NCBI GenBank assembly: GCA_964626845.1
Contig: CAZVGR010000005.1
Coordinates: forward strand, 36,557 to 100,556
Reading direction: 5' to 3'
Origin: an uncultured Anaerolinea sp.
Lineage (GTDB): Bacteria > Chloroflexota > Anaerolineae > JAAEKA01
DNA: 64,000 nt
Both the position numbers and the translations under genes were made by a program. Numbering within the stretch: the first letter of the stretch is position 1; the number at the start of each line of letters is the position of its first letter. Below are positions 1 through 64,000 of the stretch, one piece after another. Under the pieces are notes generated by a model. It had not been told where the DNA came from and made no database searches. It worked only from the letters and a program-made list of their open reading frames with translations.

Positions 1-1354
1 CGTGGCAGTCGTTGCACTGCAACGCCTTCTCCTTGGCCTGCACCATATGGGTCGTCGGATAGGCCATGGTGGTCTCGGTGAAGCCGAACTGGCCGGAGAA
101 GTCCAGACCCGCGTCCTGCGCGCCCAGCGCCAGGGCCGATGGCCAGTCGAAGGTGGTCCAGAAACCGCCCTCGCCAGCCGTGCGCGGCGGAATCAGGATC
201 TGGTTGAGCGTGTCGTAGGGCTGGTTGGCGGTGTGGATCTTGAAGGGGAAGATCTTGGCCGTGGGATCGTTGAAGCTGCCGGCTGGCGTCACCAGCGCCG
301 TGGTCTGCGTTGGATCGATGGGATCGCCCAGCAGGTAGCGGTAGGCCACGTTGCCGTTGAACCACAGATAGGTGGGTTGCAGGTTCTTGTCGTAGTTGAA
401 CGTGCCCTTGATCTTCAGATATTCGTAGTGATCTTCCGGCAGATCTTGGCCGGCCGTCGACCAGTCCCAGGTGGTCTTGGTGGGATTCTTCAGCGCCATG
501 GCGGGGATGTGGCAGGTCTGGCAGGCCACACTCTTGCTGTGCAGGGCGATGCGCTCGTCCTGGTGGAAAGAACCTTGATGGCAGTCCTCGCAGGCCACTT
601 GCTCGGCCGGGTCGATGACGATGTTGTCGGCCAGCAGCCGGCCCTTGATCACGTGATCCTGCGTGGTGTGGCAGTCGGTGCAGATCATGTTGTGGCGGCC
701 CATATGCACGTCCAGGTTCTCCGACGGGAAGTAGAGGCTCTCGTCCAGATCGCCATGCTTGACGTTGTTGCCGCCGCCGCCGTCGAAGTGGCACTTGCCG
801 CACTCCTCGCGCGTCGGCGCGCGCACCGATTTCGCCGCCGCCGCCAAGTCAATGGTCTCGGCCGGCAGGCCGTAGTCGTCCTTGTTGTAGATCGCAGCGT
901 CGGCGTGGCAGGCCAGGCAGTCCACGTTGGCCGGCTCGGCGAAGTCGAAGCTGTCGTCGGCCCAGCCATAGCCCGCGTGGCAGGTCATGCACTGCCGCTC
1001 GTTGCCCTGGGCGCTGATGCAGAAGTTGTTGATCTGGTTGGCCTTGCCCACCGTCACCGGCTCGTCGCGCCAGGCCACGTCAAACGGCTCGCTCTCCCAA
1101 GTCCAGTGCGTGGTGTGCATGAAGTCCTCAGCCGCCTGGGCGTGGCACTCCAGGCAGGCGCGGGTCACGTCCTGGCCAGTCGCGAAGGGTCCCTTGACGA
1201 TGCTGCTGTGGTCGGTGTGGACCGGCCGCTTGGGCACGAAGGACCACGGATCTGAGTTGGCTGCGGCGCTTTGCGAGCTGGCTGCAGCGCTACAGGCGGC
1301 TAGCAAAAGCCCGGCTACCAGGAGGATTAAAGGCAGGAGAAGTTTTCGTGGCAT
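1..1354 (-). CDS. Multiheme c-type cytochrome lipoprotein (>=8 CXXCH; octaheme tetrathionate-reductase/HAO-like family), 3' end runs off window
   Basis: Manual minus-strand translation from ATG 1354: MPRKLLLPLILLVAGLLLAAC (signal + lipobox LAAC) then CLECH, CMTCH, CLACH, CGKCH, CTDCH, CEDCH, CQTCH, CNDCH. The listed + ORF 2..1255 is its antisense shadow. Not in the ORF track because no stop lies inside the window. Confidence 0.75.
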   Translation of the reverse strand, partial: MPRKLLLPLILLVAGLLLAACSAAASSQSAAANSDPWSFVPKRPVHTDHSSIVKGPFATGQDVTRACLECHAQAAEDFMHTTHWTWESEPFDVAWRDEPVTVGKANQINNFCISAQGNERQCMTCHAGYGWADDSFDFAEPANVDCLACHADAAIYNKDDYGLPAETIDLAAAAKSVRAPTREECGKCHFDGGGGNNVKHGDLDESLYFPSENLDVHMGRHNMICTDCHTTQDHVIKGRLLADNIVIDPAEQVACEDCHQGSFHQDERIALHSKSVACQTCHIPAMALKNPTKTTWDWSTAGQDLPEDHYEYLKIKGTFNYDKNLQPTYLWFNGNVAYRYLLGDPIDPTQTTALVTPAGSFNDPTAKIFPFKIHTANQPYDTLNQILIPPRTAGEGGFWTTFDWPSALALGAQDAGLDFSGQFGFTETTMAYPTTHMVQAKEKALQCNDCH

Positions 1355-1389
1355 GGGGTCTCTGCGCGACAATCGTAGCTCGAAAAATG

Positions 1390-1530
1390 GTAACTGCTCA
1401 GCCGGCCGGTCAGAAACCGGGTTTTCTCGTTGGGCAATGATTTCTGAGCTTGCAAACGCATTGCTCGGGGCTATGATAGCCGCTTCCGCAGCAAAAACCC
1501 GGTTTCTCTAAGCCCAGCCTGAGCAGTAAC
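1390..1530. mobile_element. MITE-like element, family 2 (141 bp, imperfect ~35-bp TIRs GTAACTGCTCAG.../...CTGAGCAGTAAC), flanked by perfect 8-bp direct repeat GAAAAATG
   Basis: Near-identical 142-bp copy at 30449-30590. TSD GAAAAATG at 1382-1389 and 1531-1538. Internal inverted repeat GAAACCGGGTTTT/AAAAACCCGGTTTC. Confidence 0.8.
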
Positions 1531-1540
1531 GAAAAATGAT

Positions 1541-1619
1541 GATCCGTGCTCGGTGACCGATAGACGATGATCGGTGAAGCGCGGGCCGACCAGCGAATAT
1601 CGGTCACCGAGCACGGATC
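1541..1619 (-). terminator. Long hairpin (22-bp perfect arms GATCCGTGCTCGGTGACCGATA / TATCGGTCACCGAGCACGGATC, 35-nt loop) overlapping the stop of the PocR regulator gene; possible terminator or structured element
   Basis: Perfect inverted repeat read directly. On the minus strand it is followed by ATCATCATTTTT. Atypical for an intrinsic terminator (long loop). Confidence 0.3.
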
Positions 1620-2409
1620 ATTGTCCATTCGCCTGAGACGTGAGCTCCGCTATCCGTGCCAGCGTCTGCCGGGCTTGGTAGCTCTGATAACCAATGCTGG
1701 AGATGGCGTTGGCGATGGTTTGCAGGAGGGCCGTGATCTGTAACGCCTGCTCGTGCGAGATGACGGTGAGCGTATCCATGGCTTCTGTCAGCGCTTCGCC
1801 GGAGACGCCCAGTCGCTCCCCGGTGGCCAGGGCGCGCTGGCGAAACAACACAGGGTCAGGCGGCTCGGTGAAGAACTGGCCGGCCGTGACCAGGCCAAAG
1901 CGCAGCCGGTTGACGCTGACCGGCGCGCTGGCGTATTGGATGCCGGCGTGACAGACGTGGATCGCCGCGTCTTCCCTGTCCAGCAGCGCAATCGAGCGCC
2001 ACGACTCCTGGCAGGCCGCCATGCCCTCGGGCTGACTGTGGATGATCTGGCAAAAGCGGCTGCAGCGGCTGCACGGCGCGAAGGGCTGGCCCTCCAGGTC
2101 CGTGATGAAGGCCGCCACGCCCACCAACTGGGCGAACTGGTTTTGGATCGCTTGCAGCGTCGCGACGTCGATCAGATCGTCCAGCTCCAGGTTCACCAGA
2201 TCAGGTGCAGGCTCCTTGAAGCCAGACCTGGACGCCGGCTCGCCCTGCTGCCCGGCCAGCCAGCGATCGATGGCTTCGGCCGAGAAGCGCCACTGGCCGC
2301 CTATGCGCAGTGCGGGCAGCTCGCCGTCCTTGACCATGCGGTAGATGGTCACGCGGTCCAGTTGCAGGTGGTCTTGTAGTTCACGGGTAGTAAGTAGTCG
2401 GTCGGCCAT
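1618..2409 (-). CDS. Transcriptional regulator: N-terminal excisionase/MerR-like helix-turn-helix + C-terminal PocR sensory domain
   Basis: 263 aa. N-term LTTRELQDHLQLDRVTIYRMVKDGELPALRIGGQWRF (HTH_17-like). C-term PocR-like region with conserved cysteines (APCSRCSRFCQ ... VCHAG). Divergent from an AT-rich promoter region at 2410-2560. Confidence 0.7.
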   Translation of the reverse strand: MADRLLTTRELQDHLQLDRVTIYRMVKDGELPALRIGGQWRFSAEAIDRWLAGQQGEPASRSGFKEPAPDLVNLELDDLIDVATLQAIQNQFAQLVGVAAFITDLEGQPFAPCSRCSRFCQIIHSQPEGMAACQESWRSIALLDREDAAIHVCHAGIQYASAPVSVNRLRFGLVTAGQFFTEPPDPVLFRQRALATGERLGVSGEALTEAMDTLTVISHEQALQITALLQTIANAISSIGYQSYQARQTLARIAELTSQANGQ

Positions 2410-2560
2410 AGCTTACCCTCTGGATCAAGTGAGGTCTGGTAGCAGCATGGGGCCTTGAAAACAAGTTTGATTATGCTAGAGAATACGATTAAAGTAACTT
2501 TTTGTCAAATTTTATAAAATCATATATCATTCTGGTAAGAACGATAAGAAGGAGTTACCT

Positions 2561-2971
2561 GTGAAGATTGCAGTCGTCACTGATAATCAAACTACCATCA
2601 GTCAGCACTTTGGCCGCGCCCACTATTATCTGGTCTTCACCGTTGAGGATGGACAGGTCGTGCAGCAGGAGTTGCGTGACAAGCTGGGCCACGACCAGTT
2701 CCAGCATGAGGAGCACAGCCATCATGATCATGATCACGGCCATCAACAAGGGCATGGCTTCGGCCAGCACTCGCAGGACAAACACAGCCGCATGATGGCC
2801 AATCTGACCGACTGCCAGGTCTTGCTGGCCGGCGGTATGGGCATGGGCGCCCACGCGAACCTGGAAGCCATTGGGGTCAGGCCGATCCTGACCAGCGTGC
2901 GGGAGATCGACGCGGCGCTGCAAGCCTATCTGGCCGGCGAGCTGGCGGACCAGCCAAGGCTGCTGCACTAG
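2561..2971 (+). CDS. NifX/NifB-C-terminal (dinitrogenase FeMo-cofactor-binding family, PF02579-like) protein with a His-rich insertion
   Basis: GTG start preceded by AAGGAG. MKIAVVTDNQTTISQHFGRAHYYLVF is the hallmark N-terminus of this family. Insert HEEHSHHDHDHGHQQGHGFGQH. C-term DCQVLLAGGMGMGA. Confidence 0.7.
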   Translation: MKIAVVTDNQTTISQHFGRAHYYLVFTVEDGQVVQQELRDKLGHDQFQHEEHSHHDHDHGHQQGHGFGQHSQDKHSRMMANLTDCQVLLAGGMGMGAHANLEAIGVRPILTSVREIDAALQAYLAGELADQPRLLH

Positions 2972-3144
2972 GGCGATCCGCGGCGCGGCTGGAAACACCG
3001 GCGGTGGGCGTGGATTACCGAGTCTCCAATCTACGTTTACCCCGGTGTTCCCAGCCGCGGCTGATGTGCCCCCGTTTCTCCACTATACGCGTCTGCTGAC
3101 GCCCCCTCCAGTGACTGCGCAGAAGGTCATCGCAGCTTGGGCAG

Positions 3145-4302
3145 CTAGGCAGGGGCTAACTCCAACAACACCTGCTCCAAGGGCGCTTCTGGCGGGCCGG
3201 CCGGCAGCGTGAACCAGAAGGTACAGCCCTGGCCCAGCCCGGCGCTCTCGACTCCCACCTGGCCGTTGAGCTTGGTCACAATACGCTGTACGATGGACAG
3301 GCCCAGGCCGTGGCCGATCGCCTGACCTTGATCGATCCGGGTGAAAGCGCTATACAGCCTGGCTTGCTGCTCCGGCGTCAGGCCAGGTCCGTGGTCGCGC
3401 ACCCAAAAGCGCACGTAGCCATCGATCGGCTCGGTGGCGCCCAGCTCGATCTGCGCCGGGCTGCCGCCATATTTGATGGCGTTGCTGATATAATTCACCC
3501 ACACTTGCTCCAGCCAGGGGACATAGCCCAGCGCCGAAGGCCAGGTTTCTGGCGCCTGTATCTGCGCTCCGGCTTCTTTTGCTTCCCCCGCCAGGCGCTC
3601 CAGGGCTTCATGCACCGGCTGCTCCATGCTCACCGGCGCCACGCGCAGCTCCATCTGGCGAACCTCGGCCAGCAACAGCAGTTCTTTGGTGATGGTTGAC
3701 ATCTTGAGGAGGATCTCAGTCAGGCTGGCCAGAAAAAGCTGGCGGTCTTCCGGTGGATACAGATCCTCTGCGCCTTGAAGCAGATCGGCATAGCCCAAAG
3801 CCACCGCAATTGGGTTGCGCAGGTCATGGGCCACGGTGTGTGCATAGGCGTGCAGATCGGTGATCAGCTCATCGCGCTCGACAATCTGCTGCTCAAGCCG
3901 CCGCTGGAGGCTGCGCAGCGTGAGGTGAGTTTGCACCCGCGCCAGAATCTCCTCCAGTTGAAATGGCTTGGTAACATAGTCTACGCCGCCCGCGGTGAAC
4001 GCCTTGATCTTATCCTCGGTCTCGCTCAGCGCGCTGATGAACAGGACCGGAATGTCACGCGTGCGCGGGTCGGCTTTCAGCAACTTGCAAACCTCGTAGC
4101 CGTCCATGCCTGGCATCCGAATGTCCAGCAGAATCAGGTCGGGCGGCAAGGTCTGCGCGGCGGCCAGAGCCTGAGGACCACTGCGCACCGGCCGGGCTTG
4201 ATAGCCGTTTTCGGTCAGCATCTGAGACAGCAGACGCAGATTGGCCGAGGTATCGTCGACGACCAGAACACTGGCAAGACGATCAGTTGGTTGGGAGGTC
4301 AT
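3145..4302 (-). CDS. Response-regulator receiver fused to histidine kinase (REC-HisKA-HATPase)
   Basis: VLVVDDTSANLRLL...DLILLDIRMPGMDGYEV...KPF (REC), then HDLRNPIAV (H-box) and HATPase motifs (GLGLSIVQ). 8 bp downstream of the preceding kinase gene. Confidence 0.8.
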   Translation of the reverse strand: MTSQPTDRLASVLVVDDTSANLRLLSQMLTENGYQARPVRSGPQALAAAQTLPPDLILLDIRMPGMDGYEVCKLLKADPRTRDIPVLFISALSETEDKIKAFTAGGVDYVTKPFQLEEILARVQTHLTLRSLQRRLEQQIVERDELITDLHAYAHTVAHDLRNPIAVALGYADLLQGAEDLYPPEDRQLFLASLTEILLKMSTITKELLLLAEVRQMELRVAPVSMEQPVHEALERLAGEAKEAGAQIQAPETWPSALGYVPWLEQVWVNYISNAIKYGGSPAQIELGATEPIDGYVRFWVRDHGPGLTPEQQARLYSAFTRIDQGQAIGHGLGLSIVQRIVTKLNGQVGVESAGLGQGCTFWFTLPAGPPEAPLEQVLLELAPA

Positions 4303-4310
4303 GGTAATCC

Positions 4311-6493
<2,183 letters not shown>

Positions 6494-6497
<4 letters not shown>

Positions 6498-8449
6498 AAC
6501 GAGCTCTCTTGGTATTCTGGCGTATGATCTTCTTGGCGATAGCATTCATCAAGGGTGAAGTAGAAGCCAGCGCCTTGGGCAGGGGCGGCGTCGGCCCAGA
6601 TTTTTCCGCCGTGGCGGTGAATGATGCGCTGGACGATGGTCAGGCCGATGCCGGTGCCAGGGAACTCAGAAGCCTTGTGCATCCGCTGGAACGGGCCGAA
6701 CAGCTTTTGGGCGTAGGCAGGATCGAAACCGGCTCCGTTATCCCGCACCACAAATGCCGGCTGGCCATCCAGGTCAACCTGGCCGAACTCGATGCGCGCC
6801 TGCGCCGTCTTGCTGGTGAACTTGAAGGCGTTGTCCAGCAGGTTACTCAGCGCAATCTCCAGCAGGTTGGCGTCGCCGATGGCGGTCAGCCCCGGCTGGA
6901 TGACGAACGTCACCTGCCGCTGCGGGGCTGATGCTTGCAGCGTGGCGGTCAGCCGTGCGGCCATGGCGCTCAGGTCGACCGGCTGGCAGCGCATCTCGGC
7001 GCGCGCCAGCCGCGCCAGGTTGAGCAGGTCGTCGATCAGCCGGGCCATGCGTTGGGTCTCGGAACGCACCCGATGCAGGTAGCTTTGCGCCTGCGGGTCA
7101 AGCTGGTCACCGTAGTCTTCCAGCAGGGCCAGGCTCCAACCGTCGATCCCGCGCAGCGGCGAGCGCAGGTCGTGCGATACCGAATAAGAGAACGCCTCTA
7201 GCTCGCGGTTGGCCGCCTCCAGTTGGCGCGTGCGCTCCCGCACCCGCTGCTCCAGCTCGGCGTTCATCTGTTGAATTCTGGCCTCTGCCAGCCGGCGTTC
7301 GGTCACATCTTCCCCGATGCTGGCGACGCCAATGACCTCGCCTTTGGTGTTGCGCAGGATGGTGTTGTTGAACCGCACCCACCGCACATCACCCGAGCGG
7401 GTCAGCAGCGGATTTTCGGCATGGGCGGGCATATCTTCGCTGCGCAGCCGGGAGAGGATGGTCTCCTTCACCTGCTGCCAGTTGGACGGCGCAAAGCGCG
7501 GGAAGTACTCCTGGCCCAGCACTTCCTCGCGCGGCCAGCCGGTCAGTTGCAGCAAGTAATCGTTGCAGAACGTGACGCGGCCCTCCAGGTCCAGCGTAAC
7601 CGCCACCAAATCTACTTGCTCCAGCAGCTCGCGGTAGCGCGCCGCGTTGAGCCGGGAAAGCGCCCAGTAGTTCTGGGCAAAAAAGACCGAGCTGAGCATC
7701 AGGGCCGAAAGAGTCAGGCTGACAGCCAGGCTCCTCTGGGCGCTGGTCGCTTCAAGGCGCCAGTGTTGCTCGGTGGGCGCAAAGAACAGGTTCAAAACCT
7801 GGGCGTCTTGCAGGTTGATACTTTCTCTGACTTCATCGCCCGCGTGGCGCTCTGTCCAGTTCTCCGACACGTAAACGGCGTTTGCTTCGTTGAGGAGCTG
7901 CACGGCGTAATCTGCCAGGAGGTCTTCGGTCAGCGGCGCGGTGAAGCTGGGCAGATCGACGATGCCCAGCACGAAGCCCTCCAGCCGGCTGCCGGTATAG
8001 ACGGGCGCCAACAGCCTGATCTGGGAGGGCAACAGGGGGATGGCGCTGGCTAACTGGCCTACCAGGCCCTCTCCTGCGGCCGTTGGCACACTGAGGCGCA
8101 GCATGTAGTCCCGGTCGATCCAATGGATGGTCTCAAGGCCCGCAAACGAGTCGATGTAAAACGCGGCGTCCTTGATCCACAACTCCTCTTTCTGGGGGGT
8201 ATCCAGCCGGCCGCGGCCGGCCAGCCGATTAACGGCGTTGACGATGCCGCGATAGCGGATCTCGGCGTCGCTGGAAAGCGCAATCGCGTTGGCTTCGGTT
8301 TTTGCGCGCAGTTGCGCGAGGTTGCTTGCCTCTTGTGCTTTCCAGACAACAATTGAAAGGGCCGTCAGACCGACCGCCAGCACAGCCAGGAAGAGATTGC
8401 TGGCCAGAAAAGGCTGGGATCTGCCAGACTGCGTGTTCGAGGGGGCCAT
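6494..8449 (-). CDS. Sensor histidine kinase with N-terminal TM + extracytoplasmic sensing domain, PAS, HisKA, HATPase
   Basis: TM LFLAVLAVGLTALSIVVW, ~230-aa periplasmic region, second TM, PAS, H-box SHDLRSPLRGI, HATPase (GTGIGLTIVQ). 22 bp downstream of the solute-binding protein gene. Confidence 0.8.
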
Positions 8450-8470
8450 GCGCCGTGCGCTCCTTGGAGC

Positions 8471-10021
8471 CTAGGACCGTTGTTTTTGCCAGGCCGTGTT
8501 CCAGATATCCACGATCGTCCTCGCGCCAAGCTGCTCCAGCTCAGCCAGGTAGGCATCCCAATCCTGGTCGATATCCAGCTCACCGGTGATGAACTGCATG
8601 CTGGTTCGGGCTACGTAGGGGGAAAGTCGTTCGTTGATCAGGCGGATAACCTCAATCGACTGGGCATCCAGCGTGAGCTGCGGGCTGAGCTCAGCCGTCT
8701 CATTGGCCGCAAGGGATCGATCCAGAAAGGCGACGATCTCGTCCGGCTTTTTGTAGTCCTCGAACTCCTCGTTCTCAACCAGGTTGAACATCTGGTTAAA
8801 GCCGTACTCTGCGGCGACATCCAGCGTACCGTCGGGGTTTTTGGGGGTCTTGATGTGGGGCAGGAAGACCTTGCCATCGGCGGTGTTTTCATAGGTCAGG
8901 CCCTCGACGCCCCACACGGTCAGGGTGCGGCCTTCATCGGAATAGATCGCCCAGTCCAAAAAACTGAGCAGCGCAGGCAAGCGGGGATCGTCGGCCATGC
9001 GCGAGGAGATGGCCAGCCCTTTGCGGAAGGGGTCTACGGCAGGCAGCGCCCTGATGCCGATGGTGCTTGCTGGCACAGGCAGAGACGCCCATTCGGCGTC
9101 GGGGAAGCCGTTTTCGTGCAGCGCGTTGTTCCAGTTGGCAAAGCCCGACGTGATCCAGGTGACTGTGACGAAAGCCCGACCGTCTTGCAGCTTGGCATAG
9201 AATTTATCGTCGCTCTGGGTGAACAGCTCTGGATCCAGGATGCCAGCGTCGTAGCTGCGCCGCAGGAAGGAGTACATCGCGCGGTAATTCTCTGTAGCCG
9301 GAGCATACTCCCAGCGGTCCTCGGCGGCGTTGTAGGCGCTGACGCCAGCCCAGCCGGCCGGGATGCCGTAGCCCGCGCCCATCATGGCGAACAAATGCGC
9401 GCCGCCCCACAGTGTGCTGAGCGGAGTCGACTCAGGGTAGAGTTCTTTCAGCTTCACCAGGGCAGCAAACAACTCGTCGTAGGTGGTCGGCGTAGGAATC
9501 TGATGCGCCTCGAACAGATCGCGGCGGTAGATCCACTGCTGCACCTGAATCCTGCGTTGATAGCCGGGCAGCAGATAGTACTTGCCGTTGGCCAGGCGCA
9601 GTTTGTCCAGCTCGCCTTGCAGATTGTTCTGCTCGATGTAGGCCTGGAAATAGGGCATCTGGTCTACATAGTCACTAATTGGCAGCAGCACTCCGGCGTT
9701 AGCATAGCTTTCGATGGGCTTGGGCCAGACCTTCAGGATGATGTCGGGTGGATCGCCCGACTCGAGAGCCTGGACAACGGCTTTTTCGTAGTCCGAGTCA
9801 GCCCCCAGGCGCACATCGAGACTGACGTTCTGGCGTCGTTTGTACTCCTCCAGAATCAGCCAGTCTGGTCGAAAAGGGGCGATCTCACTGTTGTTGAACA
9901 GCACCGAAAAGGTCACCGGTTCAGCGGGTTGAATGGGCTGAGCTGGCTGGGCAGGCGGGGGGACGCACCCAACGGCAAGCAACCCGAGCAGCAAGGCAAT
10001 CACCAACCTTCTGGCGCGCAT
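8471..10021 (-). CDS. Extracellular solute-binding lipoprotein (ABC-type family-1 sugar-binding-protein fold), orphan: no permease/ATPase genes nearby
   Basis: MRARRLVIALLLGLLAVGC (lipobox), PQ-rich linker, ~490-aa SBP-like body. Immediately upstream of and co-oriented with sensor kinase 6494-8449. Confidence 0.7.
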   Translation of the reverse strand: MRARRLVIALLLGLLAVGCVPPPAQPAQPIQPAEPVTFSVLFNNSEIAPFRPDWLILEEYKRRQNVSLDVRLGADSDYEKAVVQALESGDPPDIILKVWPKPIESYANAGVLLPISDYVDQMPYFQAYIEQNNLQGELDKLRLANGKYYLLPGYQRRIQVQQWIYRRDLFEAHQIPTPTTYDELFAALVKLKELYPESTPLSTLWGGAHLFAMMGAGYGIPAGWAGVSAYNAAEDRWEYAPATENYRAMYSFLRRSYDAGILDPELFTQSDDKFYAKLQDGRAFVTVTWITSGFANWNNALHENGFPDAEWASLPVPASTIGIRALPAVDPFRKGLAISSRMADDPRLPALLSFLDWAIYSDEGRTLTVWGVEGLTYENTADGKVFLPHIKTPKNPDGTLDVAAEYGFNQMFNLVENEEFEDYKKPDEIVAFLDRSLAANETAELSPQLTLDAQSIEVIRLINERLSPYVARTSMQFITGELDIDQDWDAYLAELEQLGARTIVDIWNTAWQKQRS

Positions 10022-10065
10022 GGGACTACTCCTTTGTGCTGATTACAGCGTGAACAAAGTCTTTG

Positions 10066-10131
10066 AGGTGCCCGGCACTTGATGCGAGGTCGTCATTACG
10101 TGCGAATCGTCGCATCAAGTGCCGGGCACCT
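10066..10131. mobile_element. MITE-like palindromic element, variant subfamily (core GGTGCCCGGCACTTGATGCGA ... TCGCATCAAGTGCCGGGCACC)
   Basis: 22-bp perfect inverted arms sharing the GTGCC(C/G)GGCAC core with family 1. Related copy at 45796-45899 in opposite orientation. No clear TSD. Confidence 0.5.
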
Positions 10132-10159
10132 ATGCGCAGTTACTTGGTTGACGCTGTAC

Positions 10160-13201
<3,042 letters not shown>

Positions 13202-13234
13202 CCTTCACCTGCCTTTGTGATAAGCCCAACGCCA

Positions 13235-16200
13235 TCAGGTCGTACTCAAGCTGTGGAACAAAGGTCTGTCCATCATTATACCACCAGTCTCCAGGATCGC
13301 ATCGTAGTCAAAATCGTCGATTGAGCGCCGCAGCGCAGCAGCCAGCTCGGGCTGTGCGGCCTCGACCTCGGCCGCCAGCGCCAGAAGCTGCCCGGCGTCG
13401 GCCGCCAGCGCGGCCTGGCGCACCTGCGCCGCCCAGCCGTCCGGCAGCGCCGTCAGGTCGATCGCCGGCGGGGCAGCCGCTGGAGTGACCGACGGCGCGT
13501 CGGCGTAGACCATCTGCACGCCCAGATGTCTGACCAGGCAGGCCACGATCTCTTCTGCGCGATAGGGCTTGCCCACGAAATCGTCGCAGCCATCGGCGCG
13601 CATCGCTGCGTGTTTATCGCTCAGAACACCGGCCGAGATGGCCACGATCACCGTTTGCTGACCCTGGGCGGTGGCCTTGATGCGCCGCGTGGTTTCATGG
13701 CCGTCCAGCGCTGGCATGCGCATGTCCATCCAGATCAGGTGCGGCTGCCACTCCTCCCACACCTGGATCGCCTCCTGCCCGTTCCCGGCCGTGCGCACGG
13801 CGAAACCCAACTGGGTCAGCAAGCCGGCCAGCAGCTCACGGCTTTCGGCGTGATCCTCCGCCACCAACAGGCGGTAATCAGGCTGGCCCGGCGCCAGGAA
13901 GGCTGTGCGCGGCCTGTCCGCCAGCGGCCTGCCAGTCTCGCCGTCCGCAACCGCCAGGCGCAGCGGCAAGACCACCTCAAAGCGGCTGCCCTCGCCAGGG
14001 ATGCCCGCGCTGAAGGCCGTCAGATCACCGCCCATCAGACGGGCGAATTGCTGGCTAATGGGCAAGCCGAGCCCGGTGCCGTCAGGCGCGTTGTGCCCAT
14101 TGGCAGACTGCACAAACGGCTCGAAGATCGCTGTCAGGTCGGCGGGCAAGATGCCAGAGCCGGTGTCTTGCACGGCGATCAGCAAACGGTCGTCGTCGCC
14201 GCCAGTTCGCTGCGCCGACAAGTCGATGCGACCGGACGGGGTGAACTTGACGGCGTTGCTCAGCAGGTTGATCAATATCTGGCGCAGCTTGCCTTGGTCG
14301 GCGTGGACCCAACGCGGCAGGCCGGGCCAGACTGTCAACGTCAGACTGATCCCCTTGGACTCGGCGCGCAGGCGGAACAGATCTGCAATATCTTCCAGCA
14401 GGTGGTGCAGGTTGAAGTCGCCCTCTTGCAGCACGGTGCGGCCTGCCTCGATCCTGGCCATGTCCAGCACATCGTTGATCAAAGCAAGCAAGTGATCACC
14501 GCTGCGGTTGATGATGGCCAGATTCTCGTGTTGCTTGGCGGTAAGATTGGCATCTCGGGCCATCAGTTCAGAGAAGCCCAGAATGGCGTTCAGCGGTGTG
14601 CGCAGCTCATGGCTGATGCTGGCCAGAAACTGGCTCTTGGCGCGATTGGCCGCTTCGGCCTGAGCGGCCATCTGGCTGGCGTGAGCTGTCTGCGCCGCCA
14701 ACTGGGCATTGGCCTGCCGCAGTTCCTCTTCGGCCCGTTTGCGTTCCCTGATATCGCGACTCACGCCGAGAATCTCCACGAAACCGCCGCTGGGACTGAG
14801 GATCGGAAACGCCATGACCTCGGCCCAGATGGTAGAGCCATCCTTATGGATGTATTCAAGCTCTCCCCGAAAACTCTCCAGCGGAAGACCTGCCTCTACA
14901 GCGGCCCATAAGTTCTGGTAGTACGCCTGGACAACAGCCTGGGAAGCAGGCGTAAGGATTTGCTCCAGCGGCTGCTGCAACGACTCGGCAGGCTTTACAC
15001 CACGCATCTGTTCGACCGATGGGCTGACATAAGTCATGCTGCCGTCAAGTCCATTCACCCAAACGACATCTCTGGCATTTTCGGCCAACAGCCGGTGGCG
15101 TATTTCGCTGATGCGCAGCGCTTCCACGGCCTGTTTGCGTTCCACTACAGACCAGACGGCATCCATCAACAATGACACCTGGAAGACATCGTCTTCCTGA
15201 TAGTCGGTTGCTTTGTTGGCCAGGCCGATCACGCCCACGATTTGTTGGCCCCGCCAAATCGGCGTCGTCATAAAACTCGTCAATCGTACATGGCCATCTG
15301 GAAGGCCTTTTTTCAAAGCATGGTTGGCCTGGAAGTCGTTGACAATGATCGGTCTGCGCTGACGAACGGCCTCACCCCAGATGCCGGTCTTGTCCAGCTC
15401 ATAACAGGTCTGCGGATTCACCACGTCGCAGTCAGGCATAACCTCCTTCGACCACGTGTTGAGGACAAATTCCTGGCGGTCCTCGTGGTAATGATAGATA
15501 TAGCCGATCTTGCTTTCAGTCAGCTCAATCGCCTCGGCCAGGGCGTAATCGAGGAATTGCTGGACGGACTCGGCCGGGTGTTTCAGAATGTTGACCAGTT
15601 TCTGCAGACGCATGTTGCTGCGTGTGATCTGCTCCTCTGCCTGCTTACGCTCGGTGATGTCCTGAAAAACCCCATAAACGCGCGCCGCCTGGCCGTCTTC
15701 TCGGTCAACATTACCAATGGCTCGCACCCAGAGATGATTTCCCTTCGCCGTGATGAAAGGCAATTCAAGATCAAAGGGCAGGTCTTCGGTCAGCGCCCGC
15801 TCAATTGCTTTCTGTATAACCGGCCGGGCGCTGGGTGCATAGAAGTTGATGGCAGAGTCCAGCTCAAGACGAAAATCAGGCTCCACCTCGTGAATCCGGT
15901 AGGTCTCTCGGGTCCAGGTGAGTTGGTTGGTCTTCAGGTCAAGCCCCCAGCCGCCGACCTTGGCCAGACTGCCCATGGTGCTCAGCAATTCCTCGCTCGC
16001 CCGCAGATCGTTCTCCATCTGCTTGCGTTCGCTGATATCGCTGATGCTGGACATGACACACGGTTCGTCGTTGACCACGATGACCTGCGCCGAGATCAGC
16101 CCGGTAAGCAACTCGCCTGATTTGCGGCGAAACTGAACCTCGCGTGCCGGCAAATGGCCCTGCGCTACCAGCCCTTCCAGCAGGCTGTTGCGATCTTCCG

Positions 16201-17038
16201 GGTTAGCCCAAACGTTCAGGTCCAGCATGGTCTTGCCCACAATCTCATCTCCGGTGTAGCCGCTCATCTGGACGAAGCCGTCGTTGACCTCGAAGATTTG
16301 CCCGGTTGGCAGGCTGGTAAGCGTGACCGCGTAGGGGGCGGAACGAAAAACTCGGGCGTATTTCTCCTCCTGTGCCAGGATCTGTTCCACCAGCCGCCTG
16401 TTGACCATGGCTATCAGGCTGATGGTCAGCGAGACGTTGAGCATGATGTAGAAGGTCATGGCCAGCGAATTCACCAGCCCGGTCTGGAAAAAATCGTTGG
16501 TTTGGGCGGGGATGACCAGGTGCAGACTGATGCGGGTCAGGCTGACGGCGGCATAGCCGGCCAGCACCAGGCCGGTCAGGCGGGTCACGGGGCGCAGGCT
16601 GGGGCTGACTCTTCGCAGCAGCAGCCAGGAAGCCTGAGCGGCGAAGAGCAGCAGCGCTGCCGAGATGACGATCTCGCGCACTTTCAGGCTCGGCTGCACG
16701 AACAGGAAATAGGTCAACAAGACTGGCGCGGCAGCCGCCGCGACATAGTTCCAGCCTTGCCGGCGCTGCTTGCCTGTAAAGCGCTCCAGTCCGATGAGTA
16801 GCAACAGCGCCCCGCTGATTACAAATGTGTTGGCGACGACGACCGACAGAAAATCGGGCACGCGGCCGCGCACCAGGATTAGCCCTGCGCCCGCGAACTG
16901 GCACATCATATCGGCCAGCCAGAACGAGATGCCAGCAAAACGACGGCGGTTGTTCAGCCACAGCAGCCACAGCGCGCCCATGTTGATGGTCGCAATTGCC
17001 AGCAGCAGCAGGATCAGTGTCTTGATGTCAAAGATCAT
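13235..17038 (-). CDS. Membrane-bound hybrid sensor histidine kinase (N-terminal polytopic domain, PAS, GAF, PAS, HisKA, HATPase, REC, C-terminal tail)
   Basis: Probable start MIFDIKTLILLLL at 17038, 5 bp after the upstream gene's stop (the track ORF extends to 17323, N-terminal 95 aa implausible). ~7 hydrophobic helices, GAF-like region (YIYHYHEDRQEFVL...), H-box ISHELRTPLNAILGF, REC, tail SIDDFDYDAIL. Confidence 0.8.
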   Translation of the reverse strand: MIFDIKTLILLLLAIATINMGALWLLWLNNRRRFAGISFWLADMMCQFAGAGLILVRGRVPDFLSVVVANTFVISGALLLLIGLERFTGKQRRQGWNYVAAAAAPVLLTYFLFVQPSLKVREIVISAALLLFAAQASWLLLRRVSPSLRPVTRLTGLVLAGYAAVSLTRISLHLVIPAQTNDFFQTGLVNSLAMTFYIMLNVSLTISLIAMVNRRLVEQILAQEEKYARVFRSAPYAVTLTSLPTGQIFEVNDGFVQMSGYTGDEIVGKTMLDLNVWANPEDRNSLLEGLVAQGHLPAREVQFRRKSGELLTGLISAQVIVVNDEPCVMSSISDISERKQMENDLRASEELLSTMGSLAKVGGWGLDLKTNQLTWTRETYRIHEVEPDFRLELDSAINFYAPSARPVIQKAIERALTEDLPFDLELPFITAKGNHLWVRAIGNVDREDGQAARVYGVFQDITERKQAEEQITRSNMRLQKLVNILKHPAESVQQFLDYALAEAIELTESKIGYIYHYHEDRQEFVLNTWSKEVMPDCDVVNPQTCYELDKTGIWGEAVRQRRPIIVNDFQANHALKKGLPDGHVRLTSFMTTPIWRGQQIVGVIGLANKATDYQEDDVFQVSLLMDAVWSVVERKQAVEALRISEIRHRLLAENARDVVWVNGLDGSMTYVSPSVEQMRGVKPAESLQQPLEQILTPASQAVVQAYYQNLWAAVEAGLPLESFRGELEYIHKDGSTIWAEVMAFPILSPSGGFVEILGVSRDIRERKRAEEELRQANAQLAAQTAHASQMAAQAEAANRAKSQFLASISHELRTPLNAILGFSELMARDANLTAKQHENLAIINRSGDHLLALINDVLDMARIEAGRTVLQEGDFNLHHLLEDIADLFRLRAESKGISLTLTVWPGLPRWVHADQGKLRQILINLLSNAVKFTPSGRIDLSAQRTGGDDDRLLIAVQDTGSGILPADLTAIFEPFVQSANGHNAPDGTGLGLPISQQFARLMGGDLTAFSAGIPGEGSRFEVVLPLRLAVADGETGRPLADRPRTAFLAPGQPDYRLLVAEDHAESRELLAGLLTQLGFAVRTAGNGQEAIQVWEEWQPHLIWMDMRMPALDGHETTRRIKATAQGQQTVIVAISAGVLSDKHAAMRADGCDDFVGKPYRAEEIVACLVRHLGVQMVYADAPSVTPAAAPPAIDLTALPDGWAAQVRQAALAADAGQLLALAAEVEAAQPELAAALRRSIDDFDYDAILETGGIMMDRPLFHSLSTT

Positions 17039-19469
17039 CGTGGGCCGCCTTTGCCCTGCCGTTGAGAGCGGCAAGAATTGCGTCGTAGTCGTAGTCGTTG
17101 ATCCACACCCGCAGGGCATCGGCCAGCGCGGGCTGCACAGGCTGGGCGGCTGCGGCCAGATCGTCGAGCTGCGCTGTGTCGGCCGCCAGCGCGGCCTGGC
17201 GCACCTGATCGCTCCAGCCGGCCGGCAGAGCGGCGAGATCGAAAAGCTGCCGGGCGCCTTCTTCCGGATTGACTGGCGCATAAAGCATGCGCACGCCCAG
17301 ATGCCTGACCAGACAGTCGACAATCTCGTCGGCGCGGAAGGGCTTTTGCAGGAAATCGTCGCAACCGTCGGCCAGCACGGCGGCGCGCTCCTCTTCCAAC
17401 ACGCTGGCCGAAAGGGCGATGATCACCGTGGCCTGGCCTTGGGGGGTGGCCTTGATGCGCCGCGTCGCCTCGTGGCCATCCATCACCGGCATGCGCATGT
17501 CCATCCAGATCAGGTGCGGCTGCCACGCCTCCCACTGTTGCACAGCTTGCACGCCGTTCTCAGCGGTGCGCACGGCAAAGCCCCACTGGCTGAGCCACTG
17601 ATACAACAGTTGCCGGCTTGCCGGGTGATCCTCCACCACCAACAGGCGGTAGGCTGGCTGGTCAGGCTCCAGGCCAAGGACGCGCGGCCCGCCTGCGCGC
17701 AGACCGGCGCGTTCCTCAGGTTCCTCGACCGGTTCCAGGGGGATGCTGAACTGGAAGAGGCTGCCCTGGCCCGCCACGCCAGCGCTAAAGGCCGTCAGCT
17801 CGCCGCCCAGCAGGTGGACATACTGGCGGCTGATGGCCAGGCCCAGCCCGGTCCCTTCGCGGGCAGCGTGACCGTTGCCAGCCTGCACGAAGGGATCAAA
17901 AATAGTCGCCAGCTCCTCAGGTGCAATGCCGGGGCCGCTGTCCTGCACGGCGAAAAGCAGCCGCCCGCTGCCGTCGTCGGCCCAACTCACCGACAGCTCG
18001 ACCAGGCCGGTCTCGGTGAACTTCACTGCGTTACCCATCAGGTTGATCAGCACCTGGCGCAGCTTGCCCTGGTCGCCATGCACCCAACGAGGCGCATCGG
18101 GCCAGAGCGTGAGAACCAGCAGCAGCCCTTTGGCTTCAGCGCGCAGCCGGAACAGATCGACCAGGTCTTCCAACAGTTGGTGCAGGTTGAAGTCGACCTG
18201 GTTGAGCGTGCTGCGGCCGGCCTCGATCTTAGCCAGGTCCAGCACATCGTTGATCAGGCTTAAGAGGTGGGCGCCGCTGTGATTGATGATGGCCAGGGTG
18301 TCCGCCTGTTGGCGTGAGAGTCCGGGATCTCGGCTCATCAGCTCGGAGAAGCCCAGAATGGCGTTCAGCGGCGTGCGCAGCTCGTGGCTCATGCTGGCCA
18401 GGAAGATGCTCTTGGCGCGATTGGCGGCCTGGGCCACATCTCTGGCGTGAGCCAGCTCTTCTTCGTTCTGTTTTCGCTGGGTGATATCGTGCAGTGTGGC
18501 CAGCCGGCCGGTTGCGTGCTGAAAACGGTCAACCAACGGCGCCACATACACGTCATAGATGTGCTGGCAGCCCAGGGGCGTGCATAGCTCGCGATGGGTT
18601 TCCTGGTCACAGTCCAGCACCTCGTTCAGCTCAGGCCAGGAGCGCAGCGCCAGCGCAGCCGGCTGGCCGATGACGGCGGGGGACAGTTGCGTGATCCGCT
18701 GCGCGGCCGGGTTGATGTCCACGATGCGCCGCTGAGGGTCGAGCACGATCACGCCGTCGGCCATGCTCTCAACCAGCTTGTCGCGCGCAATGGGCGCCAC
18801 ATCCAGCAGGTGATAGTAAAACAAACCAACGGCGAACATCAGCCCGGACAGGGTGAAGACGAAGGGGGTGATGTCCAGGTCAGGAAAAGGGCTGAGCCCG
18901 GCGATGCTGATGACGTTGCCTATCCACGGCAAAAGCGCGCCCAGGAGGATAACGCCGGTCTGGGGGCGATAAAAAGCCGGGGTGCGCCGATAGGCCCGCA
19001 CCAACAGCGCCACTGCCAGCAACAGCAAGCCATAGGAATAAAGGGCATTGAACCAGAACGCCGGGCCGCCATTGAGGATTGAGCCGGTGGTGCGCCGGCC
19101 GCCGTAAAACAGGCCGTGCCAATCGTCGGTCCAGAGCAGGATCAGAGTCAGCGCCGGCGCCACGCAAAGCAACAGGAGCCTGCGCCGCGTCAGCCAGTGC
19201 GCACGGCCGGTGTATTGCAAGACGAAGATCAAAAACGCGACAGGAATGAGCACAACCCCGAAGTAGGTGGCATCCAGCCAAAAATACTGCTTTGGCAGAT
19301 CTGAAACATGCCAGCGGATGGCGTAGGTCAGGGACCAAATCACCAACGCTGACATGAAGAGTATCATCGCCGGCGCGCCGGGGGCGCTGCGACGACGCCA
19401 ACTGAGCGCCACAACTGCGGCCGCCATAAGGGCTGAAAGGATGAGAGCCAGGGAATAGTGCCAGTTCAT
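17028..19469 (-). CDS. Hybrid sensor histidine kinase with N-terminal 7TM sensor domain (PAS, HisKA, HATPase, REC, C-terminal tail)
   Basis: Seven predicted TM helices in the first ~220 aa, PAS, H-box MSHELRTPLNAILGF, REC (HLIWMDMRMPVMDG), tail WINDYDYDAILAAL. 4-bp overlap with the upstream gene. Confidence 0.85.
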   Translation of the reverse strand: MNWHYSLALILSALMAAAVVALSWRRRSAPGAPAMILFMSALVIWSLTYAIRWHVSDLPKQYFWLDATYFGVVLIPVAFLIFVLQYTGRAHWLTRRRLLLLCVAPALTLILLWTDDWHGLFYGGRRTTGSILNGGPAFWFNALYSYGLLLLAVALLVRAYRRTPAFYRPQTGVILLGALLPWIGNVISIAGLSPFPDLDITPFVFTLSGLMFAVGLFYYHLLDVAPIARDKLVESMADGVIVLDPQRRIVDINPAAQRITQLSPAVIGQPAALALRSWPELNEVLDCDQETHRELCTPLGCQHIYDVYVAPLVDRFQHATGRLATLHDITQRKQNEEELAHARDVAQAANRAKSIFLASMSHELRTPLNAILGFSELMSRDPGLSRQQADTLAIINHSGAHLLSLINDVLDLAKIEAGRSTLNQVDFNLHQLLEDLVDLFRLRAEAKGLLLVLTLWPDAPRWVHGDQGKLRQVLINLMGNAVKFTETGLVELSVSWADDGSGRLLFAVQDSGPGIAPEELATIFDPFVQAGNGHAAREGTGLGLAISRQYVHLLGGELTAFSAGVAGQGSLFQFSIPLEPVEEPEERAGLRAGGPRVLGLEPDQPAYRLLVVEDHPASRQLLYQWLSQWGFAVRTAENGVQAVQQWEAWQPHLIWMDMRMPVMDGHEATRRIKATPQGQATVIIALSASVLEEERAAVLADGCDDFLQKPFRADEIVDCLVRHLGVRMLYAPVNPEEGARQLFDLAALPAGWSDQVRQAALAADTAQLDDLAAAAQPVQPALADALRVWINDYDYDAILAALNGRAKAAHDDL

Positions 19470-22400
19470 CGGGCTTGATCCAGATCAGACAGGAGGGGCT
19501 CTGCTGGCTCGGCGGCGGCCAGCAAAGCCAGGATCGCGTCATAGTCATAGACATCCAGCCAATCGCGCAACACATCGGCCAGCACAGGCCACTGCTCGTT
19601 CACATCGTCTGCCAGGCGCAGCAGGCGAGTAGCGTCGGCTGCGATAGCCGCCTGTTGCACCTGGTCTCGCCAGGCAGGGGGCAGGCTGGCGAGGTCGATG
19701 CCTGCCAGCTTCTGCTGGCTGGCCTGCGTTTGCTTGTCTGGCGTTGCAGCATAGAGCATGCGCACGCCCAGGTGATTGACCAGGCAGTCCACGATCTCGG
19801 CCATGCGGAAGGGCTTGCGCACGAAGTCATCGCAGCCGCTGGCCAGCATCAATGCTTTCTGTTCAGCCAGAACGCTGGCCGAGATGGCGATGATGACGGT
19901 GTCCTGGCCGTTGGGCATGGCCTTGATGCGCCGTGTAGCCTCATAGCCGTTCATCACCGGCATGCGGATGTCCATCCAGATCAGATGCGGCCGCCAGTCC
20001 TGCCAGACATCGAGGGCCTCCAGGCCGTTGTCGGCTGTGCGCACGGCGAAGCCCAACTGTGTCAGCAGGCTGGTCAGCAGCCGCTGGCTTTCGGGGCGAT
20101 CCTCGACGACCAGCAGGCGATATTCAGGCTGGCCCGGCTCCAGGCCGATGGCATGTTCGCTGGGCGTGGCGTGTTCGTGGGTGAACTCAGCCACTTCCGG
20201 TAAGGCAATGGCAAACTCGAAGCGGCTGCCCTGGCCCGGCTCGCCTGTGCTGGCAGCGATCAGATCGCCGCCCATCAAGCGCACAAACTCGCGGCTGATG
20301 GGCAGGCCCAGGCCGGTGCCCTGCGGCGCAATGTGCTCGTTGCTTGACTGCATGAAAGGCTCGAAAATCACCGTCAGATCGTCGGCCGGAATGCCCAGGC
20401 CGGTGTCCTGCACGGTGAAGACCACGCGGCCGCTGCCATCGTCCGCGCAGCGCACTGTCAGGTCGACGCTGCCTGCGTCGGTGAACTTGAACGCGTTGTC
20501 CAGCAGGTTGATCAACACCTGGCGCAGCTTGCCTTCGTCGGCATGAACCAGACGAGGGACGTCAGCAGAGCGGGCGCAGCGCAGCTCGATATTCTTGACA
20601 ATCGCACGCAGGCCGAACATCTCGTCCAGCTCATCCAGCATTCGGTGCAGGTCGAAGCTATCTTCTTGCAGCGTGATGCGCCCCGACTCGATTTTGGACA
20701 CGTCTAACACGGTGTTGATCAGGCCCAGCAGATGCTCGCCGCTGCGGTTGATGATGGTCAGATTCTCCCGTTGGTCCGGCGTCAACCCAGGGTCGCGCGC
20801 GATCAGCTCGGAGAAGCCCAGGATAGCGTTGAGCGGCGTGCGCAGCTCGTGACTCATATTGGCCAGGAACTGGCTTTTGGCGCGGTTGGCGGCCTCAGCG
20901 GCCTCCTTGGCCTCGGCCAGTGCGGCTTCGGCCAGTTTGCGCTCGGTGATGTCGTGGCCCTGAGCGATGGTGGCGACCACAGTCTGGCCATCGGGGCCAT
21001 AGAGCATGGCCGAGTTCCACAGCAGCGTGTGCAGCTTGCCAGTGCTGTCTTCGATGGTGATCTCCACCGTTTCCCAGCGGCGCCCCGTGGTGGTGTAGAT
21101 GTAGTTCAAGGAGGCTTGGCGCTGCTCGACCGGAAAGAGAAGCCCCAGCCCCTGGCCCAGCATGTCGCTGGCGCTGCGGCCGGTCAGCCGCTCGAATGCC
21201 TTGTTGAACTGGGTAATCTTATAGTCAGCGTCCCAGACAATGATCGGCGCGTTGGCGTAGTTCAGCAGGTTTTGCAGGTATTCACTGGTCTCGTGCAGGG
21301 CATGCTCGACGCGGGTGAGCTCGGTGATTTCACGGGCAAGCTGGATGCGGCTGTAGCTGAGGTTAGAGATCATTTCGGCGAACTGCGAGTAAAACTGCAT
21401 GATCTCGTCGACGCGTTGATGGCTGAAACGCGGCGCCCGCGCCAGGGCTGCCAGATAGGTCTTCTCCTCGAAGCCGTAGAACTGAGCCTGAGCGCGGAAG
21501 AGCTCGATGTCAGGTTCCTCATCCTCAAAGAAGAACTGGCTGAGAAACAGGTTGCCAATGGGGTTGCCAGCTACCACGATGGGAGTGGCCACGTCCTGCA
21601 TGTGATTCCTGCATTTATAGATCTTGAAGTTGCCCGGCTCGGCTCCCTGCGCTAAAACCGTGGCGCTTTCGATGCAAAAGCTGCACGACACAGGGTCCGC
21701 CCGGTGGAACCGGGTGCAGATATCCTGCCGGCCGGTGGAGACCAGGATGTTGCCACGCATATCCATGATCGAGATGCCTATCTGGGTGATGGCGTAGAGA
21801 TGATCCAGCATGGCCTGGACGGCCGGCAGGTCGATGATGTCTCGCAGCTCCAGCTTGCTGATGTCCGCATCGGGGGTGAGAATGGCGTCGAGCCGCGCCC
21901 GCACCTGATCCTTTTCGCGGCGCAGGTTCGCCTCGCTCTCACGCAGCGCATCCTCAGCGCGCTTGCGTTCGCTGATGTCGCGCGCCAGGCCGCAGATATA
22001 GGCGCGGTCATGGAACTGAATATAGTTGGTCTGCACTTCAACAGGCAGCAACTCGCCTGTCTTCTTACGATGCCACCCTTCGATAGCCAGCGACTTCTGG
22101 CGCTGCATCTCCTGCCATCGGTCTTGCCACTGTTCAGGCGTCACATCCGCGTCCACCTGCCACACAGACATGCTCAGCAGCTCGTCCTGGGAATAGCCCA
22201 GTTGCGCACAAGCAGCTCTGTTGACATAGGCCAGACGACCATCGGCAGTTGCCCAGTAGGCCGCGTCGGCGCTGTGATCGACGACGAACTGGGTGAAGTG
22301 CAGCCGCTCCTCAGCCTGAATTCGCTCGGTGATGTCCTGGATGGTGGCCACTGCGTACTGCACTGAGCCGTCAGGCTGGCGCACACAGCCCACCGAGAGC

Positions 22401-23230
22401 ATGACCCAGAGGATGGTCCCGTCCTTGCGAATGAAGCGTTTCTCCAGCCCATAGGTGTCGATTTCGCCGGCCAGCAGCCGTTGGAACTGCTGCAAATCGG
22501 CGGGCAGGTCATCAGGGTGGGTCAGCTCAGCCCAGGTCATGCCGGCCAGCTCTTCGGCAGAATAGCCGAGCATGGCGCAGATGCTATGGTTGACCTCCAG
22601 CCATCCTTTTTCCAGCGACGTAACAGCCAGGCCGACATAGGGGGCATCAAAGTAACTGCGCAGTTGCGCCTCGCGCTCGGTCAGCCTGGCGGCGGTCTGC
22701 TCGGCGCCCCTCTTCGCCTGCTCCAAAGCGGCGGTACGCTCTTGCACCCTGTCTTCCAGCAAGGCGCGCTCAGCAGCCAGCTCGCGCAGCGCCTCCCGCC
22801 GCTGCCGCACGGCTGTGAGCAGATAAGCTGTCAGCAGCAGAAAGAAGATCAGCAGGACCAGCGCGCCGATAGCCGGCCACACGATGTCCCGCCAATGCGA
22901 AAGCGGCCTTGGGTGTTCGATGCGGGCGTTACCCTGCGGCAGAGCGCGTTTCGCAGTAGGGCTATCGAGGACTGCGCCGGAGAATTCAGTCGGGGGGTGT
23001 GAGGCCGCCAGCGCATCAAGCAGGCTGCGTTGACTCCCTGTGTACCGTGAGTAGCTTAGAGAGGCTGCATTGAGCGCCAACTTGCTGGGGGGCTGGTCAG
23101 CGGCGCTCTGCGCTTCGACGGCGGCGGGGGCGGCCATGGCCAGCGTCACAAGCACGAACAAACACAGCGTTGGCCTGTTGATCCAGTGGGGCAGGCGGCA
23201 AGACATCGTTCGAAGATAGGAAAAGATCAT
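19466..23230 (-). CDS. Hybrid sensor histidine kinase with signal peptide/periplasmic segment, TM, PAS domains, a PocR sensory domain, HisKA, HATPase, REC, C-terminal tail
   Basis: Signal-like MSCRLPHWINRPTLCLFVLVTLAMAAPAAVEA, TM WPAIGALVLLIFFLLLTAYLL. PocR-like block with cysteines (CTRFHRADPVSCSFC...YKCRNH). H-box MSHELRTPLNAILGF, REC, tail WLDVYDYDAILALL. Confidence 0.8.
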   Translation of the reverse strand: MIFSYLRTMSCRLPHWINRPTLCLFVLVTLAMAAPAAVEAQSAADQPPSKLALNAASLSYSRYTGSQRSLLDALAASHPPTEFSGAVLDSPTAKRALPQGNARIEHPRPLSHWRDIVWPAIGALVLLIFFLLLTAYLLTAVRQRREALRELAAERALLEDRVQERTAALEQAKRGAEQTAARLTEREAQLRSYFDAPYVGLAVTSLEKGWLEVNHSICAMLGYSAEELAGMTWAELTHPDDLPADLQQFQRLLAGEIDTYGLEKRFIRKDGTILWVMLSVGCVRQPDGSVQYAVATIQDITERIQAEERLHFTQFVVDHSADAAYWATADGRLAYVNRAACAQLGYSQDELLSMSVWQVDADVTPEQWQDRWQEMQRQKSLAIEGWHRKKTGELLPVEVQTNYIQFHDRAYICGLARDISERKRAEDALRESEANLRREKDQVRARLDAILTPDADISKLELRDIIDLPAVQAMLDHLYAITQIGISIMDMRGNILVSTGRQDICTRFHRADPVSCSFCIESATVLAQGAEPGNFKIYKCRNHMQDVATPIVVAGNPIGNLFLSQFFFEDEEPDIELFRAQAQFYGFEEKTYLAALARAPRFSHQRVDEIMQFYSQFAEMISNLSYSRIQLAREITELTRVEHALHETSEYLQNLLNYANAPIIVWDADYKITQFNKAFERLTGRSASDMLGQGLGLLFPVEQRQASLNYIYTTTGRRWETVEITIEDSTGKLHTLLWNSAMLYGPDGQTVVATIAQGHDITERKLAEAALAEAKEAAEAANRAKSQFLANMSHELRTPLNAILGFSELIARDPGLTPDQRENLTIINRSGEHLLGLINTVLDVSKIESGRITLQEDSFDLHRMLDELDEMFGLRAIVKNIELRCARSADVPRLVHADEGKLRQVLINLLDNAFKFTDAGSVDLTVRCADDGSGRVVFTVQDTGLGIPADDLTVIFEPFMQSSNEHIAPQGTGLGLPISREFVRLMGGDLIAASTGEPGQGSRFEFAIALPEVAEFTHEHATPSEHAIGLEPGQPEYRLLVVEDRPESQRLLTSLLTQLGFAVRTADNGLEALDVWQDWRPHLIWMDIRMPVMNGYEATRRIKAMPNGQDTVIIAISASVLAEQKALMLASGCDDFVRKPFRMAEIVDCLVNHLGVRMLYAATPDKQTQASQQKLAGIDLASLPPAWRDQVQQAAIAADATRLLRLADDVNEQWPVLADVLRDWLDVYDYDAILALLAAAEPAEPLLSDLDQAR

Positions 23231-23504
23231 CGCAGGGGGCTTTCATAAGCTCAGCAGTCCACAACTCACCCCCGTAGTATGCACTCTGGTGCGCCAAAGG
23301 ACTACGGGCCGAATCGTGGACTACTGACTGACCTGCTCCAGCGGCCAGCGTCTGAGTGGGGGGTAATTACTGGGCCGCAGGAGTATCCACGTCGTCTTGC
23401 CACATTGTAGCACGCTGCTATCACTTAAGCAACAGTGCATTTATTCACCTTGGACGCCGGGCGCTTGAGCCCACACCCATCGATGACCAGCGCCCGGCGC
23501 CTTA

Positions 23505-26500
23505 TCAGTCACGCAACCGTTGTCTGGCCAGCCTGCTGGCTCCGGCCGCGGCCGCCAGAAGGGCCAGCGCAGGCAGCCAGGCGGGCGCGCCGGTCTGCGC
23601 CGCGGCATGGAAGCTGCTCCAGACAACGGCGGTGGGCGCATCGAACCGCGCCGAGACCGGACCAAAACGCTGCACAGAGCCATCCAGCGCCACAGCCTCC
23701 AGCCAATACCAGTAAGTCTCGCCAGGCAGCACATCCAGGTCGTCGTAGGCATAGAAGAAGCCGCCCGATGCGCCGGGGGACTGCGCCGGGATAAACGCCA
23801 ACAGATGCTGCCCGCCCTGGCTGGCGTCACTGCGCAGCAGGTGGAAGCCCTGGTTGTCCAGCTCGCTGGCCGTTTGCCACTGGATCTGCACGCGATCCGG
23901 CTGGCTGACCGCGCTCAGCATCTCCAGGGTCACGGCCAACGGCGTCTGGAACAAGGCTGAAACCGGCCCGAAGCTCTGGGTACTGCCGTCCGTGTCGAGA
24001 GCCTCCAGCCAGTACCAATAGGTGACGCCTGAGATCACGTCGTAGTCTTTGTACTCATACATGAAGCCGGCGGGACTGCCCGTGGACTGAGAGGGGATGT
24101 AGGCCAACGACTGGGGCGGCCCCTGGCTGGAGGTGCTGCGCAACAGGTAGAAGCCGCGGTTGTCCAGCTCGCTGGCCGTCTCCCATTCGACCAGGATATG
24201 GTCCATCTTACGCTCGGCCGCGAACGACACCATGGTCACAGCCGTCGGGCCGACGATGATGGGCGTGGTGTACACGTCCAGGCCCTCTGCCAGATTGGTG
24301 TAGCCGCTGGGCGGGATGATCTCGGCCATCATCACCAGATCGGCCGGGCCTGCAGTGGGCGCCACCGTCCCAACCACGGTAATCGTGATGATCCCGCCCG
24401 GCTGCAAGGTAAGGGTCTGGCTGAAACCGTTGCTGCCGCTAGGCGTCGTGCAGGAAGAGCCGCTGGAGGCGACGCATTGCCAGGTGACGCTGCCAAGCTC
24501 CTCTGGCAACGTGTCGCTGACAATGGGCGAGGCTGCAGTCGGGCCGTTGTTGGTGATCACAATCGTGTGCGTGATCAGATTCCCCTGCTTGACTGGGTTG
24601 GGTGTGCCGCTGATCTTCAACGGAATGTTGATCACCGGCTGCAGCACGCTGCCCGCGCCGCTCTCGCCGCTGTAGCTGATAGCATAGCCGTTCTGGTAAC
24701 TGGTAGTCGCCCGGTTAGTCAGCAGATTGCTGCCGCTGGCCAGCACGGTGATGGTATGGCTGTCAGTGGCCAGACTGCCCAGCCCGTCGCGCGCCGTTAC
24801 CACCGCCGTGTAGACGCCCGGCGTGCTGTAGGTGTGCTCGATGCTGGTGTTGGTAGTATACGACGCGCTCTGGTTGTCCCCGAAGCTGATGGTGTAGCTG
24901 AAGGGCAGCTTGCCGCGCAGCAATGGCAACATGGAAAACGTGACTTCTTCATCTTCCAGAGTTATCGATGGGGCGGTGACAAAGGGCACCGAGCGGCTAA
25001 AGGAGGCCTCCAGACGGTACAACAGGGCTGGATGGTCCTTGCCGCCGTATTCGGGGTGGCCGCCGTGGGTGCTGCCGGTGAGGCGCAGGGCCAGCAGGTT
25101 GACGCCGGCCAGCACGGCGCTGCTGACATCAGTGGCCGCGGCGTGACCCGCGCCATACTGAGTGGCCATATAGCGGCCATTGACGTAGATATCGACGATG
25201 TCGTCGCTGGCCGTCTGCAAGCTGGCCTGAAAACCGCGCGCGTTGGGCGGCAGGTAGAAGTATTGGCGGAAGAAGCTGTAGTTGCGGTCGATCTGCGGCT
25301 CCGGCTCGACCGCCACCCACTCGGCGCCCAGGGTTGCAGCCGGCAGCCAGTAAGGCTCGGTCGTCGCCGGGGGCTTCACGGTCTCCCAGAGCGAGTCGTC
25401 AAAGATCGGGCCATCAAGCTGTGGATTGCTCGTCCAGCCGGCCGGGCCAACCGGGTTGGCGTCGCCCCAGTAGCCCAGGATCGTGGAACAGCCCGCCGAG
25501 AAGCACCACGGACTGCTCACCGACTTGACGGTCGAGGTCAGAACCAGTGAACCTGAGGCGCTCTCGCTGCTGGCGGTGGGGGCTGACTGGCTGGCGCCGC
25601 CCGCGCCCACCCCGACCGTGACGGCAAAGCTGACCTGCCCGGTGGCGCCGACCCCCAGGTTGCCCAGATTCCAGGTGACCTTGCCACCGTTGGCGCTGCC
25701 GCCGCCGCTGATGCTGCCCGCAACCAGTGTCGTGTTGGCGGGGATCACATCGCTGATGACAACGCTGCGGGCTGCGACCGGGCCATCGTTGCGATAGACA
25801 ATGGTGTACGTGATCTGTCCGCTGACATAGCTCTGGCCGGCCACGCTCTTTTCCAGCACCAGGATGGGGCGAGCAATGCGCACGATATCCTCGGCGCTGT
25901 TGGTGCTGGGGTCCGGGTCTGGCCCACCAGCGCCGTCGTCGTCGATCTCCACCCGGTTGATGGTCAATTCGCCTGAGGCCGAAGCATCGACGGTGGCGGT
26001 CAGCACGATGGCGTGGGGACCATCGACAGCCACCTCGCCCAGGGTCCAGGTGACGACGCCAGCAGCATGGATGCCGGGTGGAGCGCTCTCCACGTAGGTC
26101 ATCCTTGGGTCCAGGGTGTCGGTGATGAGCACGCCCGAGGCCACCTGGCTGCCTGTGTTGCTGTAGGTGAGCGTGTACCGGACAGTCTGGTTGGCCTCGA
26201 AGTAGGTGCCGCTGTGGCTCTTGCGGATCACCAGGTCGGGCTGGGCGTTAACCGCCATCACCGCGGTGGACTGGTTGTCGGCCAGCACAGGGTCGCCCAC
26301 AGACGAGGTAATGTAGGCCGTGTTGCTGATCTGCTCCACGCCGGCCGGCAGCACATCGGTGATGCGCACGGTGAAGCTGATCACCCCGCTGGCGCCGGCT
26401 GCCAGATCGCCCAGGCTGAAACTGATCACCCGGCTTGCGCTGATATATTGCCCCTGATCTTCGTCATCGCCATCCGTCACGGGGCTGCCGTTCTGCTTCA

Positions 26501-28982
26501 GGCTGTTGGGGACATAGCTGGTATTGGCCGGGATGACGTCGGTCAGCACGGTATTAGTCGCGACCTCGTTGCCCAGGTTGCCATAGCGCAGGCGATAGAG
26601 CATCAGCTCGCCAGGCAGCGCGGGAATGGTGGTAGGAAAGGCGTTCTTTTGCACGTACACATCGGCCCCAGCCTGCGCGCTGAGCACCAGTGTCGATATG
26701 TTATCGGCCGGATCCAGGTCCAGTTCAGCGCTGGTGACCTCGGCCGTGTTGGTGATCAGCGTGACGCCAGGGGGCAGCGTGTCAGTCACCGTGGCGGTGT
26801 AGCGCAGATAGCCGGCTGCGCCCGGCGGCATATTGGGCAGGTTGAGGAGCAACTGCTTGATGGCGCTGTTGTAGGTCGCCGTCACCGGATAAGTAGTGCC
26901 TCCCACCACTAACACGGCAGAGCCGGGGACGTAGGTGGTGTTGCTGTCCAAAGTATCGGTGATGCGCACGCCGGTGGCGATGGCGCCGCCCCGGTTGTCG
27001 CCGATGTAGGTGTAGGTGATGGTGCTGCTGGCTGCAATCGGCACCGAGTCAGCCGTGGCGCTCTTGAAGATCGTCAGATCAGGACGGGCCAACACCTGGG
27101 TGGTGGCGATACGCTGGTTGTTGGTCAGGTCAGCTTCCAGGCTGGTGGTTGTGGCACGCGCCAGGTTGCTCAGCGTTGTAAGGCCATAGGGCATCGGGAT
27201 GGCGACGCGCGCGTTGAGGGTGAACACCTTTTGTTCGCCGATGGCCAGATTGCCCAAAGACCACCTCAGCGTGTTGGTGGGATTCTCAGTGGGCGTTATG
27301 CCGCTGGTGTCGCTGACATAGGCGGTGTAGCTGGGCAGCACGTCGGTCAGGATGACGCTGTTGGCGATCAGGCTGCCCTGGTTGCGCACGGTCAGGGTGT
27401 AGCTGATCAGCTCGTCAGGATAGACCAGGGTGCGGTTCGCGGTCTTCAGCACCAGCAGATCGGCCGTGGCCAGAGCCAGGTTCTGCGTGTTGTTGCACGC
27501 CGTCAGCGTTGGCGTTGCGGTCTGGGTCTGATAGTTCGTCTTGCTGGCGCGCACCGTGGCCGCCCCCGTGCGCAGCAGCTTGCTGGGCGTGCTGCTGAAG
27601 CTATACGCGCCGCCGCTGCCAGAAGTGGTCTCCCAGCGTGTGCCGACCGAATCGGTCAGAACCACAGTAGCGCCGACAATCGGCACACCCGTGCCCTGGT
27701 CGGTCACCACGCCGCTCAGCAGAGTTGGCGCCAGGGCCACGTTCTGGACATTGATGACCCCTTCAACCACGGCTGTGCTCAACGTCTTGGGGCAATAGCC
27801 AGTGGTGGAAACCTTCATCGACACCGGGCCGGCGTTGATGGGATTCTCAGTGCTGGCCGTGAACGAGTAGATGCCAGTCGTCTCGACAGCAACCGTGCTG
27901 TAGCTGTGCCTGGGCGTGCCAGTGTCAGTGATGACCACGGTGGCGCCGGGCAGAGGCGTGCTGCTGGTCTGGTCGGTCACCTGGCCGCGCAAAATGGTCG
28001 GCAGATTCTTGGCCGTAACCGTCAGGTTGCGGATCTCGTGATAGTTGGTGGAGCCGCCAGTGGAGGCCGCAAAGCCCATCTTCAGCGTTTCGGGGGGAGC
28101 ATTCGGCAGCAGATAAGACCCTATAATCGTCTGCAGCGCACCGGTGGCCCCGAACTGAATCTTGACCATGATGGTGTAGCTGCCCGTGCCAGTGGGCGTG
28201 ACGTCGATCTGGATCTTGCGATAGCCCGCGCCATTGATGTCAGGCCGGGTGGTCACGTTGGGCACGTCCAGCCGTTGTGAGGCTTGCACGCCCGTCAGGT
28301 AGACATAGCCGCTCATCCCGTTGCCCGGACCGCGCACCACCACGGCGCGCCCAACCCGGCCTGGCCCGCCGATGCGGCCCTCGGTCGGGTTGGAGAAGTT
28401 GCCGAATTCGTCGATGCCGATGCCCACATAACCGCTGGAGAGACCGTTGAAGCCAGAGCGCTGGGCATAACCCAACGAGCCGCCATAGCCGCCAATGTTG
28501 AAGCTTTGCTGGCCCGGTTCGCCCACATTGCCATCATAAAGAAAGAAGGTCAGGCCATCAGCGCCGGTGCCGCCCCAGCTCATATACTCAAAGGTGATCG
28601 CCAGGCCATTGGTCGACTCGAAAGACCGGTCGTAAATCGCATAGCCCTTTTTGTTGTACTCCTTGGTGGTCAGACGCAGCCAGCCATCGCCGTTGGGGTC
28701 CACGCCGGTCAGAGCCGTCAAGGAGGCATCGTCGCCGAGAATCCAGCCGTCGGCGAGGGTGCTATAACGAAACGACTCGGTGATCGGGAACGTGGCGGTC
28801 GGCGCCCGATGCTCGGCCGCGCTGACCGGCGGCTGGCCCTGCTGCAAGCTGCCGGCCGCAGCCGGCTGGCTGAAAGCCAGCGATAGCCATAAAGCGGCCA
28901 GCAAAGCGCCGCTGAGCAACAGACCGGTAGCCAGCAGAGCTACTGGCAGCGGGTGGCGAGAGTTGTGAGTCGTGTTCATCAT
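23505..28982 (-). CDS. Giant secreted/cell-surface protein: N-terminal L-type (legume-like) lectin domain, carboxypeptidase-regulatory-like and multiple DUF11/TIGR01451 repeats, PKD-like domain, two tandem ~95-aa C-terminal repeats, hydrophobic + basic C-terminal tail
   Basis: 1825 aa. Signal peptide. Lectin-like GWLRLTTKEYNKKGYAIY...GLAITFEY...ADGLTFFLYDG. DUF11 repeats (e.g. LLVLKTANRTLVYPDELISYTLTVRNQGSLIANSVILTDVLP). PKD-like FSMLPL...YTAVVTARDG. Tandem repeats WETASELDNRGFYLLRS / WQTASELDNQGFHLLRS. C-term PAWLPALALLAAAAGASRLARQRLRD. Confidence 0.85.
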   Translation of the reverse strand: MMNTTHNSRHPLPVALLATGLLLSGALLAALWLSLAFSQPAAAGSLQQGQPPVSAAEHRAPTATFPITESFRYSTLADGWILGDDASLTALTGVDPNGDGWLRLTTKEYNKKGYAIYDRSFESTNGLAITFEYMSWGGTGADGLTFFLYDGNVGEPGQQSFNIGGYGGSLGYAQRSGFNGLSSGYVGIGIDEFGNFSNPTEGRIGGPGRVGRAVVVRGPGNGMSGYVYLTGVQASQRLDVPNVTTRPDINGAGYRKIQIDVTPTGTGSYTIMVKIQFGATGALQTIIGSYLLPNAPPETLKMGFAASTGGSTNYHEIRNLTVTAKNLPTILRGQVTDQTSSTPLPGATVVITDTGTPRHSYSTVAVETTGIYSFTASTENPINAGPVSMKVSTTGYCPKTLSTAVVEGVINVQNVALAPTLLSGVVTDQGTGVPIVGATVVLTDSVGTRWETTSGSGGAYSFSSTPSKLLRTGAATVRASKTNYQTQTATPTLTACNNTQNLALATADLLVLKTANRTLVYPDELISYTLTVRNQGSLIANSVILTDVLPSYTAYVSDTSGITPTENPTNTLRWSLGNLAIGEQKVFTLNARVAIPMPYGLTTLSNLARATTTSLEADLTNNQRIATTQVLARPDLTIFKSATADSVPIAASSTITYTYIGDNRGGAIATGVRITDTLDSNTTYVPGSAVLVVGGTTYPVTATYNSAIKQLLLNLPNMPPGAAGYLRYTATVTDTLPPGVTLITNTAEVTSAELDLDPADNISTLVLSAQAGADVYVQKNAFPTTIPALPGELMLYRLRYGNLGNEVATNTVLTDVIPANTSYVPNSLKQNGSPVTDGDDEDQGQYISASRVISFSLGDLAAGASGVISFTVRITDVLPAGVEQISNTAYITSSVGDPVLADNQSTAVMAVNAQPDLVIRKSHSGTYFEANQTVRYTLTYSNTGSQVASGVLITDTLDPRMTYVESAPPGIHAAGVVTWTLGEVAVDGPHAIVLTATVDASASGELTINRVEIDDDGAGGPDPDPSTNSAEDIVRIARPILVLEKSVAGQSYVSGQITYTIVYRNDGPVAARSVVISDVIPANTTLVAGSISGGGSANGGKVTWNLGNLGVGATGQVSFAVTVGVGAGGASQSAPTASSESASGSLVLTSTVKSVSSPWCFSAGCSTILGYWGDANPVGPAGWTSNPQLDGPIFDDSLWETVKPPATTEPYWLPAATLGAEWVAVEPEPQIDRNYSFFRQYFYLPPNARGFQASLQTASDDIVDIYVNGRYMATQYGAGHAAATDVSSAVLAGVNLLALRLTGSTHGGHPEYGGKDHPALLYRLEASFSRSVPFVTAPSITLEDEEVTFSMLPLLRGKLPFSYTISFGDNQSASYTTNTSIEHTYSTPGVYTAVVTARDGLGSLATDSHTITVLASGSNLLTNRATTSYQNGYAISYSGESGAGSVLQPVINIPLKISGTPNPVKQGNLITHTIVITNNGPTAASPIVSDTLPEELGSVTWQCVASSGSSCTTPSGSNGFSQTLTLQPGGIITITVVGTVAPTAGPADLVMMAEIIPPSGYTNLAEGLDVYTTPIIVGPTAVTMVSFAAERKMDHILVEWETASELDNRGFYLLRSTSSQGPPQSLAYIPSQSTGSPAGFMYEYKDYDVISGVTYWYWLEALDTDGSTQSFGPVSALFQTPLAVTLEMLSAVSQPDRVQIQWQTASELDNQGFHLLRSDASQGGQHLLAFIPAQSPGASGGFFYAYDDLDVLPGETYWYWLEAVALDGSVQRFGPVSARFDAPTAVVWSSFHAAAQTGAPAWLPALALLAAAAGASRLARQRLRD

Positions 28983-29049
28983 GATGTCGATCCTTAGCTG
29001 GTATCTGGGTGGGTAACTGACGGCGAGTAGAATGACGGGCTGTTACGCG

Positions 29050-29112
29050 GTTACTACTCAGGTGCCGGGCACTTGCACCCCAAGTGCCCGGCACCTGGGC
29101 CTGAGTAGTAAC
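29050..29112. mobile_element. MITE-like element family 1 (63 bp, minimal copy: TIRs GTTACTACTCAGGTGCCGGGCACTTG / CAAGTGCCCGGCACCTG-GGC-CTGAGTAGTAAC) with perfect 8-bp TSD GTTACGCG
   Basis: Direct repeats GTTACGCG at 29042-29049 and 29113-29120. Lies in the divergent promoter region between the surface-giant gene and the phosphoesterase gene. Confidence 0.8.
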
Positions 29113-29340
29113 GTTACGCGTAGATATTCAAGCTACTGACCAGCATCCAACAGCCTGCTGGCTGTCCAGTTTTGCGAGCAAGTCCTGGCAATTCGCTTGA
29201 AAGATACATCACAAGTATAAAGACTCCCAGGCGTCAAAGTCAATAGGACATTAGTACCATCTACTGTATCGAGGACTGGCGCTATTTCATCATGAAATTC
29301 CGGAATCGAGCCAGATGCCCATACGCTGGGCGGCGATCCC

Positions 29341-29369
29341 TTGCGCAATGACCGCAACAGGGCTATAAT
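29341..29369 (+). promoter_or_regulatory. Sigma-70-like promoter TTGCGC-N17-TATAAT upstream of metallophosphoesterase gene
   Basis: TTGCGC 29341-29346, 17-nt spacer, TATAAT 29364-29369. ~80 nt upstream of ATG 29451. Local AT-rich context. Confidence 0.5.
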
Positions 29370-29450
29370 GGCCGCAGTTGCACAGCAGACCATGACAGGA
29401 GGAGCCAGAGCGCTTGAGGCGGCAGCGCCTGACGTTCCGGAGAACTCTCA

Positions 29451-30446
29451 ATGACCAACTACAATGCCACAGTGGCCAGACGCCTGGCCGAAGTCCATGC
29501 CAACGCCACGGTCGACGATGGTCGCGAGCTGGCCGATCTGCGCCTGATCATCTTTTCTGACTTGCACAAAGGCCAGCGCGATGGCGCCGACGACTTCCAG
29601 CCCTGCGAGCAGACCTACCTGGCCGCGCTGGCCCAGTACTGGCAGCAGGGCTTCGAGCTGTTTCTACTGGGAGACGTGGAGGAGCTGTGGGAGAACTGGC
29701 CCGGTCCTGTGATTCGCGAGTACAGTGCGGTGCTCAACCAGGAGTTGCTCTTTGCTGAGAGTCGCACCCCCGCCCGCTATCTGCGCTTTGTGGGCAACCA
29801 CGATGACCTGTGGTACGACCGCGATCAGGTGCAGCGCCATCTGGACCCCTTTCTGGCCGGCCAGCCAGTGATCGAGGGCCTGCGTTTGACGGTACACGAA
29901 CAAGGGCAAGAACTGGGCGAGCTGCTCTTCCTGCACGGGCACCAGGGAACCCCCGACTCGGATCGCTTCGCTCGTTTATCTGCGCTTCTTGTCCGCTACA
30001 TCTGGCGCCCCATCCAGCGCGCCTTCAACGTCCGCCTCAATACCCCCAGCGCCAACTTTGAGCTGCGCCAGAAGCATGAGCTGGCCATGTACAGCTACGC
30101 CGCCAGCCAGCCGCGCCTGGTGCTCGTCGCCGGCCACACCCACCATCCCGTCTGGGAGGGCCTGGGCTTCGAGCAGGCCATGCAACAGATGGCGGTGCGA
30201 GGTCTGACGCCCCAGGTCGACCCGGCCTGGCTGAACGAGCAGATGGCCGAGGCTGTGGCGCTGCCCGGCCGCAAGCCCAGCTACTTTAACACCGGCTGCT
30301 GCGCCTACGTCGATGGCTCCATCACCGGCATCGAGATCGCCGACGGCGAGATTCGCCTGGTGCGCTGGATCGCAGCCGCCCAGCCCACACGCACAGTGCT
30401 CTTCAGCGCGGCGCTGCGCGATGTCTTGGCTGCAGTGGCCGGATAA
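29451..30446 (+). CDS. Calcineurin-like metallophosphoesterase
   Basis: Motifs IFSDLHKG, GDVEELW, GNHDD, HGHQG, GHTHH in canonical order. Confidence 0.8.
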   Translation: MTNYNATVARRLAEVHANATVDDGRELADLRLIIFSDLHKGQRDGADDFQPCEQTYLAALAQYWQQGFELFLLGDVEELWENWPGPVIREYSAVLNQELLFAESRTPARYLRFVGNHDDLWYDRDQVQRHLDPFLAGQPVIEGLRLTVHEQGQELGELLFLHGHQGTPDSDRFARLSALLVRYIWRPIQRAFNVRLNTPSANFELRQKHELAMYSYAASQPRLVLVAGHTHHPVWEGLGFEQAMQQMAVRGLTPQVDPAWLNEQMAEAVALPGRKPSYFNTGCCAYVDGSITGIEIADGEIRLVRWIAAAQPTRTVLFSAALRDVLAAVAG

Positions 30447-30448
30447 TC

Positions 30449-30590
30449 GTAACTGCTCAGCCGGCCGGTCAGAAACCGGGTTTTTCTCGTTGGGCAATGA
30501 TTTCTGAGTTTGCAAACGCATTGCTCGGGGCTATGATAGCCGCCTCCGCAGCAAAAACCCGGTTTCTCTAAGCCCAGCCTGAGCAGTAAC
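30449..30590. mobile_element. MITE-like element, family 2 (142 bp) with perfect 8-bp TSD GGATAATC, which includes the phosphoesterase stop codon
   Basis: Near-identical to the copy at 1390-1530 (a few substitutions and one extra T). TSD at 30441-30448 and 30591-30598. Confidence 0.8.
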
Positions 30591-30617
30591 GGATAATCAA
30601 CGACAACGCGCGCAGCT

Positions 30618-30646
30618 TTGCGCTTTTGCCCGCTGTAACTTATAAT
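30618..30646 (+). promoter_or_regulatory. Sigma-70-like promoter TTGCGC-N17-TATAAT upstream of Ala/Gly-rich protein gene
   Basis: TTGCGC 30618-30623, 17-nt spacer, TATAAT 30641-30646. Same hexamers as the promoter at 29341. Confidence 0.45.
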
Positions 30647-30760
30647 GCAGTGCGTCATAAACGTAACAAACCCTGGCGCTGAAGCGCGGCCAGGCATCCC
30701 GAATTCGTAACCAAACCAGGCTATTCTCCCCAGCATAGCCATTTCCTCGGAGACAATCCC

Positions 30761-31438
30761 ATGAGCGAACAAGAGACCTCCGCCCCCCAAGGCGTAATGG
30801 CCGAGCGACTGCGCAAGGCCAAGGAACTGACCGACATGACCGTGCAGGGCGCACGCTCCACGGTGGACAGCGTGGCGGGCATGGCTGCCAGCGAGGCCAG
30901 CGCAACGGCCGAAGCCGCGTCCTCTGCTACCCAGGGCCTGGCCGAGACCCTGGGCGGCGCCACCACCCACGCCATGCAGGGTGTGGCCCACACCACCGGC
31001 GCGGTGGTGGGTGGAGCCAAGGGCACAGCCGGCGGCCTGATCATGGCAGCCCAGATCATGGGCGGCGCTACATTCGATGCCGCCAAGAGCCTGGCCGGCA
31101 GCACAGCCAAAGCGGCCGGCGGCCTGGCTGAGGGCTTCGCCGTGGCGCTGGACGACCAGGCCCAGGGCGCCGAGCAGGTTAAACAGACCGCCAAAGCCTT
31201 CGCCCAGCAAGCCTTCGACGCCACGGCCGGAGTCGGCTTTGGCGCGTTGGGCGGCGCTACCACCGCAACGGGCGCAGTGCTGGGCGGCGTCAAGGGCGCG
31301 GCCGCTGGCACGCTGGAAGGCGCCAAGGAGATCGTCGATGCCGGCGCTGACGTGGCTTACTCGGTGACCAAGGAAGCCAGCAAGGGCGGCACGGAAGTGG
31401 CCCGTCGCGTGCTGCGCCGGCCTGATGACGAGGCGTAA
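30761..31438 (+). CDS. Hypothetical Ala/Gly/Thr-rich low-complexity protein (possible amphipathic-helix stress/coat protein)
   Basis: 225 aa, RBS GGAG 8 nt upstream. Repetitive A/G/T composition with periodic charged residues. The overlapping minus ORF 30305-31459 reads through a MITE and is judged a shadow. Confidence 0.5.
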   Translation: MSEQETSAPQGVMAERLRKAKELTDMTVQGARSTVDSVAGMAASEASATAEAASSATQGLAETLGGATTHAMQGVAHTTGAVVGGAKGTAGGLIMAAQIMGGATFDAAKSLAGSTAKAAGGLAEGFAVALDDQAQGAEQVKQTAKAFAQQAFDATAGVGFGALGGATTATGAVLGGVKGAAAGTLEGAKEIVDAGADVAYSVTKEASKGGTEVARRVLRRPDDEA

Positions 31439-31464
31439 CCCAGGTCCGCTAGACTGCACAGATC

Positions 31465-31579
31465 GTTACTTACTACTCAGCCATAGGTGCCGGGCACTGG
31501 AATCTGCGCCTGCAACGAAGTCTGTGGAGCCGATCTCAGCCGCCCATGAGCTGCAAGTGCCCGGCACCTGAGTAATAAC
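31465..31579. mobile_element. MITE-like element family 1 (115 bp), degenerate TSD (CACAGATC / CACAAAAC, 6/8)
   Basis: Ends GTTACTTACTACTCAG...CCATAGGTGCCGGGCAC and CAAGTGCCCGGCACCTGAGTAATAAC. Left arm carries a 6-nt insertion (CCATAG), as in the 57119 copy. Confidence 0.7.
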
Positions 31580-31590
31580 CACAAAACAAC

Positions 31591-31626
31591 AAAAGAACCC
31601 TCGCCGCGGCGAGGGTTCTTTTGTTG
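31591..31626. terminator. Bidirectional Rho-independent terminator (GAACCCTCGCC-GC-GGCGAGGGTTC followed by TTTTGTTG, preceded by AAAA)
   Basis: 11-bp perfect GC-rich stem, 2-nt loop, T-tract. Sits between convergent genes 30761-31438 (+) and 31631-31999 (-). Confidence 0.75.
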
Positions 31627-31630
31627 TCCG

Positions 31631-31999
31631 TCATTCCTCGGTGTTCATCAAGCCTTGGCCTGCATCCAACACATGAAAGACGTGACTGGCGACCGGTTGC
31701 CCGCCCAGGATGTGTTCGTCCACGATGCGGTCGATCAACGCCTCGTCCACATGATGGTACCAAACGCCGTCAGGGTAGACCACGAGGAGCGGCCCGCGCA
31801 TGCAGACGCCGACGCAGGGCGTCAGGCTGACCTTGACCCGTTGCGGGTTCAGGTAGTCGCCCAGCGCGCCGAGGCGCCTGCTCAGGTAAAGATCCAGGCG
31901 GCGGGCCTTCTGCTCAGGGTCACAGTGGTCGCTGTACTCGCCGGTGCAGATGAAGATGTGGCGGCTGTAGGGCGCCAGGTAGGGGGCGTCGTCGTCCAT
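31631..31999 (-). CDS. Thioredoxin-like [2Fe-2S] ferredoxin
   Basis: Start MDDDAPY at 31999 (the track ORF is extended upstream). Cys ligand pattern [11 protein letters not shown]...[11 protein letters not shown] typical of thioredoxin-like 2Fe-2S ferredoxins (NuoE-like). Confidence 0.7.
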
Positions 32000-32142
32000 G
32001 GCGTTGTCTCGGGGTGGTTGTGGGCTTAGGCGGGCTCGGTCAGGAGACCGGCCCGAGCAATGCGAAGTGCGGGCTCGGTCGGCCCCATCCGGGGTGCTTC
32101 GCAAAGACCGGCCCGAGCGACCAGGAGACCCGGTCTGAGCAG

Positions 32143-32982
32143 TCAGGCATGACGGGCCAGGTGGCGCGCCACCGACTCGTCCATGCTCAGCTCGCCGGCC
32201 AGCACGGGCGCCTCGTAGTCCAGCGCCCACTGGAAAAGCTGCGAGCGGGACAGGCGCAGCTCTTGCAGCATCAGGCGGGCCAGCGCGCCGCCGTCGCTCA
32301 GAAAGCCTGTATCCAGGTAGTCCTGCTCGGTCTGCTGGCGGTCATAGGCCACGCGCACGATCTCGGCCTGCCAGCCGCCGCGCCGCCAGGTGAGCCGGCC
32401 GTAGCTGGCCCGCGGGTCGCCGTCGAAGGGCATGCCCACCGCGCCCACGTTGACCACCAGCGTGCCGTCCACGCGGCGCACCAGCGGCACGTGGGTGTGG
32501 CCCACCACCAGCAGCGGCGCATGGGGCCGGCCGACCTGCACGCGCAGCACGTGATCAGGGGTTTCGGGGAAGACGCCGTCGCGTGTGCCGCGCATCGAGG
32601 CATGGACGACGCGCGCCTCGCTGCCGTCGGGCGCCAGAAGGGTCTGGCTGAAGGGCAATGCGTACAGCGTGGCCATCTGGCCGTTGAGCCGTTGGTAGGT
32701 CCAGTAGGAGCTCTGGAAGATCTCGAAGCGCGGGCCGCTGCGCGCAGCTTCCGGCTGGGCCTGATGCAGCACATATTCTTCGTGGTTGCCCAGCAGCAGC
32801 CGCCAGCCGGCCGCGCGCTGCCGCTCCTCGACCAAACGCAGGCACTCGTCTGGCCGCGGCCCGCGGTTGACGGTATCGCCAGCCACCACGACGGCGTCTG
32901 GCCGCCACGCGTCGATGCTCTCCAACACAGCGAGCAGCGCGGGCAAGTTAGCATGGATGTCGGCAAGAACGGCAAGTTTCAT
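32143..32982 (-). CDS. Metallophosphoesterase (ApaH/YfcE-like phosphoesterase family)
   Basis: [21 protein letters not shown] motifs. Confidence 0.8.
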
Positions 32983-33244
32983 GGTTGGCGCTGAATCAAA
33001 GAGACGAGCGGCCTGGCAGGGCCGCTCGCATGATCAAACGGTTAGGGCGAGTATAGCGCGTTGGGGAGAGATGTCAAGCCTCAGGGACTGTTTGAAAAGC
33101 CCCGGACCGGTGGTTGGAAACCGACCGGCTGACAGCACAAAGGCCCCTCAGGGCCTGGAATCCAGCGGCTGAGGCCGCTTCGTACTTTCAGCCAGATGGT
33201 TTCAACCTCTGATTCCGATGCTGCCGGGCTTTTCAAACAGCTTC

Positions 33245-33760
33245 TTAGGGCTGGCGCACCTCGGCCTCGACCGTCAACGTGGCGCCGCTGGCAAATTGGA
33301 GCGTCAGCGGGAACTTGTCGCCCACGTTCAGGTCGCGGGTCAGGCCGATCAGCATGACGTGCAGGCCGCCGGGCCGCAGCTCGACCTGGCCGCCGGCCGG
33401 CACCTCGATGCCGCCCTGGACCTCGGCCATGCGCATCACGTCCCCTTCCATCTTTGTCTCGTGGATCTCGATGGCGTTGGACACATCCGCCTGGGCAGCC
33501 ACCAGCCGGTCGGCCGCGGCGCTGCCGTTGGCCAGCACCATGTAGACCGCGCTGTTGGCGCCGCCGTGCTGCATCTGCTGGCTGTCGCCCTCCATCGGCA
33601 TGCTGCCCATCATCTTGGCCGGCCTGGCCCAGACGTTCTGGGCGGTGACGCCCTGGCTGGCCGCCGGCGCCGGCGGCGGCTGGGTGCAGGCTGTGGCCGC
33701 CAGCAACAGGACCATGATTGCTGCCAGCAGCAAGTAGACGCGTGCGTTGCGATACTGCAT
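33245..33760 (-). CDS. Periplasmic copper chaperone PCu(A)C-like lipoprotein (DUF461)
   Basis: Lipobox LLAATAC. Conserved H-x-M-rich copper site IEIHETKMEGDVMRMAE. Met/His-rich insert GSMPMEGDSQQMQHGG. Confidence 0.7.
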   Translation of the reverse strand: MQYRNARVYLLLAAIMVLLLAATACTQPPPAPAASQGVTAQNVWARPAKMMGSMPMEGDSQQMQHGGANSAVYMVLANGSAAADRLVAAQADVSNAIEIHETKMEGDVMRMAEVQGGIEVPAGGQVELRPGGLHVMLIGLTRDLNVGDKFPLTLQFASGATLTVEAEVRQP

Positions 33761-33772
33761 AGTGGTTCTCCT

Positions 33773-34318
33773 CTAGAAGTGCATGGATGTGCGGACAAAG
33801 GCCAGCGCCCCGTCCAAATCGACTATCTCACCGCCGAAACCAGCCTGAAAGCGCTGGGCGTCAGCCAGAGCCTCGAAGGCCAGCACGGTGGGCGTGCAAC
33901 AGATGGCAATCTCCGGCGCAGCCAGGTAGGCGGCGCTGCGTCCGTTGACGGTCCGGCCAAAGAGAAAATCGGTCACCAGGATGCTGGTAATCGCCTCGGC
34001 GCTGCGGGCCAGCGCCATCAAGCCGCAGTGGGGACAGCAAGCCAGGCGCTGGCTGCCATCGCTCCAGTGCAGGACGACCTGAGTGCGCGGGTTGAGCGAG
34101 CCATAACAGGCCAGGCAGCGCTCGCCGGCCGGCGCTGGCTCTGCGGGCACGGCGCCGCCGCGCACCTTGCGCAGCCGGCCGGCCTGGGCCAGTTGGTCCA
34201 GATCGCGGTGGATGGTCATGGTCGACACACCTAGCGTGTGAGCCAGATCGTCGATGCCAACCGCTCCCTGGTCGGCCAAGCGATCCAGAATATGGCGTTG
34301 ACGGTGGTCAGGGTTCAT
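33773..34318 (-). CDS. DeoR-type HTH transcriptional regulator fused to a C-terminal TRASH-like metal-binding domain (C-x2-C-x22-C-x3-C)
   Basis: Likely start ATG 34318 (MNPDHRQRHILDRLADQG...). The track's GTG at 34348 adds 10 aa. HTH GIDDLAHTLGVSTMTIHRDLDQL. TRASH-like CLACYGSLNPRTQVVLHWSDGSQRLACCPHCG. Confidence 0.65.
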   Translation of the reverse strand: MNPDHRQRHILDRLADQGAVGIDDLAHTLGVSTMTIHRDLDQLAQAGRLRKVRGGAVPAEPAPAGERCLACYGSLNPRTQVVLHWSDGSQRLACCPHCGLMALARSAEAITSILVTDFLFGRTVNGRSAAYLAAPEIAICCTPTVLAFEALADAQRFQAGFGGEIVDLDGALAFVRTSMHF

Positions 34319-34360
34319 GGGTTGTGCGATTCCATGTGATATCAACACAGATTTCGCAAC

Positions 34361-35281
34361 TTATAACACAAAGCGCTTCTGGGTGTCAAATAGCACGGCG
34401 TCCACGAAGGTCCAGAACGCGTTGGTGGCTGGTGAATGGGCGACCTGAGAGTCGTCGACCAGGTAGAGCCAGCGCTTCATAGCCACCCCCTCGATCTCCA
34501 CAATCTTGAGCTTGCCCACAGGCAGATGGCGCTGCACCGTGACCCTGGGCACAAAACTGAGCCCAATGTGCTCCTCCACCGCCATCAGGATCGCCTCTGA
34601 GTTGTCCAACACCAGCACAACTTCCATGCGGTCGAAATCGACTCCCACCTGGTCCAGCGTCTCGACCAGAGTCATTTGGGTGCCTGAGGACATCTCCCGC
34701 AGCACAAAGCGCTCCTGATAGAGCTCGCGCGGCGCGATCGAGGCGCGTGCGGCCCAGGGATGGTCGGCCGGCGCCACCAGGACGATCTCGTCCTCGAAGA
34801 AGCGGCGAAAATGCAGGCCCGCGCGCTGGACGCGATCGCTGGTCACAGCTACGTCGACGACGCCGGCGTGCAGCCAGTCCAGCACCTGGCTGCGCGCGCC
34901 CACCTTGACTGCCGCGCGCACCAAGGGATAGCGCTGGCGGTAGCGGGCCAAAATACCAGGCACCAGATACTTGCCCGACGACGTGGAACAGCCCAGGGTA
35001 AGATGGCCCGCCACCTCGCCGGCCAGCGCGTGCGCAGCCTCTTCTACCTGGCGGCAGTTGCGGATCAGGTCCTGCACCAGCGGCAGCAACACCTCGCCGG
35101 CCGGGCTGAGGCTGATACGACGGCCATTGCGCTCGAAAAGCGCCACGCCCAACGACTGCTCCAGCCCCTGGATGTGCTGGCTGACGGCCGGTTGGCTCAT
35201 GTGCAAGCGCTGGGCGGAGCGGGTGAAGTTCTCGGTTTCGGCTGCGATGGTGAAGATTTGCAGGCTTTCTAAATCAAGCAT
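34361..35281 (-). CDS. LysR-family transcriptional regulator
   Basis: N-terminal HTH LESLQIFTIAAETENFTRSAQRLHMSQPAVSQHIQGLEQSLGVALFER, plus C-terminal substrate-binding fold. Divergent from the rhodanese/cytochrome operon. Confidence 0.85.
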   Translation of the reverse strand: MLDLESLQIFTIAAETENFTRSAQRLHMSQPAVSQHIQGLEQSLGVALFERNGRRISLSPAGEVLLPLVQDLIRNCRQVEEAAHALAGEVAGHLTLGCSTSSGKYLVPGILARYRQRYPLVRAAVKVGARSQVLDWLHAGVVDVAVTSDRVQRAGLHFRRFFEDEIVLVAPADHPWAARASIAPRELYQERFVLREMSSGTQMTLVETLDQVGVDFDRMEVVLVLDNSEAILMAVEEHIGLSFVPRVTVQRHLPVGKLKIVEIEGVAMKRWLYLVDDSQVAHSPATNAFWTFVDAVLFDTQKRFVL

Positions 35282-35299
35282 GGCAGGCGACCTCTGTGA

Positions 35300-35411
35300 G
35301 TTACTCTACTCAGGTGCCGGGCACTTGCAGCTCATGTGCGGCTTGAATAGGTTCGGCAGACATCGCTGCAAACGTAGATTCAAGTGCCCGGCACCATAGC
35401 TGAGTAGCAAC
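35300..35411. mobile_element. MITE-like element family 1 (112 bp) with perfect 8-bp TSD CTCTGTGA, inserted in the LysR/cytochrome-operon divergent promoter region
   Basis: Ends GTTACTCTACTCAGGTGCCGGGCACTTG ... CAAGTGCCCGGCACCATAGCTGAGTAGCAAC. TSD at 35292-35299 and 35412-35419. Confidence 0.8.
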
Positions 35412-35440
35412 CTCTGTGATAAAATTCCCGAATAGAAGTA

Positions 35441-35457
35441 TATCAGAGACTCTGATA
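35441..35457. promoter_or_regulatory. Perfect 17-bp palindrome TATCAGAG-A-CTCTGATA (contains a T-N11-A LysR-type box) in AT-rich promoter region
   Basis: Read directly. Lies ~90 bp upstream of the operon start (35550), between the divergent LysR gene and the operon. Confidence 0.45.
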
Positions 35458-35549
35458 ATAAAACATGATCTATATCATACGCTTTTATCAAAAATCCTGG
35501 TATGATTGGGCCGTTGCAGACTATACTCAAGGTTTCTCAGGAGGAGACT

Positions 35550-37556
35550 ATGTCTCGTTTGCGTGTTCTACCAATCCTATCGATCCTGCTGATCCTGGCG
35601 CTGCTGGTTGCAGGCTGCGGCCAGCAAGCCACGCCAGAGCCGACGCCCGTCCCGCCGACAGCTACCCCCGTGCCGCCGACGGCCACGCCGGTCCCGCCCA
35701 CGGCCACCCCTGTGCCGCCCACGGCTACGCCGGTGCCGCCAACACCCACGCCTGTACCGCCCACGCCAACCCCCGAACCGGAACCAGAGTCGGGCGTGTT
35801 GGATGATGCCATGGCCTTCTTTGGCGCTGGCGTGAAGTTGATCTCGGCTGACGCCCTCTACGAGAACCTCAACGACGGCGACGCCAGCAACGATCCCTTC
35901 ATCATCTCATTGCGCTCGGCCGAACATGACGCCGTAGGCCAGATCCCAGGCGCCTACAACATCAGCGTCAAGGAGCTGATGTCACCCGAGGTGCTGGCCA
36001 CCCTGCCCACCGACCGGCAGATCGTCGTCTACTGCTACACCGGCCAGAACTCAGCCCAGGCCGTGACAGCGCTGAACATGGCCGGCTTCGACGCAGCCAG
36101 CCTCACCTATGGCATGAGCGGCTGGACCACCGATCCGGCGGTCTATGTCAACCGCTTCAACGCAGAAACGACCCCGCGCCAGTTCGCAACCTTCACCGAC
36201 ATGCCGGAATGGAGCGACGAGACCTTCGCGCTGGCCACGCCATTGGCCGAGACCAGCGCCGAGGCCGCCTACGCCTACCTGAGCGCCAACGGCGCCAAGA
36301 TGATCGCGGCCGATGCGGTGTACGAGAACCTCAACGACGGCGACGCCAGCAACGACCCCTTCATCATCTCGGTGCGGGCCCAGGAAGACTACGCCAAGGG
36401 ACACCTGCCTGGCGCGCTGTGGACGACGCCCAAGGACCTGTTCACCCCTGAGATGCTGGCCAAGCTGCCCACCGACCGCCAGATCCTGGTCTACTGCTAC
36501 ACCGGCCAGAACTCCGGCTTCGTGGTGGCGGGTCTGAACATGCTGGGCTACGATGCCATCAGCCTGACCCACGGCATGAGCGGCTGGACCGACGATCCGG
36601 ATGTCTTCGTTCGCCGCTTCAACGCCGAGACGACGCCGCGCAACTTCCCCACCGAGGCTGGCGCCGTGCGCTCGCTGGCTGCCGGCTCGGACGGCGACCT
36701 GGCCACGGCCGCAGATGCTTACTTCAGCGGCGGCCCGAAGACTATCACCGCCGACGCGCTGTTCGAGATCCTCAACGACGGCGACGACAGCAACGACCCG
36801 ACGATCATCTCGGTGCGCAAGGCTGAGGATTTCGCTAAGGGCCACCTCCCTGGCGCGATCAACCTGACCCACGCCCAGCTCTTCACGCCCGATGTGCTGG
36901 CGACGATCCCGCAGGACAAACCGGTGGTGGTCTACTGCTACACCGGCCAGACGGCCAGCCAGGCAGTCTCGGTGCTGAACATGCTGGGCTACGACGCCCG
37001 CAACCTGGTCTTCGGCATGAGCGGCTGGACGACAGACCCTGAGGTCTACGTGACCCGCTTCGACCCCACCAAGGCCAACGACTTCCGAACGACCACGGAA
37101 GGCTTTGAGGCTGAGGGCGAGTACGACCTGCCCGAGCCGCTGGCGGCCACCGTGCTGGATGCAGCAGCGGTCTACTTCGGTGCAGGGCTGAAGACAATCC
37201 AGGCGCCGGCGTTGTACGAAAATCTGAACGACGGCGACGAGAGCAACGATCCCTACATCATCTCGGTGCGTTCGGCAGAGCACTACGCACTGGGCCATTT
37301 GCCAGGCGCAGTCTGGTACGACGCCAAGGCGCTGTTCACGCCAGACAGCCTGAGCACCCTGCCCAACGACCGCCCCATTGTGGTCTACTGCTATACCGGC
37401 CAGACCGCCAGCCAGGTGACTTCGGTGCTCAATCTGTTGGGCTACGATGCCAGCAACCTGGTGTTTGGTATGGGCAACTGGACCAACGATCCTGCGGTCT
37501 ACGTCAATCGCTTCAACCCGGAGACGACCCCGCGCGACTTTCCGGTTGAGAAATAG
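35550..37556 (+). CDS. Lipoprotein with four tandem rhodanese (sulfurtransferase) domains, each retaining the catalytic Cys (CYTGQ)
   Basis: Start MSRLRVLPILSILLILALLVAGC with strong RBS AGGAGG (the track ORF starts 48 nt earlier). PT-rich linker (TATPVPP x4). Four repeats ending ...VVYCYTGQNSAQ / LVYCYTGQNSGF / VVYCYTGQTASQ / VVYCYTGQTASQ. Confidence 0.85.
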   Translation: MSRLRVLPILSILLILALLVAGCGQQATPEPTPVPPTATPVPPTATPVPPTATPVPPTATPVPPTPTPVPPTPTPEPEPESGVLDDAMAFFGAGVKLISADALYENLNDGDASNDPFIISLRSAEHDAVGQIPGAYNISVKELMSPEVLATLPTDRQIVVYCYTGQNSAQAVTALNMAGFDAASLTYGMSGWTTDPAVYVNRFNAETTPRQFATFTDMPEWSDETFALATPLAETSAEAAYAYLSANGAKMIAADAVYENLNDGDASNDPFIISVRAQEDYAKGHLPGALWTTPKDLFTPEMLAKLPTDRQILVYCYTGQNSGFVVAGLNMLGYDAISLTHGMSGWTDDPDVFVRRFNAETTPRNFPTEAGAVRSLAAGSDGDLATAADAYFSGGPKTITADALFEILNDGDDSNDPTIISVRKAEDFAKGHLPGAINLTHAQLFTPDVLATIPQDKPVVVYCYTGQTASQAVSVLNMLGYDARNLVFGMSGWTTDPEVYVTRFDPTKANDFRTTTEGFEAEGEYDLPEPLAATVLDAAAVYFGAGLKTIQAPALYENLNDGDESNDPYIISVRSAEHYALGHLPGAVWYDAKALFTPDSLSTLPNDRPIVVYCYTGQTASQVTSVLNLLGYDASNLVFGMGNWTNDPAVYVNRFNPETTPRDFPVEK

Positions 37557-37681
37557 TCGATCTTCCCCTGCTGGTCAGCGCTGCCAAGGCGCTGACCAGG
37601 CGCACACGTGGGTGACTCTGCCTGCCTCACCAGCCAATGGTGAGGCAGGCAAGTCCCTTTTTTGGAAAGGAGCCCCCTGAA

Positions 37682-38035
37682 ATGCAGATAAAGGCGAAAC
37701 GACGCTGGCTGTGGGGGTTGGCGGCCATCGCTGTGGTGCTGATTGGCGTCGCCATTTTCCAGCCGGCCTTTGGCGGCGAGCAAGCGGCCCTCCCTGCGGT
37801 GGATGCCGTGGCGGCGCTGCCTGCGGTCGATCTGGTCCAGGCCGAGCCTGCCCCGGCCGAAGTTCAGCCGGCTGAACCATCGTCGTCCGTGGAACTAAGC
37901 GATCACGAGGCGCCGGTTGCGCAGACGCCGTCGTCCGACAACTGCATCGCCTGCCACACCAACCAGGCCCTGCTCCAGCAACTGGCCGTCGAGCCAGAAA
38001 AGGTCAAGTCGGAGCTGGCCGGCGGCGAGGGCTGA
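37682..38035 (+). CDS. Membrane-anchored monoheme c-type cytochrome (possibly the N-terminal part of the following decaheme gene, see findings)
   Basis: RBS GGAAAGGAG. MQIKAKRRWLWGLAAIAVVLIGVAIF (TM/signal anchor), CIACH. In the same frame as the next ORF, separated by a single TGA. Confidence 0.6.
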   Translation: MQIKAKRRWLWGLAAIAVVLIGVAIFQPAFGGEQAALPAVDAVAALPAVDLVQAEPAPAEVQPAEPSSSVELSDHEAPVAQTPSSDNCIACHTNQALLQQLAVEPEKVKSELAGGEG

Positions 38036-38044
38036 GCTGGCGAG

Positions 38045-39151
38045 TTGCCTCCGTTGGAGGCATGGCAAAAGGTCCTGGTGAGCGAAAAGTTCCTGACGGA
38101 CGACGTACACAGCAAGCCTGGCTGCATCGCCTGTCACGGCGGCACGCCTGGCGTGGTCGACAAGGAACAGGCCCATACCGGGATGTACAAGCTGGCAGCA
38201 GCGAACCCAGACCGCGCTTGCGGCGGCTGCCACGTGGCCGTCGTCGACCAGGCGCAGACCAGCTCGCATCGCCTGCTGCCCGGCTATCTGACCGTCATGT
38301 CGGAGCGCGGCGCAGACTTCACGATGCCAGAAACGGTGCGGGCCTACACCACCCATTGCACCAAGTGCCACGCGACCTGCGGCGACTGCCACATCAGCCG
38401 GCCCCAGGCGCTGGACGGCGGCCTGATCGATGGACACGTGGTCAAGCGAGTGGCCTCGGTGTTCACTACCTGCGGCGGCTGTCATAGCGCGCGCATCGCC
38501 GACGAATACAGGGGCGCCCATGAGGGCATCCCGGCTGATGTCCACTGGCAAAAGGCAGGTATGCCCTGCACCCGCTGCCACACCATGGAGGAGTTCCACG
38601 AGGGCCAACACGGCACGCGCTACGACTCCGAACCCAGCGTAGACTGCATCGACTGCCACCAGGAAGATGTGCAACTGGGCGGCGACAACTTGCAGCACAC
38701 CATCCACACCAACACTGTGCAGTGCCACGTTTGCCACTCAGCCGGCGAGTACAAGTCCTGCTTCACCTGCCACACCGGCGAGGACGACAAGGGCATTCCC
38801 TACTACACCACCGAGCCATCGCAGATGACCTTCAAAATCGGCCGCAACCCGATCCAGAGCGAGAGCCGGCCCTGGAACTACGTGCTGCTGCGCCATGCGC
38901 CCACCAATCCCGACCTGTGGGCCTTCTACGGCGACGACCTGCTGCCGACCTTCGACAACCTGCCCACATGGAAGGCGACGACGCCGCATAACATCCAGAA
39001 GATCACGCCACAAAACGCTACCTGCAATAGTTGCCACGGCCAGGAGGAGTTGTTCCTCACCGAAGCCGATGTGGCGCCCGACCTGCTGGAGGCCAATCGT
39101 CGTGTGATCGTGACCAGGATCCCGCGTACGCTGCCGGAGGTCGAGCCATGA
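38045..39151 (+). CDS. Decaheme c-type cytochrome (10 CXXCH), no own signal peptide
   Basis: TTG-start ORF. CIACH, CGGCH, CTKCH, CGDCH, CGGCH, CTRCH, CIDCH, CHVCH, CFTCH, CNSCH. Stop overlaps the next start (ATGA). Confidence 0.7.
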   Translation: MPPLEAWQKVLVSEKFLTDDVHSKPGCIACHGGTPGVVDKEQAHTGMYKLAAANPDRACGGCHVAVVDQAQTSSHRLLPGYLTVMSERGADFTMPETVRAYTTHCTKCHATCGDCHISRPQALDGGLIDGHVVKRVASVFTTCGGCHSARIADEYRGAHEGIPADVHWQKAGMPCTRCHTMEEFHEGQHGTRYDSEPSVDCIDCHQEDVQLGGDNLQHTIHTNTVQCHVCHSAGEYKSCFTCHTGEDDKGIPYYTTEPSQMTFKIGRNPIQSESRPWNYVLLRHAPTNPDLWAFYGDDLLPTFDNLPTWKATTPHNIQKITPQNATCNSCHGQEELFLTEADVAPDLLEANRRVIVTRIPRTLPEVEP

Positions 39152-40284
39152 CCACACGCACCTACGCGGCTGGGATGATCGTTGTCCTGGCAACCCTCGC
39201 TCTGGCCGGCCTGCTCTTTGCGGCGCAGCCAGCCAAAGCTCAGGAGACTCCCCCGCTCCCTGGCAGCGCCAATCCGGACAACGTCGCCTGCCTTGCCTGC
39301 CACCGGCAGGAGGGGCTGCACCTGGTGTTCCCATCGGGCGAAGCGCTGCCAGTCACTATGGACGCCACAGAGCTGCTCGGATCGGTCCACGCTACGTTGG
39401 CCTGCCAGGACTGTCACACCGACATCGCCGGCTACCCCCACGGCGCGCCGCCAGCCAACGACCATCGCGATCTGCAGATCCACTACAGCCATAGCTGCGC
39501 CAACTGCCATGACCAGCAGGCCATGCAAGAGGTCGACAGCATCCATGCCCAGCTTCAGGCCTCCGGCATGAGAGAAGCCGCCGTCTGCGCCGACTGCCAC
39601 GGCAGCCACAACATCCAGCCGATCGACCGGGACAAGCACCCCGAGGTGTCGCCTACGGCCTCGGCCGAGATCTGTGCGCAGTGCCACAGCGGCATTTATA
39701 ACCAGTTCGCCGACAGCGTGCATGGCGAGGCGTTGATCTCCGGCAACCCCGACGTGCCGACCTGCATCACCTGCCACCCCGCGCACACCGCTACCGATCC
39801 GCGCACGCTGGCCTTCCGCCTGCAATCGCCGGAGATGTGCGGCGAGTGCCACGCCGACCAGGCGCTGATGGCCAAGTACGGCATCTCCACCGAGGTGTTC
39901 GACACCTACGTGGCCGATTTTCACGGCACCACAGTAATGCTGTTCGAGAAGACCCATCCTGGCCAGCCCACCAACAAGGCCGTCTGCATCGACTGCCACG
40001 GCGTGCATGACATCGCCCCGGCTACGCGCGACAGCGAGCTGATCCAGGCCAACATCCTGCCCCGCTGCCAGGAATGCCATCCCGACGCGTCGATCAACTT
40101 CGCGGCCAGTTGGCTGGGCCACTACGCCCCTAACTTCGAGACTGCGCCCTTAGTGACCACAGTGACCTGGTTCTACCGCATCCTGATCCCGCTGGTGATC
40201 GGGTTCTTTGTGGTCTACGTCGGCCTCGACGCCTATCGCCACATCATGGACCGGCGCGAGCGCCGCAAGGAGGTGAAAGCATGA
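39148..40284 (+). CDS. Nonaheme c-type cytochrome with N-terminal signal peptide and C-terminal TM anchor
   Basis: Start MTTRTYAAGMIVVLATLALAGLLFAAQPAKAQE. CLACH, CQDCH, CANCH, CADCH, CAQCH, CITCH, CGECH, CIDCH, CQECH. C-term helix WFYRILIPLVIGFFVVYVGL. ATGA overlap with both neighbours. Confidence 0.85.
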   Translation: MTTRTYAAGMIVVLATLALAGLLFAAQPAKAQETPPLPGSANPDNVACLACHRQEGLHLVFPSGEALPVTMDATELLGSVHATLACQDCHTDIAGYPHGAPPANDHRDLQIHYSHSCANCHDQQAMQEVDSIHAQLQASGMREAAVCADCHGSHNIQPIDRDKHPEVSPTASAEICAQCHSGIYNQFADSVHGEALISGNPDVPTCITCHPAHTATDPRTLAFRLQSPEMCGECHADQALMAKYGISTEVFDTYVADFHGTTVMLFEKTHPGQPTNKAVCIDCHGVHDIAPATRDSELIQANILPRCQECHPDASINFAASWLGHYAPNFETAPLVTTVTWFYRILIPLVIGFFVVYVGLDAYRHIMDRRERRKEVKA

Positions 40285-41378
40285 GCGAAAGCACGCAACG
40301 CTACCTGCGTTTCCTGGTCAGCGACCGGGTGCTGCACCTGCTGCTGCTGATCTCCTTCACGGCGCTGGCCATCACTGGCCTGGTACAGAAGTATGCCGAT
40401 TTTGGCATCTCAGTAACGCTGATCCGGGCTATGGGCGGCATCGAACAGACGCGCGTCTTCCACCACACCTTCGCGGTGGTGCTGATCCTGACCAGCATCG
40501 CCCATGCGGTGCAGGTCGGCTACCGCGTCTACGTGCAGCGCAAATCGATGAGCATGCTGCCAACCCTGCGCGACGTAACCGACTTCGTGGCTGCGGTCAA
40601 ATACAACGCCGGGCTGAGCAAGCAACGGCCTCACTTCCCCCGCTTTAACTTCATGGAGAAGGTCGAGTACTGGGCGGTGGTATGGGGCACGGTGCTGATG
40701 ACCATCACCGGCTACGTGCTGTGGAATCCGGTGTTGATCACCCAGTACCTGCCGGGCGAAGTGGTGCCAGCGGCCAAGATCGCTCACGGCCTGGAGGCGG
40801 TGCTGGCGGTGTTGTCGATCTTGATCTGGCACGCCTACTACGTCCATGTTAAGGTCTTCAACAAGAGCATGTTCACCGGCTATCTGACCGAAGAGGAGAT
40901 GGAGGAAGAACATCCCGCCGAGTTGGAGAAGATTCGCCACGGCAAAGTCTGGCATCCGCCGGCTCCAGAAGTACGCTATAGCCGCATCAAGCTCTATGCG
41001 CCTTTGGCAACGCTCTTTGTGTTGGTATCGGTGCTGGGCACCTGGCGCTGGCTGACGGCCGAAACGACAGCCATCACCACCGTGCCGCGCGCTGTGGTGG
41101 AACAGGCGGCCTATCAACCGGTGCTGCCCACCCCGCGCACGGTCAGGCTGGAGGCGACACCCGCGCCCACGCCGCTCAGCGTGCTGGCTGTCAGCGACCT
41201 GGCCAGCCAGCCGCCGGCCGAGGCGCCGTTGATCCCCCACGCCATCGGCGGGGAGCGCTCGCAGTGCCTGGTTTGTCACGACGTCTACAGCATGATCAAG
41301 CCAGCGCCGCGCGACCATGCCGGCTTGACTGAAGATACCTGCCAGACCTGCCACAGCCCGCAAGGAGAGACGCCATGA
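40281..41378 (+). CDS. Dihaem cytochrome b (FdnI/HydC/HyaC-type, 4-5 TM, quinone-reactive) fused to a C-terminal dihaem c domain (CbcL-like)
   Basis: TM helices with conserved His (HLLLLISF, FHHTFAVVLIL, IAHGLEAVLAVLSILIWHAYYVH). C-term CLVCH and CQTCH. ATGA overlap with both neighbours. Confidence 0.8.
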   Translation: MSESTQRYLRFLVSDRVLHLLLLISFTALAITGLVQKYADFGISVTLIRAMGGIEQTRVFHHTFAVVLILTSIAHAVQVGYRVYVQRKSMSMLPTLRDVTDFVAAVKYNAGLSKQRPHFPRFNFMEKVEYWAVVWGTVLMTITGYVLWNPVLITQYLPGEVVPAAKIAHGLEAVLAVLSILIWHAYYVHVKVFNKSMFTGYLTEEEMEEEHPAELEKIRHGKVWHPPAPEVRYSRIKLYAPLATLFVLVSVLGTWRWLTAETTAITTVPRAVVEQAAYQPVLPTPRTVRLEATPAPTPLSVLAVSDLASQPPAEAPLIPHAIGGERSQCLVCHDVYSMIKPAPRDHAGLTEDTCQTCHSPQGETP

Positions 41379-43054
41379 CTCCCCATGCACGCCCCCATCT
41401 GGCTGGCTGGGCCGTCCTGGCGTTCTTCTGCCTGCTGGCCCTGGCTCTAGGGCCGCAGCCTGCCCACGCCCAGCCGCCTGAGCCGCACCAATTCATGCAG
41501 GACTACAAAGGCCCGGTCACTTGCCGGATCTGTCACGGCGACGTAGCCGACCAGGTGATCCACAGCGTCCACTACACGTGGGAGCAGAAGATGGATCACT
41601 ATAGCCCGGTGGCCGGCAGCATTGCCCGCATCAACTGGCTGGGGATGCTCAACGAGACCCTCAACATCCCCGGCGGCTGCGGCCGCTGCCACGTGGGCAG
41701 CGGCGCGTTGCCTGTGTCCCCTGACCAGGCGACCACCGCCGACAAGAACGGCATCGACTGCCTGATCTGCCACTCGCCAGTTTACGACACCAGCCTGCGC
41801 TTCCCGGTGCAGGACGAAAACGGCAACTGGACGTTGACCCAGGATCGCAACGTGCTGACCGCGCGCCAGGCGCAGCGCCCCACCACCGAGAACTGCCTGT
41901 TCTGCCACCAAAACGTGGGCGGCGGGCCGATGCTCAAGCGCGGGGTGGACTTCGCGCCCATCGAGGACAAGCACGGCGAAGACAGCAAGGCCGATGTCCA
42001 CGCCAGCGCCGGCCTGACCTGCGTTGACTGCCACGCCTCGCAGGACCACAAGATCATGGGCTTTGCGCCCGACATCTGGAGCCGCGACCTGCCCGACCAG
42101 CGCCTGACCTGCGATAGCTGCCACACCTCCGCGCCGCACGCCGATCCGCTGCTCAACGTGCAGCACGCGCGGCTGGATTGCCGTACCTGTCACGTGGAGG
42201 GAACCGGCGGGCTGGTCAGCCGCGACTGGACTGCGCCGCCAGTCTACGATCCGATCACCGAGCTGTATGCGCCGGTGGACGACCTGCGCGCGCCCAACTC
42301 GGTGCAGCCAGTCTATATGTGGCACAACGGCCAGCCGGCGCTGCCAGGCGAACCCTGGCCCGGCAGCCGCTCCGACCTGACGTCGCGCATCCAACCCTTC
42401 AAGCTGTTCCAGGCCACTGCGCCGGTGGACGCCAGCAGCAGCGAACCAATCCCGCTCAAGCTGGGCATCTTCTACACGCAGGGCGACCTGGAGCAGGCCA
42501 TCCGGGTTGGCGCGGCCGAGTCGGGCATGGCCTACAGCGGGTCATGGCAGACCGGCCAGCTCGACGCGCCTTTGCAGATCAGCCACGGCGTGGTGGGAGC
42601 GCAGTATGCCCGCCAGTGCCAGGACTGCCACGTGCCGGACGGCATCATCGACTTCGCCAACATGGGCTACACGCCGCAGGAAGTGGCCGTGTTGAGCACC
42701 ATCAGCTCAGAAAGCGCCGGTCAGCGCCAGCCCTTGCAGATGTCGGTAGTGATCCCGGCCGCGCAGCCGCTGCCCACACCAGTGCTGCTGTCAGGCAACC
42801 TGGAGGCTGCGCGCGGCTTCGGCGTTCAGATCCCGTGGAACCCGTTCCTGGTACTGCTGGCCTCGATCGCCATCGTCGCCGGCGGCGGTTACTGGCTCTA
42901 CCGCCAGAAGCCGGTCGCTGCGCCGCCGCCGGTGCAGACCGCAACGGCAGGAGCACCCGCAACGCCAACACCCGAGGCTACCGCGGCGCAGGACACGCCA
43001 GATGAGGCTGCGGCGGAGCAATCCGCAGTTGAACGATCTACCGGAAGCGACTAA
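41375..43054 (+). CDS. Octaheme c-type cytochrome with signal peptide and C-terminal TM anchor + Pro/Ala/Thr-rich tail
   Basis: Signal AVLAFFCLLALALGPQPAHA. CRICH, CGRCH, CLICH, CLFCH, CVDCH, CDSCH, CRTCH, CQDCH. TM LVLLASIAIVAGGGYWLY. Confidence 0.85.
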   Translation: MTPHARPHLAGWAVLAFFCLLALALGPQPAHAQPPEPHQFMQDYKGPVTCRICHGDVADQVIHSVHYTWEQKMDHYSPVAGSIARINWLGMLNETLNIPGGCGRCHVGSGALPVSPDQATTADKNGIDCLICHSPVYDTSLRFPVQDENGNWTLTQDRNVLTARQAQRPTTENCLFCHQNVGGGPMLKRGVDFAPIEDKHGEDSKADVHASAGLTCVDCHASQDHKIMGFAPDIWSRDLPDQRLTCDSCHTSAPHADPLLNVQHARLDCRTCHVEGTGGLVSRDWTAPPVYDPITELYAPVDDLRAPNSVQPVYMWHNGQPALPGEPWPGSRSDLTSRIQPFKLFQATAPVDASSSEPIPLKLGIFYTQGDLEQAIRVGAAESGMAYSGSWQTGQLDAPLQISHGVVGAQYARQCQDCHVPDGIIDFANMGYTPQEVAVLSTISSESAGQRQPLQMSVVIPAAQPLPTPVLLSGNLEAARGFGVQIPWNPFLVLLASIAIVAGGGYWLYRQKPVAAPPPVQTATAGAPATPTPEATAAQDTPDEAAAEQSAVERSTGSD

Positions 43055-43093
43055 AGTCGCCACTACGAACTCCGACACGGATTGACCTCGAAC

Positions 43094-43131
43094 GGCCCCT
43101 GTTGATGACAATCAACAGGGGCCGTTTCATT
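43094..43131 (+). terminator. Rho-independent terminator after the cytochrome operon (GGCCCCTGTTGAT-GACA-ATCAACAGGGGCC + GTTTCATT)
   Basis: 13-bp perfect stem, 4-nt loop, U-rich tail, 40 nt after the octaheme gene's stop. Confidence 0.7.
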
Positions 43132-44491
43132 GCTGGCGTCAGCGGGTTTTGGTTTACACGTCTCGGCATGGTACACTGCCGGCGAAGCCATCATGTCGCC
43201 AACCACCAGCCCCCGCCTCTCTCCGCTGGCCCACGGACGCGCAGCCGTAGCGGCGCTGCACGCTCATTACGTGCCTGCCGTCTTCATCGGCCTGAGCTAC
43301 ATGGCCATCGCCACCATGTGGACGCTGTACAGCGCCTACGTGCCGGTACTTCTGCAGGTCGATTTCGGCCTGCGGGCCACGGCCATCGGCCTGGTGATGA
43401 TGCTGGACAACCTGCTGGCGCTGCTGATCCAGCCTTGGATCGGCGCGCGCAGCGACCGGCTGCGCAGCCGCTGGGGCAAGCGGCTGCCGATCATCGTCGC
43501 TGGTACGCCCTTCGCCGCCATTGGCTTTGCGCTGATCCCGCTGGCCGGCGACTTCTTCGACGGGCTGCCCGGCTTTGTCGCCACGGTGATGATCATGCTG
43601 GTCGCCATGGCCGCAATCCGCGTGCCTCTTTTTGCGCTGCTGCCCGACCTGACCGCGCCGGAGCGGCGCAGCACCGCCAACGGCATCATCAACCTCTTCG
43701 GCGGCATCGGCATCCTGATTGCCACTCTGGGGCTGGGCTGGCTGTATCGCATCAACCGGGCAGGCCCGTTCGCTGTAGGCGCGCTGATGTTGGTGCTATC
43801 GACGCTGCTGCTGGCAGCCGTGCTGCCCAGGCTGACGCAACGCTATGCCGTGGACGAAAACGGGGTCGAAAACGGGGAAACTCCCACCAACTCCTTCCAG
43901 ATGCTGCTGGATGTGCTGGCTGAGAACTGGCGCAGCGTGCCGCTGCTGCTGCTGGCCATTCTGCTCTACACCTTCGGCATCAATGCTATCGAGACCTTCT
44001 TCAGCCTCTACGGCCGCAATGTGCTGGGGATCAGCGAAGACCGGGCGCTGATGATCCTGGGGGTGTTCTTCATCGCCTATATCATCGCCTCCGTCCCCGC
44101 GGGCCTGGTGGGCGAGCGCTTCGGCCGGCGCCGCACCATGACGGCCGGCTTGCTGGTCATCTCCGTGCTGGTGTTCGGCGCCTTCTTCCTGCGCTCAGCG
44201 CCGGCCATGCTGGCCATCATGCCGCTGGGCGGGGTGGCCTGGGCGCTGGTCAACACCAACGCCCTGCCGGCCTTGCTGGGCATGTCCACCCCCGGCCGCG
44301 CCGCCAGCACGGTGGGCCTGTTCTACGCCACCACCACGCTGGCCTCGATCCTCAGCCCGGTCACGAACGGCTGGTTTATCGATCTGGGCGGCGACAACTA
44401 CAACATCGCCATCCTCTCCACCAGCATCGTGGCCGGCCTGGCCGCGTTGGTTTTGTTCGTTATGGGACGCTTTGAGCGCGGGGAGCGGTGA
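43130..44491 (+). CDS. MFS-family transporter (12 TM)
   Basis: Hydrophobic helices throughout. MFS loop motifs GARSDRLRSRWGKR and GERFGRRR. Start may be the internal ATG at 43193 (MSPTTSPRL...). Confidence 0.75.
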   Translation: MLASAGFGLHVSAWYTAGEAIMSPTTSPRLSPLAHGRAAVAALHAHYVPAVFIGLSYMAIATMWTLYSAYVPVLLQVDFGLRATAIGLVMMLDNLLALLIQPWIGARSDRLRSRWGKRLPIIVAGTPFAAIGFALIPLAGDFFDGLPGFVATVMIMLVAMAAIRVPLFALLPDLTAPERRSTANGIINLFGGIGILIATLGLGWLYRINRAGPFAVGALMLVLSTLLLAAVLPRLTQRYAVDENGVENGETPTNSFQMLLDVLAENWRSVPLLLLAILLYTFGINAIETFFSLYGRNVLGISEDRALMILGVFFIAYIIASVPAGLVGERFGRRRTMTAGLLVISVLVFGAFFLRSAPAMLAIMPLGGVAWALVNTNALPALLGMSTPGRAASTVGLFYATTTLASILSPVTNGWFIDLGGDNYNIAILSTSIVAGLAALVLFVMGRFERGER

Positions 44492-44535
44492 GCGATGAGC
44501 GGGGAGCGGACGTTTACCGCTTGCCGTTCACCGTT

Positions 44536-45735
44536 TTACCGTTCACCGGCAACAGCGTCCAGCGCTTGCTCCAGGTCAGCGATGATATCGGCTGCGTCCT
44601 CAATGCCGATGCTGAGGCGCAGCAGGCCGTCGGTGATGCCCAGGCGAGCGCGCTCGGCCGGGGGCACGGCGCGGTGGCTGGCCATGACGGGGTGCAGCGC
44701 CAGGGAGTACACATCCCCCAAGGTCGTGGCGGGCAGGACCAGCCTGAGCGCGTCCAGGAAGCGGAAGGCCGCAGCCTGCGTGTCAGCGCCCAGCTCGAAG
44801 GCGATCATGCCGCCGTAGCCGCGACCGCCGAACAGCCGCCGGGCCAGCGCGTGCTGGGGATGGTCCGCCAGGCCGGGGTAGTGGACGCGAGCCACGGCCG
44901 GATGGGCCGCCAGCCACTGGGCCACGTGCAGCGCATTGGCGCAGTGGCGCTCCATGCGCAGCGGCAGCGTCTTCAGCCCGCGCAGCGCCAGCCAGGCCAC
45001 CTCCGGCGCCAGCACAGCGCCGAGAAGCTTCTCCAGGGCGAAGAGCCGCTGCCTGTTCTCGGCCGATGTCACCACCACGCCGGCCAGCACGTCGCCATGG
45101 CCGCCGATGTACTTGCTGGCCGAGTGGACGACGTAGTCCGCGCCCAGGCTGAGCGGCTGGCACAGGTAGGGCGTGGCAAAGGTGCTGTCCACAATCAAGG
45201 CCGCGCCGGCCGAGTGGGCCAGCTCAGCCAGCGCGGCGATGTCGGCCAGCTTGAGCAGCGGGTTGGACATAATCTCCACTAGCAGGGCGGCCGGCCGGCG
45301 CTCAGCCAGCGCAGCCTGCACCTGGGCCAGGTCGGTCACATCCACAAAGGCCGCGGTCACGCCCTGCTCGGCCATCAGCGCGTCGAGCAGGCTGTAGGTA
45401 GCGCCATAGCAGTCCTGGGCTGCGACCACGGCGCGGCCGCTGCGCACGCCGGCCGCCAGCAGCGCAGCATGGATGGCTGCCATGCCTGATGCGGTGGCAA
45501 AGGCCGCCTCGCCGCCCTCCAGCGTCGCCATAGCCTGCTCAAAGGCGTCCACCGTGGGGCTTCCATAGCGGCGGTAGACGTAGCCGGCCTGCTCGCCGGC
45601 GAACACCGCATCCATGCGGGCGGCCGACGGCTCCAGATAGGCCGCTGCGTGGTAGATGGGGGTGGTAACAGATGTTTCAACCGGTACGGGCTGCCGTTCA
45701 CCGGCGTGGACGGCTTGGGTGTAGATGGATGGCAT
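44536..45735 (-). CDS. PLP-dependent Cys/Met-metabolism enzyme (cystathionine gamma-synthase / beta-lyase / methionine gamma-lyase family)
   Basis: 399 aa. PLP-lysine motif SASKYIGGHGDVLAGVV. Family-typical N-terminus TTPIYHAAAY and VYRRYGSPT. Confidence 0.8.
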   Translation of the reverse strand: MPSIYTQAVHAGERQPVPVETSVTTPIYHAAAYLEPSAARMDAVFAGEQAGYVYRRYGSPTVDAFEQAMATLEGGEAAFATASGMAAIHAALLAAGVRSGRAVVAAQDCYGATYSLLDALMAEQGVTAAFVDVTDLAQVQAALAERRPAALLVEIMSNPLLKLADIAALAELAHSAGAALIVDSTFATPYLCQPLSLGADYVVHSASKYIGGHGDVLAGVVVTSAENRQRLFALEKLLGAVLAPEVAWLALRGLKTLPLRMERHCANALHVAQWLAAHPAVARVHYPGLADHPQHALARRLFGGRGYGGMIAFELGADTQAAAFRFLDALRLVLPATTLGDVYSLALHPVMASHRAVPPAERARLGITDGLLRLSIGIEDAADIIADLEQALDAVAGER

Positions 45736-45795
45736 GGGAACCTCACGGAAAAGTTTGAATGCCTCAGGTTTTCTCGAGGCGGGCCTTTACTACAC

Positions 45796-45899
45796 CGTAA
45801 ACAAATTAACTGCGTATCGGTGCCCGGCACTTTGGCGACGATTCGCACATGATCAGAGGCTCGTGTCAAGTGCCGGGCACCTCAACAACTTTGTTTACG
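45796..45899. mobile_element. MITE-like element, variant subfamily (outer TIR CGTAAACAAA, inner palindromic core GGTGCCCGGCAC...GTGCCGGGCACC)
   Basis: Outer 10-bp inverted repeat CGTAAACAAA / TTTGTTTACG. Core and adjacent segments homologous to the copy at 10066-10131 in opposite orientation. No TSD seen. Confidence 0.5.
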
Positions 45900-46138
45900 A
45901 TGTATTTACGACTGTCCAGGGCTGGCTCAGTCTCGATGAGTGCTTTCTCTGCCGCCGAATTATACCTGAGCAGATGCTTCAGGGTCAATGTCGCCGGACC
46001 TGGTGCATTGCGCCCAGAGTATGGACACATGGCTAGCCGAACTATGGACAATAGGCGCAACGATGGCTGGACGACGACCTTCCCAGCCGAGGCCAAGAAC
46101 CAATGGCTGGCTCAGAAGGCCAGCCCGATAGAGTTGGT

Positions 46139-46166
46139 TTGACATTCGGTTAATCTCACTTACAAT
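46139..46166 (+). promoter_or_regulatory. Sigma-70-like promoter TTGACA-N16-TACAAT
   Basis: TTGACA 46139-46144, TACAAT 46161-46166. ~125 nt upstream of ATG 46292. Confidence 0.5.
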
Positions 46167-46291
46167 GAGATCATCCCCTGTCTATCGCTGTGCGGGTGCT
46201 CGGACCTGGCAGATCCGTGCTGCTCCACGCCGAGTCCGCTCAGCGATGGGGCATCCTGCCCATCGATCGTGTACCGGCAAGGAGGATTGTC

Positions 46292-47299
46292 ATGCGCCGT
46301 CATCGCATCGTATCTGCGGCACTGGGTCTTTGTTGTCTCGCGGCGCTCGGCTTGGCGCTGCTGGCCAGCGCTGTCACGATCCGCTCGTTGGCGCGTCCGG
46401 TCTTCGCATCGTCGCCTATAGCATCGCCCGCAGTTAATCTGGAGCAAGCGGTCTTGGAGCAGGCGGCCCAGGCTCTGGGTTGCGGGTCCAGCGTCGGTGT
46501 TGTCGTGCGACCGCCTGAGGTCTTCTCTGAGGCCATCTATCAGGCTGCTATAGCGCAGGGACTGTTCTCCTCGACCACGTTGCATCAGATATATCTGCCC
46601 TTGCTGATGCGATCTGGTTCCGACTCTGCGCTGCCAGACCTGCGGATCGACTCGATGGTCATTGAGGCCGATCCCTGGGTCGCGTGCGATGATCCACCTC
46701 CACCGCTGGGACTCACCGTTCACTTCTCCAACATTGGCGATGGCGACGCCAGCCCCTTCGTGTTGGACGCCAACGGCGAGGAGTTGTTCCTGCCTGGCCT
46801 GGCGGCGCGCAGCTCGAGCGTCGCCCGCGCCCAGACCTATGTGGCTGGCGGTCCCAACACTGCGTTCATCGACTCTACGGATCTGGTGGCGGAGAGCGAC
46901 GAAACGAACAACCGGCTCAGCCAGATGTTGCCCATTCCCACACCCCTGCCACCCTGCACACCGACCCATACGCCAACCCCCACACGTACCGCTACGCCCA
47001 CGCCTACTCCCACCGTCACGACCTGGCCAACCGGAGATCTCTGGTGGTCGAGGCAGGTCCACGTCTATGATGCCCGCGTTGGGCCACAAGCAGGCGTTTC
47101 AGGCGCGCGTGTCGACGCTGTGGCTTTGTCAACAGATACCTGCACCACTGACAGCAGCGGCAACTGCATGGTAACCGTTCATGCGCATGATACCGGCACA
47201 GTGCGAATTTCCGTTTCCGCTTCCGGCTACCAGTCGTTTAGTGGTGAGTATTCGGGTATGCCTCCGTCAGGAATAATCAACATTGGTTTGACTCCATGA
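46292..47299 (+). CDS. Secreted hypothetical protein (signal peptide, CARDB-like domain, TP-rich linker, C-terminal beta-rich domain)
   Basis: Start MRRHRIVSAALGLCCLAALGLALLASAV with RBS AGGAGG (the track ORF starts 102 nt earlier). Linker TPTHTPTPTRTATPTPTPT. Confidence 0.6.
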   Translation: MRRHRIVSAALGLCCLAALGLALLASAVTIRSLARPVFASSPIASPAVNLEQAVLEQAAQALGCGSSVGVVVRPPEVFSEAIYQAAIAQGLFSSTTLHQIYLPLLMRSGSDSALPDLRIDSMVIEADPWVACDDPPPPLGLTVHFSNIGDGDASPFVLDANGEELFLPGLAARSSSVARAQTYVAGGPNTAFIDSTDLVAESDETNNRLSQMLPIPTPLPPCTPTHTPTPTRTATPTPTPTVTTWPTGDLWWSRQVHVYDARVGPQAGVSGARVDAVALSTDTCTTDSSGNCMVTVHAHDTGTVRISVSASGYQSFSGEYSGMPPSGIINIGLTP

Positions 47300-47395
47300 G
47301 CAAGCTGGCCTTCTCTCTGGCGCTAACCACGATACTTGATGAATATGGCATACTCGTTCCCAGTTCCTCCCGGTTACCCTGAGTTGATGTGCTTG

Positions 47396-48550
47396 CTATG
47401 CGATCACCATCGCATCCCCAAACGAATAAAACCGATACCCCTCCGCCACCGCCTCGGCATAGGCCCGGTCGATCAACTCCTTCCCAGCGAACGCGCTGAC
47501 CAGCATCAGCAGGGTGCTGCGCGGCAGGTGGAAGTTGGTGATCATGGCGTCCACGGCGCGGAAACGGTAACCGGGGCGGATGAAGAGGTTGGTCTCGCCC
47601 TCGAAGGCGGCGGTGCGCTTCCAGGGGCAGGCCTCCACGTCGTAGGGGTCCAGCCCCTGCGCGCCGGTGGCGGCCCACTCCAGCGTGCGCACGGCCGTGG
47701 TGCCGACGGCGATGACCCGGCCGCCAGCCAGCGTGGTGTCGTTAATCTGGCGCGCCACGTCGCGCGACAGGCTGGCCCACTCGCTGTGCATGGGGTGATC
47801 CTCGACGCGCGCGACCTTGACCGGCTGGAAGGTGTCCAGGCCGATGTGCAGGGTGACGAAGGCCAGCCCAACGCCGCGCTCCCGCAGGTCGAGCAGCAGC
47901 TCCGGCGTGAAGTGCAGCCCGGCCGTGGAGGAAGCCGCCGAGCCCTCGACGCGGCTGTAAACGGTCTGGTAGCGTTCGCCGTCGGCCAAGGGGGTATGGA
48001 TGTAGGGCGGCAGCGGCGTCTCGCCCAGGTCGTAGAGCCACTCGGCCGTGGGCCGGTTGAAGCTGACCAGCCGGCCGGCCTCGTCCAGCTCGGCCTCGAT
48101 GGTGGCGACAATGGGTGCTGGCTCGGTCAGAGACCGGCCAGAGCGGTGGAGGGGGGTGATCACCACCTGCACGCCGGGCCGCAGTCCCTTGCCGCCCACC
48201 AGGCACTCCCACGCCTCGCCGCCAGACCCGAAGGGTTTCCGGGCGCGACTCGCATCATCCCCTGGACTTGCATCGAGACCCTTCGGGTCTGGGACCGGCC
48301 GCAGCAGCAGGATCTCCACCTGCCCGCCGCTGGCCTTGCGGCCATGCAGCCGCGCCGGAATCACGCGGCTGTCGTTGGCCACCAGCAGGTCGCCCGGCTG
48401 CAAATACTCGCCGATGTCGCGGAAGGTGCGATGCTCCAGCCGGCCGGTCTGGCGATGCACCACCAGCAGCCGCGACGAGTCGCGCGGCTCAATCGGCGTC
48501 TGGGCGATCAGCTCAGGGGGGAGGGTGTAATCGAAGTCAGATGTGTTCAT
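47396..48550 (-). CDS. queA: S-adenosylmethionine:tRNA ribosyltransferase-isomerase
   Basis: Start MNTSDFDYTLPPELIAQTPIEPRDSSRLLVV (QueA N-terminus). Conserved QueA blocks through the C-terminus (...YRFYSFGDAMVI). Confidence 0.9.
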   Translation of the reverse strand: MNTSDFDYTLPPELIAQTPIEPRDSSRLLVVHRQTGRLEHRTFRDIGEYLQPGDLLVANDSRVIPARLHGRKASGGQVEILLLRPVPDPKGLDASPGDDASRARKPFGSGGEAWECLVGGKGLRPGVQVVITPLHRSGRSLTEPAPIVATIEAELDEAGRLVSFNRPTAEWLYDLGETPLPPYIHTPLADGERYQTVYSRVEGSAASSTAGLHFTPELLLDLRERGVGLAFVTLHIGLDTFQPVKVARVEDHPMHSEWASLSRDVARQINDTTLAGGRVIAVGTTAVRTLEWAATGAQGLDPYDVEACPWKRTAAFEGETNLFIRPGYRFRAVDAMITNFHLPRSTLLMLVSAFAGKELIDRAYAEAVAEGYRFYSFGDAMVIA

Positions 48551-48604
48551 GGGAGGAAGCGTGAAGCGTGGAACGTGTAGGTTCAAGCGAGATGTGTTTG
48601 CTTT

Positions 48605-48691
48605 ACGTAATGCGTAACACGTAACTCGTAACTCGGAACACCTGCTGGTTGCGAGAAGTGTCCGGTTACGGGTTACGGGTTACGGGTTACG
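48605..48691. repeat. Inverted pair of short tandem-repeat arrays: (CGTAAC)x4 ... (GTTACG)x4, separated by ~30 nt
   Basis: ACGTAATGCGTAACACGTAACTCGTAACTCGG ... CCGGTTACGGGTTACGGGTTACGGGTTACG. The last unit overlaps the stop codon of gene 48687-49394. Between queA and that gene. Confidence 0.7.
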
Positions 48692-49394
48692 GGTTACGCG
48701 CCGCGCCAACAAACTCACTGAACAGCCGCCGGTGCCGCTCGTCCAGCTCGTAGAAGCGCTCCGGGTGCCACTGGACGGCCAGCACCCAGCGACGGGCAGG
48801 CGCTTCGATGCCTTCCAGCAGCGCCGGACCCTCGACGGTCGCGGCCGATGCTTGCAACCCGGCCGCCAGGCGTTCGGCGGTCACGGCCTGGTGATGGTAG
48901 GTGTTGACGGCGAAGCGCCCGTCCAGCCCCAGCGTGCGGGCCAGCAGCGTGTCCGCTTGCACGGCGACGTCGTGGTAGGCGACCGCTTCCTTGGGCGAGC
49001 GGTGACCGTCCACATGCTGCACCAGGCTGCCGCCCAGGGCCACGTTCAGCACCTGGAAGCCGCGGCAGACGCCCAGGATAGGCAGATCGACGGCCAGCGC
49101 GGCGCGGGCCAGGCTCAACTCCAGCGTGTCACGGCCGTCGTGGATATAGCGCTTCTCGCTGCCCTGCATGCGCTCGTTGTAGTGCTTCGGATGCACGTCG
49201 CCGCCGCCGGAGAGCAACAGGCCGTCCAGTTGCGCCGCTTGCTGTTCAGGCGGCAACAGCGCCGTCTCCGGCGTCAGCAGCACGGGCTGGCCGCCGGCCC
49301 AGGTCACAGCCCACCAATAGTTGCGCACCCAGCCGTCGAAGTAGATTTTGTCGTTGCTGCGGGCGGTGATGCCGATGCGGGGGGGAAGTGTCAT
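48687..49394 (-). CDS. Class-I glutamine amidotransferase-like peptidase C26 (gamma-glutamyl-GABA hydrolase family)
   Basis: Catalytic Cys in GVCRGFQ, His in the VQWHPE region. 235 aa. Confidence 0.75.
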   Translation of the reverse strand: MTLPPRIGITARSNDKIYFDGWVRNYWWAVTWAGGQPVLLTPETALLPPEQQAAQLDGLLLSGGGDVHPKHYNERMQGSEKRYIHDGRDTLELSLARAALAVDLPILGVCRGFQVLNVALGGSLVQHVDGHRSPKEAVAYHDVAVQADTLLARTLGLDGRFAVNTYHHQAVTAERLAAGLQASAATVEGPALLEGIEAPARRWVLAVQWHPERFYELDERHRRLFSEFVGAARNP

Positions 49395-49398
49395 GTGT

Positions 49399-49430
49399 CA
49401 GGTTGCAAGTGGCAGGTTGCAGGTTGCAAG
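49399..49430. repeat. Short tandem repeat (C)AGGTTGCA x3
   Basis: CAGGTTGCAAGTGGCAGGTTGCAGGTTGCAAG, between the 48687-49394 gene start and the ruvB stop. Confidence 0.6.
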
Positions 49431-49439
49431 GATCGCGCG

Positions 49440-52034
49440 TCAAGACAGGTCGCCGTTGACAGTCGACGGATCTGGGGTAAACAGGCTGGGCTGGGCGGCG
49501 CCAGACTGGGCCTTCTCCGGCCAGACGGCGCCGATATGCTCGTAAGCCAGCCGCGTGGCGGCGCGGCCGCGCGGCGTGCGGTCCAGGAAGCCCAGTTGCA
49601 GCAGATACGGCTCGACCACGTCCATGATGGTGCCCGAGTCCTCGCTCAGCGCCGCAGCGATGGTCTCCAGCCCCACCGGCCCGCCGTCGAACTTCTCCAC
49701 CAGCAGGCGCAGCACCTTGCGGTCCAGGTCGTCCAGGCCCAGCGCGTCGATCTCCATCAGGCGCAGGGCCTGGTCGGCTGTCTCGGCCGTGATCACGCCG
49801 TCGCCGCGCACCTGGACGTAGTCCCGCACGCGGCGCAGCAGGCGCAGGGCCACACGCGGCGTGCCGCGGGCCCGGCGGGCGATCTCGCTGGCGCCGTCGT
49901 CGCTGATGGTCACCTGCAAGAGCGCGGCCGCGCGGCGCACGATCTCCTCCAGCGCGGCCTGCTCGTAGAAGTCGAAGCGGTAAATGGCGCCGAAGCGCGA
50001 GCGCAGCGGCGCAGTCAGCAGGGCCAGCCGCGTCGTCGCGCCGATCACCGTGAAGCGGGGCAGCTTGAGGCGGATCGAGCGCGCGCTGGGGCCTTTGCCG
50101 ATGACGATATCCAGCGCGAAGTCCTCCATGGCCGGGTAGAGGATCTCCTCCACGGCCCGGCCCAGGCGGTGGACCTCGTCGATGAAGAGGATGTCGCCCT
50201 TGTGCAGGTTAGTCAGGATCGCCGCCAGATCGCCGGCCCGCTCGATAGCCGGCCCGGCCGTCGTCTTCATGGCTACGCCCATCTCGTTGGCCAGGACGTG
50301 GGCTAGCGTCGTGTTGTGATTGAAGAATCCGTTGGCTACAAATGAATGGCTACCAGGAACGACGAAATCATAGGTCGCTGCGAAGCCTTCCTCAATCTGC
50401 TTCACGCGATCCCAATAAATAGCCGGATCTGTCAACGAACATAGCGTTTGGTACTCCGGAGTTTCCTGAATCCAGGGCGGCAGAAGTTCGAGGTAGCGTT
50501 GAATCTGTTGTCGCGTTGGAGTTCGATCGTTGCGACTCGCATGGCTAAACGCCTTATGAGTCGAATGTGGGTGAGGCCCTGATAGATGAAGCAAGGAGCG
50601 TAGACTAGAGTTCGAACATGGAACGAGTTCACTCCGACTCCAGCCGCCTGTTCGCATCCTTAGGCCCTCTGCTCGGTCCCGCTTACGGCCTAGACGAAAA
50701 CTGACAATATCGTGATAGCGCTCGGCGTCGATTCCACCAACGAAGAGTGTCCAGTAGTCTACGGCTTTGATTCTCTTCCGGTTACGGCTAGCAATAATGC
50801 CAAGGTTGGCTAGAAGCAACTGCACTTGTTGGGCGAGTTGTTTTGAGCGCGTACCATATTCTACATAACCTTCTGGCCAGACATTTCCATCAGCATCAAA
50901 CAAGCCTTGCAAGAATCCGATAGCTGTCGAGCGCTCTCCTGATAACACGCTGGCAGGCACCACCTTGTTGGACGCGAGTTCAGCCTTCATCCCTAAGGCA
51001 AGCATGAGATGCCCGATTGTCTGACTGAAACGCAACTGCGGCGCCCTGTCGCCGTACTGTCGTATTTCAGGAGCTTGGCCGAATAGTCTCTGTGCAATCC
51101 GCTGCAATTCAACCTGTATCTCAGGCTCGCTGCAGGTGATAACAAAGGCGGGGGAATTCTGTCCGCGTTCGAAGTGACCATCTCCAACTAGCATTCCCAT
51201 CACGTAAGCCAAGTCCGCGTCAAGATCGATTACGCGAGCTCTGTTGTCGACAAGTTCAGTGGTAAAGCGCCACGGCGAAGCTTCCACGTCAACTGATCGC
51301 CCATCAGTTAGCGAGAGACCCAATCGTTTGGCTGCTACTTCCGGCGTTGGATTCTTGCTGGCTGCACCCATGTAAGCGTGTCTCAGTTCAATGGCTGCGG
51401 GAGGTCTTCCCAGACCATTGACCAAATCTTCGTAGATGTGGCGGATCCTGCAATCCGTCCAAGCGCGTCGCATGCTAGATGCGTCTGGCTGCCAAGATGC
51501 AGACTGCGGTTGACCCCACTGGTTCATGCCGCGACCGATAGCCACATAATCTTCAGTGGAAATCTCTTCAAGGCGTTTCCATTGGGGACCGCTTGGCGTG
51601 GCAACCAACAAGGCATGGTTTGGCGTGCCTTCGATTTCGAAGCCCGCTTTGGTGATGATGCGACGTGTCGTTCCGTGACCACTAGCATAGACGTATGAAG
51701 TCGTTTCGATGCCGTTGAGACCATAGACCAAGGTGCGACAAGGCACGTAAGTATCTGGTGCGAGGGTGTCTGGAATGAACGAATCGAAGGACTTCCATCC
51801 CTGCTCGGTCAGAATGAGCGAGGTGGCAGTGATGCACTTGCCCAGTCCGGGCGGACCATACAAGAGCACATGATCCAGCGACTCGCTGCGTTGCTGGGCG
51901 GCCTGTAAGAGGATCTCCAGGTTGTCGCGCAGGCGGTCCTGGCCGATCATCTCGGCCAGGCGCTTGGGGCGCAGGGCGGCGTCCAGCGCGGCTTCTTCGG
52001 GGCGTTTGCGGGCGGAAACGGTGCGGTCGTCCAT
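49440..52034 (-). CDS. ruvB: Holliday-junction branch-migration ATPase RuvB interrupted by a ~508-aa intein in the Walker-A P-loop
   Basis: N-extein ...[11 protein letters not shown]-extein [13 protein letters not shown]...FIDEVHRL...[14 protein letters not shown] (RuvB sensor/winged-helix regions). 864 aa total vs ~340 for typical RuvB. Confidence 0.9.
50313..51836 (-). other. Intein with LAGLIDADG homing-endonuclease domain inserted between GLGK and TT of the RuvB P-loop
   Basis: Cys1 ([13 protein letters not shown]), C-terminal ...VANGFFNHN followed by +1 Thr. LAGLIDADG motifs [14 protein letters not shown] and [14 protein letters not shown]. Visibly lower GC (~50%) than the flanking extein DNA. 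Confidence 0.8.
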
Positions 52035-52039
52035 GAGTC

Positions 52040-52063
52040 GGTAGATTGGTAGATTGGTAGATT
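52040..52063. repeat. Tandem repeat (GGTAGATT)x3 occupying the 5' leader immediately upstream of the ruvB start codon
   Basis: TCGGTAGATTGGTAGATTGGTAGATTGGTCGG. On the coding strand the leader reads ...CCAATCTACCAATCTACCAATCTACCGACTC-ATG, with no Shine-Dalgarno-like purine run. Confidence 0.65.
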
Positions 52064-52156
52064 GGTCGGGTTGCGCCTGGTTTTGGGTGGTTGGTCAGTG
52101 GGGATTATACACGAAGGGGCGCAGATTGGTCGAAACCTGATCTGCGAAACCACACA

Positions 52157-52190
52157 AAAGCCCCCGCTTGTACACCAAGTGGGGGCTTTT
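52157..52190. terminator. Bidirectional Rho-independent terminator (AAAAGCCCCCGCTTG-TACAC-CAAGTGGGGGCTTTT)
   Basis: GC-rich stem with one G.U pair, flanked by an A-tract and a T-tract. Downstream of gene 52228-52920 (minus). Confidence 0.7.
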
Positions 52191-52227
52191 GTGGTTAATC
52201 TGCATCACAGCCGCAGCGATCAGCGAC

Positions 52228-52920
52228 CTACAGCCAGCGCTGGTCCTCCAGGAACTGGGTCAGGCCGCGGATGCGGAAGCGCTTGCCGTTGTAGGCCAAC
52301 ATGGCATAGTAGAGCGGCAGCAGCCACAGCGCAATGCCGACCGGCAACAGCAAACACAGACACAACAACATGATCCAGCCCACGGTAATCCAGGACATGG
52401 TGTAGATCAGGGCCAGCAGCCAGATGATCGAGCCCACGGCCAACGACTGCACCGCATGATAACGCTGGAAGGGCCGCTTCTTGCTGGTCTCGGAGATCAG
52501 CAGAATGATCGGCAGCACAAAGCCCAGCGGGAAAACGAGCTGGCTGATGTAAGCCAGGGCCGCCATGACCCGATCGTCGTTGGTCGCGTCGGGGTCAAAC
52601 TCGCGACTCTCAGTCAGCCGATCGGTCAGGGTCTGCTTGCGGGCGCCGTTCTCCTGGCGTGGCGGCGCGGCTACAGGCACGGGCAAACCGCCCTGGCTGG
52701 CTGGCTGTTCATCGACGGGCAGCGTCTCGGCGATCTCGGCCGCCTGGCTGCTGCCTGCATCGGCCAGCGCCTCAATGGCTGCCTCAGCCTCGTTGGCGGC
52801 GTCGGCGGCCGCCTGGCTGCCAGCGTCTACCGCGGCGTCGATAGCTGCCAGCGTCTCTTCGATCTTTTCGCCGCCATCCTGCGACGTTGCGCCCTCCAGG
52901 GGCGTCTCATTCTCGTTCAC
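52228..52920 (-). CDS. Membrane protein with acidic Ala/Glu-rich N-terminal region and C-terminal DUF4870-like 3-TM domain
   Basis: C-terminal RVMAALAYISQLVFPLGFVLPIILLI...QRYHAVQSL... resembles the DUF4870/TM2 family. N-terminal 120 aa low complexity (AAIDAAVDAGSQAAADAANEAEAAIEALADAG). Confidence 0.55.
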   Translation of the reverse strand: MNENETPLEGATSQDGGEKIEETLAAIDAAVDAGSQAAADAANEAEAAIEALADAGSSQAAEIAETLPVDEQPASQGGLPVPVAAPPRQENGARKQTLTDRLTESREFDPDATNDDRVMAALAYISQLVFPLGFVLPIILLISETSKKRPFQRYHAVQSLAVGSIIWLLALIYTMSWITVGWIMLLCLCLLLPVGIALWLLPLYYAMLAYNGKRFRIRGLTQFLEDQRWL

Positions 52921-53404
52921 GTCTACCTCCTGAAACTCAAACCTCAGCGCTAAGGCACCTGCGCTGCGTGCTTACTGTCGTTTTCTAACCCACTATACGC
53001 TCTACCTGGCATAAGGTTACACGCGCCTGCGCATAATTTCCCAGCGCCCAATTTCAACACTTCACGATTCTCACACAGAGACGCCAAGAGAATCTACTAA
53101 GAAACTGGCATTATGTCATGCTGAGATCCGCCGAAGCATCCCCAGTTTCTCCTTCAGTACGAATGGCGCCGCGGCGCCTTATGCAACTCAGTACTTCACG
53201 ATTTTGGTCTCACGCCAAGACGCAAAGATCACAAAGCCCAGAAAATCTTGGCGTTCTTGGCGGCTTTGCGTGAGAATCATGAACTACTGAATCTGCCTTC
53301 CATTGCGGTCTTTGCGCCTTTGCGTGAGCCAAAATCATGAAGCGCTGAATTTACCTGTTTGCCATTTCTCTGTGCTACAATCGCCGCTACAGAGGTTTTT
53401 TAGC

Positions 53405-54334
53405 ATGACACGCACAATCTTCATGGGCACCCCCGACTTTTCTGTGCCAACATTGGCGGCCCTGGTGCAGCAGGGCTATGACGTGGCAGCGGTGGTTACA
53501 CAGCCAGACCGTCCAGTCGGTCGCGGCCGGCGGCTGGAGCTTTCGCCGGTCAAAGCATTTGCCATGCAGCAGGGCCTGACCGTCTTGCAGCCCCCAACCC
53601 TCAAAGCGCCCGAGGCTGTGGCCGAGCTGGCGGAGCTGCGGCCAGATGTGATTGTGGTGGCTGCCTTTGGCCAGATCCTGCGGCCGGCCGTGCTGGATCT
53701 GCCGCCTTATGGCTGCATCAACGTTCACGCCTCGCTGCTACCGCGCTGGCGCGGCGCAGCCCCGGTGCAGGCCGCCATCCTGGCTGGCGACAAGGTGACC
53801 GGCAGCACCATCATGCGCATGGACGCGGGCATGGACACGGGACCCATCCTGGCCCAGGCTGCGCTGGCCATCCAGCCCGATGACAGCGGCGGTACGCTCA
53901 CTGCCCGGCTGGCGCAGCAGGGGGCCGATCTGCTGATCGAAACCTTGCCCCGCTGGCTGGCCGGGGAGATCAGCCCTCAGTTCCAGGACGCCAGCCTGGC
54001 CACGCTGTGCCGGCCGCTGCGCAAGGAGCAGGGTCTCATCGACTGGGCGCAGCCAGCCAGCCAGATCGCACAGGCCGTGCGCGCGTTCAACCCCTGGCCG
54101 GCCGCCAGCACGGTCTGGCAGGGACAGCCGCTCAAAATCTTACAGGCCGAGGCCCTGCCCGACCAGACTGGCAAGGAGGCAGGCCAGGTCAGGCTGGCTG
54201 GCGCGGCTGTCGTCGTCACGACGGGCGCCGGCCTGTTGCGGCTTGATCTGGTGCAGCTCGCCGGCCGCGCGGCCATGCCGGCCCAGGACTTTGTGCGCGG
54301 CCAGCGCAGCTTTGTCGGCAGCCGGCTGGGCTGA
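53405..54334 (+). CDS. fmt: Methionyl-tRNA formyltransferase
   Basis: Start MTRTIFMGTPDFSVPTL (canonical Fmt N-terminus; the track ORF starts 102 nt upstream). HASLLPRWRGAAP motif and C-terminal domain. Confidence 0.9.
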   Translation: MTRTIFMGTPDFSVPTLAALVQQGYDVAAVVTQPDRPVGRGRRLELSPVKAFAMQQGLTVLQPPTLKAPEAVAELAELRPDVIVVAAFGQILRPAVLDLPPYGCINVHASLLPRWRGAAPVQAAILAGDKVTGSTIMRMDAGMDTGPILAQAALAIQPDDSGGTLTARLAQQGADLLIETLPRWLAGEISPQFQDASLATLCRPLRKEQGLIDWAQPASQIAQAVRAFNPWPAASTVWQGQPLKILQAEALPDQTGKEAGQVRLAGAAVVVTTGAGLLRLDLVQLAGRAAMPAQDFVRGQRSFVGSRLG

Positions 54335-54360
54335 GGCGGCTTTCCCCGAAGCCCCCGCAT

Positions 54361-54389
54361 TTGGCGTTTCCCCTACCCCGTGCTATAAT
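54361..54389 (+). promoter_or_regulatory. Sigma-70-like promoter TTGGCG-N17-TATAAT for tRNA-Pro
   Basis: TATAAT ends 11 nt before the tRNA 5' end. Confidence 0.55.
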
Positions 54390-54400
54390 TGCTACTGTCT

Positions 54401-54477
<77 letters not shown>

Positions 54478-54508
54478 GATAATCACGGGTCGCTGACTTG
54501 ACTCGGTA

Positions 54509-56059
54509 GTGCCTTGGGCCGATGGCAACAGCGCTGTCGGCTCTTTTTTTGTCCAGCTTACATGCCGTTCACAGACTCCTATGGAAGCAACGGAACCTAC
54601 CAGGTGGCGCGATCGCTTCTCGCCAGACGAGTTGCAGCTTTTGCAGCAGGTGCAATGCGGCATGCCGCTGACGGCCGATATCAGCCGCGCCGATGTCATG
54701 CTGCTGGTGCTGGAAGATGATGCGGCGTTGGTCATCGCTCAGGCCCAGCCCCACTCCATCGCCTCGTTGTATCGCAGCCCCTGGATCGACCGGCTCCTGC
54801 CGCTGAACGAATACCCCTTTCTGGCAGCCGGCCTGCGAGACGGCCGCAGAACCTCAGAGCATCGCCGCAACTTGATGGAGCAGGGCACGCCCATCGTCGA
54901 ACAAGTGCTGCCGGTTGTGTCCGAGGCCGGCCGGCCGATCGCAGTGCTTCAGATTGAGACCAACCTGATCGCCTGGGAGCGGCATCGCCGGCGTCATCAG
55001 GCTTTTCGCTCGGCGGTTGGCTGGCTGCAAGAGATGACCCTGCGCGGCGAATTGGCCTGCGCACAACAGCTTAGCCGCTTCAGCGAGTGGGACGGCGTTC
55101 TGTTCGTCGATCCGGAGTACCGTATCCGCTACCTGAGCGGCATTGCCAACAATCTGTATCGGCGGCTCAACTACCTCAACGACCTGCAAGGGGAACACAT
55201 CGGCGACCTGAACACCAAAGACGAGTTGCTGGTGCGCCAGGCCTTCGAGACCGGCGGCTGCTATGAGCATGAGGTGATGGAGGGCAGCCGCTACTGGAAC
55301 CGCAAGGTGGTGCCGCTGCTCAGCTATGAGAGCAGCCGCTGGCCCTTCGCCCCCAAGACACCCAAGCCCATGCTGCGCGGCGCGCTGATCATGGTGCATG
55401 ACGAGACCGAAGAGCGGGAAAAAGCGGTCGAATTACACGTCAAGACCACCATGATCAAAGAGGTGCATCACCGGGTCAAGAACAACTTGCAGACCGTGGC
55501 CTCTATTCTGCGTATGCAAAGCCGCCGGGCTGAGAGCGCTGAGGTGCAGGTGCAGCTCAACGAGGCGGTCAACCGGGTGCTGGCGGTGGCAGTCATTCAC
55601 GAGTTCCTCTCGCGCGACGACGATCAGGCCATCAACATCCGCGACGTTTGTCAGCGTATCATCACCCAGACGCAGCGCGCCGCGGTGACGCCAGACAAAC
55701 AGATCACGCTGCGGGTGCAGGGACCGGCGATCTATCTGCCCAGCCAGCAGGCCACGGCCTGCGCCTTGGTGGCCAACGAACTGGTGCTCAACGCGCTGGA
55801 GCATGCCTTCCCCGGCCGCGAGCAAGGCGTTGTGCTCATGCAACTGGCCGACGAGGGCGATCAAGTCGTGCTGGAGGTGATTGACGACGGCGTTGGCCTG
55901 GAGGACGAGAGCGAGCAAGGGCCTAGCGGCAGCCTGGGACTGACCATCGTGCGCACGCTGGTCGAAGGCGACCTCAAAGGCCAGCTCGTGATGAAGCGAG
56001 CTGATCCAGGCACGCGCGTCATTGTGCGCTTTGGCAAGGATGTGCGCGGCGGGGGCTGA
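54509..56059 (+). CDS. Sensor histidine kinase of the HisKA_2 type (PdtaS-like: N-terminal GAF/PAS-like sensor, [10 protein letters not shown]-box, HATPase)
   Basis: H-box [23 protein letters not shown]. HATPase motifs [11 protein letters not shown] and DDGVGL. Start uncertain (GTG 54509 or ATG 54581). Confidence 0.75.
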
Positions 56060-56193
56060 GCTGGCGCGCTGGTCAGCGCAGTCTCCAACCTTCAACGCCA
56101 TTGTACACTGCCTGTTGTCCGAATTGCCAGCTTGCCCTGTCTGGCGTATACTTCGTTTCAGTTTACACAAAGCCGCCCGTGGAGGTTATCACC

Positions 56194-56778
56194 TTGGAAC
56201 GCAAACGCATTATTATTGCCGACGACGAGGCACTTATTCGTCAGGACCTGCGCGAGATGCTCACCAACCTGGGCTACCTGGTGGTGGGCGATGTGGGCGA
56301 CGGCCGCAGCGCTGTCCACCTGGCGCGAGAGCTCAAGCCCGATCTCTTGATTATGGACATCCGCATGCCTGACATGGATGGCATCGAGGCAGCCCGCATT
56401 CTGACAGCAGAAGGGATTGCGCCGGTGCTGCTGCTGTCAGCCTACAGCCAGCGCGATCTGGTCGAGCGGGCGGCGTCGGCTGGCGTGTCGGGCTATGTCA
56501 TCAAGCCATTCGACGAGTCCAACCTGCTGCCGGCCATCGAGGTCGTGCTGGCCCGCTTCAACGAATATCAAGAGATCTCTAAGGAAGCCGCCCGGCTGGA
56601 AGAACGCCTGGAGACACGCGTCATCGTAGACCGCGCCAAGGGCATTCTGATGGACCATCGCGGCATGAGCGAGCAGGAGGCCTTCCGCAACATCCAGCGC
56701 ATCAGCATGAACAGCCGCAAATCGATGCGCGAGGTCGCCGATGCTATCATCCTGGCGCACCAAATGACTGTACCGTAG
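56194..56778 (+). CDS. Response regulator with ANTAR RNA-binding output domain (PdtaR/EutV/NasT-like)
   Basis: Proposed TTG start 8 nt after GGAGG (the track ORF begins at an upstream ATG with an implausible Cys-rich N-term). REC RIIIADDEALIRQDLREML...LLIMDIRMPDMDG. ANTAR VIVDRAKGILMDHRGMSEQEAFRNIQRISMNSRKSM. Confidence 0.8.
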   Translation: MERKRIIIADDEALIRQDLREMLTNLGYLVVGDVGDGRSAVHLARELKPDLLIMDIRMPDMDGIEAARILTAEGIAPVLLLSAYSQRDLVERAASAGVSGYVIKPFDESNLLPAIEVVLARFNEYQEISKEAARLEERLETRVIVDRAKGILMDHRGMSEQEAFRNIQRISMNSRKSMREVADAIILAHQMTVP

Positions 56779-56802
56779 CGAACAGGCCAGCAGGCATGGA
56801 GA

Positions 56803-56848
56803 TAAAAAAAGCAGCGGGCCACCTCCCAGTGGTTGCGCTGCTTTTTTG
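56803..56848. terminator. Bidirectional Rho-independent terminator (AAAAAAAGCAGCGGGCCACC...GGTTGCGCTGCTTTTTTG)
   Basis: A-tract, GC-rich hairpin, T-tract. Between convergent genes 56194-56778 (+) and 56873-57076 (-). Confidence 0.65.
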
Positions 56849-56872
56849 TTGCGGTTCGGCGAAGTCTGGCGC

Positions 56873-57076
56873 TCAACCGAGCAGGCTGCCCAGCAGTCCG
56901 AAGCCAGTCACAGACAAAGCCAGCCCGATCAGCGCAAGGATCAAAACAAGGATTACAGTCGCGATCAGACCAGCGACAAAGAAACCGCAGCCAAAGAGAA
57001 AGCCGTCGCCGAAGCTCAGCCCGGTGGGAGGCCGTTGGGGGAATTGGGACTCTGGAAGACTCTCCGGGGACGCCAT
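56873..57076 (-). CDS. Small hydrophobic membrane protein (67 aa), hypothetical
   Basis: ATG with RBS AGGAG 7 nt upstream. Two predicted TM helices (GFLFGCGFFVAGLIATVILVLILALIGLALSVTGFGLLG). Followed by a terminator. Confidence 0.4.
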   Translation of the reverse strand: MASPESLPESQFPQRPPTGLSFGDGFLFGCGFFVAGLIATVILVLILALIGLALSVTGFGLLGSLLG

Positions 57077-57118
57077 GCAACACTCCTGAGATGGTGGATA
57101 ATCGATTGAATCTGGCTG

Positions 57119-57229
57119 CGTTACTACTCAGGCATAGGCGCCGGGCACTTGAATCTGCGCCTGCAAGGATGTCTGCCGAGCTTATTCACGCTATGCAGGG
57201 GCTGCAAGTGCCCGGCACCTGAGTTGTAA
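57119..57229. mobile_element. MITE-like element family 1 (111 bp) with perfect 8-bp TSD CTGGCTGC
   Basis: Ends GTTACTACTCAGGCATAGGCGCCGGGCACTTG ... CAAGTGCCCGGCACCTGAGTTGTAAC. TSD at 57111-57118 and 57230-57237. Confidence 0.8.
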
Positions 57230-57428
57230 CCTGGCTGCGCGAATTGTAGCACACATGCAGGGCAGCTACAAGATCAGCTTTGCCATCTAAGCCTGGCTGG
57301 GCTATAATCCCCTCTGTGCGCTGGCCGTCCAGGCCGGCGTTTCCTATGTCTTTTGGCTCTCGGCGCCAGCCCTAGCGCTGGGCCGGTCTGCGCGCAGACA
57401 GCGCGTCCAGCCCCTTTCAGGAGGATAC

Positions 57429-58160
57429 GTGAAGATCTCCATTCTGATCCCGGTCTACAACGAGCAGGCTACTCTGCGCGAGATTCTGCGTCGGGTGCGC
57501 GCCGTGGATTTGACGTTCGACAAACCGTTGACTATCTACGCTGACATGCCTCTGCTGATTGAGAAGGAGATCGTCGTCGTGGACGACGGCTCCACCGACG
57601 GTTCCCAGGATATCCTGCGCGAGGAAGAGGCCAAGGGCGACCTGACGGTGGTGCTTCATCCCCGCAACCAGGGCAAGGGCGCAGCCGTGCGCACGGCCAT
57701 CGCCTCGGCCACCGGCGATATCCTGCTGATTCAGGATGCCGATCTGGAATACGACCCGCGCGACTTTCCTGCGCTGATCCTGCCCATCATCGAGGGCCGC
57801 GCAGATGTGGTCTATGGCTCGCGCTTCCTGGGCGGGCCGCGCAAGGCCATGCTTTTCTGGCACATGATCGCCAACAAGCTGATTACCCTGATGACCAATG
57901 TGCTCTACGACGCCATCCTGTCCGACGTCGAGACCTGCTACAAGGCTTTCCGCGCAGACGTGATCCAGACCATCCCGCTGCGCTCGCAACGCTTCGAGAT
58001 CGAACCTGAGATCACCGCCAAGGTACTCAAACGCGGCTACCGCATCTATGAAGTCCCAATCTCGTACACCGGGCGCGAGTACCAGGAAGGCAAGAAAATT
58101 GGCATGAAGGATGCCTTCGAGGCCGTCTGGGCATTGTTACGCTACCGTGTCGTCGAGTGA
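57429..58160 (+). CDS. Family-2 glycosyltransferase (polyprenol-phosphate sugar synthase, DPM1/CsbB-like)
   Basis: GTG start with RBS GGAGG. ISILIPVYNEQATL, VVDDGSTDGS and IQDADLEYDP motifs. Confidence 0.85.
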   Translation: MKISILIPVYNEQATLREILRRVRAVDLTFDKPLTIYADMPLLIEKEIVVVDDGSTDGSQDILREEEAKGDLTVVLHPRNQGKGAAVRTAIASATGDILLIQDADLEYDPRDFPALILPIIEGRADVVYGSRFLGGPRKAMLFWHMIANKLITLMTNVLYDAILSDVETCYKAFRADVIQTIPLRSQRFEIEPEITAKVLKRGYRIYEVPISYTGREYQEGKKIGMKDAFEAVWALLRYRVVE

Positions 58161-58204
58161 TCCGACGCTGACGTTGCCGCAACGTCCCTGAGCGAGATTG
58201 CTTC

Positions 58205-59869
58205 GTGCAGCGCTCGATTCTCTCCCCCCGCCTCAGCCCCTTGAGCGTGCGCATTAGCCGGCCGCGCACGGCCAGTTTGTCGCGCGCCGCTGTGGGCGCG
58301 GCCCTGGCTGTGGGCATTGTGCTGCGCGGCGCGCTGTTGCATCAGCCTGGCCTGCATCCCGACGAGGCCCTTTATGCCAGTTGGGCGCTGCGCATCGCCG
58401 ATGGCAGCGATCCTGCCCTGCTGGCAGTCTACGTGGACAAGCCGCCGCTGGCGCTTTACCTGCTGGCCGCCCTCTTCAGGCTGGCCGGTTTCGACGGACA
58501 AGCGCTGTTGCATCCTGGGCAGTTGATCCTGGCCGGCCGGCTGGCTGCGCTGATGGCCAGCGCCGTCAGCCTGGCCCTGCTGTGGCTGATCGCCCGCCGC
58601 GTCTATGGAGCGCGCGTCGCCCTGGCCGCGCTGACCCTGCTGGCCCTGTCGCCCTTGGCCGTCAAGCTGGCGCCGACCCTGTTCACCGACCCCTGGCTGA
58701 CGCTGTGGCTCCTGGCGGGGCTATTAGCTGCGTTGGGACAGCGCGCCTGGCTGGCCGGCATTGCTTGCGGCCTGGCCTACGCCACCAAACAGCAAGGGGT
58801 GCTCTTCTTGCCGTTGGTGCTGGCAGTCCTGCTGCTGAGCCAACCCCAGTCAGCGCCGCGCGGCACATCTGAGGCCCTCTCCCGCCGCCGCCTGGCCTGG
58901 CGCTGGCTGAACGGCTTTGCCATCGTTGCGGTCGCCGTGCTGTGGTGGGATAGCCTGCGCTGGCAGTGGATGCCCAGCTATTGGGATCGCAGCGCCCAAA
59001 CCTACGGCGGCCTGGCCCTCGCCCTGGACGCCGGCCTGACCCAACGGCTGGCCCAGTGGGGCGAGCTGTTGAGCTACGGCTTTGGCTGGCCATTCTGGCT
59101 GGCCGCGGCGGGGCTGGTCTTCTGGGCTGCAGCCAGCGTTGTTACGCGCCGCGCCACAACGCGCCAAAGCCAGCAACCGGCTTTTAGTCGTGCTGAACAG
59201 GCCTGGCGGCCCCTGGCAGCGGACAGCGTAGCCCGCTGGTTCGACCGGCTGTTGTTGGCCTACGTCCTCAGCTATCTGCTTCTGCACATCGTCACCAATC
59301 TTGCCCCGTGGGACCGGTACTTGCTGCCGCTGGCGCCGTTGCTGGCCCTGCTGCTGGCGCGCGCCCTGTTCTGGGCTTGGGATGTGATCCCCCAGCCTGC
59401 GGGCCGTGTAGGCTGGGGCCGGGCCGTGGCAGGGGTTGGCTTGGCGGCCGGCCTGCTCTATGCCGGTTACCTGGCCGGCTTTGCCCGCCTGCCCCTGAGC
59501 GATGGCGGCGCCTACGACGGCGTGCAGCAGATTGCAGCCCATGTGCGCAGCACCGAAAAATCTGACGCCATTCTCTACCATCACTGGCTGGGCTGGCATT
59601 ACAACTTCTACCTGTACGGCGCGCCGGTGGAGCTGCGCTGGTGGCAGGATCCGGCCGATCTGACCCGCAAAGCCGCCGCCGCACCGGGTCAACGCCAGTT
59701 GATTGCCTTCCCGGCCGGTCGAAGCGAGGACAGCGTGCGGGCTGCGCTGGCTGGGGCCGGGCTGGCTCTCAGCCCCGTTCTGCAAGCAGCCGATGCCCAC
59801 GGCGCGCCCTCGGTGATGTTGTACAGCATCGAACCGCTTGTGGCTGGAGCGCCGGACTATGGTCCCTGA
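58205..59869 (+). CDS. Polytopic membrane glycosyltransferase, GT39/ArnT/PMT-like
   Basis: ~12 TM. First extracytoplasmic loop contains the DE motif (HPDEALYASWA) typical of GT-C mannosyl/arabinosyl transferases. Confidence 0.7.
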   Translation: MQRSILSPRLSPLSVRISRPRTASLSRAAVGAALAVGIVLRGALLHQPGLHPDEALYASWALRIADGSDPALLAVYVDKPPLALYLLAALFRLAGFDGQALLHPGQLILAGRLAALMASAVSLALLWLIARRVYGARVALAALTLLALSPLAVKLAPTLFTDPWLTLWLLAGLLAALGQRAWLAGIACGLAYATKQQGVLFLPLVLAVLLLSQPQSAPRGTSEALSRRRLAWRWLNGFAIVAVAVLWWDSLRWQWMPSYWDRSAQTYGGLALALDAGLTQRLAQWGELLSYGFGWPFWLAAAGLVFWAAASVVTRRATTRQSQQPAFSRAEQAWRPLAADSVARWFDRLLLAYVLSYLLLHIVTNLAPWDRYLLPLAPLLALLLARALFWAWDVIPQPAGRVGWGRAVAGVGLAAGLLYAGYLAGFARLPLSDGGAYDGVQQIAAHVRSTEKSDAILYHHWLGWHYNFYLYGAPVELRWWQDPADLTRKAAAAPGQRQLIAFPAGRSEDSVRAALAGAGLALSPVLQAADAHGAPSVMLYSIEPLVAGAPDYGP

Positions 59870-62852
59870 GCAGGGCGGACGCCATCGGGAGGCCTTAGGC
59901 TGGCTGTCAGCAGCGCTGGCGCTGGCCGCGGGCGTGCTGCTGGTCTATGCGCCGCTGCTGTTGACCAACCGTGTGCTGGCCACCGGCGACGCCTTCACCT
60001 ACTTCACCCCGTATCGTGACTATGCCAACGCAGCCCTCAGCGCCGGCCGGCTGCCGCTGTGGAACCCCTATCTCTTCTTGGGCGTGCCCTTCCTGGCCAA
60101 CCCCCAGACCGCCATCTTCTACCCGCTGCACTGGCCCTTGATTGCGCTGCCAGCCGCCCAGAGCCTGTTGGCAGCGTTAGCCCTGCACCTCTGGCTGACC
60201 GGCATGGGGGCGGTGGTTTATGGGCGGCAGGTGGCGCGGCTGGGCTGGCTGGCAGCAGTGACCATCGGCCTGATCTGGAGCTTGAGCGGCTATGTGGGGG
60301 CGCGCGCCGGCCAGATCAACCAGGTCAGCGTCATCGCCTGGCTGCCCTGGCTGCTGACCCTGCTGGAGCTCAGCGCTCCCCGCTGGCGTTTGACCGCTGA
60401 CGGCCTGCCCACTGACCAGATGGGGCTTCGTTTCCGCTGGCTGGCCTTCGCGGCGTTGGCGTTGGTCATTGCGCTGCAACTGCTGGCCGGCCACACCCAG
60501 TCTTCCTTTATTAACCTGACCGGCCTGCTGCTGGCGGCGGTCTGGCCGGGGCTGGCGGCGCTGTTGCTGCTCCTGTGGACGGCCGTGCGGCGGCAACGCT
60601 CCCGCCTGGAATGGGCAGCTTTGCACGCCGCTGCTGGCCGGGTGTTGGTCGTGCTGAGCGCCGTGGCGCTCGGCTTTGCGCTGTCGGCGGTACAGCTTCT
60701 GCCAACGCTGGAACTGTCGGAGCTGTCGATCCGCAGCGGCGGTCTGTCCTGGCGCGAGGCGGTCTCGTTTTCCTTGCAACCGCGCGGCCTGCTGTTGACG
60801 TTGCTGCCCAGCTACGGCGAAAATCTGGCCGATCACTTTGCCACGCCGGCTTATGGCGAGTATGTGGCCTATGTCGGCGTGGTCGGGCTGCTCTTAGCGC
60901 TGCTGGCCCTGGCGCGTTGGCGCAACAGCGCCGGCCGCCGGCCGCTGAGCTCGCCCTGGGGACTGGCTGCAGCCCTGGCCCTGGCAGGCTTGGCCCTGGC
61001 GCTGGGCGCGTTCAACCCCCTCTACCTGATCCTGGTCAAGATTGTGCCCGGTTTCGACCTGTTCCGCGCCCCGGCGCGCTGGATGGCGCTCTACACCTTC
61101 GGCGTCAGCGTGCTGGCTGGCTACGGCGTGGCTGCGTTGGCGCAGGTGAGGCTGGCACAGTGGCGCTGGCCCGGCCTGCCTCAGGGCCGGCGCCGCTGGC
61201 TGGTTGCAGCCTTGACATTGACAGCCGCAGCCCTGCTGGCCGTACAACACTGGCCGGGCTGGACGACGGCGGCGCTGTGGCTGGCAGTGGGCGTTGCGGC
61301 AGTGGGCGTTGCAGCCTGGCAGACCCGACAGCCGCGGGCTGTGCTGCTGCTGGCCCCCTTGCTGCTGATCGAGCTGGCAGCCGCCAGCCTGGCGCTGGAG
61401 CACCGGCGCCCCACAGCGCCTGAGGCCATCACCAGCCTGCGCACCGCTCCCGCTCACCTGCTGGCCGCCGCCCAACAGGCCGAGCGCGAAGGCCGCATCC
61501 CTGGTCGTTTCCTCAGCATCTCTGGCATCACCTACGACCCTGGCGACCTGGCCGAGATCGAGCAGATCTTCAGCGGCCGCCTGCCCGAACAGGCCATCTA
61601 TGACCTGGTGGTGGCCAGCAAGCTGCAAGAGATCGTGGCGCCCAACCTGCCGCTGCTCTGGCGTTTGCCAGCCGTGGACGGCTACGACGGCGGCGTGCTG
61701 CCGCTGCGGCGTTATGTGGACTTGCAGACGCTGTTCATTCCGGCTGGCCAATTGGCCGAAGACGGCCGGCTGCGCGAGCAGCTCCAGACCGTGCCGCCCA
61801 GCCGGCTGCTGCGCCTGTTGGGCGTCGAACATGTGCTCACCGACAAGGGCTTCGATGTGTGGTGGGATGATGTGTACTACGATCTGGAACTGAGCACGCG
61901 GCTCCAGCCGGGTGAGGCTGTGACCGTGCTGGAGGCTGATCGGCTGGAGGCTACCGGGCTGGGGCTGTGGAGCTATCTGGAAGGCGGCGCGGCCTTGCCC
62001 GACGGCGCGCCTGTGGCTGAGGTGTGGGTGGAGGGGAGGGACGACGGACGAGCCTTGACGCTGCGCGCCGGCCAGGACACGGCCGAAGGGCTATGGCGCA
62101 CAGACACGGCCCACGCCCAGCCTGCTGCGCGCCGGCCCTGGCCGCGCGAGCAGGCCGGCTGGGACTACCTGGCCCGCGCCGATTGGTCTGAGCCATTGCT
62201 GCCGCTGCGCATCGTCGTGCGCAACGTGGCAGCGGAGGGCGACCTGATCCTGCGCGGCATCAGCCTGCTGGACGAACGCACAGGAACTCATGCCGCCTTG
62301 ACGATGCCAGCCGACGGCCAGTTTCGCCGCGTCCATTCGGGCGATGTGAAGATCTATCAAAACGTCCAGGCGTTGCCGCGGGCCTACCTGGCCGGCCAGG
62401 TCCTGGCAGCCGACGATGATGCAGCCGCACTGGCTGTGCTGGCCGGCCCTGAGTTCGAGCCTGCCAGGCAGGTGGTGGTGTTGGCCGAAGAGTTGGCTGC
62501 GGCGGGGCTGCTGGCGCTGGCGGCGCGGCTTGACAACCCCGCCGTCACAGGCGCTGTCCAGGTGACCGAATACCAGCCGGAAGAGGTTGTGCTGGACGTC
62601 AGGCTGGAGGCGCCTGGTGTATTGGTGTTGGCTGATACCTGGTATCCTGGTTGGCGGGCGACGGTGGACGGCGCGCCCGCGACGCTGCTGCGCGCCAACT
62701 ATCTGTTTCGGGCGCTGCTGCTGCCAGCCGGCCAGCATCGCGTCCAGTTCGAGTACCGGCCGGCTTCGCTCAGCCGCGGCGCTGGCATCAGCCTGGCTGC
62801 GGCGGTGCTGCTGGCGCTCATCGGCGCTGTGGGCGTGCGCCGGCGAGCGTGA
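59838..62852 (+). CDS. YfhO-family membrane protein (GT-C-like; large polytopic N-terminal domain + extracytoplasmic C-terminal domain)
   Basis: 1004 aa. N-terminus VLATGDAFTYFTPYRDYANAALSAGRLPLWNPYLFLGVPFLANPQTAIFYP typical of YfhO. Overlaps the upstream gene by 11-32 nt (alternative start 59859). Confidence 0.75.
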   Translation: MWLERRTMVPEQGGRHREALGWLSAALALAAGVLLVYAPLLLTNRVLATGDAFTYFTPYRDYANAALSAGRLPLWNPYLFLGVPFLANPQTAIFYPLHWPLIALPAAQSLLAALALHLWLTGMGAVVYGRQVARLGWLAAVTIGLIWSLSGYVGARAGQINQVSVIAWLPWLLTLLELSAPRWRLTADGLPTDQMGLRFRWLAFAALALVIALQLLAGHTQSSFINLTGLLLAAVWPGLAALLLLLWTAVRRQRSRLEWAALHAAAGRVLVVLSAVALGFALSAVQLLPTLELSELSIRSGGLSWREAVSFSLQPRGLLLTLLPSYGENLADHFATPAYGEYVAYVGVVGLLLALLALARWRNSAGRRPLSSPWGLAAALALAGLALALGAFNPLYLILVKIVPGFDLFRAPARWMALYTFGVSVLAGYGVAALAQVRLAQWRWPGLPQGRRRWLVAALTLTAAALLAVQHWPGWTTAALWLAVGVAAVGVAAWQTRQPRAVLLLAPLLLIELAAASLALEHRRPTAPEAITSLRTAPAHLLAAAQQAEREGRIPGRFLSISGITYDPGDLAEIEQIFSGRLPEQAIYDLVVASKLQEIVAPNLPLLWRLPAVDGYDGGVLPLRRYVDLQTLFIPAGQLAEDGRLREQLQTVPPSRLLRLLGVEHVLTDKGFDVWWDDVYYDLELSTRLQPGEAVTVLEADRLEATGLGLWSYLEGGAALPDGAPVAEVWVEGRDDGRALTLRAGQDTAEGLWRTDTAHAQPAARRPWPREQAGWDYLARADWSEPLLPLRIVVRNVAAEGDLILRGISLLDERTGTHAALTMPADGQFRRVHSGDVKIYQNVQALPRAYLAGQVLAADDDAAALAVLAGPEFEPARQVVVLAEELAAAGLLALAARLDNPAVTGAVQVTEYQPEEVVLDVRLEAPGVLVLADTWYPGWRATVDGAPATLLRANYLFRALLLPAGQHRVQFEYRPASLSRGAGISLAAAVLLALIGAVGVRRRA

Positions 62853-62868
62853 CCTGTTGAGGTGAAGT

Positions 62869-63429
62869 GTGAACGTGATCAATCGTATCGTCACCATCCT
62901 GGTGGTGATCCTGTTGTGGGCGCTGATTGTTCTGGTCGCGATTGTACCGGAGCAGGCCCTGTTCTGGGGGCGCCAGGCGATCGACTGGATCGAGATCAGT
63001 CTGTTTCAGTTGGCAGCCATGCAGCCGGCCTGGCTCTATCCCCTCCTGCGCGGGGCAACGGTGATCGTGACGACGCTGCTTGCTCTGGCATGGCTGATGC
63101 AGGAACTGCGCCGCAAACAGACGCCCGTGGTCAAAATGCGCCTGGCGTCGGGCGGCGAGGCCGCCGTAACCGCCGACTCTATCAGCCGGCGGCTGGCCTG
63201 GCATATCGATCAACTGGCCGATGTGAACAGCGTGAGGCCGGTGGTGCGCACACGCGGCGCGGCCGTGGATGTTGATTTGAACCTGCAAACGGCGCCAGAT
63301 GTGGACGTGCCAATGAAGACGGAGGAAGTGGTGGCGGTGGCGCGTGAAGTCATTGAGACGCAGATGGGCCTGCAGCTCAACAAGGTCAAGGTCAACATCG
63401 ATCATGCGCCCTTTAAGCCTGCGCTGTGA
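62869..63429 (+). CDS. Membrane-anchored Asp23/Gls24-family protein (AmaP-like)
   Basis: GTG start. N-terminal TM IVTILVVILLWALIVLVAIV. C-terminal RGAAVDVDLNLQTAPDVDVPMKTEEVVAVAREVIETQMGLQLNKVKVNI resembles the Asp23 fold. Confidence 0.45.
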   Translation: MNVINRIVTILVVILLWALIVLVAIVPEQALFWGRQAIDWIEISLFQLAAMQPAWLYPLLRGATVIVTTLLALAWLMQELRRKQTPVVKMRLASGGEAAVTADSISRRLAWHIDQLADVNSVRPVVRTRGAAVDVDLNLQTAPDVDVPMKTEEVVAVAREVIETQMGLQLNKVKVNIDHAPFKPAL

Positions 63430-63546
63430 GAAGCAGGTCAACTGCTGGCAGCGGCGCAGGCTGCATCACTGTCAATCACAGCCAAAACGCGCATGCGCTG
63501 GATGGTAACGCAGCGAGCTGGCGGTGCATCTTAACGGTGTTGCATG

Positions 63547-63658
63547 ATTACTACTCAGGTCCAGGTGCCGGGCACTTGCATTTGCGCCTACTAACGAAGT
63601 CTATGAAGCCGATTTTAGCCGTCAATGAACTGCAAGTGCCCGGCACCTGAGTAGCTAC
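63547..63658. mobile_element. MITE-like element family 1 (112 bp) with perfect 8-bp TSD GTTGCATG
   Basis: Ends ATTACTACTCAGGTCCAGGTGCCGGGCACTTG ... CAAGTGCCCGGCACCTGAGTAGCTAC. TSD at 63539-63546 and 63659-63666. Confidence 0.8.
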
Positions 63659-63706
63659 GTTGCATGAACCATAACCCATAAATCCCGCCTACGGAGAGAG
63701 CAAAAT

Positions 63707-64000
63707 CATGGCATTGTTTGAGTCTGTCAAGAAAACGTTCAATAAGCCGGCGCCTGTGCATCAGACCTCGCAGACCGAAGCTGCCCAGTCAGCCGGCCGC
63801 CAGCACGCAGCGCAGCCAGAGCCGCTGGTGGTACCTGAAATCCAGCCGGCTGATCTAATTCCTCAATATCGCAACGGCGCTGCTCCTAAGCTGTTGGATT
63901 GTCGAGAGCCATTTGAGTGGGCGCAGGTGCGCATACCTGGCAGTTTGCACATTCCTATGAATGACATCCCAGCTCGTCTGAGCGAACTGGACCCTGACGA
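63707..64000 (+). CDS. Single-domain rhodanese-like protein, 5' partial (runs off window)
   Basis: ATG 63707 with RBS GGAGAG. MALFESVKK...LLDCREPFEWAQVRIPGSLHIPMNDIPARLSELDPD is a typical rhodanese N-terminal half. Confidence 0.6.

What the first reader, a model, noticed from the sequence alone, without database searches (positions are those of the whole stretch)
1390..30590. MITE family 2 (141-142 bp) with related termini and perfect 8-bp TSDs; one copy duplicated the stop codon of a gene
Copies at 1390-1530 and 30449-30590 are near-identical (a few substitutions and one extra T). Both have ~35-bp imperfect TIRs beginning GTAACTGCTCAG and ending CTGAGCAGTAAC. They are flanked by GAAAAATG/GAAAAATG and GGATAATC/GGATAATC. 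The termini differ from family 1 by one or two bases (GTTACTGCTCAGG vs GTTACTACTCAGG), so the same transposase may mobilise both. The 30449 copy inserted exactly at the TAA of the metallophosphoesterase gene, and the TSD contains the stop. The 1390 copy sits between a multihaem cytochrome gene and the PocR regulator gene. Spurious ORFs in the supplied track (1410-1628 minus, and part of 30305-31459 minus) are translations of this repeat.
Basis: seen in the sequence. Interest (0 to 1): 0.7.

Follow-up and report, generated by a model that had tools for sequence, protein, structure and literature searches.

The report
Small IS66-type mobile repeats (MITEs)
Two near-identical 141-142 bp repeats are non-coding "hitch-hiker" transposons whose ends and 8-bp insertion footprint match a known family of jumping genes (IS66 family, ISBst12 group), so this is a real but ordinary kind of mobile DNA, from a family that had apparently not been described.

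Summary
Copies at 1390-1530 and 30449-30590 are 139/142 identical. Their flanks are unrelated. Both carry GTAACTGCTCAG.../...CTGAGCAGTAAC termini and perfect 8-bp target-site duplications (GAAAAATG, GGATAATC). The second duplication holds the TAA stop of a 331-aa metallophosphoesterase gene.

An orthologous locus (83% protein identity) lacks exactly this element plus one duplication copy. The same terminus pair occurs in more than 114 places in Chloroflexota and Acidobacteriota MAGs. Of 94 such elements, 56 have perfect 8-bp duplications, and none does in a shifted control.

The termini match ISDge4 of Deinococcus geothermalis, an ISBst12-group IS66-family element with TIRs GTGACTACTCAGCA/GTAACTGCTCAGCA and an 8-bp direct repeat, which has been shown to transpose. 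They also match 70 of 80 metagenomic relatives of its transposase, and one full-length copy sits in a Ktedonobacterales genome.

"Family 1" shares these termini. It has four full copies, one 63-bp copy and one remnant in the window.

No matching transposase lies in the window, and the direct parent IS was not found.

Verdict: a genuine MITE, mobilised in trans. It is a new member of a known kind, of modest interest.

The parts
1390..1530 (+). F2a: 141-bp MITE copy. It lies in the 263-bp spacer between the PocR regulator gene's stop and the multihaem cytochrome gene's start (both on the minus strand), 35 bp upstream of that ATG.
1382..1389 (.). Left target-site duplication of F2a (GAAAAATG)
1531..1538 (.). 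Right target-site duplication of F2a (GAAAAATG)
30449..30590 (+). F2b: 142-bp MITE copy, inserted directly after the stop codon of the 331-aa metallophosphoesterase gene. It lies about 20 bp upstream of the conserved promoter-like region (TTATAATGCAG.GCGTCATA) of the next gene.
30441..30448 (.). Left TSD of F2b (GGATAATC). It contains the working TAA stop (30444-30446) of ORF 29451-30446.
30591..30598 (.). Right TSD of F2b (GGATAATC), the duplicated copy of the stop-containing octamer
29050..29112 (.). Family-1 mini-copy (63 bp, only the two arms). Termini are GTTACTACTCAGG at both ends and the TSD is GTTACGCG.
31469..31579 (+). Family-1 copy (111 bp) with slightly degenerate termini and no TSD
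35300..35411 (-). Family-1 copy (112 bp) in inverted orientation. The TSD is CTCTGTGA (35292-35299 and 35412-35419), and one terminus carries a 2-nt insertion.
57120..57230 (+). Family-1 copy (111 bp), TSD CTGGCTGC
63547..63658 (+). Family-1 copy (112 bp), TSD GTTGCATG
10059..10143 (.). Decayed family-1-like remnant. The inner arms GGTGCCCGGCACTTGATG are kept and the termini are degenerate.
   Evidence: nhmmer E=0.011

Best explanation
F2a and F2b are two independent and fairly recent insertions (98% identical) of one miniature inverted-repeat transposable element (MITE). The element codes for nothing. It keeps only what a transposase needs: the 12-14 bp termini GT(A/T)ACTGCTCAG(G/C)C and, in this subfamily, a conserved inner inverted motif GAAACCGGGTTTTT.

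These termini are those of the ISBst12 group of the IS66 family, which are single-ORF insertion sequences of about 1.45-1.6 kb encoding a DDE_Tnp_IS66 transposase.

Inferred mechanism: a full-length element elsewhere in the cell supplies the transposase in trans. The transposase binds the two MITE ends and inserts the element at staggered cuts 8 bp apart. Repair of the gaps gives the 8-bp target-site duplication. Targets tend to be AT-richer than their surroundings.

Family 1 (GTTACTACTCAGG termini, also 8-bp TSDs) is an older set of MITEs that use the same type of transposase.

F2b landed on the octamer that holds the stop codon, so the duplication rebuilt the stop. The protein keeps its native 331 residues, and the downstream promoter-like region is untouched.

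Shown: the anatomy, the TSDs, the empty site, the wide distribution, and the match of the ends to full-length ISs. Inferred: mobilisation in trans, and which transposase does it.
For: 1. **Structure and TSDs.** Searches show the two copies, their termini and their perfect 8-bp duplications.
2. **Independent insertions.** The flanks are about 50% identical. The orthologous locus L202/L203 (83% protein identity, same 225-aa downstream gene) lacks the element plus one TSD, exactly between the stop codon and a conserved TATAAT-containing block.
3. **Repeat behaviour in assemblies.** Logan unitigs carrying the gene end 26-28 nt inside F2b and inside the family-1 mini-copy, as expected for a multi-copy repeat.
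4. **Distribution.**
   - Of 94 elements, 56 have perfect and 23 one-mismatch 8-bp TSDs, against 0 of 92 control flank pairs taken 20 bp further out.
   - There are at least 12 internal-sequence subfamilies.
   - F2 has full-length relatives at about 72-75% identity in four other Anaerolineae genomes.
5. **Match to a characterised IS.**
   - ISDge4 is an IS66-family, ISBst12-group element with one 449-aa transposase. It has been observed to transpose and is reported with TIRs GTGACTACTCAGCA/GTAACTGCTCAGCA and an 8-bp direct repeat (PMC12898284).
   - I verified a copy on plasmid pDGEO01 (L119:12998-14450, TSD GCCCAATC).
   - Its transposase matches Pfam DDE_Tnp_IS66, zf-IS66 and DUF6444.
6. 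**Match to the wider IS group.** Of 80 metagenomic loci encoding relatives of that transposase (38-88% identity), 70 are bounded by GT.ACT.CTCAG inverted repeats. Positions 1-12 are at least 89% conserved except positions 3 and 7, the same two positions that vary among the MITEs. Nine to ten have perfect 8-bp TSDs.
7. **Presence in Chloroflexota.** L210:1458-3444 in a Ktedonobacterales MAG is a full-length copy with TIR GTAACTATTCAG and TSD GCCACTTG.
8. **Source organism.** The window is from an Anaerolineae-like Chloroflexota genome, judged by the names of homologues.
Against: - No IS66-type transposase is encoded in the window or in about 800 kb around 114 related MITEs (tblastn).
- No full-length IS carries F2's inner motif GAAACCGGGTTTTT or matches F2 or F1 beyond about 19-21 of the first 26 bases. 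The direct parent and the resident helper are therefore unidentified.
- Most short metagenomic IS contigs lack matching TSDs. Chimeric assembly of repeats probably explains this, but I did not show it.
- One family-1 copy lacks a TSD.
- The right terminus begins GTTAC, not the canonical GTAA.
- Trans-mobilisation has never been shown experimentally for this IS group.
Confidence: 0.85

Rival explanations
1. It is a MITE, but a different transposase family that also makes 8-bp duplications moves it (for example ISL3, IS1595, IS256 or IS6). The resemblance to ISBst12-group ends would then be coincidental.
For: No IS66-type transposase was found next to any MITE, and the parent IS is unknown.
Against: The first 12-14 bases are identical to those of 70 independent full-length ISs of one transposase clade, including the same two variable positions. 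By my own recollection of ISfinder, not tested here, the other 8-bp families start with GG or other motifs, not GTAAC.
Confidence: 0.05
2. The copies are relics that can no longer move. The helper transposase has been lost from this genome, and the elements persist only as neutral or co-opted hairpins.
For: There is no transposase in 64 kb. Family-1 copies are only 74-85% identical to each other, with degenerate termini. One lacks a TSD and one is a remnant.
Against: F2a and F2b differ at only 3 of 142 positions and have perfect termini and TSDs, which argues for recent movement. Only 64 kb of the genome was seen.
Confidence: 0.08
3. It is not mobile DNA. It is a repeated structured element, such as a REP/BIME-like palindrome, a small RNA gene or a terminator, kept by selection or spread by a RAYT-type enzyme or by recombination.
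For: The element folds into a long hairpin with z about -5 to -6. The left arm has a small hairpin followed by a T-run that resembles a terminator. The inner motif is strongly conserved between species.
Against: - Fixed 8-bp duplications of unrelated target sequences occur at 2 of 2 copies here and 56 of 94 elsewhere.
- The orthologous locus is empty.
- There is no Rfam match.
- The covariation term is 0.05, essentially none.
- The terminator-like stem and the promoter-like hexamers are not conserved in relatives.
Confidence: 0.02
4. The two copies arose by segmental duplication or gene conversion, not by separate insertions.
For: The copies are 98% identical.
Against: Similarity stops exactly at the termini. 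Each copy has its own different 8-bp duplication, and the flanks are about 50% identical.
Confidence: 0.01

Closest known systems
ISDge4 of Deinococcus geothermalis (IS66 family, ISBst12 group; PMC12898284, PMC8369957)
   Same: The terminal sequence matches: IRR GTAACTGCTCAGCA against F2's left end GTAACTGCTCAGCC (13 of 14), and IRL GTGACTACTCAGCA against family 1's GTTACTACTCAGG. Both make an 8-bp target duplication. Both tolerate A or G at terminus position 7.
   Different: ISDge4 is 1469 bp (1453 bp between the 14-bp termini in the copy I read) and encodes its own 448-449-aa DDE_Tnp_IS66 transposase. F2 is 141-142 bp and non-coding. Beyond the first 13-14 bp there is no similarity. The host phylum differs (Deinococcota against Chloroflexota).
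ISBst12-group ISs from metagenomes and a Ktedonobacterales MAG
   Same: The terminus consensus is the same: GTAACT(A/G)CTCAG(G/C)C. TSDs are 8 bp where they can be read. Some ends match the MITE ends for 16-19 consecutive bases, for example L153's left repeat GTTACTACTCAGGCATAG against family-1 copy 57120, and L168's GTAACTGCTCAGCCGG against F2.
   Different: These are autonomous elements of 1.45-2 kb. None carries F2's GAAACCGGGTTTTT motif or family 1's GGTGCCGGGCAC motif.
Classical IS66 family (IS66, IS679: tnpA-tnpB-tnpC)
   Same: They share the transposase domain family (DDE_Tnp_IS66), a GTAA start of the inverted repeat and an 8-bp direct repeat (PMC11946415).
   Different: The canonical repeat continues GTAAGCG and is 20-30 bp long. 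These elements have three ORFs and are 2-3 kb. The MITE ends follow the ISBst12-group variant GTAACT.CTCAG.
Other bacterial MITEs (for example Correia elements of Neisseria, MITEPsy1/2 of Pseudomonas syringae; PMC3189936)
   Same: Same kind of object: a short non-coding element with terminal inverted repeats and a TSD, present in many intergenic copies and folding into a hairpin.
   Different: They have different termini, TSD lengths and presumed helper transposases. I found no paper describing an IS66- or ISBst12-derived MITE family, or any MITE family of Anaerolineae.

Membership tests
MITE (non-autonomous derivative of a DDE insertion sequence) | Short (under about 600 bp) and without coding capacity | tested here: met
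   The copies are 141 and 142 bp. The only ORFs across them are read-throughs of the repeat, one of which conflicts with a conserved gene on the other strand.
MITE (non-autonomous derivative of a DDE insertion sequence) | Terminal inverted repeats | tested here: met
   11 of the 12 terminal bases are complementary, and there is a second inner inverted block.
MITE (non-autonomous derivative of a DDE insertion sequence) | Target-site duplication of constant length that differs between copies | tested here: met
   The TSDs are GAAAAATG and GGATAATC. Among relatives, 56 of 94 are perfect and 23 of 94 have one mismatch, against 0 of 92 shifted control pairs with one mismatch or fewer.
MITE (non-autonomous derivative of a DDE insertion sequence) | Presence/absence at orthologous sites (empty site) | tested here: met
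   L202/L203 lack F2b plus one TSD copy at the same position. This is a between-species comparison (83% protein identity), not a within-population polymorphism.
MITE (non-autonomous derivative of a DDE insertion sequence) | Many copies per genome | tested here: inconclusive
   The window holds 2 F2 copies and 5-6 family-1 copies in 64 kb, and unitigs break inside the repeats. The rest of the source genome could not be read.
IS66 family, ISBst12 group (as source of the ends) | Inverted repeat starts with GTAA | tested here: met
   The left end is GTAACT. The right end is GTTACT, one mismatch. Position 3 is also variable in full-length members, A in about 80%. The GTAA rule is cited from PMC11946415.
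IS66 family, ISBst12 group (as source of the ends) | 8-bp direct target repeat | tested here: met
IS66 family, ISBst12 group (as source of the ends) | Terminus sequence shared with verified full-length members | tested here: met
   13 of 14 bases match the ISDge4 IRR. 70 of 80 transposase-bearing loci carry GT.ACT.CTCAG ends.
IS66 family, ISBst12 group (as source of the ends) | A cognate DDE_Tnp_IS66 transposase present in the same genome | not testable with these tools
   None is in the window or in 114 related loci. The IS group does occur in the phylum (L210).
IS66 family, ISBst12 group (as source of the ends) | Internal ends of the MITE derived from a specific parent IS | tested here: not met
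   No IS locus carries the F2 or family-1 subterminal motifs, and the best end matches are 19-21 of 26. This lowers 'deletion derivative of a known IS', not 'uses that transposase'.
REP/BIME elements (RAYT-associated) | 20-40 bp palindromes with a GTAG or CGTC end tag and no target duplication | tested here: not met
   The element is 141 bp, has GTAAC ends and has 8-bp TSDs.
Any curated RNA family (Rfam 15) | Match at the gathering score | tested here: not met
   Only one tRNA in the window reaches threshold. Thirteen relatives show no covariation.

The most novel reading that the evidence does not exclude
In the F2 subfamily, the inner motif GAAACCGGGTTTTT(C) and its inverted partner are nearly invariant in five Anaerolineae genomes, while the spacer to the terminus and the centre of the element drift. 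This motif is absent from every full-length IS examined.

It could be a second, host- or element-specific binding site or a regulatory module, for example a two-way terminator or a protein landing pad. In that case these MITEs would act as portable regulatory cassettes. That would bear on the copy sitting 35 bp upstream of a multihaem cytochrome gene, next to its PocR-type regulator.
Probability: 0.1. Interest if true: 0.5.

Novelty: new member of a known kind. Interest (0 to 1): 0.3.

Why it matters
- **Annotation.** These repeats produce spurious ORFs (two in this window) and break short-read assemblies. The unitigs that carry the neighbouring gene end inside them. Masking the family would improve gene calls and binning for Anaerolineae and related MAGs.
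- **Transposon biology.** The ISBst12 group of the IS66 family is poorly studied, and its first observed transposition was reported only in 2026. A large natural set of non-autonomous elements marks out the sequence its transposase needs: about 12-14 terminal bases, with two tolerated variable positions. The 63-bp mini-copy with a perfect TSD suggests a very small substrate is enough.
- **Host biology.** This is modest. One copy sits just upstream of a multihaem cytochrome gene, and one sits between a stop codon and the next promoter-like region. No effect on expression is shown.

Tried and rejected
- **Full-length IS near the MITEs.** I looked for terminus pairs 0.4-7 kb apart in the window and in 114 genome loci and found none. 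I found only larger non-autonomous elements of 394 and 257 bp. ORFs that recur across those loci are aminotransferases, ABC ATPases and the like, not transposases. tblastn with four transposases found nothing.
- **Rfam.** Only a tRNA reaches gathering score.
- **Structure conservation.** Thirteen F2-subfamily members give a covariation term of 0.05. The stems are simply invariant inverted repeats.
- **Promoter and terminator scans.** A weak TTGCAA-16-TATGAT and a small hairpin with a T-run lie inside F2. Neither is conserved in relatives, so I do not build on them.
- **Parent IS through the inner motif.** GAAACCGGGTTTTT occurs only in F2-type MITEs, and in none of the IS-bearing loci fetched.
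- **Viral contigs.** There are no matches to the terminus pair.
- **Empty site for family-1 copy 31469.** That intergenic region is too diverged to align.
- **First guess at ISDge4's position.** The stretch of pDGEO01 I fetched first (245-294 kb) had no copy. The neighbouring stretch did.
- **Close relatives of ISDge4's transposase.** They are almost all from Deinococcus. A more distant query was needed to reach Chloroflexota.
- **TSD length.** Nine bp was considered, because both F2 copies have a C before the octamer. The family-1 copies rule it out.

Full report
**1. The observation**

F2a (1390-1530, 141 bp) and F2b (30449-30590, 142 bp) match at 139 of 142 aligned positions, differing by two substitutions and one T. 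The 92-100 bp on either side are only about 50% identical, which is unrelated sequence.

Each copy starts GTAACTGCTCAGCCGG and ends with the complement of GTTACTGCTCAGGCTG. A second inverted block lies about 22-36 bp in from each end (GAAACCGGGTTTT / AAAAACCCGGTTTC). Each copy is bracketed by its own perfect 8-bp direct repeat: GAAAAATG for F2a and GGATAATC for F2b.

Allowing one mismatch, the 12-mer GTWACTRCTCAG occurs 14 times in the window against 0.5 expected, and none of 100 shuffles reached 14. Those hits, an inner-arm search and an nhmmer profile define the related family 1:

| Copy | Size | TSD | Note |
|---|---|---|---|
| 31469-31579 | 111 bp | none | termini slightly degenerate |
| 35300-35411 | 112 bp | CTCTGTGA | inverted orientation |
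| 57120-57230 | 111 bp | CTGGCTGC | |
| 63547-63658 | 112 bp | GTTGCATG | |
| 29050-29112 | 63 bp | GTTACGCG | only the two arms |
| about 10059-10143 | remnant | not readable | termini decayed |

The family-1 flanks fix the duplication length at 8 bp, not 9.

**2. Gene context**

F2a lies in the 263-bp spacer between a PocR/HTH regulator gene (1618-2409, minus strand) and a lipoprotein-type multihaem cytochrome gene. The cytochrome's ATG is at 1354 on the minus strand, 35 bp from the element.

F2b follows ORF 29451-30446. That ORF has no Pfam hit itself, but its homologues are named metallophosphoesterase, carry PF00149, and are mostly 331 residues long as here. Its TAA stop lies inside the left GGATAATC.

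ORFs 1410-1628(-) and 30305-31459(-) both translate the repeat. The second overlaps a plus-strand 225-aa gene that is also called, in the same position, in related contigs.

**3. Evidence that the element is an insertion**

A contig from a relative (L202/L203; 83% protein identity, same downstream 225-aa gene) aligns through the end of the gene. It aligns again from about 20 bp after the right TSD, through a conserved block TTATAATGCAG.GCGTCATA. It lacks exactly the MITE plus one TSD copy. The relative stops at TGA in the same codon position, so the insertion left the protein length unchanged and the downstream promoter-like block intact.

Short-read unitigs that carry this gene end 26-28 nt inside F2b and inside the family-1 mini-copy. 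That is how assemblers treat multi-copy repeats.

**4. Distribution**

I scanned one genome per species for ACTGCTCAGSC, a gap of 98-128 nt, then GSCTGAGCAGTWAC. The hosts, as labelled, were:
- mostly Chloroflexota: many Anaerolineae/Anaerolineales, Ardenticatenales, Thermoflexia and Ca. Villigracilis;
- several Acidobacteriota;
- a few MAGs labelled Moorella, Heliomicrobium or Syntrophomonadaceae.

Of 94 complete elements, 56 have perfect 8-bp TSDs, 23 have one mismatch and 2 have two mismatches. Of 92 control octamer pairs taken 20 bp further out, none has one mismatch or fewer. TSDs are 41% G+C against 57% in the flanks.

With the termini removed, the elements fall into at least 12 subfamilies by internal sequence. 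F2 belongs to a 138-142 bp subfamily with members at about 72-75% identity in Anaerolineae clx_CAG2, SSC4, Anaerolinea sp. CH3 and others. None of the loci fetched comes from the source genome. Viral contigs hold no match.

**5. Which transposase**

A full-text search for the terminus found one relevant paper. ISDge4 of Deinococcus geothermalis is an IS66-family, ISBst12-group element with a single 449-aa transposase. Its TIRs are GTGACTACTCAGCA and GTAACTGCTCAGCA, and its direct repeat is 8 bp. It was seen to transpose into a carotenoid gene (PMC12898284; size and copy number in PMC8369957).

I read a copy on plasmid pDGEO01, L119:12998-14450. It has those termini, the TSD GCCCAATC, and a 448-aa ORF matching DDE_Tnp_IS66, zf-IS66 and DUF6444. 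Two relatives behave the same way:
- L121:2877-4301 has the TSD TCTGCTGA.
- L120:77-1939 has the TSD TCAAGAAC and carries a passenger ORF.

An alignment of ISDge4-like transposases then pulled 80 metagenomic loci at 38-88% identity. Seventy of them are bounded, 1.2-3.3 kb apart and mostly about 1.5-1.6 kb, by GT.ACT.CTCAG inverted repeats. Positions 1-12 are 89-100% conserved except two. Position 3 is A in about 80% of ends. Position 7 is A in 60-65% and G in the rest. These are the same two positions that distinguish F2's two ends from each other and F2 from family 1.

Several single ISs carry A at one end and G at the other, so one enzyme evidently accepts both. Some IS ends match MITE ends for 16-19 consecutive bases. 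Nine to ten of the ISs have perfect 8-bp TSDs. Most of the others sit on contigs of about 2 kb, where chimeric flanks are likely, but I did not test that.

The group also occurs in the host phylum. Relatives of one GC-rich member are named 'IS66 family transposase [Ktedonobacterales bacterium]'. In that MAG, L210:1458-3444 is a 1987-bp element with TIR GTAACTATTCAG and TSD GCCACTTG. The general IS66 rule, a repeat starting GTAA(GCG) and an 8-bp direct repeat, is cited from PMC11946415.

**6. What was not found**

- There is no IS66-type transposase in the window or in the roughly 800 kb around the 114 related MITEs.
- No full-length IS carries F2's GAAACCGGGTTTTT or family 1's GGTGCCGGGCAC motif.

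The helper in this genome and the direct parent are therefore unknown. The remainder of the source contig (119,962 bp) could not be read.

**7. Alternatives**

- A structured RNA or REP-like element is contradicted by the TSD statistics, the empty site, the absence of Rfam hits and a covariation term of 0.05.
- Segmental duplication is contradicted by the flanks.
- Another 8-bp-TSD transposase family is unlikely, given the end match to 70 independent ISs of one clade.
- The copies may be immobile relics. That fits family 1 (74-85% pairwise identity, degenerate termini) better than F2 (98% identical).

**8. Verdict**

I found no published description of an IS66- or ISBst12-derived MITE family, or of MITEs in Anaerolineae. 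I therefore class it as a new member of a known kind. It is useful for annotation and for defining the transposase's substrate, but it is not surprising.

The stop codon inside the TSD is a neat consequence of the 8-bp duplication, not a new mechanism.

Noticed in passing
window 1540-1620: A perfect 23-bp inverted repeat (TGATCCGTGCTCGGTGACCGATA ... TATCGGTCACCGAGCACGGATCA) with a 35-nt spacer lies directly beside F2a and overlaps the stop codon of the PocR regulator gene. It is the only copy in the window. It could be a terminator, an operator or another kind of small palindromic element.
   Followed up: partly
window 49440-52034 (-): The RuvB gene is interrupted by an intein with a LAGLIDADG homing-endonuclease domain (Pfam RuvB_N, AAA_lid_4 and RuvB_C, plus Intein_splicing and LAGLIDADG_3).
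   Followed up: no
window 4311-23230 (-): A run of five large paralogous genes shares 64-86% identical repeated blocks (repeat families D1-D16). They look like a tandem array of multi-domain sensor proteins next to a response-regulator/kinase gene at 3145-4302.
   Followed up: no
window 35502-37556 (+): A 684-aa protein holds four tandem rhodanese domains. The DNA shows four direct repeats of about 450 bp (repeat families D4 and D6).
   Followed up: no
L207:3497-3753 and L205 (orthologous locus, 79% protein identity): At the same intergenic position where the window has F2b, this relative has a tandem array of a roughly 21-bp unit (CTCGACTCCGCGCCGCTTTCC). The spacer after this gene's stop codon seems to accept different insertions.
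   Followed up: no
L120:77-1939: An ISDge4-like element with a perfect 8-bp TSD (TCAAGAAC) carries an extra ORF after the transposase. It ends in a 41-bp unit made of two facing termini (GTAACTGCTTAGCAC...GTGCTAAGGAGCTAC). This may show how mini-elements arise at an IS end.
   Followed up: partly
L037:7270-7663 and L109:6654-6910: Larger non-coding elements (394 and 257 bp) have the same type of termini and perfect 8-bp TSDs. The non-autonomous family therefore spans at least 63-394 bp.
   Followed up: no
L067:6967-7096, L069:6410-6553, L109:28-157: In three elements the two 8-bp flanks are perfect reverse complements of each other instead of direct repeats. Two of the three lie within 70 bp of a contig end, so an assembler folding back through the hairpin is the likely cause. 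The third is internal and unexplained.
   Followed up: partly
window 30605-30660 and the orthologous loci (alignment A5): A block TTATAATGCAG.GCGTCATA upstream of the 225-aa Ala/Gly-rich gene (30761-31438) is invariant in relatives with 79-83% protein identity, while the rest of the spacer is not. It is probably that gene's promoter or leader.
   Followed up: no

Follow-up and report, generated by a model that had tools for sequence, protein, structure and literature searches.

Hybrid histidine kinases normally reach their final regulator through an HPt step. Two described systems come close to the locus analysed here. In pathogenic Leptospira, the histidine of LvrA phosphorylates Asp56 of LvrB directly, stimulating the autokinase activity of LvrB (PMC5863495). 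LvrA is the upstream hybrid kinase of this co-transcribed pair; LvrB, of ~380 aa, has the REC-DHp-CA architecture and lacks both a sensor and a DNA-binding domain. PakF/KipF of Sphingomonas melonis are cited alongside them (PMC5863495). In Anabaena PCC 7120, the kinase CdgK (HK-REC-REC-Hpt) is co-transcribed with CdgS (REC-GGDEF) (PMC9927289).

A comparable arrangement is found in an uncultured Anaerolineae bacterium. Within the window, the whole 64-kb stretch of DNA that was analysed, eight co-directional genes on the minus strand (3145-23230) encode seven histidine kinases (K1-K7) and one SBP_bac_1 solute-binding protein (SBP), as assigned by Pfam and transmembrane (TM) segments (Table 1). 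The strand and domain architectures agree with those given in the initial annotation. K6 and K7 form a hybrid-kinase/REC-kinase pair separated by 8 bp, a pairing conserved in other genomes. Like LvrB (382 aa, D56, H161), K7 (385 aa, D60, H159) follows a hybrid kinase, and it is best read as a REC-DHp-CA protein of the LvrB/PakF kind, a likeness of architecture only. However, the array has five such upstream kinases whereas the Lvr system has one, and LvrA, as published, lacks a C-terminal tail. CdgK/CdgS shares the order HisKA-HATPase-REC-small helical domain, after which comes a co-transcribed gene with REC first and enzyme last, and D60 is common to CdgS and K7; in CdgK, however, a true Hpt occupies the place of the array's tail.

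Table 1. Genes and domains of the kinase array, in window coordinates, with the basis of each assignment.
Feature	Position	Strand	Description and basis
K1 hybrid kinase	19466..23230	-	two TM, PAS x2, PocR, PAS, HisKA, HATPase_c, type-A REC, tail (Pfam; TM)
K1 tail core (LPPAW…DYDAIL)	19529..19684	-	HMM
K2 hybrid kinase	17028..19469	-	HisKA_7TM, PAS, HisKA, HATPase_c, type-A REC, tail (Pfam; TM)
K2 tail core	17073..17228	-	modelled sequence: four-helix mini-bundle, pLDDT 85.7
K3 hybrid kinase	13235..17038	-	polytopic membrane N-terminus, PAS x2, GAF, PAS, HisKA, HATPase_c, type-A REC, tail (Pfam)
K3 tail core	13292..13447	-	HMM
K4 hybrid kinase	10160..13201	-	cytoplasmic, multi-PAS, type-A REC, tail (Pfam)
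K4 tail core	10181..10336	-	HMM
SBP, family-1 solute-binding protein	8471..10021	-	signal/lipoprotein-like N-terminus (…LLAVGC) (Pfam)
K5 non-hybrid classical kinase, other class	6494..8449	-	TM, ~200-aa extracytoplasmic domain, TM, PAS, HisKA, HATPase_c (Pfam; TM; identity)
K6	4311..6497	-	N-terminal REC (third subtype), PAS, HisKA, HATPase_c, type-A REC, tail (Pfam)
K6 tail core	4335..4490	-	HMM
K7, 385 aa	3145..4302	-	type-B REC (Asp60), HisKA (His159), HATPase_c (Pfam)
K7 type-B receiver domain	3931..4269	-	REC = residues 12-124 (Pfam)

From K1 to K7 the intergenic distances are -4, -11, +33 (K3 to K4), +138 (K4 to SBP), +21, -4, and +8 bp (K6 to K7), a range of -11 to +138 bp that replaces the -4 to +22 bp first reported. 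ATGA overlaps join the K1 stop to the K2 start and the K5 stop to the K6 start at 6497. The 11-nt overlap between the K2 end and K3 appears once the K3 start is corrected to 17038, replacing a long TTG open reading frame; the resulting protein is 100% identical to P0124. The K1 product is 100% identical to P0122, and its M9 is the start in the public annotation. Judged by gene spacing alone, the array probably has an operon structure; a promoter and terminator scan of the array stayed at chance level. Pfam finds no DNA-binding output encoded within the array, as had been noted. A DNA-binding regulator with HTH_17 and PocR domains, missed by the initial annotation, lies 736 bp past K7 (1618-2409), with a convergent gene between. 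A common ligand for its PocR domain and that of K1 is not arguable at just 26% identity.

Five of the kinases belong together. The array had been described as seven paralogues with cores ~60-70% identical, a relationship that holds for K1-K4 and K6, whose transmitters (HK cores) are 59-66% identical and whose REC+tail units are 53-66% identical. K5 and K7 represent unrelated classes, with 22-32% identity to the five kinases and to one another. The sensor ends of the paralogues are unrelated, in keeping with the diversification first noticed, but the expansion cannot be called recent because proteins from other organisms (60-68% identical) are as near as, or nearer than, the paralogues within the array. 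That assembly collapse or expansion created false tandem copies, or that the genes are in truth dispersed, is close to inconceivable. Short-read Logan contigs do end at the conserved H-box region of K6, as such an artefact might produce; against it, DNA identity among the copies reaches just 65-77%, their sensor domains differ, independent Logan assemblies of several runs reproduce the SBP-K5-K6 order, and one 119,962-bp NCBI contig carries the proteins.

By Pfam, the catalytic motifs of HisKA, HATPase_c, and REC are complete across the kinases, K5 having neither REC nor tail. K1-K4 and K6 are hybrid histidine kinases with HisKA, HATPase_c, and Response_reg matches at E-values of 1e-20 to 1e-29, and the H-box SHELRTP and receiver Asp motif MD[MI]RMP are visible in the sequence. 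As initially observed, each of these five closes with a near-identical REC (PHLIWMD[MI]RM) and then a conserved tail whose last residues are DYDAIL. In K4 the ending is DFEAIL, within a DFDFEAIL variant, and a His takes the place of the conserved Asp of the family.

The tail is a real domain that lacks an annotation. Its conservation at the C-terminus was correctly recognized, while the size given (~80 aa) gives way to a folded core of 52 aa inside an 88-106-aa post-REC stretch, which also contains a conserved (K/R)HLGVR(F/Y)xYE linker motif joining REC to tail. A tail HMM detects the window copies with domain E-values of 1e-19 to 7e-25, much better than chance would give, and an exhaustive profile search of 1.84 billion representatives, the search elsewhere that had been called for, matches at least 1,923 protein clusters. 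The family occurs mainly in cyanobacteria and Chloroflexota and is nearly always C-terminal, with 2-6 tandem copies in some proteins. Two apparently stand-alone REC+tail proteins (P0034 and P0013) are in fact split or fragmentary gene calls.

The first impression that the tail fits no known domain model is borne out by searches against Pfam and NCBIfam, which gave no match to the tail sequence, and by a search of PDB sequences using a profile of the tail, which gave no meaningful one. DUF3502, B12-binding_2, HSCB_C, and Rnk_N were rejected as weak, sub-threshold, and inconsistent matches. DUF6852 (PF21186) was also rejected: the window tails do not match it and single repeats reach 14 bits (E~0.07). 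The six-repeat protein P0205 alone sums to 37-38 bits, with no single domain above the gathering score. Foldseek with the tail-only model found nothing significant in the PDB, and a fold search with the REC+tail model returned receiver domains only. In this two-domain model (pTM 0.67) the linker has low confidence, which suggests that the tail is a separately folding module.

The position of the tail invites comparison with the C-terminal HPt of unorthodox kinases of the ArcB, BvgS, and TorS type. With its 52 aa, the tail has roughly half the length of an HPt (~100-120 aa). The Hpt model (PF01627) matches none of the five window tails even at E<=10, nor any of 42 tail-family members, and hhalign gives a probability of 1.8% between the tail profile and an ArcB HPt profile, the latter being a narrow, ArcB-family profile only. 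For a wider profile, HPt homologues were sought in the related loci: phmmer seeded with ArcB and YPD1 gave none, and an HPt motif scan recovered HisKA H-boxes only; an iterated hmmsearch HPt profile was discarded after it drifted into receiver domains. Across 273 tails, His is most frequent in a loop column, at 23%, and reaches 14% within helix 1. The tail was first said to have no His, which fails for K4 and holds for the family in the sense that no His is conserved. The tail is therefore not a working HPt, in line with the earlier view that it does not resemble one. Compared with the unorthodox kinases, it has no conserved His, no Pfam match, and no similarity to the ArcB profile, and so is unable to relay phosphate as an HPt does.

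Plant pseudo-HPt proteins of the AHP6 type, so termed in plant two-component surveys, have the HPt shape but miss the phospho-accepting His. They offer the concept of a His-less, HPt-shaped module that binds receivers and does not transfer phosphate. Yet they are full-length, stand-alone, eukaryotic proteins whose HPt homology is recognizable by sequence, whereas the tail is shorter, bacterial, fused to a kinase, and without detectable sequence homology to HPt. A literature search for a described His-less HPt-like domain in bacteria returned the plant pseudo-HPts only. It is conceivable, though doubtful, that the tail descends from an HPt or mimics one, without the His, that docking has taken the place of phosphotransfer, and that the tail, together with its type-A REC, couples hybrid kinases to a type-B REC fused to c-di-GMP enzymes, kinases, cyclases, or PP2C phosphatases. 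If so, these kinases would have a route to the partner receiver without a recognizable HPt. A small, conserved, modular domain at the very place of an HPt provides a testable handle on signal output.

The genes that follow tail kinases obey a rule. Among 79 related loci from other genomes, containing 101 tail genes, the REC immediately before the tail is type A in 92 of 92 cases, and the next gene begins with a REC in 73 of the 101. This second REC is always of the K7 subtype, type B (73/73, median 152 bits), a subtype that accounts for only 31% of the remaining RECs of the same loci; K7 has the sole type-B REC of the window. A consensus of the partner genes (n=62) shows strong conservation confined to the REC, and their outputs are enzymes (GGDEF in 23, HisKA/HATPase in 23, cyclase in 4, SpoIIE in 4), the classes being GGDEF/EAL, kinase, cyclase, and PP2C. 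Orthologues of K7 (E-values of 1e-88 to 1e-142) lie directly 3' of tail kinases in the Chloroflexota loci L001, L002, L003, L045, and L068. These orthologues, and the K7-type receivers directly downstream of tail kinases in many genomes, lend weight to the earlier suggestion of K7 as a relay terminus. Because HK and RR genes often lie side by side in bacteria, the gene order reveals a partner, not the role of the tail. The pairing of tail kinase and partner recurs in cyanobacteria and Chloroflexota, which may therefore share a way of handing the signal on. From the rule, partners can also be predicted for many orphan hybrid kinases, mostly second-messenger enzymes and not transcription factors.

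The partner could also be reached by a classical phosphorelay, in which the type-A REC hands the phosphoryl group to a remote HPt protein and this to the type-B REC of K7, leaving the tail as a cis accessory of the type-A REC that affects dimerization, stability, or dephosphorylation rate. Among solved structures in the fold search, the type-A REC most resembles the receiver of PA1611, a Pseudomonas aeruginosa sensor histidine kinase (37% identity), and PA1611 signals through HptB, a separate HPt protein. REC and tail, joined by the highly conserved HLGVRFxYE segment, are never apart in the related loci, which would suit an accessory, and a 64-kb view leaves room for an HPt protein encoded elsewhere in the genome. 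No Hpt domain was found among the open reading frames scanned in the window, however, and just 2 of the 62 partner genes carry one. Tandem tail copies are unexpected for a plain REC extension, and the weak linker confidence in the REC+tail model also points away from one. This relay is considered rather unlikely.

The favoured reading, put forward tentatively and with less than even confidence, is that the five hybrid kinases feed K7, with the tail as a His-less, HPt-shaped docking or gating adaptor and SBP with K5 as an extra input. The array would then be a signalling operon with many inputs and one output. Inputs would enter through a short extracytoplasmic loop and PocR (K1), 7TM (K2), a polytopic region with GAF (K3), multiple PAS domains (K4), and REC with PAS (K6). 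All five would address the N-terminal type-B REC of K7 through their common transmitter, type-A REC, and predicted four-helix tail. The tail may dock this REC or gate access to it, so that the phosphoryl group would pass from the DHp histidine of the kinase directly to the partner, with the type-A REC in cis acting as a competing sink or switch. Such a direct His-to-Asp transfer is proposed here as in LvrA/LvrB: phosphorylation of Asp60 would turn on the kinase of K7, which would then act on a regulator encoded elsewhere. K1-K4 lack individual partner genes, and it is only by parsimony that they would converge on K7. Should the docking reading be true, tail and type-A REC would constitute a widespread, un-named output module, and the array a natural case of many sensors leading into one second-tier kinase.

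The number of tail kinases per locus bears on two further explanations. A single one occurs in 61 of the 79 loci and two or three in 18, while this window has five. Frequent tandem genes, together with tandem tail repeats, would be expected if the tail were an oligomerization module through which paralogous kinases form mixed complexes or arrays and integrate signals at the kinase level; association through small helical bundles is common. The predominance of loci with one tail kinase fits this poorly, and such a module would not account for the strict tie to a type-B REC downstream, making oligomerization unlikely. Alternatively, the array may serve no shared pathway: independent orphan sensors would have been gathered by old duplications, with K7 the partner of K6 alone and the tail a minor C-terminal cap. 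The paralogues are indeed old, internal promoters could reside in the 33- and 138-bp gaps, and orphan and clustered two-component genes are common (PMC3018481). Yet K1, K2, and K3, as well as K5, K6, and K7, overlap or nearly abut, and the tail is strongly conserved across its many clusters. Several tail kinases with one REC-HK also recur in distant phyla, as operons with two or three of the former (L049, L051, L057, L001, L052, L050, and L069). Separate pathways are thus considered unlikely, and convergence of the five kinases on K7 continues to be preferred.

A further input could come from SBP and K5. Several sensor kinases are assisted by a solute-binding protein, including LuxP-LuxQ, TorT-TorS, ChvE-VirA, and XylFII-LytS. 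The array resembles these pairs in that the gene of an orphan periplasmic binding protein immediately precedes that of a kinase with a two-TM extracytoplasmic domain and no ABC permease is near, although neither SBP nor K5 showed homology to the four pairs. The SBP_bac_1 gene lies 21 bp upstream of K5, whose two TM segments enclose the ~200-aa domain, and no ABC permease is present among the window open reading frames scanned, as the initial annotation had stated. A metagenome scan with K5 for SBP-K5 synteny recovered the generic PAS+kinase core only; for the K5 sensor domain it yielded no relatives. SBP may interact with K5, providing an SBP-assisted input translationally coupled to K6. An SBP gene directly 5' of a two-TM kinase is also found in two other tail-kinase clusters (L047 and L166), giving three non-orthologous examples of this arrangement.

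Pfam bears out the initial annotation of eight closely packed minus-strand genes at 3145-23230: seven histidine kinases (K1 to K7, numbered in transcription order) and one family-1 solute-binding protein (SBP). That annotation proves largely correct, and the interpretation offered with it partly so. The array itself is an ordinary sort of cluster of two-component genes. It exposes an un-named and widespread output module, in which a receiver of one subtype (type A), an HLGV linker and a four-helix tail are followed by a gene that starts with a receiver of the K7 subtype (type B). The intergenic spacings, put at -4 to +22 bp in the initial annotation, measure -4, -11, +33, +138, +21, -4 and +8 bp in transcription order. 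Two starts were corrected, that of K3 to 17038, where a public protein is 100% identical, and that of K6 to 6497, where ATGA overlaps the K5 stop.

Genes of the array and other features of the window
Feature	Coordinates	Strand	Length	Content
K1	19466-23230	-	1254 aa	two TM, PAS x2, PocR, PAS, HisKA, HATPase, REC, tail
K2	17028-19469	-	813 aa	HisKA_7TM, PAS, kinase, REC, tail
K3	13235-17038	-	1267 aa	polytopic N-terminus, PAS x2, GAF, PAS, kinase, REC, tail
K4	10160-13201	-	1013 aa	cytoplasmic multi-PAS, kinase, REC, tail
SBP	8471-10021	-	516 aa	SBP_bac_1
K5	6494-8449	-	651 aa	TM, ~200-aa outside domain, TM, PAS, kinase; without REC
K6	4311-6497	-	728 aa	REC, PAS, kinase, REC, tail
K7	3145-4302	-	385 aa	REC, HisKA, HATPase
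Regulator	1618-2409	-	263 aa	HTH_17, PocR; DNA-binding
NifX-like gene	2561-2971	+
Surface protein	23505-28982	-	1825 aa	six DUF11 repeats, lectin-like, PKD and CarboxypepD_reg domains, C-terminal membrane anchor
Several ORFs	29451-34234		124-384 aa	no Pfam match at E<=0.001
Cytochrome cluster	39031-43054	+		cytochrome b561-like membrane protein between two multihaem c-type cytochromes (MtrC/MtrF-like, cytochrome c7 motifs)
RuvB with intein	49440-52034	-	864 aa	RuvB_N, Intein_splicing, LAGLIDADG_3 (Pfam)
PdtaS-like kinase, REC-ANTAR regulator	54509-56778	+		GAF_PdtaS, HisKA_2; then REC-ANTAR

Five of the kinases, rather than the seven proposed, are paralogues. Among K1-K4 and K6 the identity is 59-66% in the kinase cores, first estimated at ~60-70%, and 53-66% in the REC+tail regions; K5 and K7 share only 22-32% with these five and with each other. 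Sensor regions show essentially no relationship to each other, in keeping with the diversified sensor ends already described. The array proteins lie together on one 119,962-bp NCBI contig. Housekeeping genes nearby have cluster mates, at 90% identity or above, that bear the name 'Anaerolineae bacterium', which places the source among uncultured Chloroflexota. Assembly duplication as the origin of the copies is excluded, because their DNA identity is 65-77% and independent short-read assemblies recover the SBP-K5-K6 order. Proteins from other organisms (P0131, P0125, P0129, P0130) match each paralogue at 60-68%, at least as closely as its array neighbours do. The five are diverged members of an old gene family standing side by side and not, as had been suggested, a recent burst. 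Six short-read contigs of the same organism (L080-L085, Logan runs SRR13617034-47) all break off in K6 after ~290 codons, in the conserved H-box region common to the five paralogues. This break is probably repeat-induced, which would account for K1-K4 and K6 occurring on one public contig only.

Beyond REC helix α5, the last 88-106 residues of K1-K4 and K6 comprise a conserved (K/R)HLGVR(F/Y)xYE segment (His column: 85% His, 11% Tyr), a variable linker and a core of 52 aa that runs from LPxxW to (D/E)AIL. No known domain had been assigned to this tail, and Pfam and NCBIfam indeed give no match for the five window tails, even at E<=10, or for 42 tail family members; its profile matches no PDB sequence. 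The profile search proposed initially, run with the five sequences, finds 1,923 clusters among 1.84 billion representatives (E<=0.001), with the match nearly always lying no more than about 9 residues from the C-terminal end of a long protein. Relatives of REC+tail, 39-58% identical at near-full coverage, are mostly cyanobacterial, often from Chloroflexota and sporadically from Desulfobacterales, Latescibacterota and Noviherbaspirillum. The tail is a real domain, widespread and unannotated. Two copies are present in ~4% of tail proteins and six, in tandem, in one protein, so it is also a module in its own right. The six-tail protein (P0205, 1360 aa), a CHASE8-HAMP hybrid kinase from the representative library, is the sole one seen with more than two copies. 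Its divergent tails (SLPKxLYDxLLEAAE…DYDTDxILEIL) are joined by acidic, Pro-rich linkers and, summed, make weak contact with Pfam DUF6852.

AlphaFold2 models the tail alone as four short helices (pLDDT 85.7, pTM 0.72), and REC+tail, from 124 homologues, at pLDDT 90 and pTM 0.67 with a low-confidence linker. Foldseek returns no significant match to the tail model, the top TM-score (0.55) being to HptB, and a comparison with an ArcB-family HPt profile (hhalign) yields 1.8% probability. No His column is conserved in an alignment of 273 tails (maxima of 23%, in a loop, and 14%, in helix 1), where conservation falls on a hydrophobic core, a helix-2-capping Asp and an acidic/aromatic C-terminal motif. 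The tail is thus predicted to be HPt-shaped, in the place occupied by HPt in unorthodox kinases, and, failing the defining HPt sequence and histidine tests, is not a working HPt. The initial description of a His-less tail unlike Hpt holds for the family, but the K4 tail has a His. K4 stands apart from the other four: its tail (10181-10336) ends DFDFEAIL, His takes the place of the Asp that is 88% conserved where helix 2 begins, and its receiver reads MAGMDG where the others have MPxMDG.

A gene-order rule, beyond what the single sequence could reveal, emerges from 79 loci of other genomes with 101 tail-bearing genes. The receiver directly preceding the tail is type A, the K1-K6 subtype, in 92 of 92 cases. 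Immediately next on the same strand, 73 of the 101 genes have a gene starting with REC, and this REC is type B in all 73 (median 152 bits to the K7 REC); among the other 51 receivers in these loci, 31% are type B. In an alignment of 62 such partners, strong conservation is confined to the type-B receiver, and the outputs are enzymes: GGDEF in 23 (19 with EAL), HisKA/HATPase in 23, nucleotide cyclase in 4, SpoIIE/PP2C in 4 and Hpt in 2, with no DNA-binding output. Loci of Anaerolineae and Caldilineaceae hold true orthologues of K7 (E 1e-88 to 1e-142) next after their tail kinases. Operons of two to three tail kinases with one REC-kinase last recur in Okeania, Microcoleaceae, Microcoleus, Coleofasciculus, Richelia and Caldilineaceae. 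Within the 64-kb window, the five tails are the only tails and the K7 REC is the only type-B receiver.

This layout fits a funnel, in which five sensors with different inputs act through a common output unit (transmitter, type-A REC and tail) on a single partner, K7. Two precedents are at hand. In Leptospira, the receiver Asp of LvrB, which resembles K7 in architecture and size, is phosphorylated directly by the histidine of an upstream hybrid kinase, after which LvrB autophosphorylates more strongly (PMC5863495). Anabaena CdgK/CdgS has the same gene layout with a REC-GGDEF partner, but CdgK carries a true Hpt where the tail sits (PMC9927289). From layout and precedents together, we propose that K1-K4 and K6 would phosphorylate K7 Asp60 directly. 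The tail would serve as a His-less, HPt-like adaptor, either docking the type-B receiver or gating it, and the cis type-A receiver would compete as sink or switch. Alternatively, a remote HPt would relay and the tail would be a cis accessory of its REC; no Hpt domain is encoded within the 64-kb window. Two further rivals are that the tail is an oligomerisation module, and that independent kinases are simply juxtaposed.

The signal sequence of the SBP is lipoprotein-like, and 21 bp separate its gene from K5 downstream. As first noted, the window holds no ABC permease for it. The outside domain of K5 matched no Pfam family, and a search for relatives of the sensor found none. Analogous, non-orthologous pairs, in which a gene for an SBP lipoprotein immediately precedes that of a two-TM kinase, occur inside tail-kinase clusters of two other loci (L047, 5164-10645; L166, 6022-10834) and lend modest support to SBP-assisted sensing. 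Given the 4-bp K5/K6 overlap, K5 may feed the N-terminal receiver of K6, which is a third REC subtype.

The surface-protein gene is directly upstream of the array, and the ORFs with no Pfam match fall between it and a LysR regulator. The HTH_17 and PocR regulator lies 736 bp beyond K7, with the convergent NifX-like gene between them; it shares its sensory domain type with K1, the two PocR domains being only 26% identical. Elsewhere, an intein splits RuvB and itself carries a LAGLIDADG homing-endonuclease domain. The cytochrome cluster possibly gives this Anaerolineae genome a module for extracellular electron transfer. The PdtaS-like kinase and its REC-ANTAR regulator form a classical PdtaS/PdtaR-type two-component pair, separate from the array.

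Follow-up and report, generated by a model that had tools for sequence, protein, structure and literature searches.

The 64-kb window analysed here (the whole stretch of DNA, 64,000 nucleotides), whose host is, judged from its sequence, a Caldilineales-related Chloroflexota bacterium, carries on its minus strand a gene for a protein of 1825 amino acids, hereafter the giant. Its features are collected in Table 1. The reading frame, proposed as a gene in a preliminary description of this DNA, is real: its GC3 is typical for real genes of the window, and an AAGGA Shine-Dalgarno-like site lies 8 nt 5′ of the ATG. The translation begins MMNTT, and exact database look-up of the protein, starting at either Met, returned no matching record. 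A MITE had also been placed in the upstream region, and such a repeat was indeed found there, as a short copy 68 nt upstream of the start codon; its family is represented in the window by 23 core matches, where chance alone would give 0.5. A promoter and terminator scan of the intergenic region downstream of the gene found none. One housekeeping enzyme encoded in the window shared 75% identity with Caldilineales proteins, 70% with those of Chloroflexota and 67% with those of Anaerolineae.

Table 1. Features of the giant gene, its product and its upstream region, with positions in the 64-kb window.
Feature	Position	Strand	Basis
Surface giant gene (1825 aa; stop codon 23505-23507)	23505..28982	-	ORF list; GC3 0.82
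Signal-peptide-like N-terminus MMNTTHNSRHPLPVALLATGLLLSGALLAALWLSLAFSQPAAAG, aa 1-43	28854..28982	-	heuristic on translation
L-type-lectin-like (ConA-like) beta-sandwich, aa 98-319	28026..28691	-	Pfam PF18483 (Lectin_L-type_dom)
Two CarboxypepD_reg Ig-like domains, aa 329-506	27465..27998	-	PF13620
Five DUF11 repeats, aa 507-1157	25512..27464	-	PF01345, 49.7-69.1 bits each; TIGR01451 E 9.7e-56
GH2_N/galactose-binding-like jelly roll (weak), aa ~1158-1335	24978..25511	-	PF02837 E 0.044
PKD domain, aa 1336-1413	24744..24977	-	PF18911 + PF00801
Sixth DUF11, aa ~1460-1543	24354..24605	-	PF01345, 34.7 bits
FN3-subtype repeat 1, aa 1577-1678 (WETASELDNRGFYLLR ... TYWYWLEA)	23949..24254	-	motif scan; alignment A1
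FN3-subtype repeat 2, aa 1679-1782 (WQTASELDNQGFHLLR ... TYWYWLEA)	23637..23948	-	AF2; Foldseek
Signature motif PTAVVWSSFHA, aa 1783-1793	23604..23636	-	conservation in 55 tails
Hydrophobic segment AWLPALALLAAAAGAS, aa 1801-1816, predicted membrane helix	23535..23582	-	AF2 helix, model residues 128-150
Basic C-terminal cluster RLARQRLRD, aa 1817-1825	23508..23534	-	translation
AAGGA Shine-Dalgarno-like site, 8 nt 5′ of ATG	28991..28995	-	direct sequence reading
MITE-like palindromic repeat, short copy (63-nt perfect hairpin)	29050..29112	.	inverted repeats I2 + I7; folds

From N- to C-terminus, the giant comprises a putative signal peptide, an L-type-lectin-like domain, two CarboxypepD_reg domains, five DUF11 repeats, a weakly GH2_N-like region, a PKD domain, a sixth DUF11, two FN3 domains and a tail. 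The signal peptide was expected from the preliminary description, and the N-terminus is signal-peptide-like (basic n-region, long hydrophobic core, then AAA-G) by the heuristic that was used for the giant and its relatives alike. The PKD domain was likewise confirmed, both models scoring above their curated cut-offs (PF18911, 36 bits, GA 27; PF00801, 29.2 bits, GA 23.5). Where some ten DUF11 repeats had been claimed, PF01345 gave six (244 bits in total over 6 stretches; 34.7–69.1 bits per repeat, GA 24.6), and both CarboxypepD_reg domains (39.6 and 47.8 bits, each above GA 32.3) and the weak GH2_N-like jelly roll had been missed; a phmmer search of the PDB with the jelly-roll region recovered 6ed1_A (E = 3e-4). 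The L-type lectin domain survives as a lectin-like match to PF18483 (E = 1.7e-10), although its score of 41.6 bits is under the gathering cut-off of 78.3 and phmmer found no match to the lectin region among PDB sequences. Taken as a whole, the giant is built like a secreted, surface-displayed protein that probably binds carbohydrates or particles, and, with one sub-threshold lectin match and one weak jelly-roll match, it is a candidate for glycan binding. In itself it is an ordinary modular adhesin-like protein. The loci fetched included just one full-length relative of this domain combination, a distant one (L064, 28–44% identity in pieces).

The two tandem copies towards the C-terminus carry their motifs exactly as first quoted, with a length of ~103 aa each instead of the ~95 aa given before, and are 55% identical to one another. 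They were delimited by motif and HMM; self-BLAST of the giant printed no internal-repeat matches, and Pfam and NCBIfam held no family for them at the thresholds used. The idea that the repeat is a distinct new domain did not hold, as structure prediction shows it to be a particular subtype of the common FN3 fold: the AF2 model of repeat 2 (pLDDT 93.4) has seven strands, and the best Foldseek matches in the PDB were the FN3 domains of PelI/Pel3, C. thermocellum Fn3 and Ihog (probability 1.0, TM ~0.7). Searched as a profile, the FN3 alignment matched 119,799 FN3-containing representatives, which were generic FN3 matches, making this profile too unspecific for mapping the module described below.

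Directly behind repeat 2 lies the tail, in which the motif PTAVVWSSFHA is separated by 7 residues from the hydrophobic segment. The uncharged run is 20 residues long, with an Ala-rich hydrophobic core of 16–17 residues; 34 residues lie between PTAV and the first basic residue, and 9 between that residue and the C-terminus. In the AF2 model of FN3 plus tail, the FN3 domain is followed by a 22-residue coil that contains PTAV, then by a terminal helix, and by nothing else; the PTAV segment resembles strand A of the FN3 subtype, yet it is modelled as coil. The tail had been described as having the tripartite layout of sortase-type substrates. Its sequence, helix and basic cluster are as quoted, but the signature motif was overlooked. 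The accompanying statement that LPXTG, PEP and PGF are lacking withstood motif and model tests: LPXTG is absent from the last 60 residues, PEP and PGF motifs and Cys are absent from the tail, and comparison of the tail with NCBIfam at E-values up to 10 matched no family. LPXTG, PEP-CTERM, PGF-CTERM, MYXO-CTERM and GlyGly signals were rejected for the giant on these tests, as was T9SS cargo identity (no match to PF18962 or TIGR04183).

Whether other proteins share the tail was one of two points on which the proposal had been set beforehand to stand or fall, and they do. When GTDB genomes were scanned with alignment A2, the FN3 subtype proved to have at least 395 relatives there. PTAV, helix and RRR occurred together in 64 of 91 complete C-termini, and at least 64 proteins from ~37 Chloroflexota MAGs have this layout; moreover, several proteins carry the tail without the FN3 subtype. 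The best 80 of the at least 395 loci fell in ~37 genomes, nearly all of them Chloroflexota MAGs, and among these 80 there were up to 8 loci in one genome (8 in MFD10570 bin10, 6 in HK-STAS-CHLO-19); the window has one. The consensus is P-T-A-V-x-L-x-x-F/L-x-A, a short spacer often with LP, a membrane helix of ~20 residues and an Arg cluster, the motif lying ~36 residues ahead of the cluster. Across 55 tails, P was invariant, T, A and the first R were each conserved in at least 90%, and the consensus cluster was RRR. Spacing was similarly regular: PTAV preceded the first basic residue by a median of 36 residues (range 31–42), and that residue preceded the C-terminus by a median of 6.5 (range 3–13, 58 relatives). 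The N-terminal Pfam domains of the carriers were unrelated (cohesin, GEVED, ice-binding, LTD, DUF11), and 35 to 38 of 46 complete members had signal-peptide-like N-termini by the heuristic. The tail module is a family with fixed geometry, present in many copies per Chloroflexota genome on otherwise unrelated proteins, and it is separable from the FN3 domain. The giant is a divergent member, with its Ala-rich core and with Arg residues interspersed rather than contiguous: a tail HMM from whose construction it had been left out scored it at 13.1 bits (E = 0.002), and it was the only one of 505 ORFs in the window with E < 0.1.

No Pfam or NCBIfam model captures the tail. Compared with CTERM models, the 55 tails gave weak matches scattered over many of them, including MYXO-CTERM (23/55, best E = 2.5e-4), GVDTG, PEP-CTERM and LPXTG. 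A 51-residue tail profile searched against 5.8 billion proteins returned 5 significant matches, a small number owing to the shortness of the query.

Haft's criteria for tripartite sorting signals are a location at the extreme C-terminus, a hydrophobic transmembrane segment followed by 2–5 basic residues, mostly Arg, carriers with N-terminal signal peptides that include pairs otherwise dissimilar, and cleavage by a dedicated sorting enzyme that co-occurs in genomes (10.1101/2023.06.07.544157). The PTAV tail ends close behind its first basic residue (after 9 residues in the giant and a median of 6.5 in its relatives); the giant has the 20-residue uncharged run, predicted by AF2 as a helix, and then RLARQRLR; the carriers combine signal peptides (35 to 38/46) with unrelated N-terminal domains, and some lack FN3; and a conserved motif, PTAV in the giant, has an invariant P with T and A at 90% or above in the 55 tails. 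At the level of sequence the module thus has the hallmarks of a tripartite signal, multiple copies per genome being a point that comes from the relatives, and it looks like a new Chloroflexota protein-sorting signal for which Pfam and NCBIfam have no model. As to an enzyme, no sortase, exosortase, rhomboid, CPBP or C25 genes were found within the 64-kb window. Of the lineage-specific surface anchoring system suggested by the preliminary description, the recurrent Chloroflexota tail family is borne out, but the window has no sortase/exosortase-like gene to go with it.

On balance, and with moderate confidence, we favour the view that the giant is a Sec-exported, multi-domain surface protein with a conserved C-terminal anchoring or sorting module. 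Its two FN3 domains would form a stalk next to the membrane, bearing a lectin-like head, Ig-like spacers (CarboxypepD_reg, DUF11, PKD) and a jelly roll. Once the protein is exported, its C-terminus would be held in the cytoplasmic membrane by the helix and Arg cluster, in keeping with the positive-inside rule; the juxtamembrane PTAV motif might then be recognised by an enzyme dedicated to processing or anchoring, as happens with other tripartite signals, and the mature protein would be freed from the helix and kept on the envelope. At a minimum, the module would act as a type I membrane anchor.

That minimum, the second of the two points set beforehand, may be the whole of its function. Under a plain-anchor explanation, which we regard as a realistic possibility though short of probable, helix and basic stub do no more than tether a type I protein of a monoderm cell in its cytoplasmic membrane, and FN3 and PTAV linker are just a stalk, with neither cleavage nor a dedicated enzyme. 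A type I anchor would look exactly like such a helix and stub, the AF2 model contains FN3, linker and terminal helix only, and the window is without a sorting enzyme; the matches to CTERM models, spread over many unrelated ones, can be read as generic helix-plus-RRR likeness. Moreover, PTAV-x-L-x-x-F-x-A is the same as the opening strand of the FN3 subtype and may be an evolutionary remnant: because PTAV copies strand A, its conservation could be structural, or it could be the relic of a truncated FN3. The distance of 15–20 residues from PTAV to the helix and the divergence of the giant's own tail also speak against a sorting signal. A plain anchor does not, however, lead one to expect conservation of motif and spacing in a segment predicted to be non-globular, nor an Arg cluster that is always 3–13 residues from the end. 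Also against it are the movement of the module between unrelated proteins, its occurrence without FN3, its many copies per genome and its agreement with the sequence-level criteria for processed sorting signals.

The same duplication of the first FN3 strand in the tail raises a different explanation, by analogy with type V pili of Bacteroidia, which assemble by protease-triggered strand exchange. The strand-A-like PTAV segment would be a donor strand that, after proteolysis, inserts into the FN3 of a neighbouring molecule to build fibres or a sheath, and relatives do have C25 peptidase genes as neighbours. We consider this highly improbable: it is drawn purely from analogy, some carriers of the tail have no FN3 that could act as acceptor, and the PTAV segment is coil in the monomer model.

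These peptidase genes provide a lead to a processing enzyme, and a lead only. A C25 peptidase was encoded within 6 kb in 11/80 FN3-seeded loci (11 of ~37 genomes), mostly directly downstream and on the same strand; an S24/S26-like peptidase was in turn seen downstream of the C25. Among 80 C25-seeded metagenome loci, 35 had a separate FN3-subtype protein (directly adjacent and on the same strand in 16), 15 had a PTAV-tail protein, FN3-less ones included, and in 6 cases the C25 protein itself carried the FN3 subtype; in those C25-seeded loci whose flanks both reach at least 4 kb, a separate FN3-subtype protein was found in 13/21. All these neighbour counts lack a proper background control, and genes for surface proteins cluster in any case. 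The neighbouring C25 protein matched Pfam Peptidase_C25 (1.9e-79) and, over ~730 of 1095 model positions, the NCBIfam T9SS_sortase PorU model (E = 3e-64), although its 217 bits are under that family's cut-off of 420. The module could be a substrate signal recognised by a PorU-like C25 cysteine peptidase, which would cut close to PTAV and either release the protein or attach it to a polymer of the envelope, and it is in keeping with this that Bacteroidota-type proteins carry the same FN3 subtype directly ahead of T9SS C-terminal domains, the substrates of PorU. However, the commonest C25 neighbours end in Y-L-P-L-h-x-R and not in the helix-plus-RRR tail, in some genomes C25 is present as several paralogues (Ca. 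Amarolinea has three: L019, L098, L160), the 64-kb window has no C25 gene, and a literature search on Chloroflexota sorting signals and on PorU or C25 in Chloroflexi found nothing relevant. We think such a role for C25 unlikely, and find it equally doubtful that the tail is an undescribed, Chloroflexota-wide sorting signal (‘PTAV-CTERM’) processed by a PorU-like C25 peptidase. Neither a T9SS nor an outer membrane to cross is known from Chloroflexota. One protein first grouped with the C25 family (L053_6486_9398) was dropped, as it does not align with C25 and appears subtilase-like by eye.

Activated sludge, sediments and soils are rich in Chloroflexota, a phylum about whose envelope biology little is known. 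The tail could serve as a sequence tag for the surface proteome of the phylum, with up to 8 or more genes carrying it per genome as counted from an incomplete sample, allowing adhesins, enzymes and sheath components to be listed straight from MAGs. Were the tag processed by a dedicated enzyme, the two together would extend the so far short list of prokaryotic sorting systems by one pair; were that enzyme a PorU-like peptidase, surface display in monoderms would be linked to the type IX sortase. Should the C25 reading be true, type IX sortase transpeptidase chemistry would also work without a type IX system, attaching surface proteins in a monoderm phylum, dozens to each cell.

The giant can be compared with several known systems. 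In common with bacterial and archaeal DUF11/PKD/CarboxypepD_reg surface proteins of adhesin- or S-layer-like type, it has strings of Ig-like repeats, binding ends, a signal peptide and a C-terminal anchor, but it differs from them in combining a lectin-like head, a jelly roll, two FN3 domains and the PTAV tail. Its repeats share the seven-strand fold of the FN3 domains of glycoside hydrolases and pectate lyases (PelI, Pel3, C. thermocellum Fn3), whereas the subtype is distinguished by the motifs W-x-T-x-x-E-x-x-N-x-G-F-x-L-x-R and T-Y-W-Y-W-L-E, escapes Pfam models at the thresholds used and is positionally tied to C-terminal anchoring elements. T9SS cargo of Bacteroidota is related through this subtype, which immediately precedes the T9SS C-terminal domain in Bacteroidota-type homologues, and through the PorU-like C25 genes that are frequent neighbours in Chloroflexota; unlike such cargo, the giant has a helix and Arg cluster and no T9SS C-terminal domain (no PF18962 match), and the Chloroflexota C25 proteins score under the PorU cut-off. 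With the tripartite signals (LPXTG/sortase, PEP-CTERM/exosortase, PGF-CTERM/archaeosortase, GlyGly-CTERM/rhombosortase and MYXO-CTERM/myxosortase) the PTAV tail shares its extreme C-terminal position, the order of motif, membrane helix and Arg cluster, and occurrence in many copies per genome on unrelated secreted proteins that bear signal peptides. It is set apart from them by its motif (PTAV-x-L-x-x-F/L-x-A, without Cys, LPXTG, PEP, PGF or GlyGly), which sits 15–20 residues upstream of the helix where LPXTG, PEP and PGF lie against it, and by its usual fusion to a particular FN3 subtype, and none of the existing models matches it specifically.

The giant's gene is genuine, as the preliminary description had held: third-position GC is 0.82, similar to that of other real genes in the window, and AAGGA, read directly from the sequence, lies 8 nt upstream of the ATG. 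By heuristic inspection the N-terminus (basic n-region, long hydrophobic core, AAA-G) is consistent with a Sec signal peptide. The domain layout previously described holds in outline, but a jelly roll and a pair of CarboxypepD_reg domains had been overlooked, and domain search gives six DUF11 repeats where about ten had been claimed. The L-type-lectin-like match in Pfam is clear in statistical terms (E 1.7e-10), although its 41.6 bits are below the cut-off of 78.3, and this region had no sequence match in the PDB. The motifs quoted from the tandem repeats are present in both copies. The earlier interpretation is supported in part. The giant is a modular surface protein of an ordinary kind that probably binds particles or glycans.

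Features of the giant (aa, residues of the protein) and of the window (nucleotides)
Feature	Position	Strand	Remarks
Giant ORF	23505..28982	minus	1825 residues
L-type-lectin-like beta-sandwich	aa 98-319
Two CarboxypepD_reg domains	aa 329-506
Five DUF11 repeats	aa 507-1157
GH2 N-terminal sugar-binding jelly roll	aa ~1158-1335		weak similarity: Pfam E 0.044; PDB 6ed1_A E 3e-4
PKD domain	aa 1336-1413
Sixth DUF11	aa ~1460-1543
Two tandem repeats	aa 1577-1678 and 1679-1782		55% identical to each other
MITE-like copy upstream of giant	29050-29112		63-nt perfect hairpin, internal segment missing
Further MITE-like copies	10063-10134, 31469-31583, 35300-35412, ~45867-45883, 57120-57232, 63548-63660
Five large PAS/GAF histidine kinase genes	4311-23230	minus	consecutive
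Hybrid kinases (four of the five)	10160-23230	minus	receiver domains; one with PocR sensory domain, one with 7TM N-terminus
Kinase gene	6494-8449	minus	no receiver domain seen
Kinase gene	4311-6545	minus	called solely from common C-terminal motif
Multihaem cytochrome cluster	38045-43054
PMT_2 and YfhO-like genes	58205-62852

No model in Pfam or NCBIfam matched the C-terminal 253 residues of the giant. Modelled by AlphaFold2 from a 25-copy alignment, the tandem repeat is predicted with confidence to be a seven-strand sandwich (pLDDT 93.4). Its top PDB structure matches are FN3 domains, namely those of two pectate lyases (PelI, Pel3), a C. thermocellum Fn3 and that of Ihog, and a profile of the repeat alignment reached 119,799 representatives, among them many proteins that hold tens of repeats, i.e. 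the FN3 superfamily. Together, model, structure matches and profile mark the repeat as an FN3 domain of a distinct subtype and not as a new fold.

Homologues of the giant's C-terminal region are Chloroflexota proteins with wholly differing N-terminal domains (cohesin, FN3, GEVED, ice-binding, LTD). When GTDB was scanned with each species represented by a single genome, at least 395 relatives of the FN3 subtype emerged. The best 80 loci trace to about 37 MAGs, almost all of them Chloroflexota (Anaerolineae, Caldilineae/Caldilineales, Ardenticatenaceae, Thermoflexales, Ca. Amarolinea), and a single genome supplied up to 8 of these loci. Two FN3-subtype matches in Planctomycetota-labelled MAGs (L026, L065), one whose hydrophobic tail is truncated where the contig stops and one tailless, could represent wider distribution or binning error.

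A common tail was seen in 64/91 complete C-termini: the FN3 subtype is followed by P-T-A-V-x-L-x-x-h-x-A, about 10 variable residues (often including LP), about 20 hydrophobic residues and a closing RRR(R). Across 55 aligned tails the P never varied, and conservation was at least 90% at T, at A and at the first Arg. Geometry was tight, with a median of 36 residues from PTAV to the first basic residue (range 31–42; giant 34) and of 6.5 from there to the C-terminus (range 3–13; giant 9). Scored with a tail HMM that excluded it, the giant gave 13.1 bits (E 0.002), and no other of the 505 window ORFs came in under E 0.1, which argues that it is a genuine, if divergent, member; that the family exists and includes the giant is very probable. 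The PTAV tail also occurs on proteins without the FN3 subtype and so is an autonomous module. When the tail was modelled together with the last FN3 (AF2), the FN3 led into a 22-residue coil that includes PTAV, and the chain closed with a terminal helix. Large, and unmodelled in Pfam and NCBIfam, the family formally resembles, as judged from sequence, a sorting signal in its hallmarks.

The giant's window neighbours include a solute-binding protein, an MFS transporter, YfhO-like and PMT_2 membrane proteins and a multihaem cytochrome cluster; the c-type cytochromes of this cluster (Cytochrome_C7, MtrC/MtrF-like domains), with a cytochrome b561-like membrane protein, suggest an extracellular electron-transfer module. 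The kinase genes share the giant's strand and follow immediately downstream of it, and no terminator-like site was found in the gap before the first. The PMT_2 glycosyltransferase-like protein (554 aa) adjoins the YfhO-like protein (1004 aa, ~11 helices), which ends in a helix and RRRA yet did not match the tail HMM. A housekeeping PLP enzyme of the window shared 75% identity with a Caldilineales, 70% with a Chloroflexota and 67% with an Anaerolineae protein, and 80% with a protein on one other contig. The MITE reported upstream of the giant is real, its repeat core having 23 matches in the window against 0.5 expected; at least six further copies are present, and full copies are ~110 nt, palindromic and all intergenic, with terminal inverted repeats GTTACTACTCAGGTGCCGGGCACTTG / CAAGTGCCCGGCACCTGAGTAGTAAC.

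No sortase, exosortase, rhomboid, CPBP, C25 or S26-like gene was found within the 64-kb window. Among the 80 related loci (best of at least 395), the most recurrent unrelated neighbour was a ~950-residue peptidase matching Pfam Peptidase_C25 (1.9e-79); against the NCBIfam model of PorU, the type IX secretion sortase, it scored 217 bits over ~730/1095 model positions, under the 420-bit cut-off. It lay within 6 kb in 11/80 loci (11 genomes), in most cases immediately downstream and in the same orientation; an S24/S26-like peptidase gene was present in three loci, immediately following the C25 gene in two. Reciprocally, 35 of 80 metagenome loci seeded with C25 contained a separate FN3-subtype protein (13/21 where at least 4 kb flanked each side), 16 had an FN3-subtype gene directly adjoining C25 on the same strand, 15 had a PTAV-tail protein, and in six cases the C25 protein itself bore the FN3 subtype. 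In Bacteroidota-type proteins, the FN3 subtype stands immediately before C-terminal domains of type IX. All this makes a PorU-like C25 an attractive lead as the tail-processing enzyme; however, surface-protein genes cluster anyway, the neighbour counts are uncorrected for background, C25 has several paralogues in some genomes, and its commonest neighbours carry another short C-terminal motif. We consider this role unlikely. A literature search on PorU/C25 in Chloroflexi or Chloroflexota sorting signals found nothing relevant.

That other ending, the second to recur, is [YFWL]-[LIF]-P-[LIVM]-[ILVM]-x-(R/Q) at the very C-terminus (LYLPLVMRR, AYLPVVRR, AFIPIILR, NSYLPMITR). It was found in 14/35 distinct FN3-subtype neighbours of PorU-like C25 genes (L102, L105, L109, L128, L136, L139, L144, L151 and others) and on C25 peptidases (L063:6675-9545, L029:8768-11644, L010:2472-5441), and may be another unrecognised C-terminal tag. 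A third, L-P-x-R-P-R-P-x-x-x-P, lacks a hydrophobic helix and follows the FN3 subtype in a handful of MAGs from Chloroflexota (L054 and L071, two genes each; L077). A conserved run of genes in relatives, in the order FN3-subtype giant, PorU-like C25, S24/S26-like signal-peptidase-type gene (~150 aa) and ~300-aa protein, was seen at L010:2472-6817, L063:6675-10871 and L047:3655-7772, C25 not being recognised in L047.

This group's Chloroflexota are regarded as monoderm, and a C-terminal helix would thus put the ectodomain at the cell surface; the chances that the tail is processed, rather than being a plain anchor, appear roughly even. The combined reading, of a surface protein bearing a tail module with a sorting role, is the best explanation, which we favour by a little. 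As had been described, the giant's tail has no LPXTG, PEP or PGF motif. It also lacks Cys, and no NCBIfam model matched it even at E up to 10. Only weak matches came from the 55 related tails, spread across numerous CTERM models that are unrelated to one another (MYXO-CTERM in 23/55, best E 2.5e-4; also GVDTG, PEP-CTERM, LPXTG anchor and more); these reflect common helix-plus-Arg composition, not membership. Published marks of tripartite signals are a C-terminal site, multiple copies in a genome, a motif in which three or more residues are near-invariant, a helix with an Arg cluster, and carriers that have signal peptides and are otherwise unrelated (10.1101/2023.06.07.544157), and every one of these that can be read at sequence level was found in the tail family. 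Unlike in classical signals, however, the PTAV motif lies 15–20 residues upstream of the helix and copies strand one of the FN3 subtype (PLAVTLxSFxA), so its conservation is possibly structural, or a relic.

Follow-up and report, generated by a model that had tools for sequence, protein, structure and literature searches.

Repeat elements in the window

The window, by which we mean the whole 64-kb stretch of DNA analysed here, carries among others a LysR regulator gene, a rhodanese gene, a giant surface-protein gene and a glycosyltransferase operon, and encodes an Fmt protein that is nearest to Anaerolineae and Caldilineales proteins. Between the genes lie short repeats with inverted ends. The sequence-only reading had located five copies of one such family (family 1), and all were found in place, with one correction: c4 lies at 57120-57230, one base away from the position first given. 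The family-1 copies and the 8-bp direct repeats (target-site duplications, TSDs) at their flanks are the following.

29050-29112, + strand: c1, 63-bp internal-deletion form, A..B orientation; perfect 8-bp TSD GTTACGCG (29042-29049 / 29113-29120)
31465-31579, - strand: c2, 115 bp, B..A on the + strand (nhmmer E 5e-32); flanks CACAGATC / CACAAAAC, 6/8 identical
35300-35411, + strand: c3, 112 bp, A..B; perfect 8-bp TSD CTCTGTGA (35292-35299 / 35412-35419)
57120-57230, - strand: c4, 111 bp, B..A; perfect 8-bp TSD CTGGCTGC (57112-57119 / 57231-57238)
63547-63658, - strand: c5, 112 bp, B..A; perfect 8-bp TSD GTTGCATG (63539-63546 / 63659-63666)

The four perfect TSDs and the fifth matching at 6/8, as claimed earlier, are all read directly from the sequence. 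A perfect 8-mer has a chance of 1/65,536 at each copy, and its occurrence at four of five copies is far beyond chance. Four of the copies measure 111-115 bp and one 63 bp, and the five lie within 35 kb, c2, c4 and c5 pointing one way and c1 and c3 the opposite way; they are mutually 73-80% identical. An nhmmer search of the window with the family profile returned exactly these five, with c1 matched at both ends, plus a weak match at 10066-10142, and none further. The core GTGCCSGGCAC was matched 28 times where 4.6 matches were expected, and the outer 13-mer 15 times where 6.6 were; neither number was reached in any shuffle.

All family-1 copies are intergenic, as had been proposed, and no gene was identified within them, some mechanically called ORFs overlapping copies. 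Four lie 18-68 nt upstream of start codons: c1 by 68 nt, counted to the earliest start that the ORF allows, c3 by 18 nt (LysR start codon at 35281, minus strand), c4 by 43 nt and c5 by 30 nt (start codon at 63689). On its other side c3 is followed, at 90 nt, by the rhodanese gene (35502). The remaining copy, c2, is located just upstream of a bidirectional terminator-like hairpin (31585-31628), which comes after the stop of the gene at 31631-32230 (- strand).

Four further elements belong beside these copies.

10066-10142, no strand assigned: decayed relative, with a paired core whose central base is swapped on both arms; no TSD; fold z -8.6
45796-45899, no strand assigned: decayed relative of the same sub-type as the 10066 element; no TSD; fold z -6.2
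1390-1530, + strand: family-2 MITE, 141 bp, termini GTAACTGCTCAGCC ... CCTGAGCAGTAAC; perfect 8-bp TSD GAAAAATG (1382-1389 / 1531-1538)
30449-30590, + strand: family-2 MITE, 142 bp; perfect 8-bp TSD GGATAATC (30441-30448 / 30591-30598)

The first two had been described as variants sharing the palindromic core and lacking both TSDs and outer termini. The core and the missing TSDs were borne out, and the outer termini turned out to persist as remnants, ..CTATGCGCAGTTAC and TTAACTGC..; we infer from these remnants that both look like decayed relatives. The remnant in the 10066 element (CTATGCGCAGTTAC) is of the B type, its nhmmer match being weak (E 8e-4). Internal to both elements is GCGACGATTCGCAC, in opposite orientations, and the 45796-45899 element has no counterpart in the syntenic DNA of the relatives L128 or L129.

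The two family-2 copies, found as window repeat D18 with 94% identity, have the same outer termini as family 1 and an unrelated interior. The copy at 30449-30590 begins 3 nt past the stop codon of the gene at 29451-30446. With the four of family 1, they bring the perfect 8-bp TSDs in the window to six.

Ends, inner palindrome and folding

The outer 12-13 nt of family 1 read GT[A/T]ACTACTCAG[G/C], and the TIRs at the two ends are GTTACTACTCAG ... CTGAGTAGTAAC. Common termini had been noted before and are present on the copies; as a correction, the two ends are not equivalent. End A consists of GTTACTACTCAG-GTGCCGGGCACTTGCAG, whereas in end B the outer terminus is separated from the core by 5 extra nt (GCATA, CCATA, CTATG, GCCCA or GTCCA). 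The termini are mutated in c5 (ATTAC / GTAGC) and c3 (GTTGC), and the left terminus of c2 has a 4-nt duplication (GTTACTTACTACTCAG); given these changes, some copies may no longer be mobile.

Conservation is highest in the B-end inner core (98%; the search did not select for it), compared with 94% in the outer terminus and 77% in the interior. Over five or more Chloroflexota genomes, no part of the element is better conserved than the inner palindrome GGTGCCSGGCACTTG, whose inverted symmetry is retained in the variant sub-type through a compensated G/C swap. This palindrome was not seen in any of the 73 insertion sequence (IS) loci with recognised termini described below.

The elements fold strongly, with z-scores from -3.3 to -8.9, the lowest being that of c1 (-45.3 kcal/mol). 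Covariation measured by RNAalifold is almost nil (term -1.03 kcal/mol), the paired outer columns being invariant and thus uninformative either way. Membership in a known structured-RNA family had been named as a finding that would speak against mobile elements; the Rfam covariance models, at gathering threshold, gave no match in the window except the tRNA at 54401-54474. Neither a sigma-70-like promoter nor an intrinsic terminator was found inside the family-1 copies, apart from a single match of 9/12 in c5. By inspection, the spacing of GGCAC-TTGC is wrong for sigma-54, and this reading was dropped.

Empty sites, other genomes and related insertion sequences

Comparison with relatives, which had been recommended as a check, showed that c4 and c5 are absent from L128 and L129. 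At the c4 site similarity to these syntenic relatives resumes directly past the second TSD copy, and the intergenic region that holds c5 measures 259 nt here against about 137 nt in the orthologous regions; these comparisons are between related species (Fmt identity 80-82%) and not between strains. In the same strain, Logan short-read contigs are broken within c3 and other copies, and 28 nt into 30449-30590; they are identical to the window and break at repeats, and no strain-level empty site was found among them.

Beyond the window family 1 occurs at 18 genome loci, 17 of them in five Chloroflexota MAGs. Among the 13 loci in other MAGs with a full-length family-1 copy, seven have perfect 8-bp TSDs (L001, L006, L012, L013, L014, L016, L018) and a clean TSD is missing in six (L004, L005, L007, L008, L009, L015). 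The copies in the H71_756 MAG reach 98% identity, and a 334-bp element in another MAG carries the same termini with an unrelated interior. BLAST of both MITE families against plasmids gave no match.

The variable 8-bp TSDs, seen in the window and in five genomes, together with the empty sites and the IS termini, uphold the earlier view that these are transposase-mobilised MITEs and not REP/BIME repeats. Of the four parent families then listed as candidates, the evidence favours IS66, the termini being those of its ISBst12 group. To the sequence-only reading the analysis adds the parent group, the second family, the host lineage and the way in which the A/B asymmetry mirrors the left and right IS ends.

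The ISBst12 group (ISBst12, ISDge4, ISGka4) resembles the MITEs in its termini, GT(A/G/T)ACT(A/G)(C/T)TCAG(C/G), in its 8-bp TSD, in a very short recognised inverted repeat of about 13-14 nt, and in left and right ends that differ as the MITE B and A ends do. The ISs of this group are 1.5-1.7 kb long with one transposase, whereas the elements described here are 63-142 bp, non-coding, and contain an inner palindrome. ISDge4, an IS66-family member of the ISBst12 group with a single 449-aa transposase and demonstrated transposition, has the TIRs GTGACTACTCAGCA and GTAACTGCTCAGCA and an 8-bp direct repeat (PMC12898284). The ends of ISGka4 are GTA(T/A)CTATTCAGCCC (TSD GACGAGTT), and an IS on Leptolyngbya pLBX has GTAACTACTCAGG at both ends (TSD AGAGTATC). 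With these two, the plasmid-borne ISs number five, the others being those of Rhodococcus (TSD TCGTTCGA), Bradyrhizobium (TSD TGCATATC) and Clostridium (both ends GTTAC, TSD 7/8); 8-bp TSDs also flank 11 metagenomic ISs.

Paired termini 1.4-2.1 kb apart, found by a 12-mer search allowing up to 3 mismatches per end, flank the transposase gene in 73 of 87 IS loci, and all five transposases from such loci examined with Pfam contain DDE_Tnp_IS66, zf-IS66 and DUF6444. The logo of 72 terminus pairs reads G-T-A-A-C-T-A/g-C/t-T/c-C-A-G-G/C with conservation stopping at about position 14, and it leans towards the 12-mer because the termini were located by searching for it. The window termini agree with this logo and with the ISDge4 TIRs at 12-13 of 13 nt. 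Most ISs start with GTAAC and the window copies with GTTAC, which is also present at both ends of four autonomous ISs (the Clostridium IS, L047, L055 and L103). CATA at positions 14-17 is found in 11/73 left ends and 0/73 right ends, and fits the MITE B end only.

One of these ISs, 1582 bp long, comes from an Anaerolineae MAG (L132, 5915-7496; TSD TGCGCAAG); it occurs with many different flanks and ends in GTAACTACTCAGGCATAGC (left) and GTAACTACTCAGGCTG (right). Its left end matches the B end of c4, GTTACTACTCAGGCATAGG, at 17/18 nt, and its right end matches the MITE A end at 13/13 nt. No subterminal similarity past 13-18 nt was detected between the MITEs and any examined IS, so that the MITE is not demonstrably a deletion derivative of the sampled ISs.

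That the window contains no cognate transposase had been stated before, and tblastn with an ISGka4 query found no IS66-family transposase either in the 64-kb window or in the 18 other MITE-bearing loci; likewise, an all-against-all ORF comparison of these loci and the window revealed no shared transposase. A search for ISDge4 in the first 50 kb of D. geothermalis pDGEO01 found no TIR motif, and the annotation of its first 100 kb lists no IS66-family transposase. The IS right end CCGGGCACTT of L098, L105 and L106 was considered as kin of the MITE core and discarded, the similarity being within chance; the sole organism-named match of this clade is from Acidobacteriota (Pyrinomonadaceae, 62% identity).

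Proposed mobilisation in trans and alternative readings

On the structure, TSDs, empty sites and terminus identity with autonomous ISs demonstrated above, we regard the elements as, very probably, 63-115-bp non-coding MITEs moved in trans by a single-ORF DDE transposase of the ISBst12 group (IS66) encoded elsewhere. Mobilisation in trans is suggested by the lack of an IS66 transposase in the window, and the source genome would presumably contain an active one. The transposase would recognise only the outermost 12-13 nt of each end (GT[A/T]ACT[A/G]CTCAG[G/C]), insertion would proceed via a staggered 8-bp cut at the target, and gap repair would then leave the 8-bp direct repeat. The asymmetric ends would mirror those of the autonomous IS, end B (..CTCAG[G/C]CATAGG) corresponding to the left and end A to the right. 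As so little sequence is needed, unrelated interiors, those of family 1, family 2 and the 334-bp element, could ride on the same termini.

A possible reading, which we nevertheless doubt, is that these are genuine ISBst12-type MITEs now immobile, the parent having been lost or the termini having decayed, and that they persist only as UTR hairpins. The low mutual identity of the window copies, the mutated termini of c2, c3 and c5, the decayed TSD of c2 and the missing transposase in the window would all fit, as would the presence of the same insertions in all metagenome contigs of the strain, with no polymorphism seen. However, four of the five TSDs are perfect, which is unlikely if the 20-27% divergence arose after insertion; the divergence therefore probably preceded insertion, and transposition was relatively recent. 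The nearly identical copies in H71_756 and the empty sites in relatives with 80-82% Fmt identity also argue against a fossil family.

It is improbable that selection maintains the elements chiefly as a structured regulatory RNA or DNA motif, with mobility incidental. Such a reading could draw on the strong folds, on a B-end core better conserved than the terminus and the interior, and on the four copies shortly upstream of start codons, but no Rfam family is matched at gathering threshold, covariation is almost nil, no sigma-70-like promoter or intrinsic terminator was found in the family-1 copies apart from the single match in c5, and the copies stand in both orientations relative to neighbouring genes. 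The inner palindrome GGTGCCSGGCACTTG by itself might, as a speculative and rather unlikely proposal, represent a functional module that the MITE has taken up. A host protein or a transposase-accessory protein could bind to it, or it could work as a hairpin in the 5' UTRs, the location of four of the five copies. The family would in that case serve as a regulatory cassette dispersed in Anaerolineae and not be purely selfish DNA.

Movement by another DDE family with an 8-bp TSD (IS256, ISL3, IS1595, IS6 or ISAs1), the likeness to ISBst12 being coincidental, is disfavoured and very improbable. TSDs of 8 bp do not by themselves tell the families apart, and no transposase of any kind was found adjoining a copy; against this, the termini agree at 12-13 of 13 nt with a motif conserved in 73 autonomous ISBst12-type elements and at 17/18 nt with the left end of the Anaerolineae IS. 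The ends given in published IS-family tables for other families with 8-bp TSDs start with GG, Ga/g or CAGGG, not with GTAAC.

We give next to no credence to REP/REPIN palindromes spread by a RAYT (HUH/Y1) or BIME-like host elements, despite the GC-rich palindrome in each arm (GGTGCCSGGCAC), always in inverted pairs with a spacer and at high local density as in REPINs, the GTAG in the terminus (GAGTAGTTAC) and the two variants without clean outer termini, since variable 8-bp TSDs flank the copies, the termini equal those of DDE ISs, and the variants keep remnants by which they read as decayed MITEs. By the definition in PMC3733652, a REP has an associated RAYT gene and, immediately 5' of its palindrome, a GTAG or CGTC tag; REPs with a GTAG tag are reported there from Chloroflexi. 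Here, the GTAG lies outside the palindrome, 2 nt off on its 3' side and not directly 5'. IS200/IS605-type HUH transposition is not known to produce a target duplication, and REPINs are not known to have a TSD or DDE-type TIR, both of which the present elements possess.

Significance of the probable ISBst12-type MITEs

Since their ends match ISBst12-group ISs, the MITEs form a new family within a kind of selfish DNA that is well known, and not a new kind of element. With canonical IS66 (tnpA-tnpB-tnpC) they share the transposase superfamily, the 8-bp direct repeat and ends that start with GTAA, whereas canonical ends read GTAAGCG over 20-30 bp around three ORFs and those described here carry the ISBst12-group motif (PMC11946415). 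They resemble Correia/NEMIS, RUP, ERIC, Nezha and MITEPsy1 in being small and non-coding, with TIRs, TSDs, intergenic gene-proximal sites and the potential for long hairpins if transcribed, and differ in parent IS family, TIR sequence and TSD length. Correia elements generate a TA duplication, and ERIC and RUP are related to other families. Our literature search found no paper tying a MITE to ISBst12/IS66 or describing Chloroflexota MITEs, and searches for the terminal and core sequences returned unrelated primer-type matches only.

The family provides a concrete case of MITEs that derive from a little-studied part of the IS66 family, the ISBst12 group. It changes no concept, its use lying in annotation and strain typing, and it records the activity of mobile elements in uncultured Anaerolineae, whose short-read assemblies are broken by repeats of this sort, as they are here. 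It also suggests that about 13 terminal nt suffice for mobilisation, and the sharing of ends by unrelated MITE families would then be explained. Hairpin insertions directly upstream of the LysR regulator, giant surface-protein and rhodanese genes, and of a small ORF divergent from the glycosyltransferase operon, could alter the expression of these genes.

Two MITE families in the window

Family 1 comprises palindromic elements, five copies of which (c1 to c5) were read in the sequence of the window:

29050-29112: c1, a 63-bp internal-deletion form
31465-31579: c2, within the 111-115 bp class
35300-35411: c3, within the 111-115 bp class
57120-57230: c4, within the 111-115 bp class
63547-63658: c5, within the 111-115 bp class

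Apart from some point changes, their ends read GTTACTACTCAG ... CTGAGTAGTAAC, and both orientations are represented. Four of the five copies sit between perfect 8-bp direct repeats whose sequences are unrelated (GTTACGCG, CTCTGTGA, CTGGCTGC and GTTGCATG), and the remaining copy has a 6/8 repeat, bearing out the palindromic MITE family proposed in the sequence-only reading. In the consensus given there, two end types are merged. At end A the core GTGCCSGGCAC is joined straight to the outer terminus; end B has a 5-nt spacer, mostly (G/C)CATA. Both the core and the outer 13-mer are strongly over-represented in the window compared with shuffles. A profile search of the window returned the five copies and a weak relative at 10066-10142, with no other hit. 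Pairwise identity among the five is only 73-80%, and some termini carry mutations, so that part of the copies may have lost mobility.

Conservation of the inner palindrome GGTGCCSGGCACTTG stands at 98%, including at the end that had no part in the search, compared with 94% for the outer terminus and 77% for the interior. In two variant copies (10066-10142 and 45796-45899) both arms of the palindrome carry a swapped central base. The palindrome was missing from every autonomous IS end examined. It may make an additional contact with the transposase, bind a host protein or stabilise the hairpin. RNA folding allows long hairpins in all copies (-44 to -56 kcal/mol, z -3.3 to -8.9), and covariation in the family-1 fold is negligible. 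The alternative that these elements belong to a known structured-RNA family found no match in an Rfam scan of the window.

A pattern search uncovered family 2, with two copies (141-142 bp, 94% identical to each other):

1390-1530: family-2 copy
30449-30590: family-2 copy, beginning 3 nt past a stop codon

Their outer termini, GTAACTGCTCAGCC ... CCTGAGCAGTAAC, are the same as those of family 1, the interior is unrelated, and both have perfect 8-bp TSDs (GAAAAATG and GGATAATC). A 334-bp element in the Anaerolineales MAG H71_756 (locus L004, 3800-4133), 97 bp from a family-1 copy, has the termini GTAACTGCTCAGCC ... GCCTGAGCAGTTAC and no clean TSD, and may represent a third family on the same termini. 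The three have only about 13 nt in common because the recognised repeat is short.

The ISBst12 group of IS66 as the probable parent

The window contains no transposase gene; from the sequence alone, a cognate one had been noted as missing. ISDge4 of Deinococcus geothermalis, a member of the ISBst12 group of the IS66 family with a single 449-aa transposase, has the TIRs GTGACTACTCAGCA and GTAACTGCTCAGCA and an 8-bp direct repeat, and its transposition was shown experimentally (PMC12898284). These TIRs equal the MITE termini. ISGka4 on the Geobacillus plasmid pHTA426, annotated as encoding an IS66-like transposase, has the ends GTATCTATTCAGCCC / GTAACTATTCAGCCC and the TSD GACGAGTT. Plasmid relatives were found by tblastn with its transposase, and five were read:

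Leptolyngbya boryana pLBX IS: 1575 bp, GTAACTACTCAGG at both ends, TSD AGAGTATC
Rhodococcus IS: GTAACTGGTCACGT, TSD TCGTTCGA
Bradyrhizobium IS: GTAACTGCCCAGGT, TSD TGCATATC
Clostridium IS: ends GTTACTGCTCAGCC / GTTACTACTCACGC, TSD 7/8
Deinococcus sp. QL22 IS: left end GTGACTGCTCAG, right end not clear

A further 80 loci came from metagenomes scanned with a transposase alignment. Termini were located with the 12-mer of the terminus logo, allowing at most 3 mismatches per end, which biases the logo towards this 12-mer; pairs 1.4-2.1 kb apart nevertheless bracket the transposase gene in 73 of the 87 IS loci examined, far above chance despite the search bias. Built from 72 pairs, the logo is G-T-A-A-C-T-A/g-C/t-T/c-C-A-G-G/C, and all conservation is gone beyond it. 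Perfect 8-bp TSDs were present at 11 of these loci, many metagenome contigs having chimeric flanks. DDE_Tnp_IS66, zf-IS66 and DUF6444 were detected by Pfam in all five transposases scanned. IS66 had been among the parents suggested earlier, and the termini together with the 8-bp TSD are indeed those of ISBst12-group ISs.

CATA at positions 14-17 occurs in 11/73 left (transposase-proximal) IS ends versus 0/73 right ends; by this mark the MITE B end (..CTCAG[G/C]CATAGG) resembles a left IS end and the A end a right one. The transposase of one of these ISs (L088) is 90% identical to a protein named "IS66 family transposase [Anaerolineae bacterium]", the DNA of which is a 1582-bp IS (L132, 5915-7496) in a 63% GC context, with left end GTAACTACTCAGGCATAGCACG, right end GTAACTACTCAGGCTGTTGG and TSD TGCGCAAG. 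Its left end matches the c4 B end at 17/18 nt and its right end the A end at 13/13. Identical ends in at least 9 different flanking contexts (L132, L133-L141), from sewage and other metagenomes, suggest that this element is active at present. No sampled IS resembles the MITEs beyond these terminal matches; judged by sequence comparison, the MITE interior and inner palindrome derive from none of them.

Distribution and empty sites

An exact 20-mer from end A, searched against one genome per species, matched at 18 loci, of which 17 belong to five Chloroflexota MAGs:

Anaerolineales H71_756: 11 loci
Anaerolineae MFD10570
Anaerolineae AnMBR.bin316
Caldilineales ABC2.10
Caldilineales DTUCFX11

Full-length copies with the termini GTAACTACTCAG ... 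CTGAGTAGTTAC were found at 13 of these loci, 7 with perfect 8-bp TSDs, and others are truncated or decayed. Identity among the H71_756 copies reaches 98%. In one of them (L013, 268-378) the left terminus is short of its opening tetranucleotide, GTAA, yet a perfect 8-bp TSD, CTTCGCAT, directly abuts the truncated end. The closest proteins to the methionyl-tRNA formyltransferase (Fmt) of the window are from an Anaerolineae bacterium (83%) and a Caldilineales bacterium (73%), which places the host in the class Anaerolineae of the Chloroflexota. Short-read contigs 100% identical to the window stop inside MITE copies, the behaviour to be expected of dispersed repeats.

Two relatives, L128 (GCA_014155705.1) and L129 (an ENA scaffold), with Fmt 82% and 80% identical to that of the window, are syntenic with it from the cytochrome genes through the rhodanese/CBS genes, and provide the empty sites whose search had been advised. 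In both, the intergenic stretch ahead of the GT2 gene, which separates divergent genes, is without c4, and similarity there picks up exactly past the second TSD copy (GCGAATTGTAGCACAC vs GCAAATTGTAGCACAC). Likewise, c5 is missing before the small rhodanese gene, a region of 259 nt in the window versus about 137 nt in the relatives, the difference corresponding to 112 + 8 nt. No core or terminus motif occurs in the 18-21 kb of syntenic DNA of L128 or L129. Right beside the c4 insertion point, a palindromic stretch, TTGTAGCACAC..N..GCTACAA (57240-57268), between the divergent 67-aa and GT2 genes, is kept in the window and both relatives, and may serve as an operator or promoter.

The RuvB gene (49440-52034, minus strand; ORF of 864 aa) contains an intein with a LAGLIDADG homing-endonuclease domain, and its orthologues in the two relatives (348 and 358 aa) are without intein. 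Five tandem paralogous ORFs of 744-1362 aa (4311-23230, minus strand), with common DNA blocks 64-89% identical (repeat families D1-D16), are similar to a response-regulator-type ORF in another MAG and are read as putative multi-domain sensor kinases.

Neighbouring genes and proposed mobilisation

Genes beside the copies were identified by Pfam assignments. c1 lies between a promoter-like site (29243-29214) and a gene for a 1825-aa DUF11 surface protein, 68 nt upstream of its first possible start. Immediately past c2, and following the stop of gene 31631-32230 (minus strand), lies a hairpin (31585-31628) with a 20-bp stem and A and T runs at either side, which has the look of a bidirectional intrinsic terminator. 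The LysR start codon is 18 nt downstream of c3, the TSD of which overlaps the likely ribosome-binding site. Divergent from LysR, with c3 in between, a gene at 35502-37556 (plus strand) encodes a 684-aa protein with four tandem rhodanese domains (DNA repeats D4 and D6, period about 450 bp). c4 lies 43 nt upstream of the conserved 67-aa gene and also upstream of a GT2 promoter-like site (57280-57308), and c5 is separated by 30 nt from the next start codon, within a string of same-strand genes. From these positions most copies are probably transcribed, and they might influence the adjacent genes. Convincing signals for a sigma-70-type promoter or a terminator are absent from the family-1 copies.

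The best-supported mechanism is mobilisation in trans, in which an ISBst12-group DDE transposase would move the MITEs and cut the target with an 8-bp stagger. A literature search found no paper linking MITEs with ISBst12/IS66 or with Chloroflexota, and family 1 and its sister family are previously undescribed MITE families of a known kind, which can now be linked to ISBst12-group IS66 elements. The copies are only distantly similar to each other yet most of their TSDs are perfect, so that divergence is probably older than insertion, which implies that several sub-lineages were active fairly recently.
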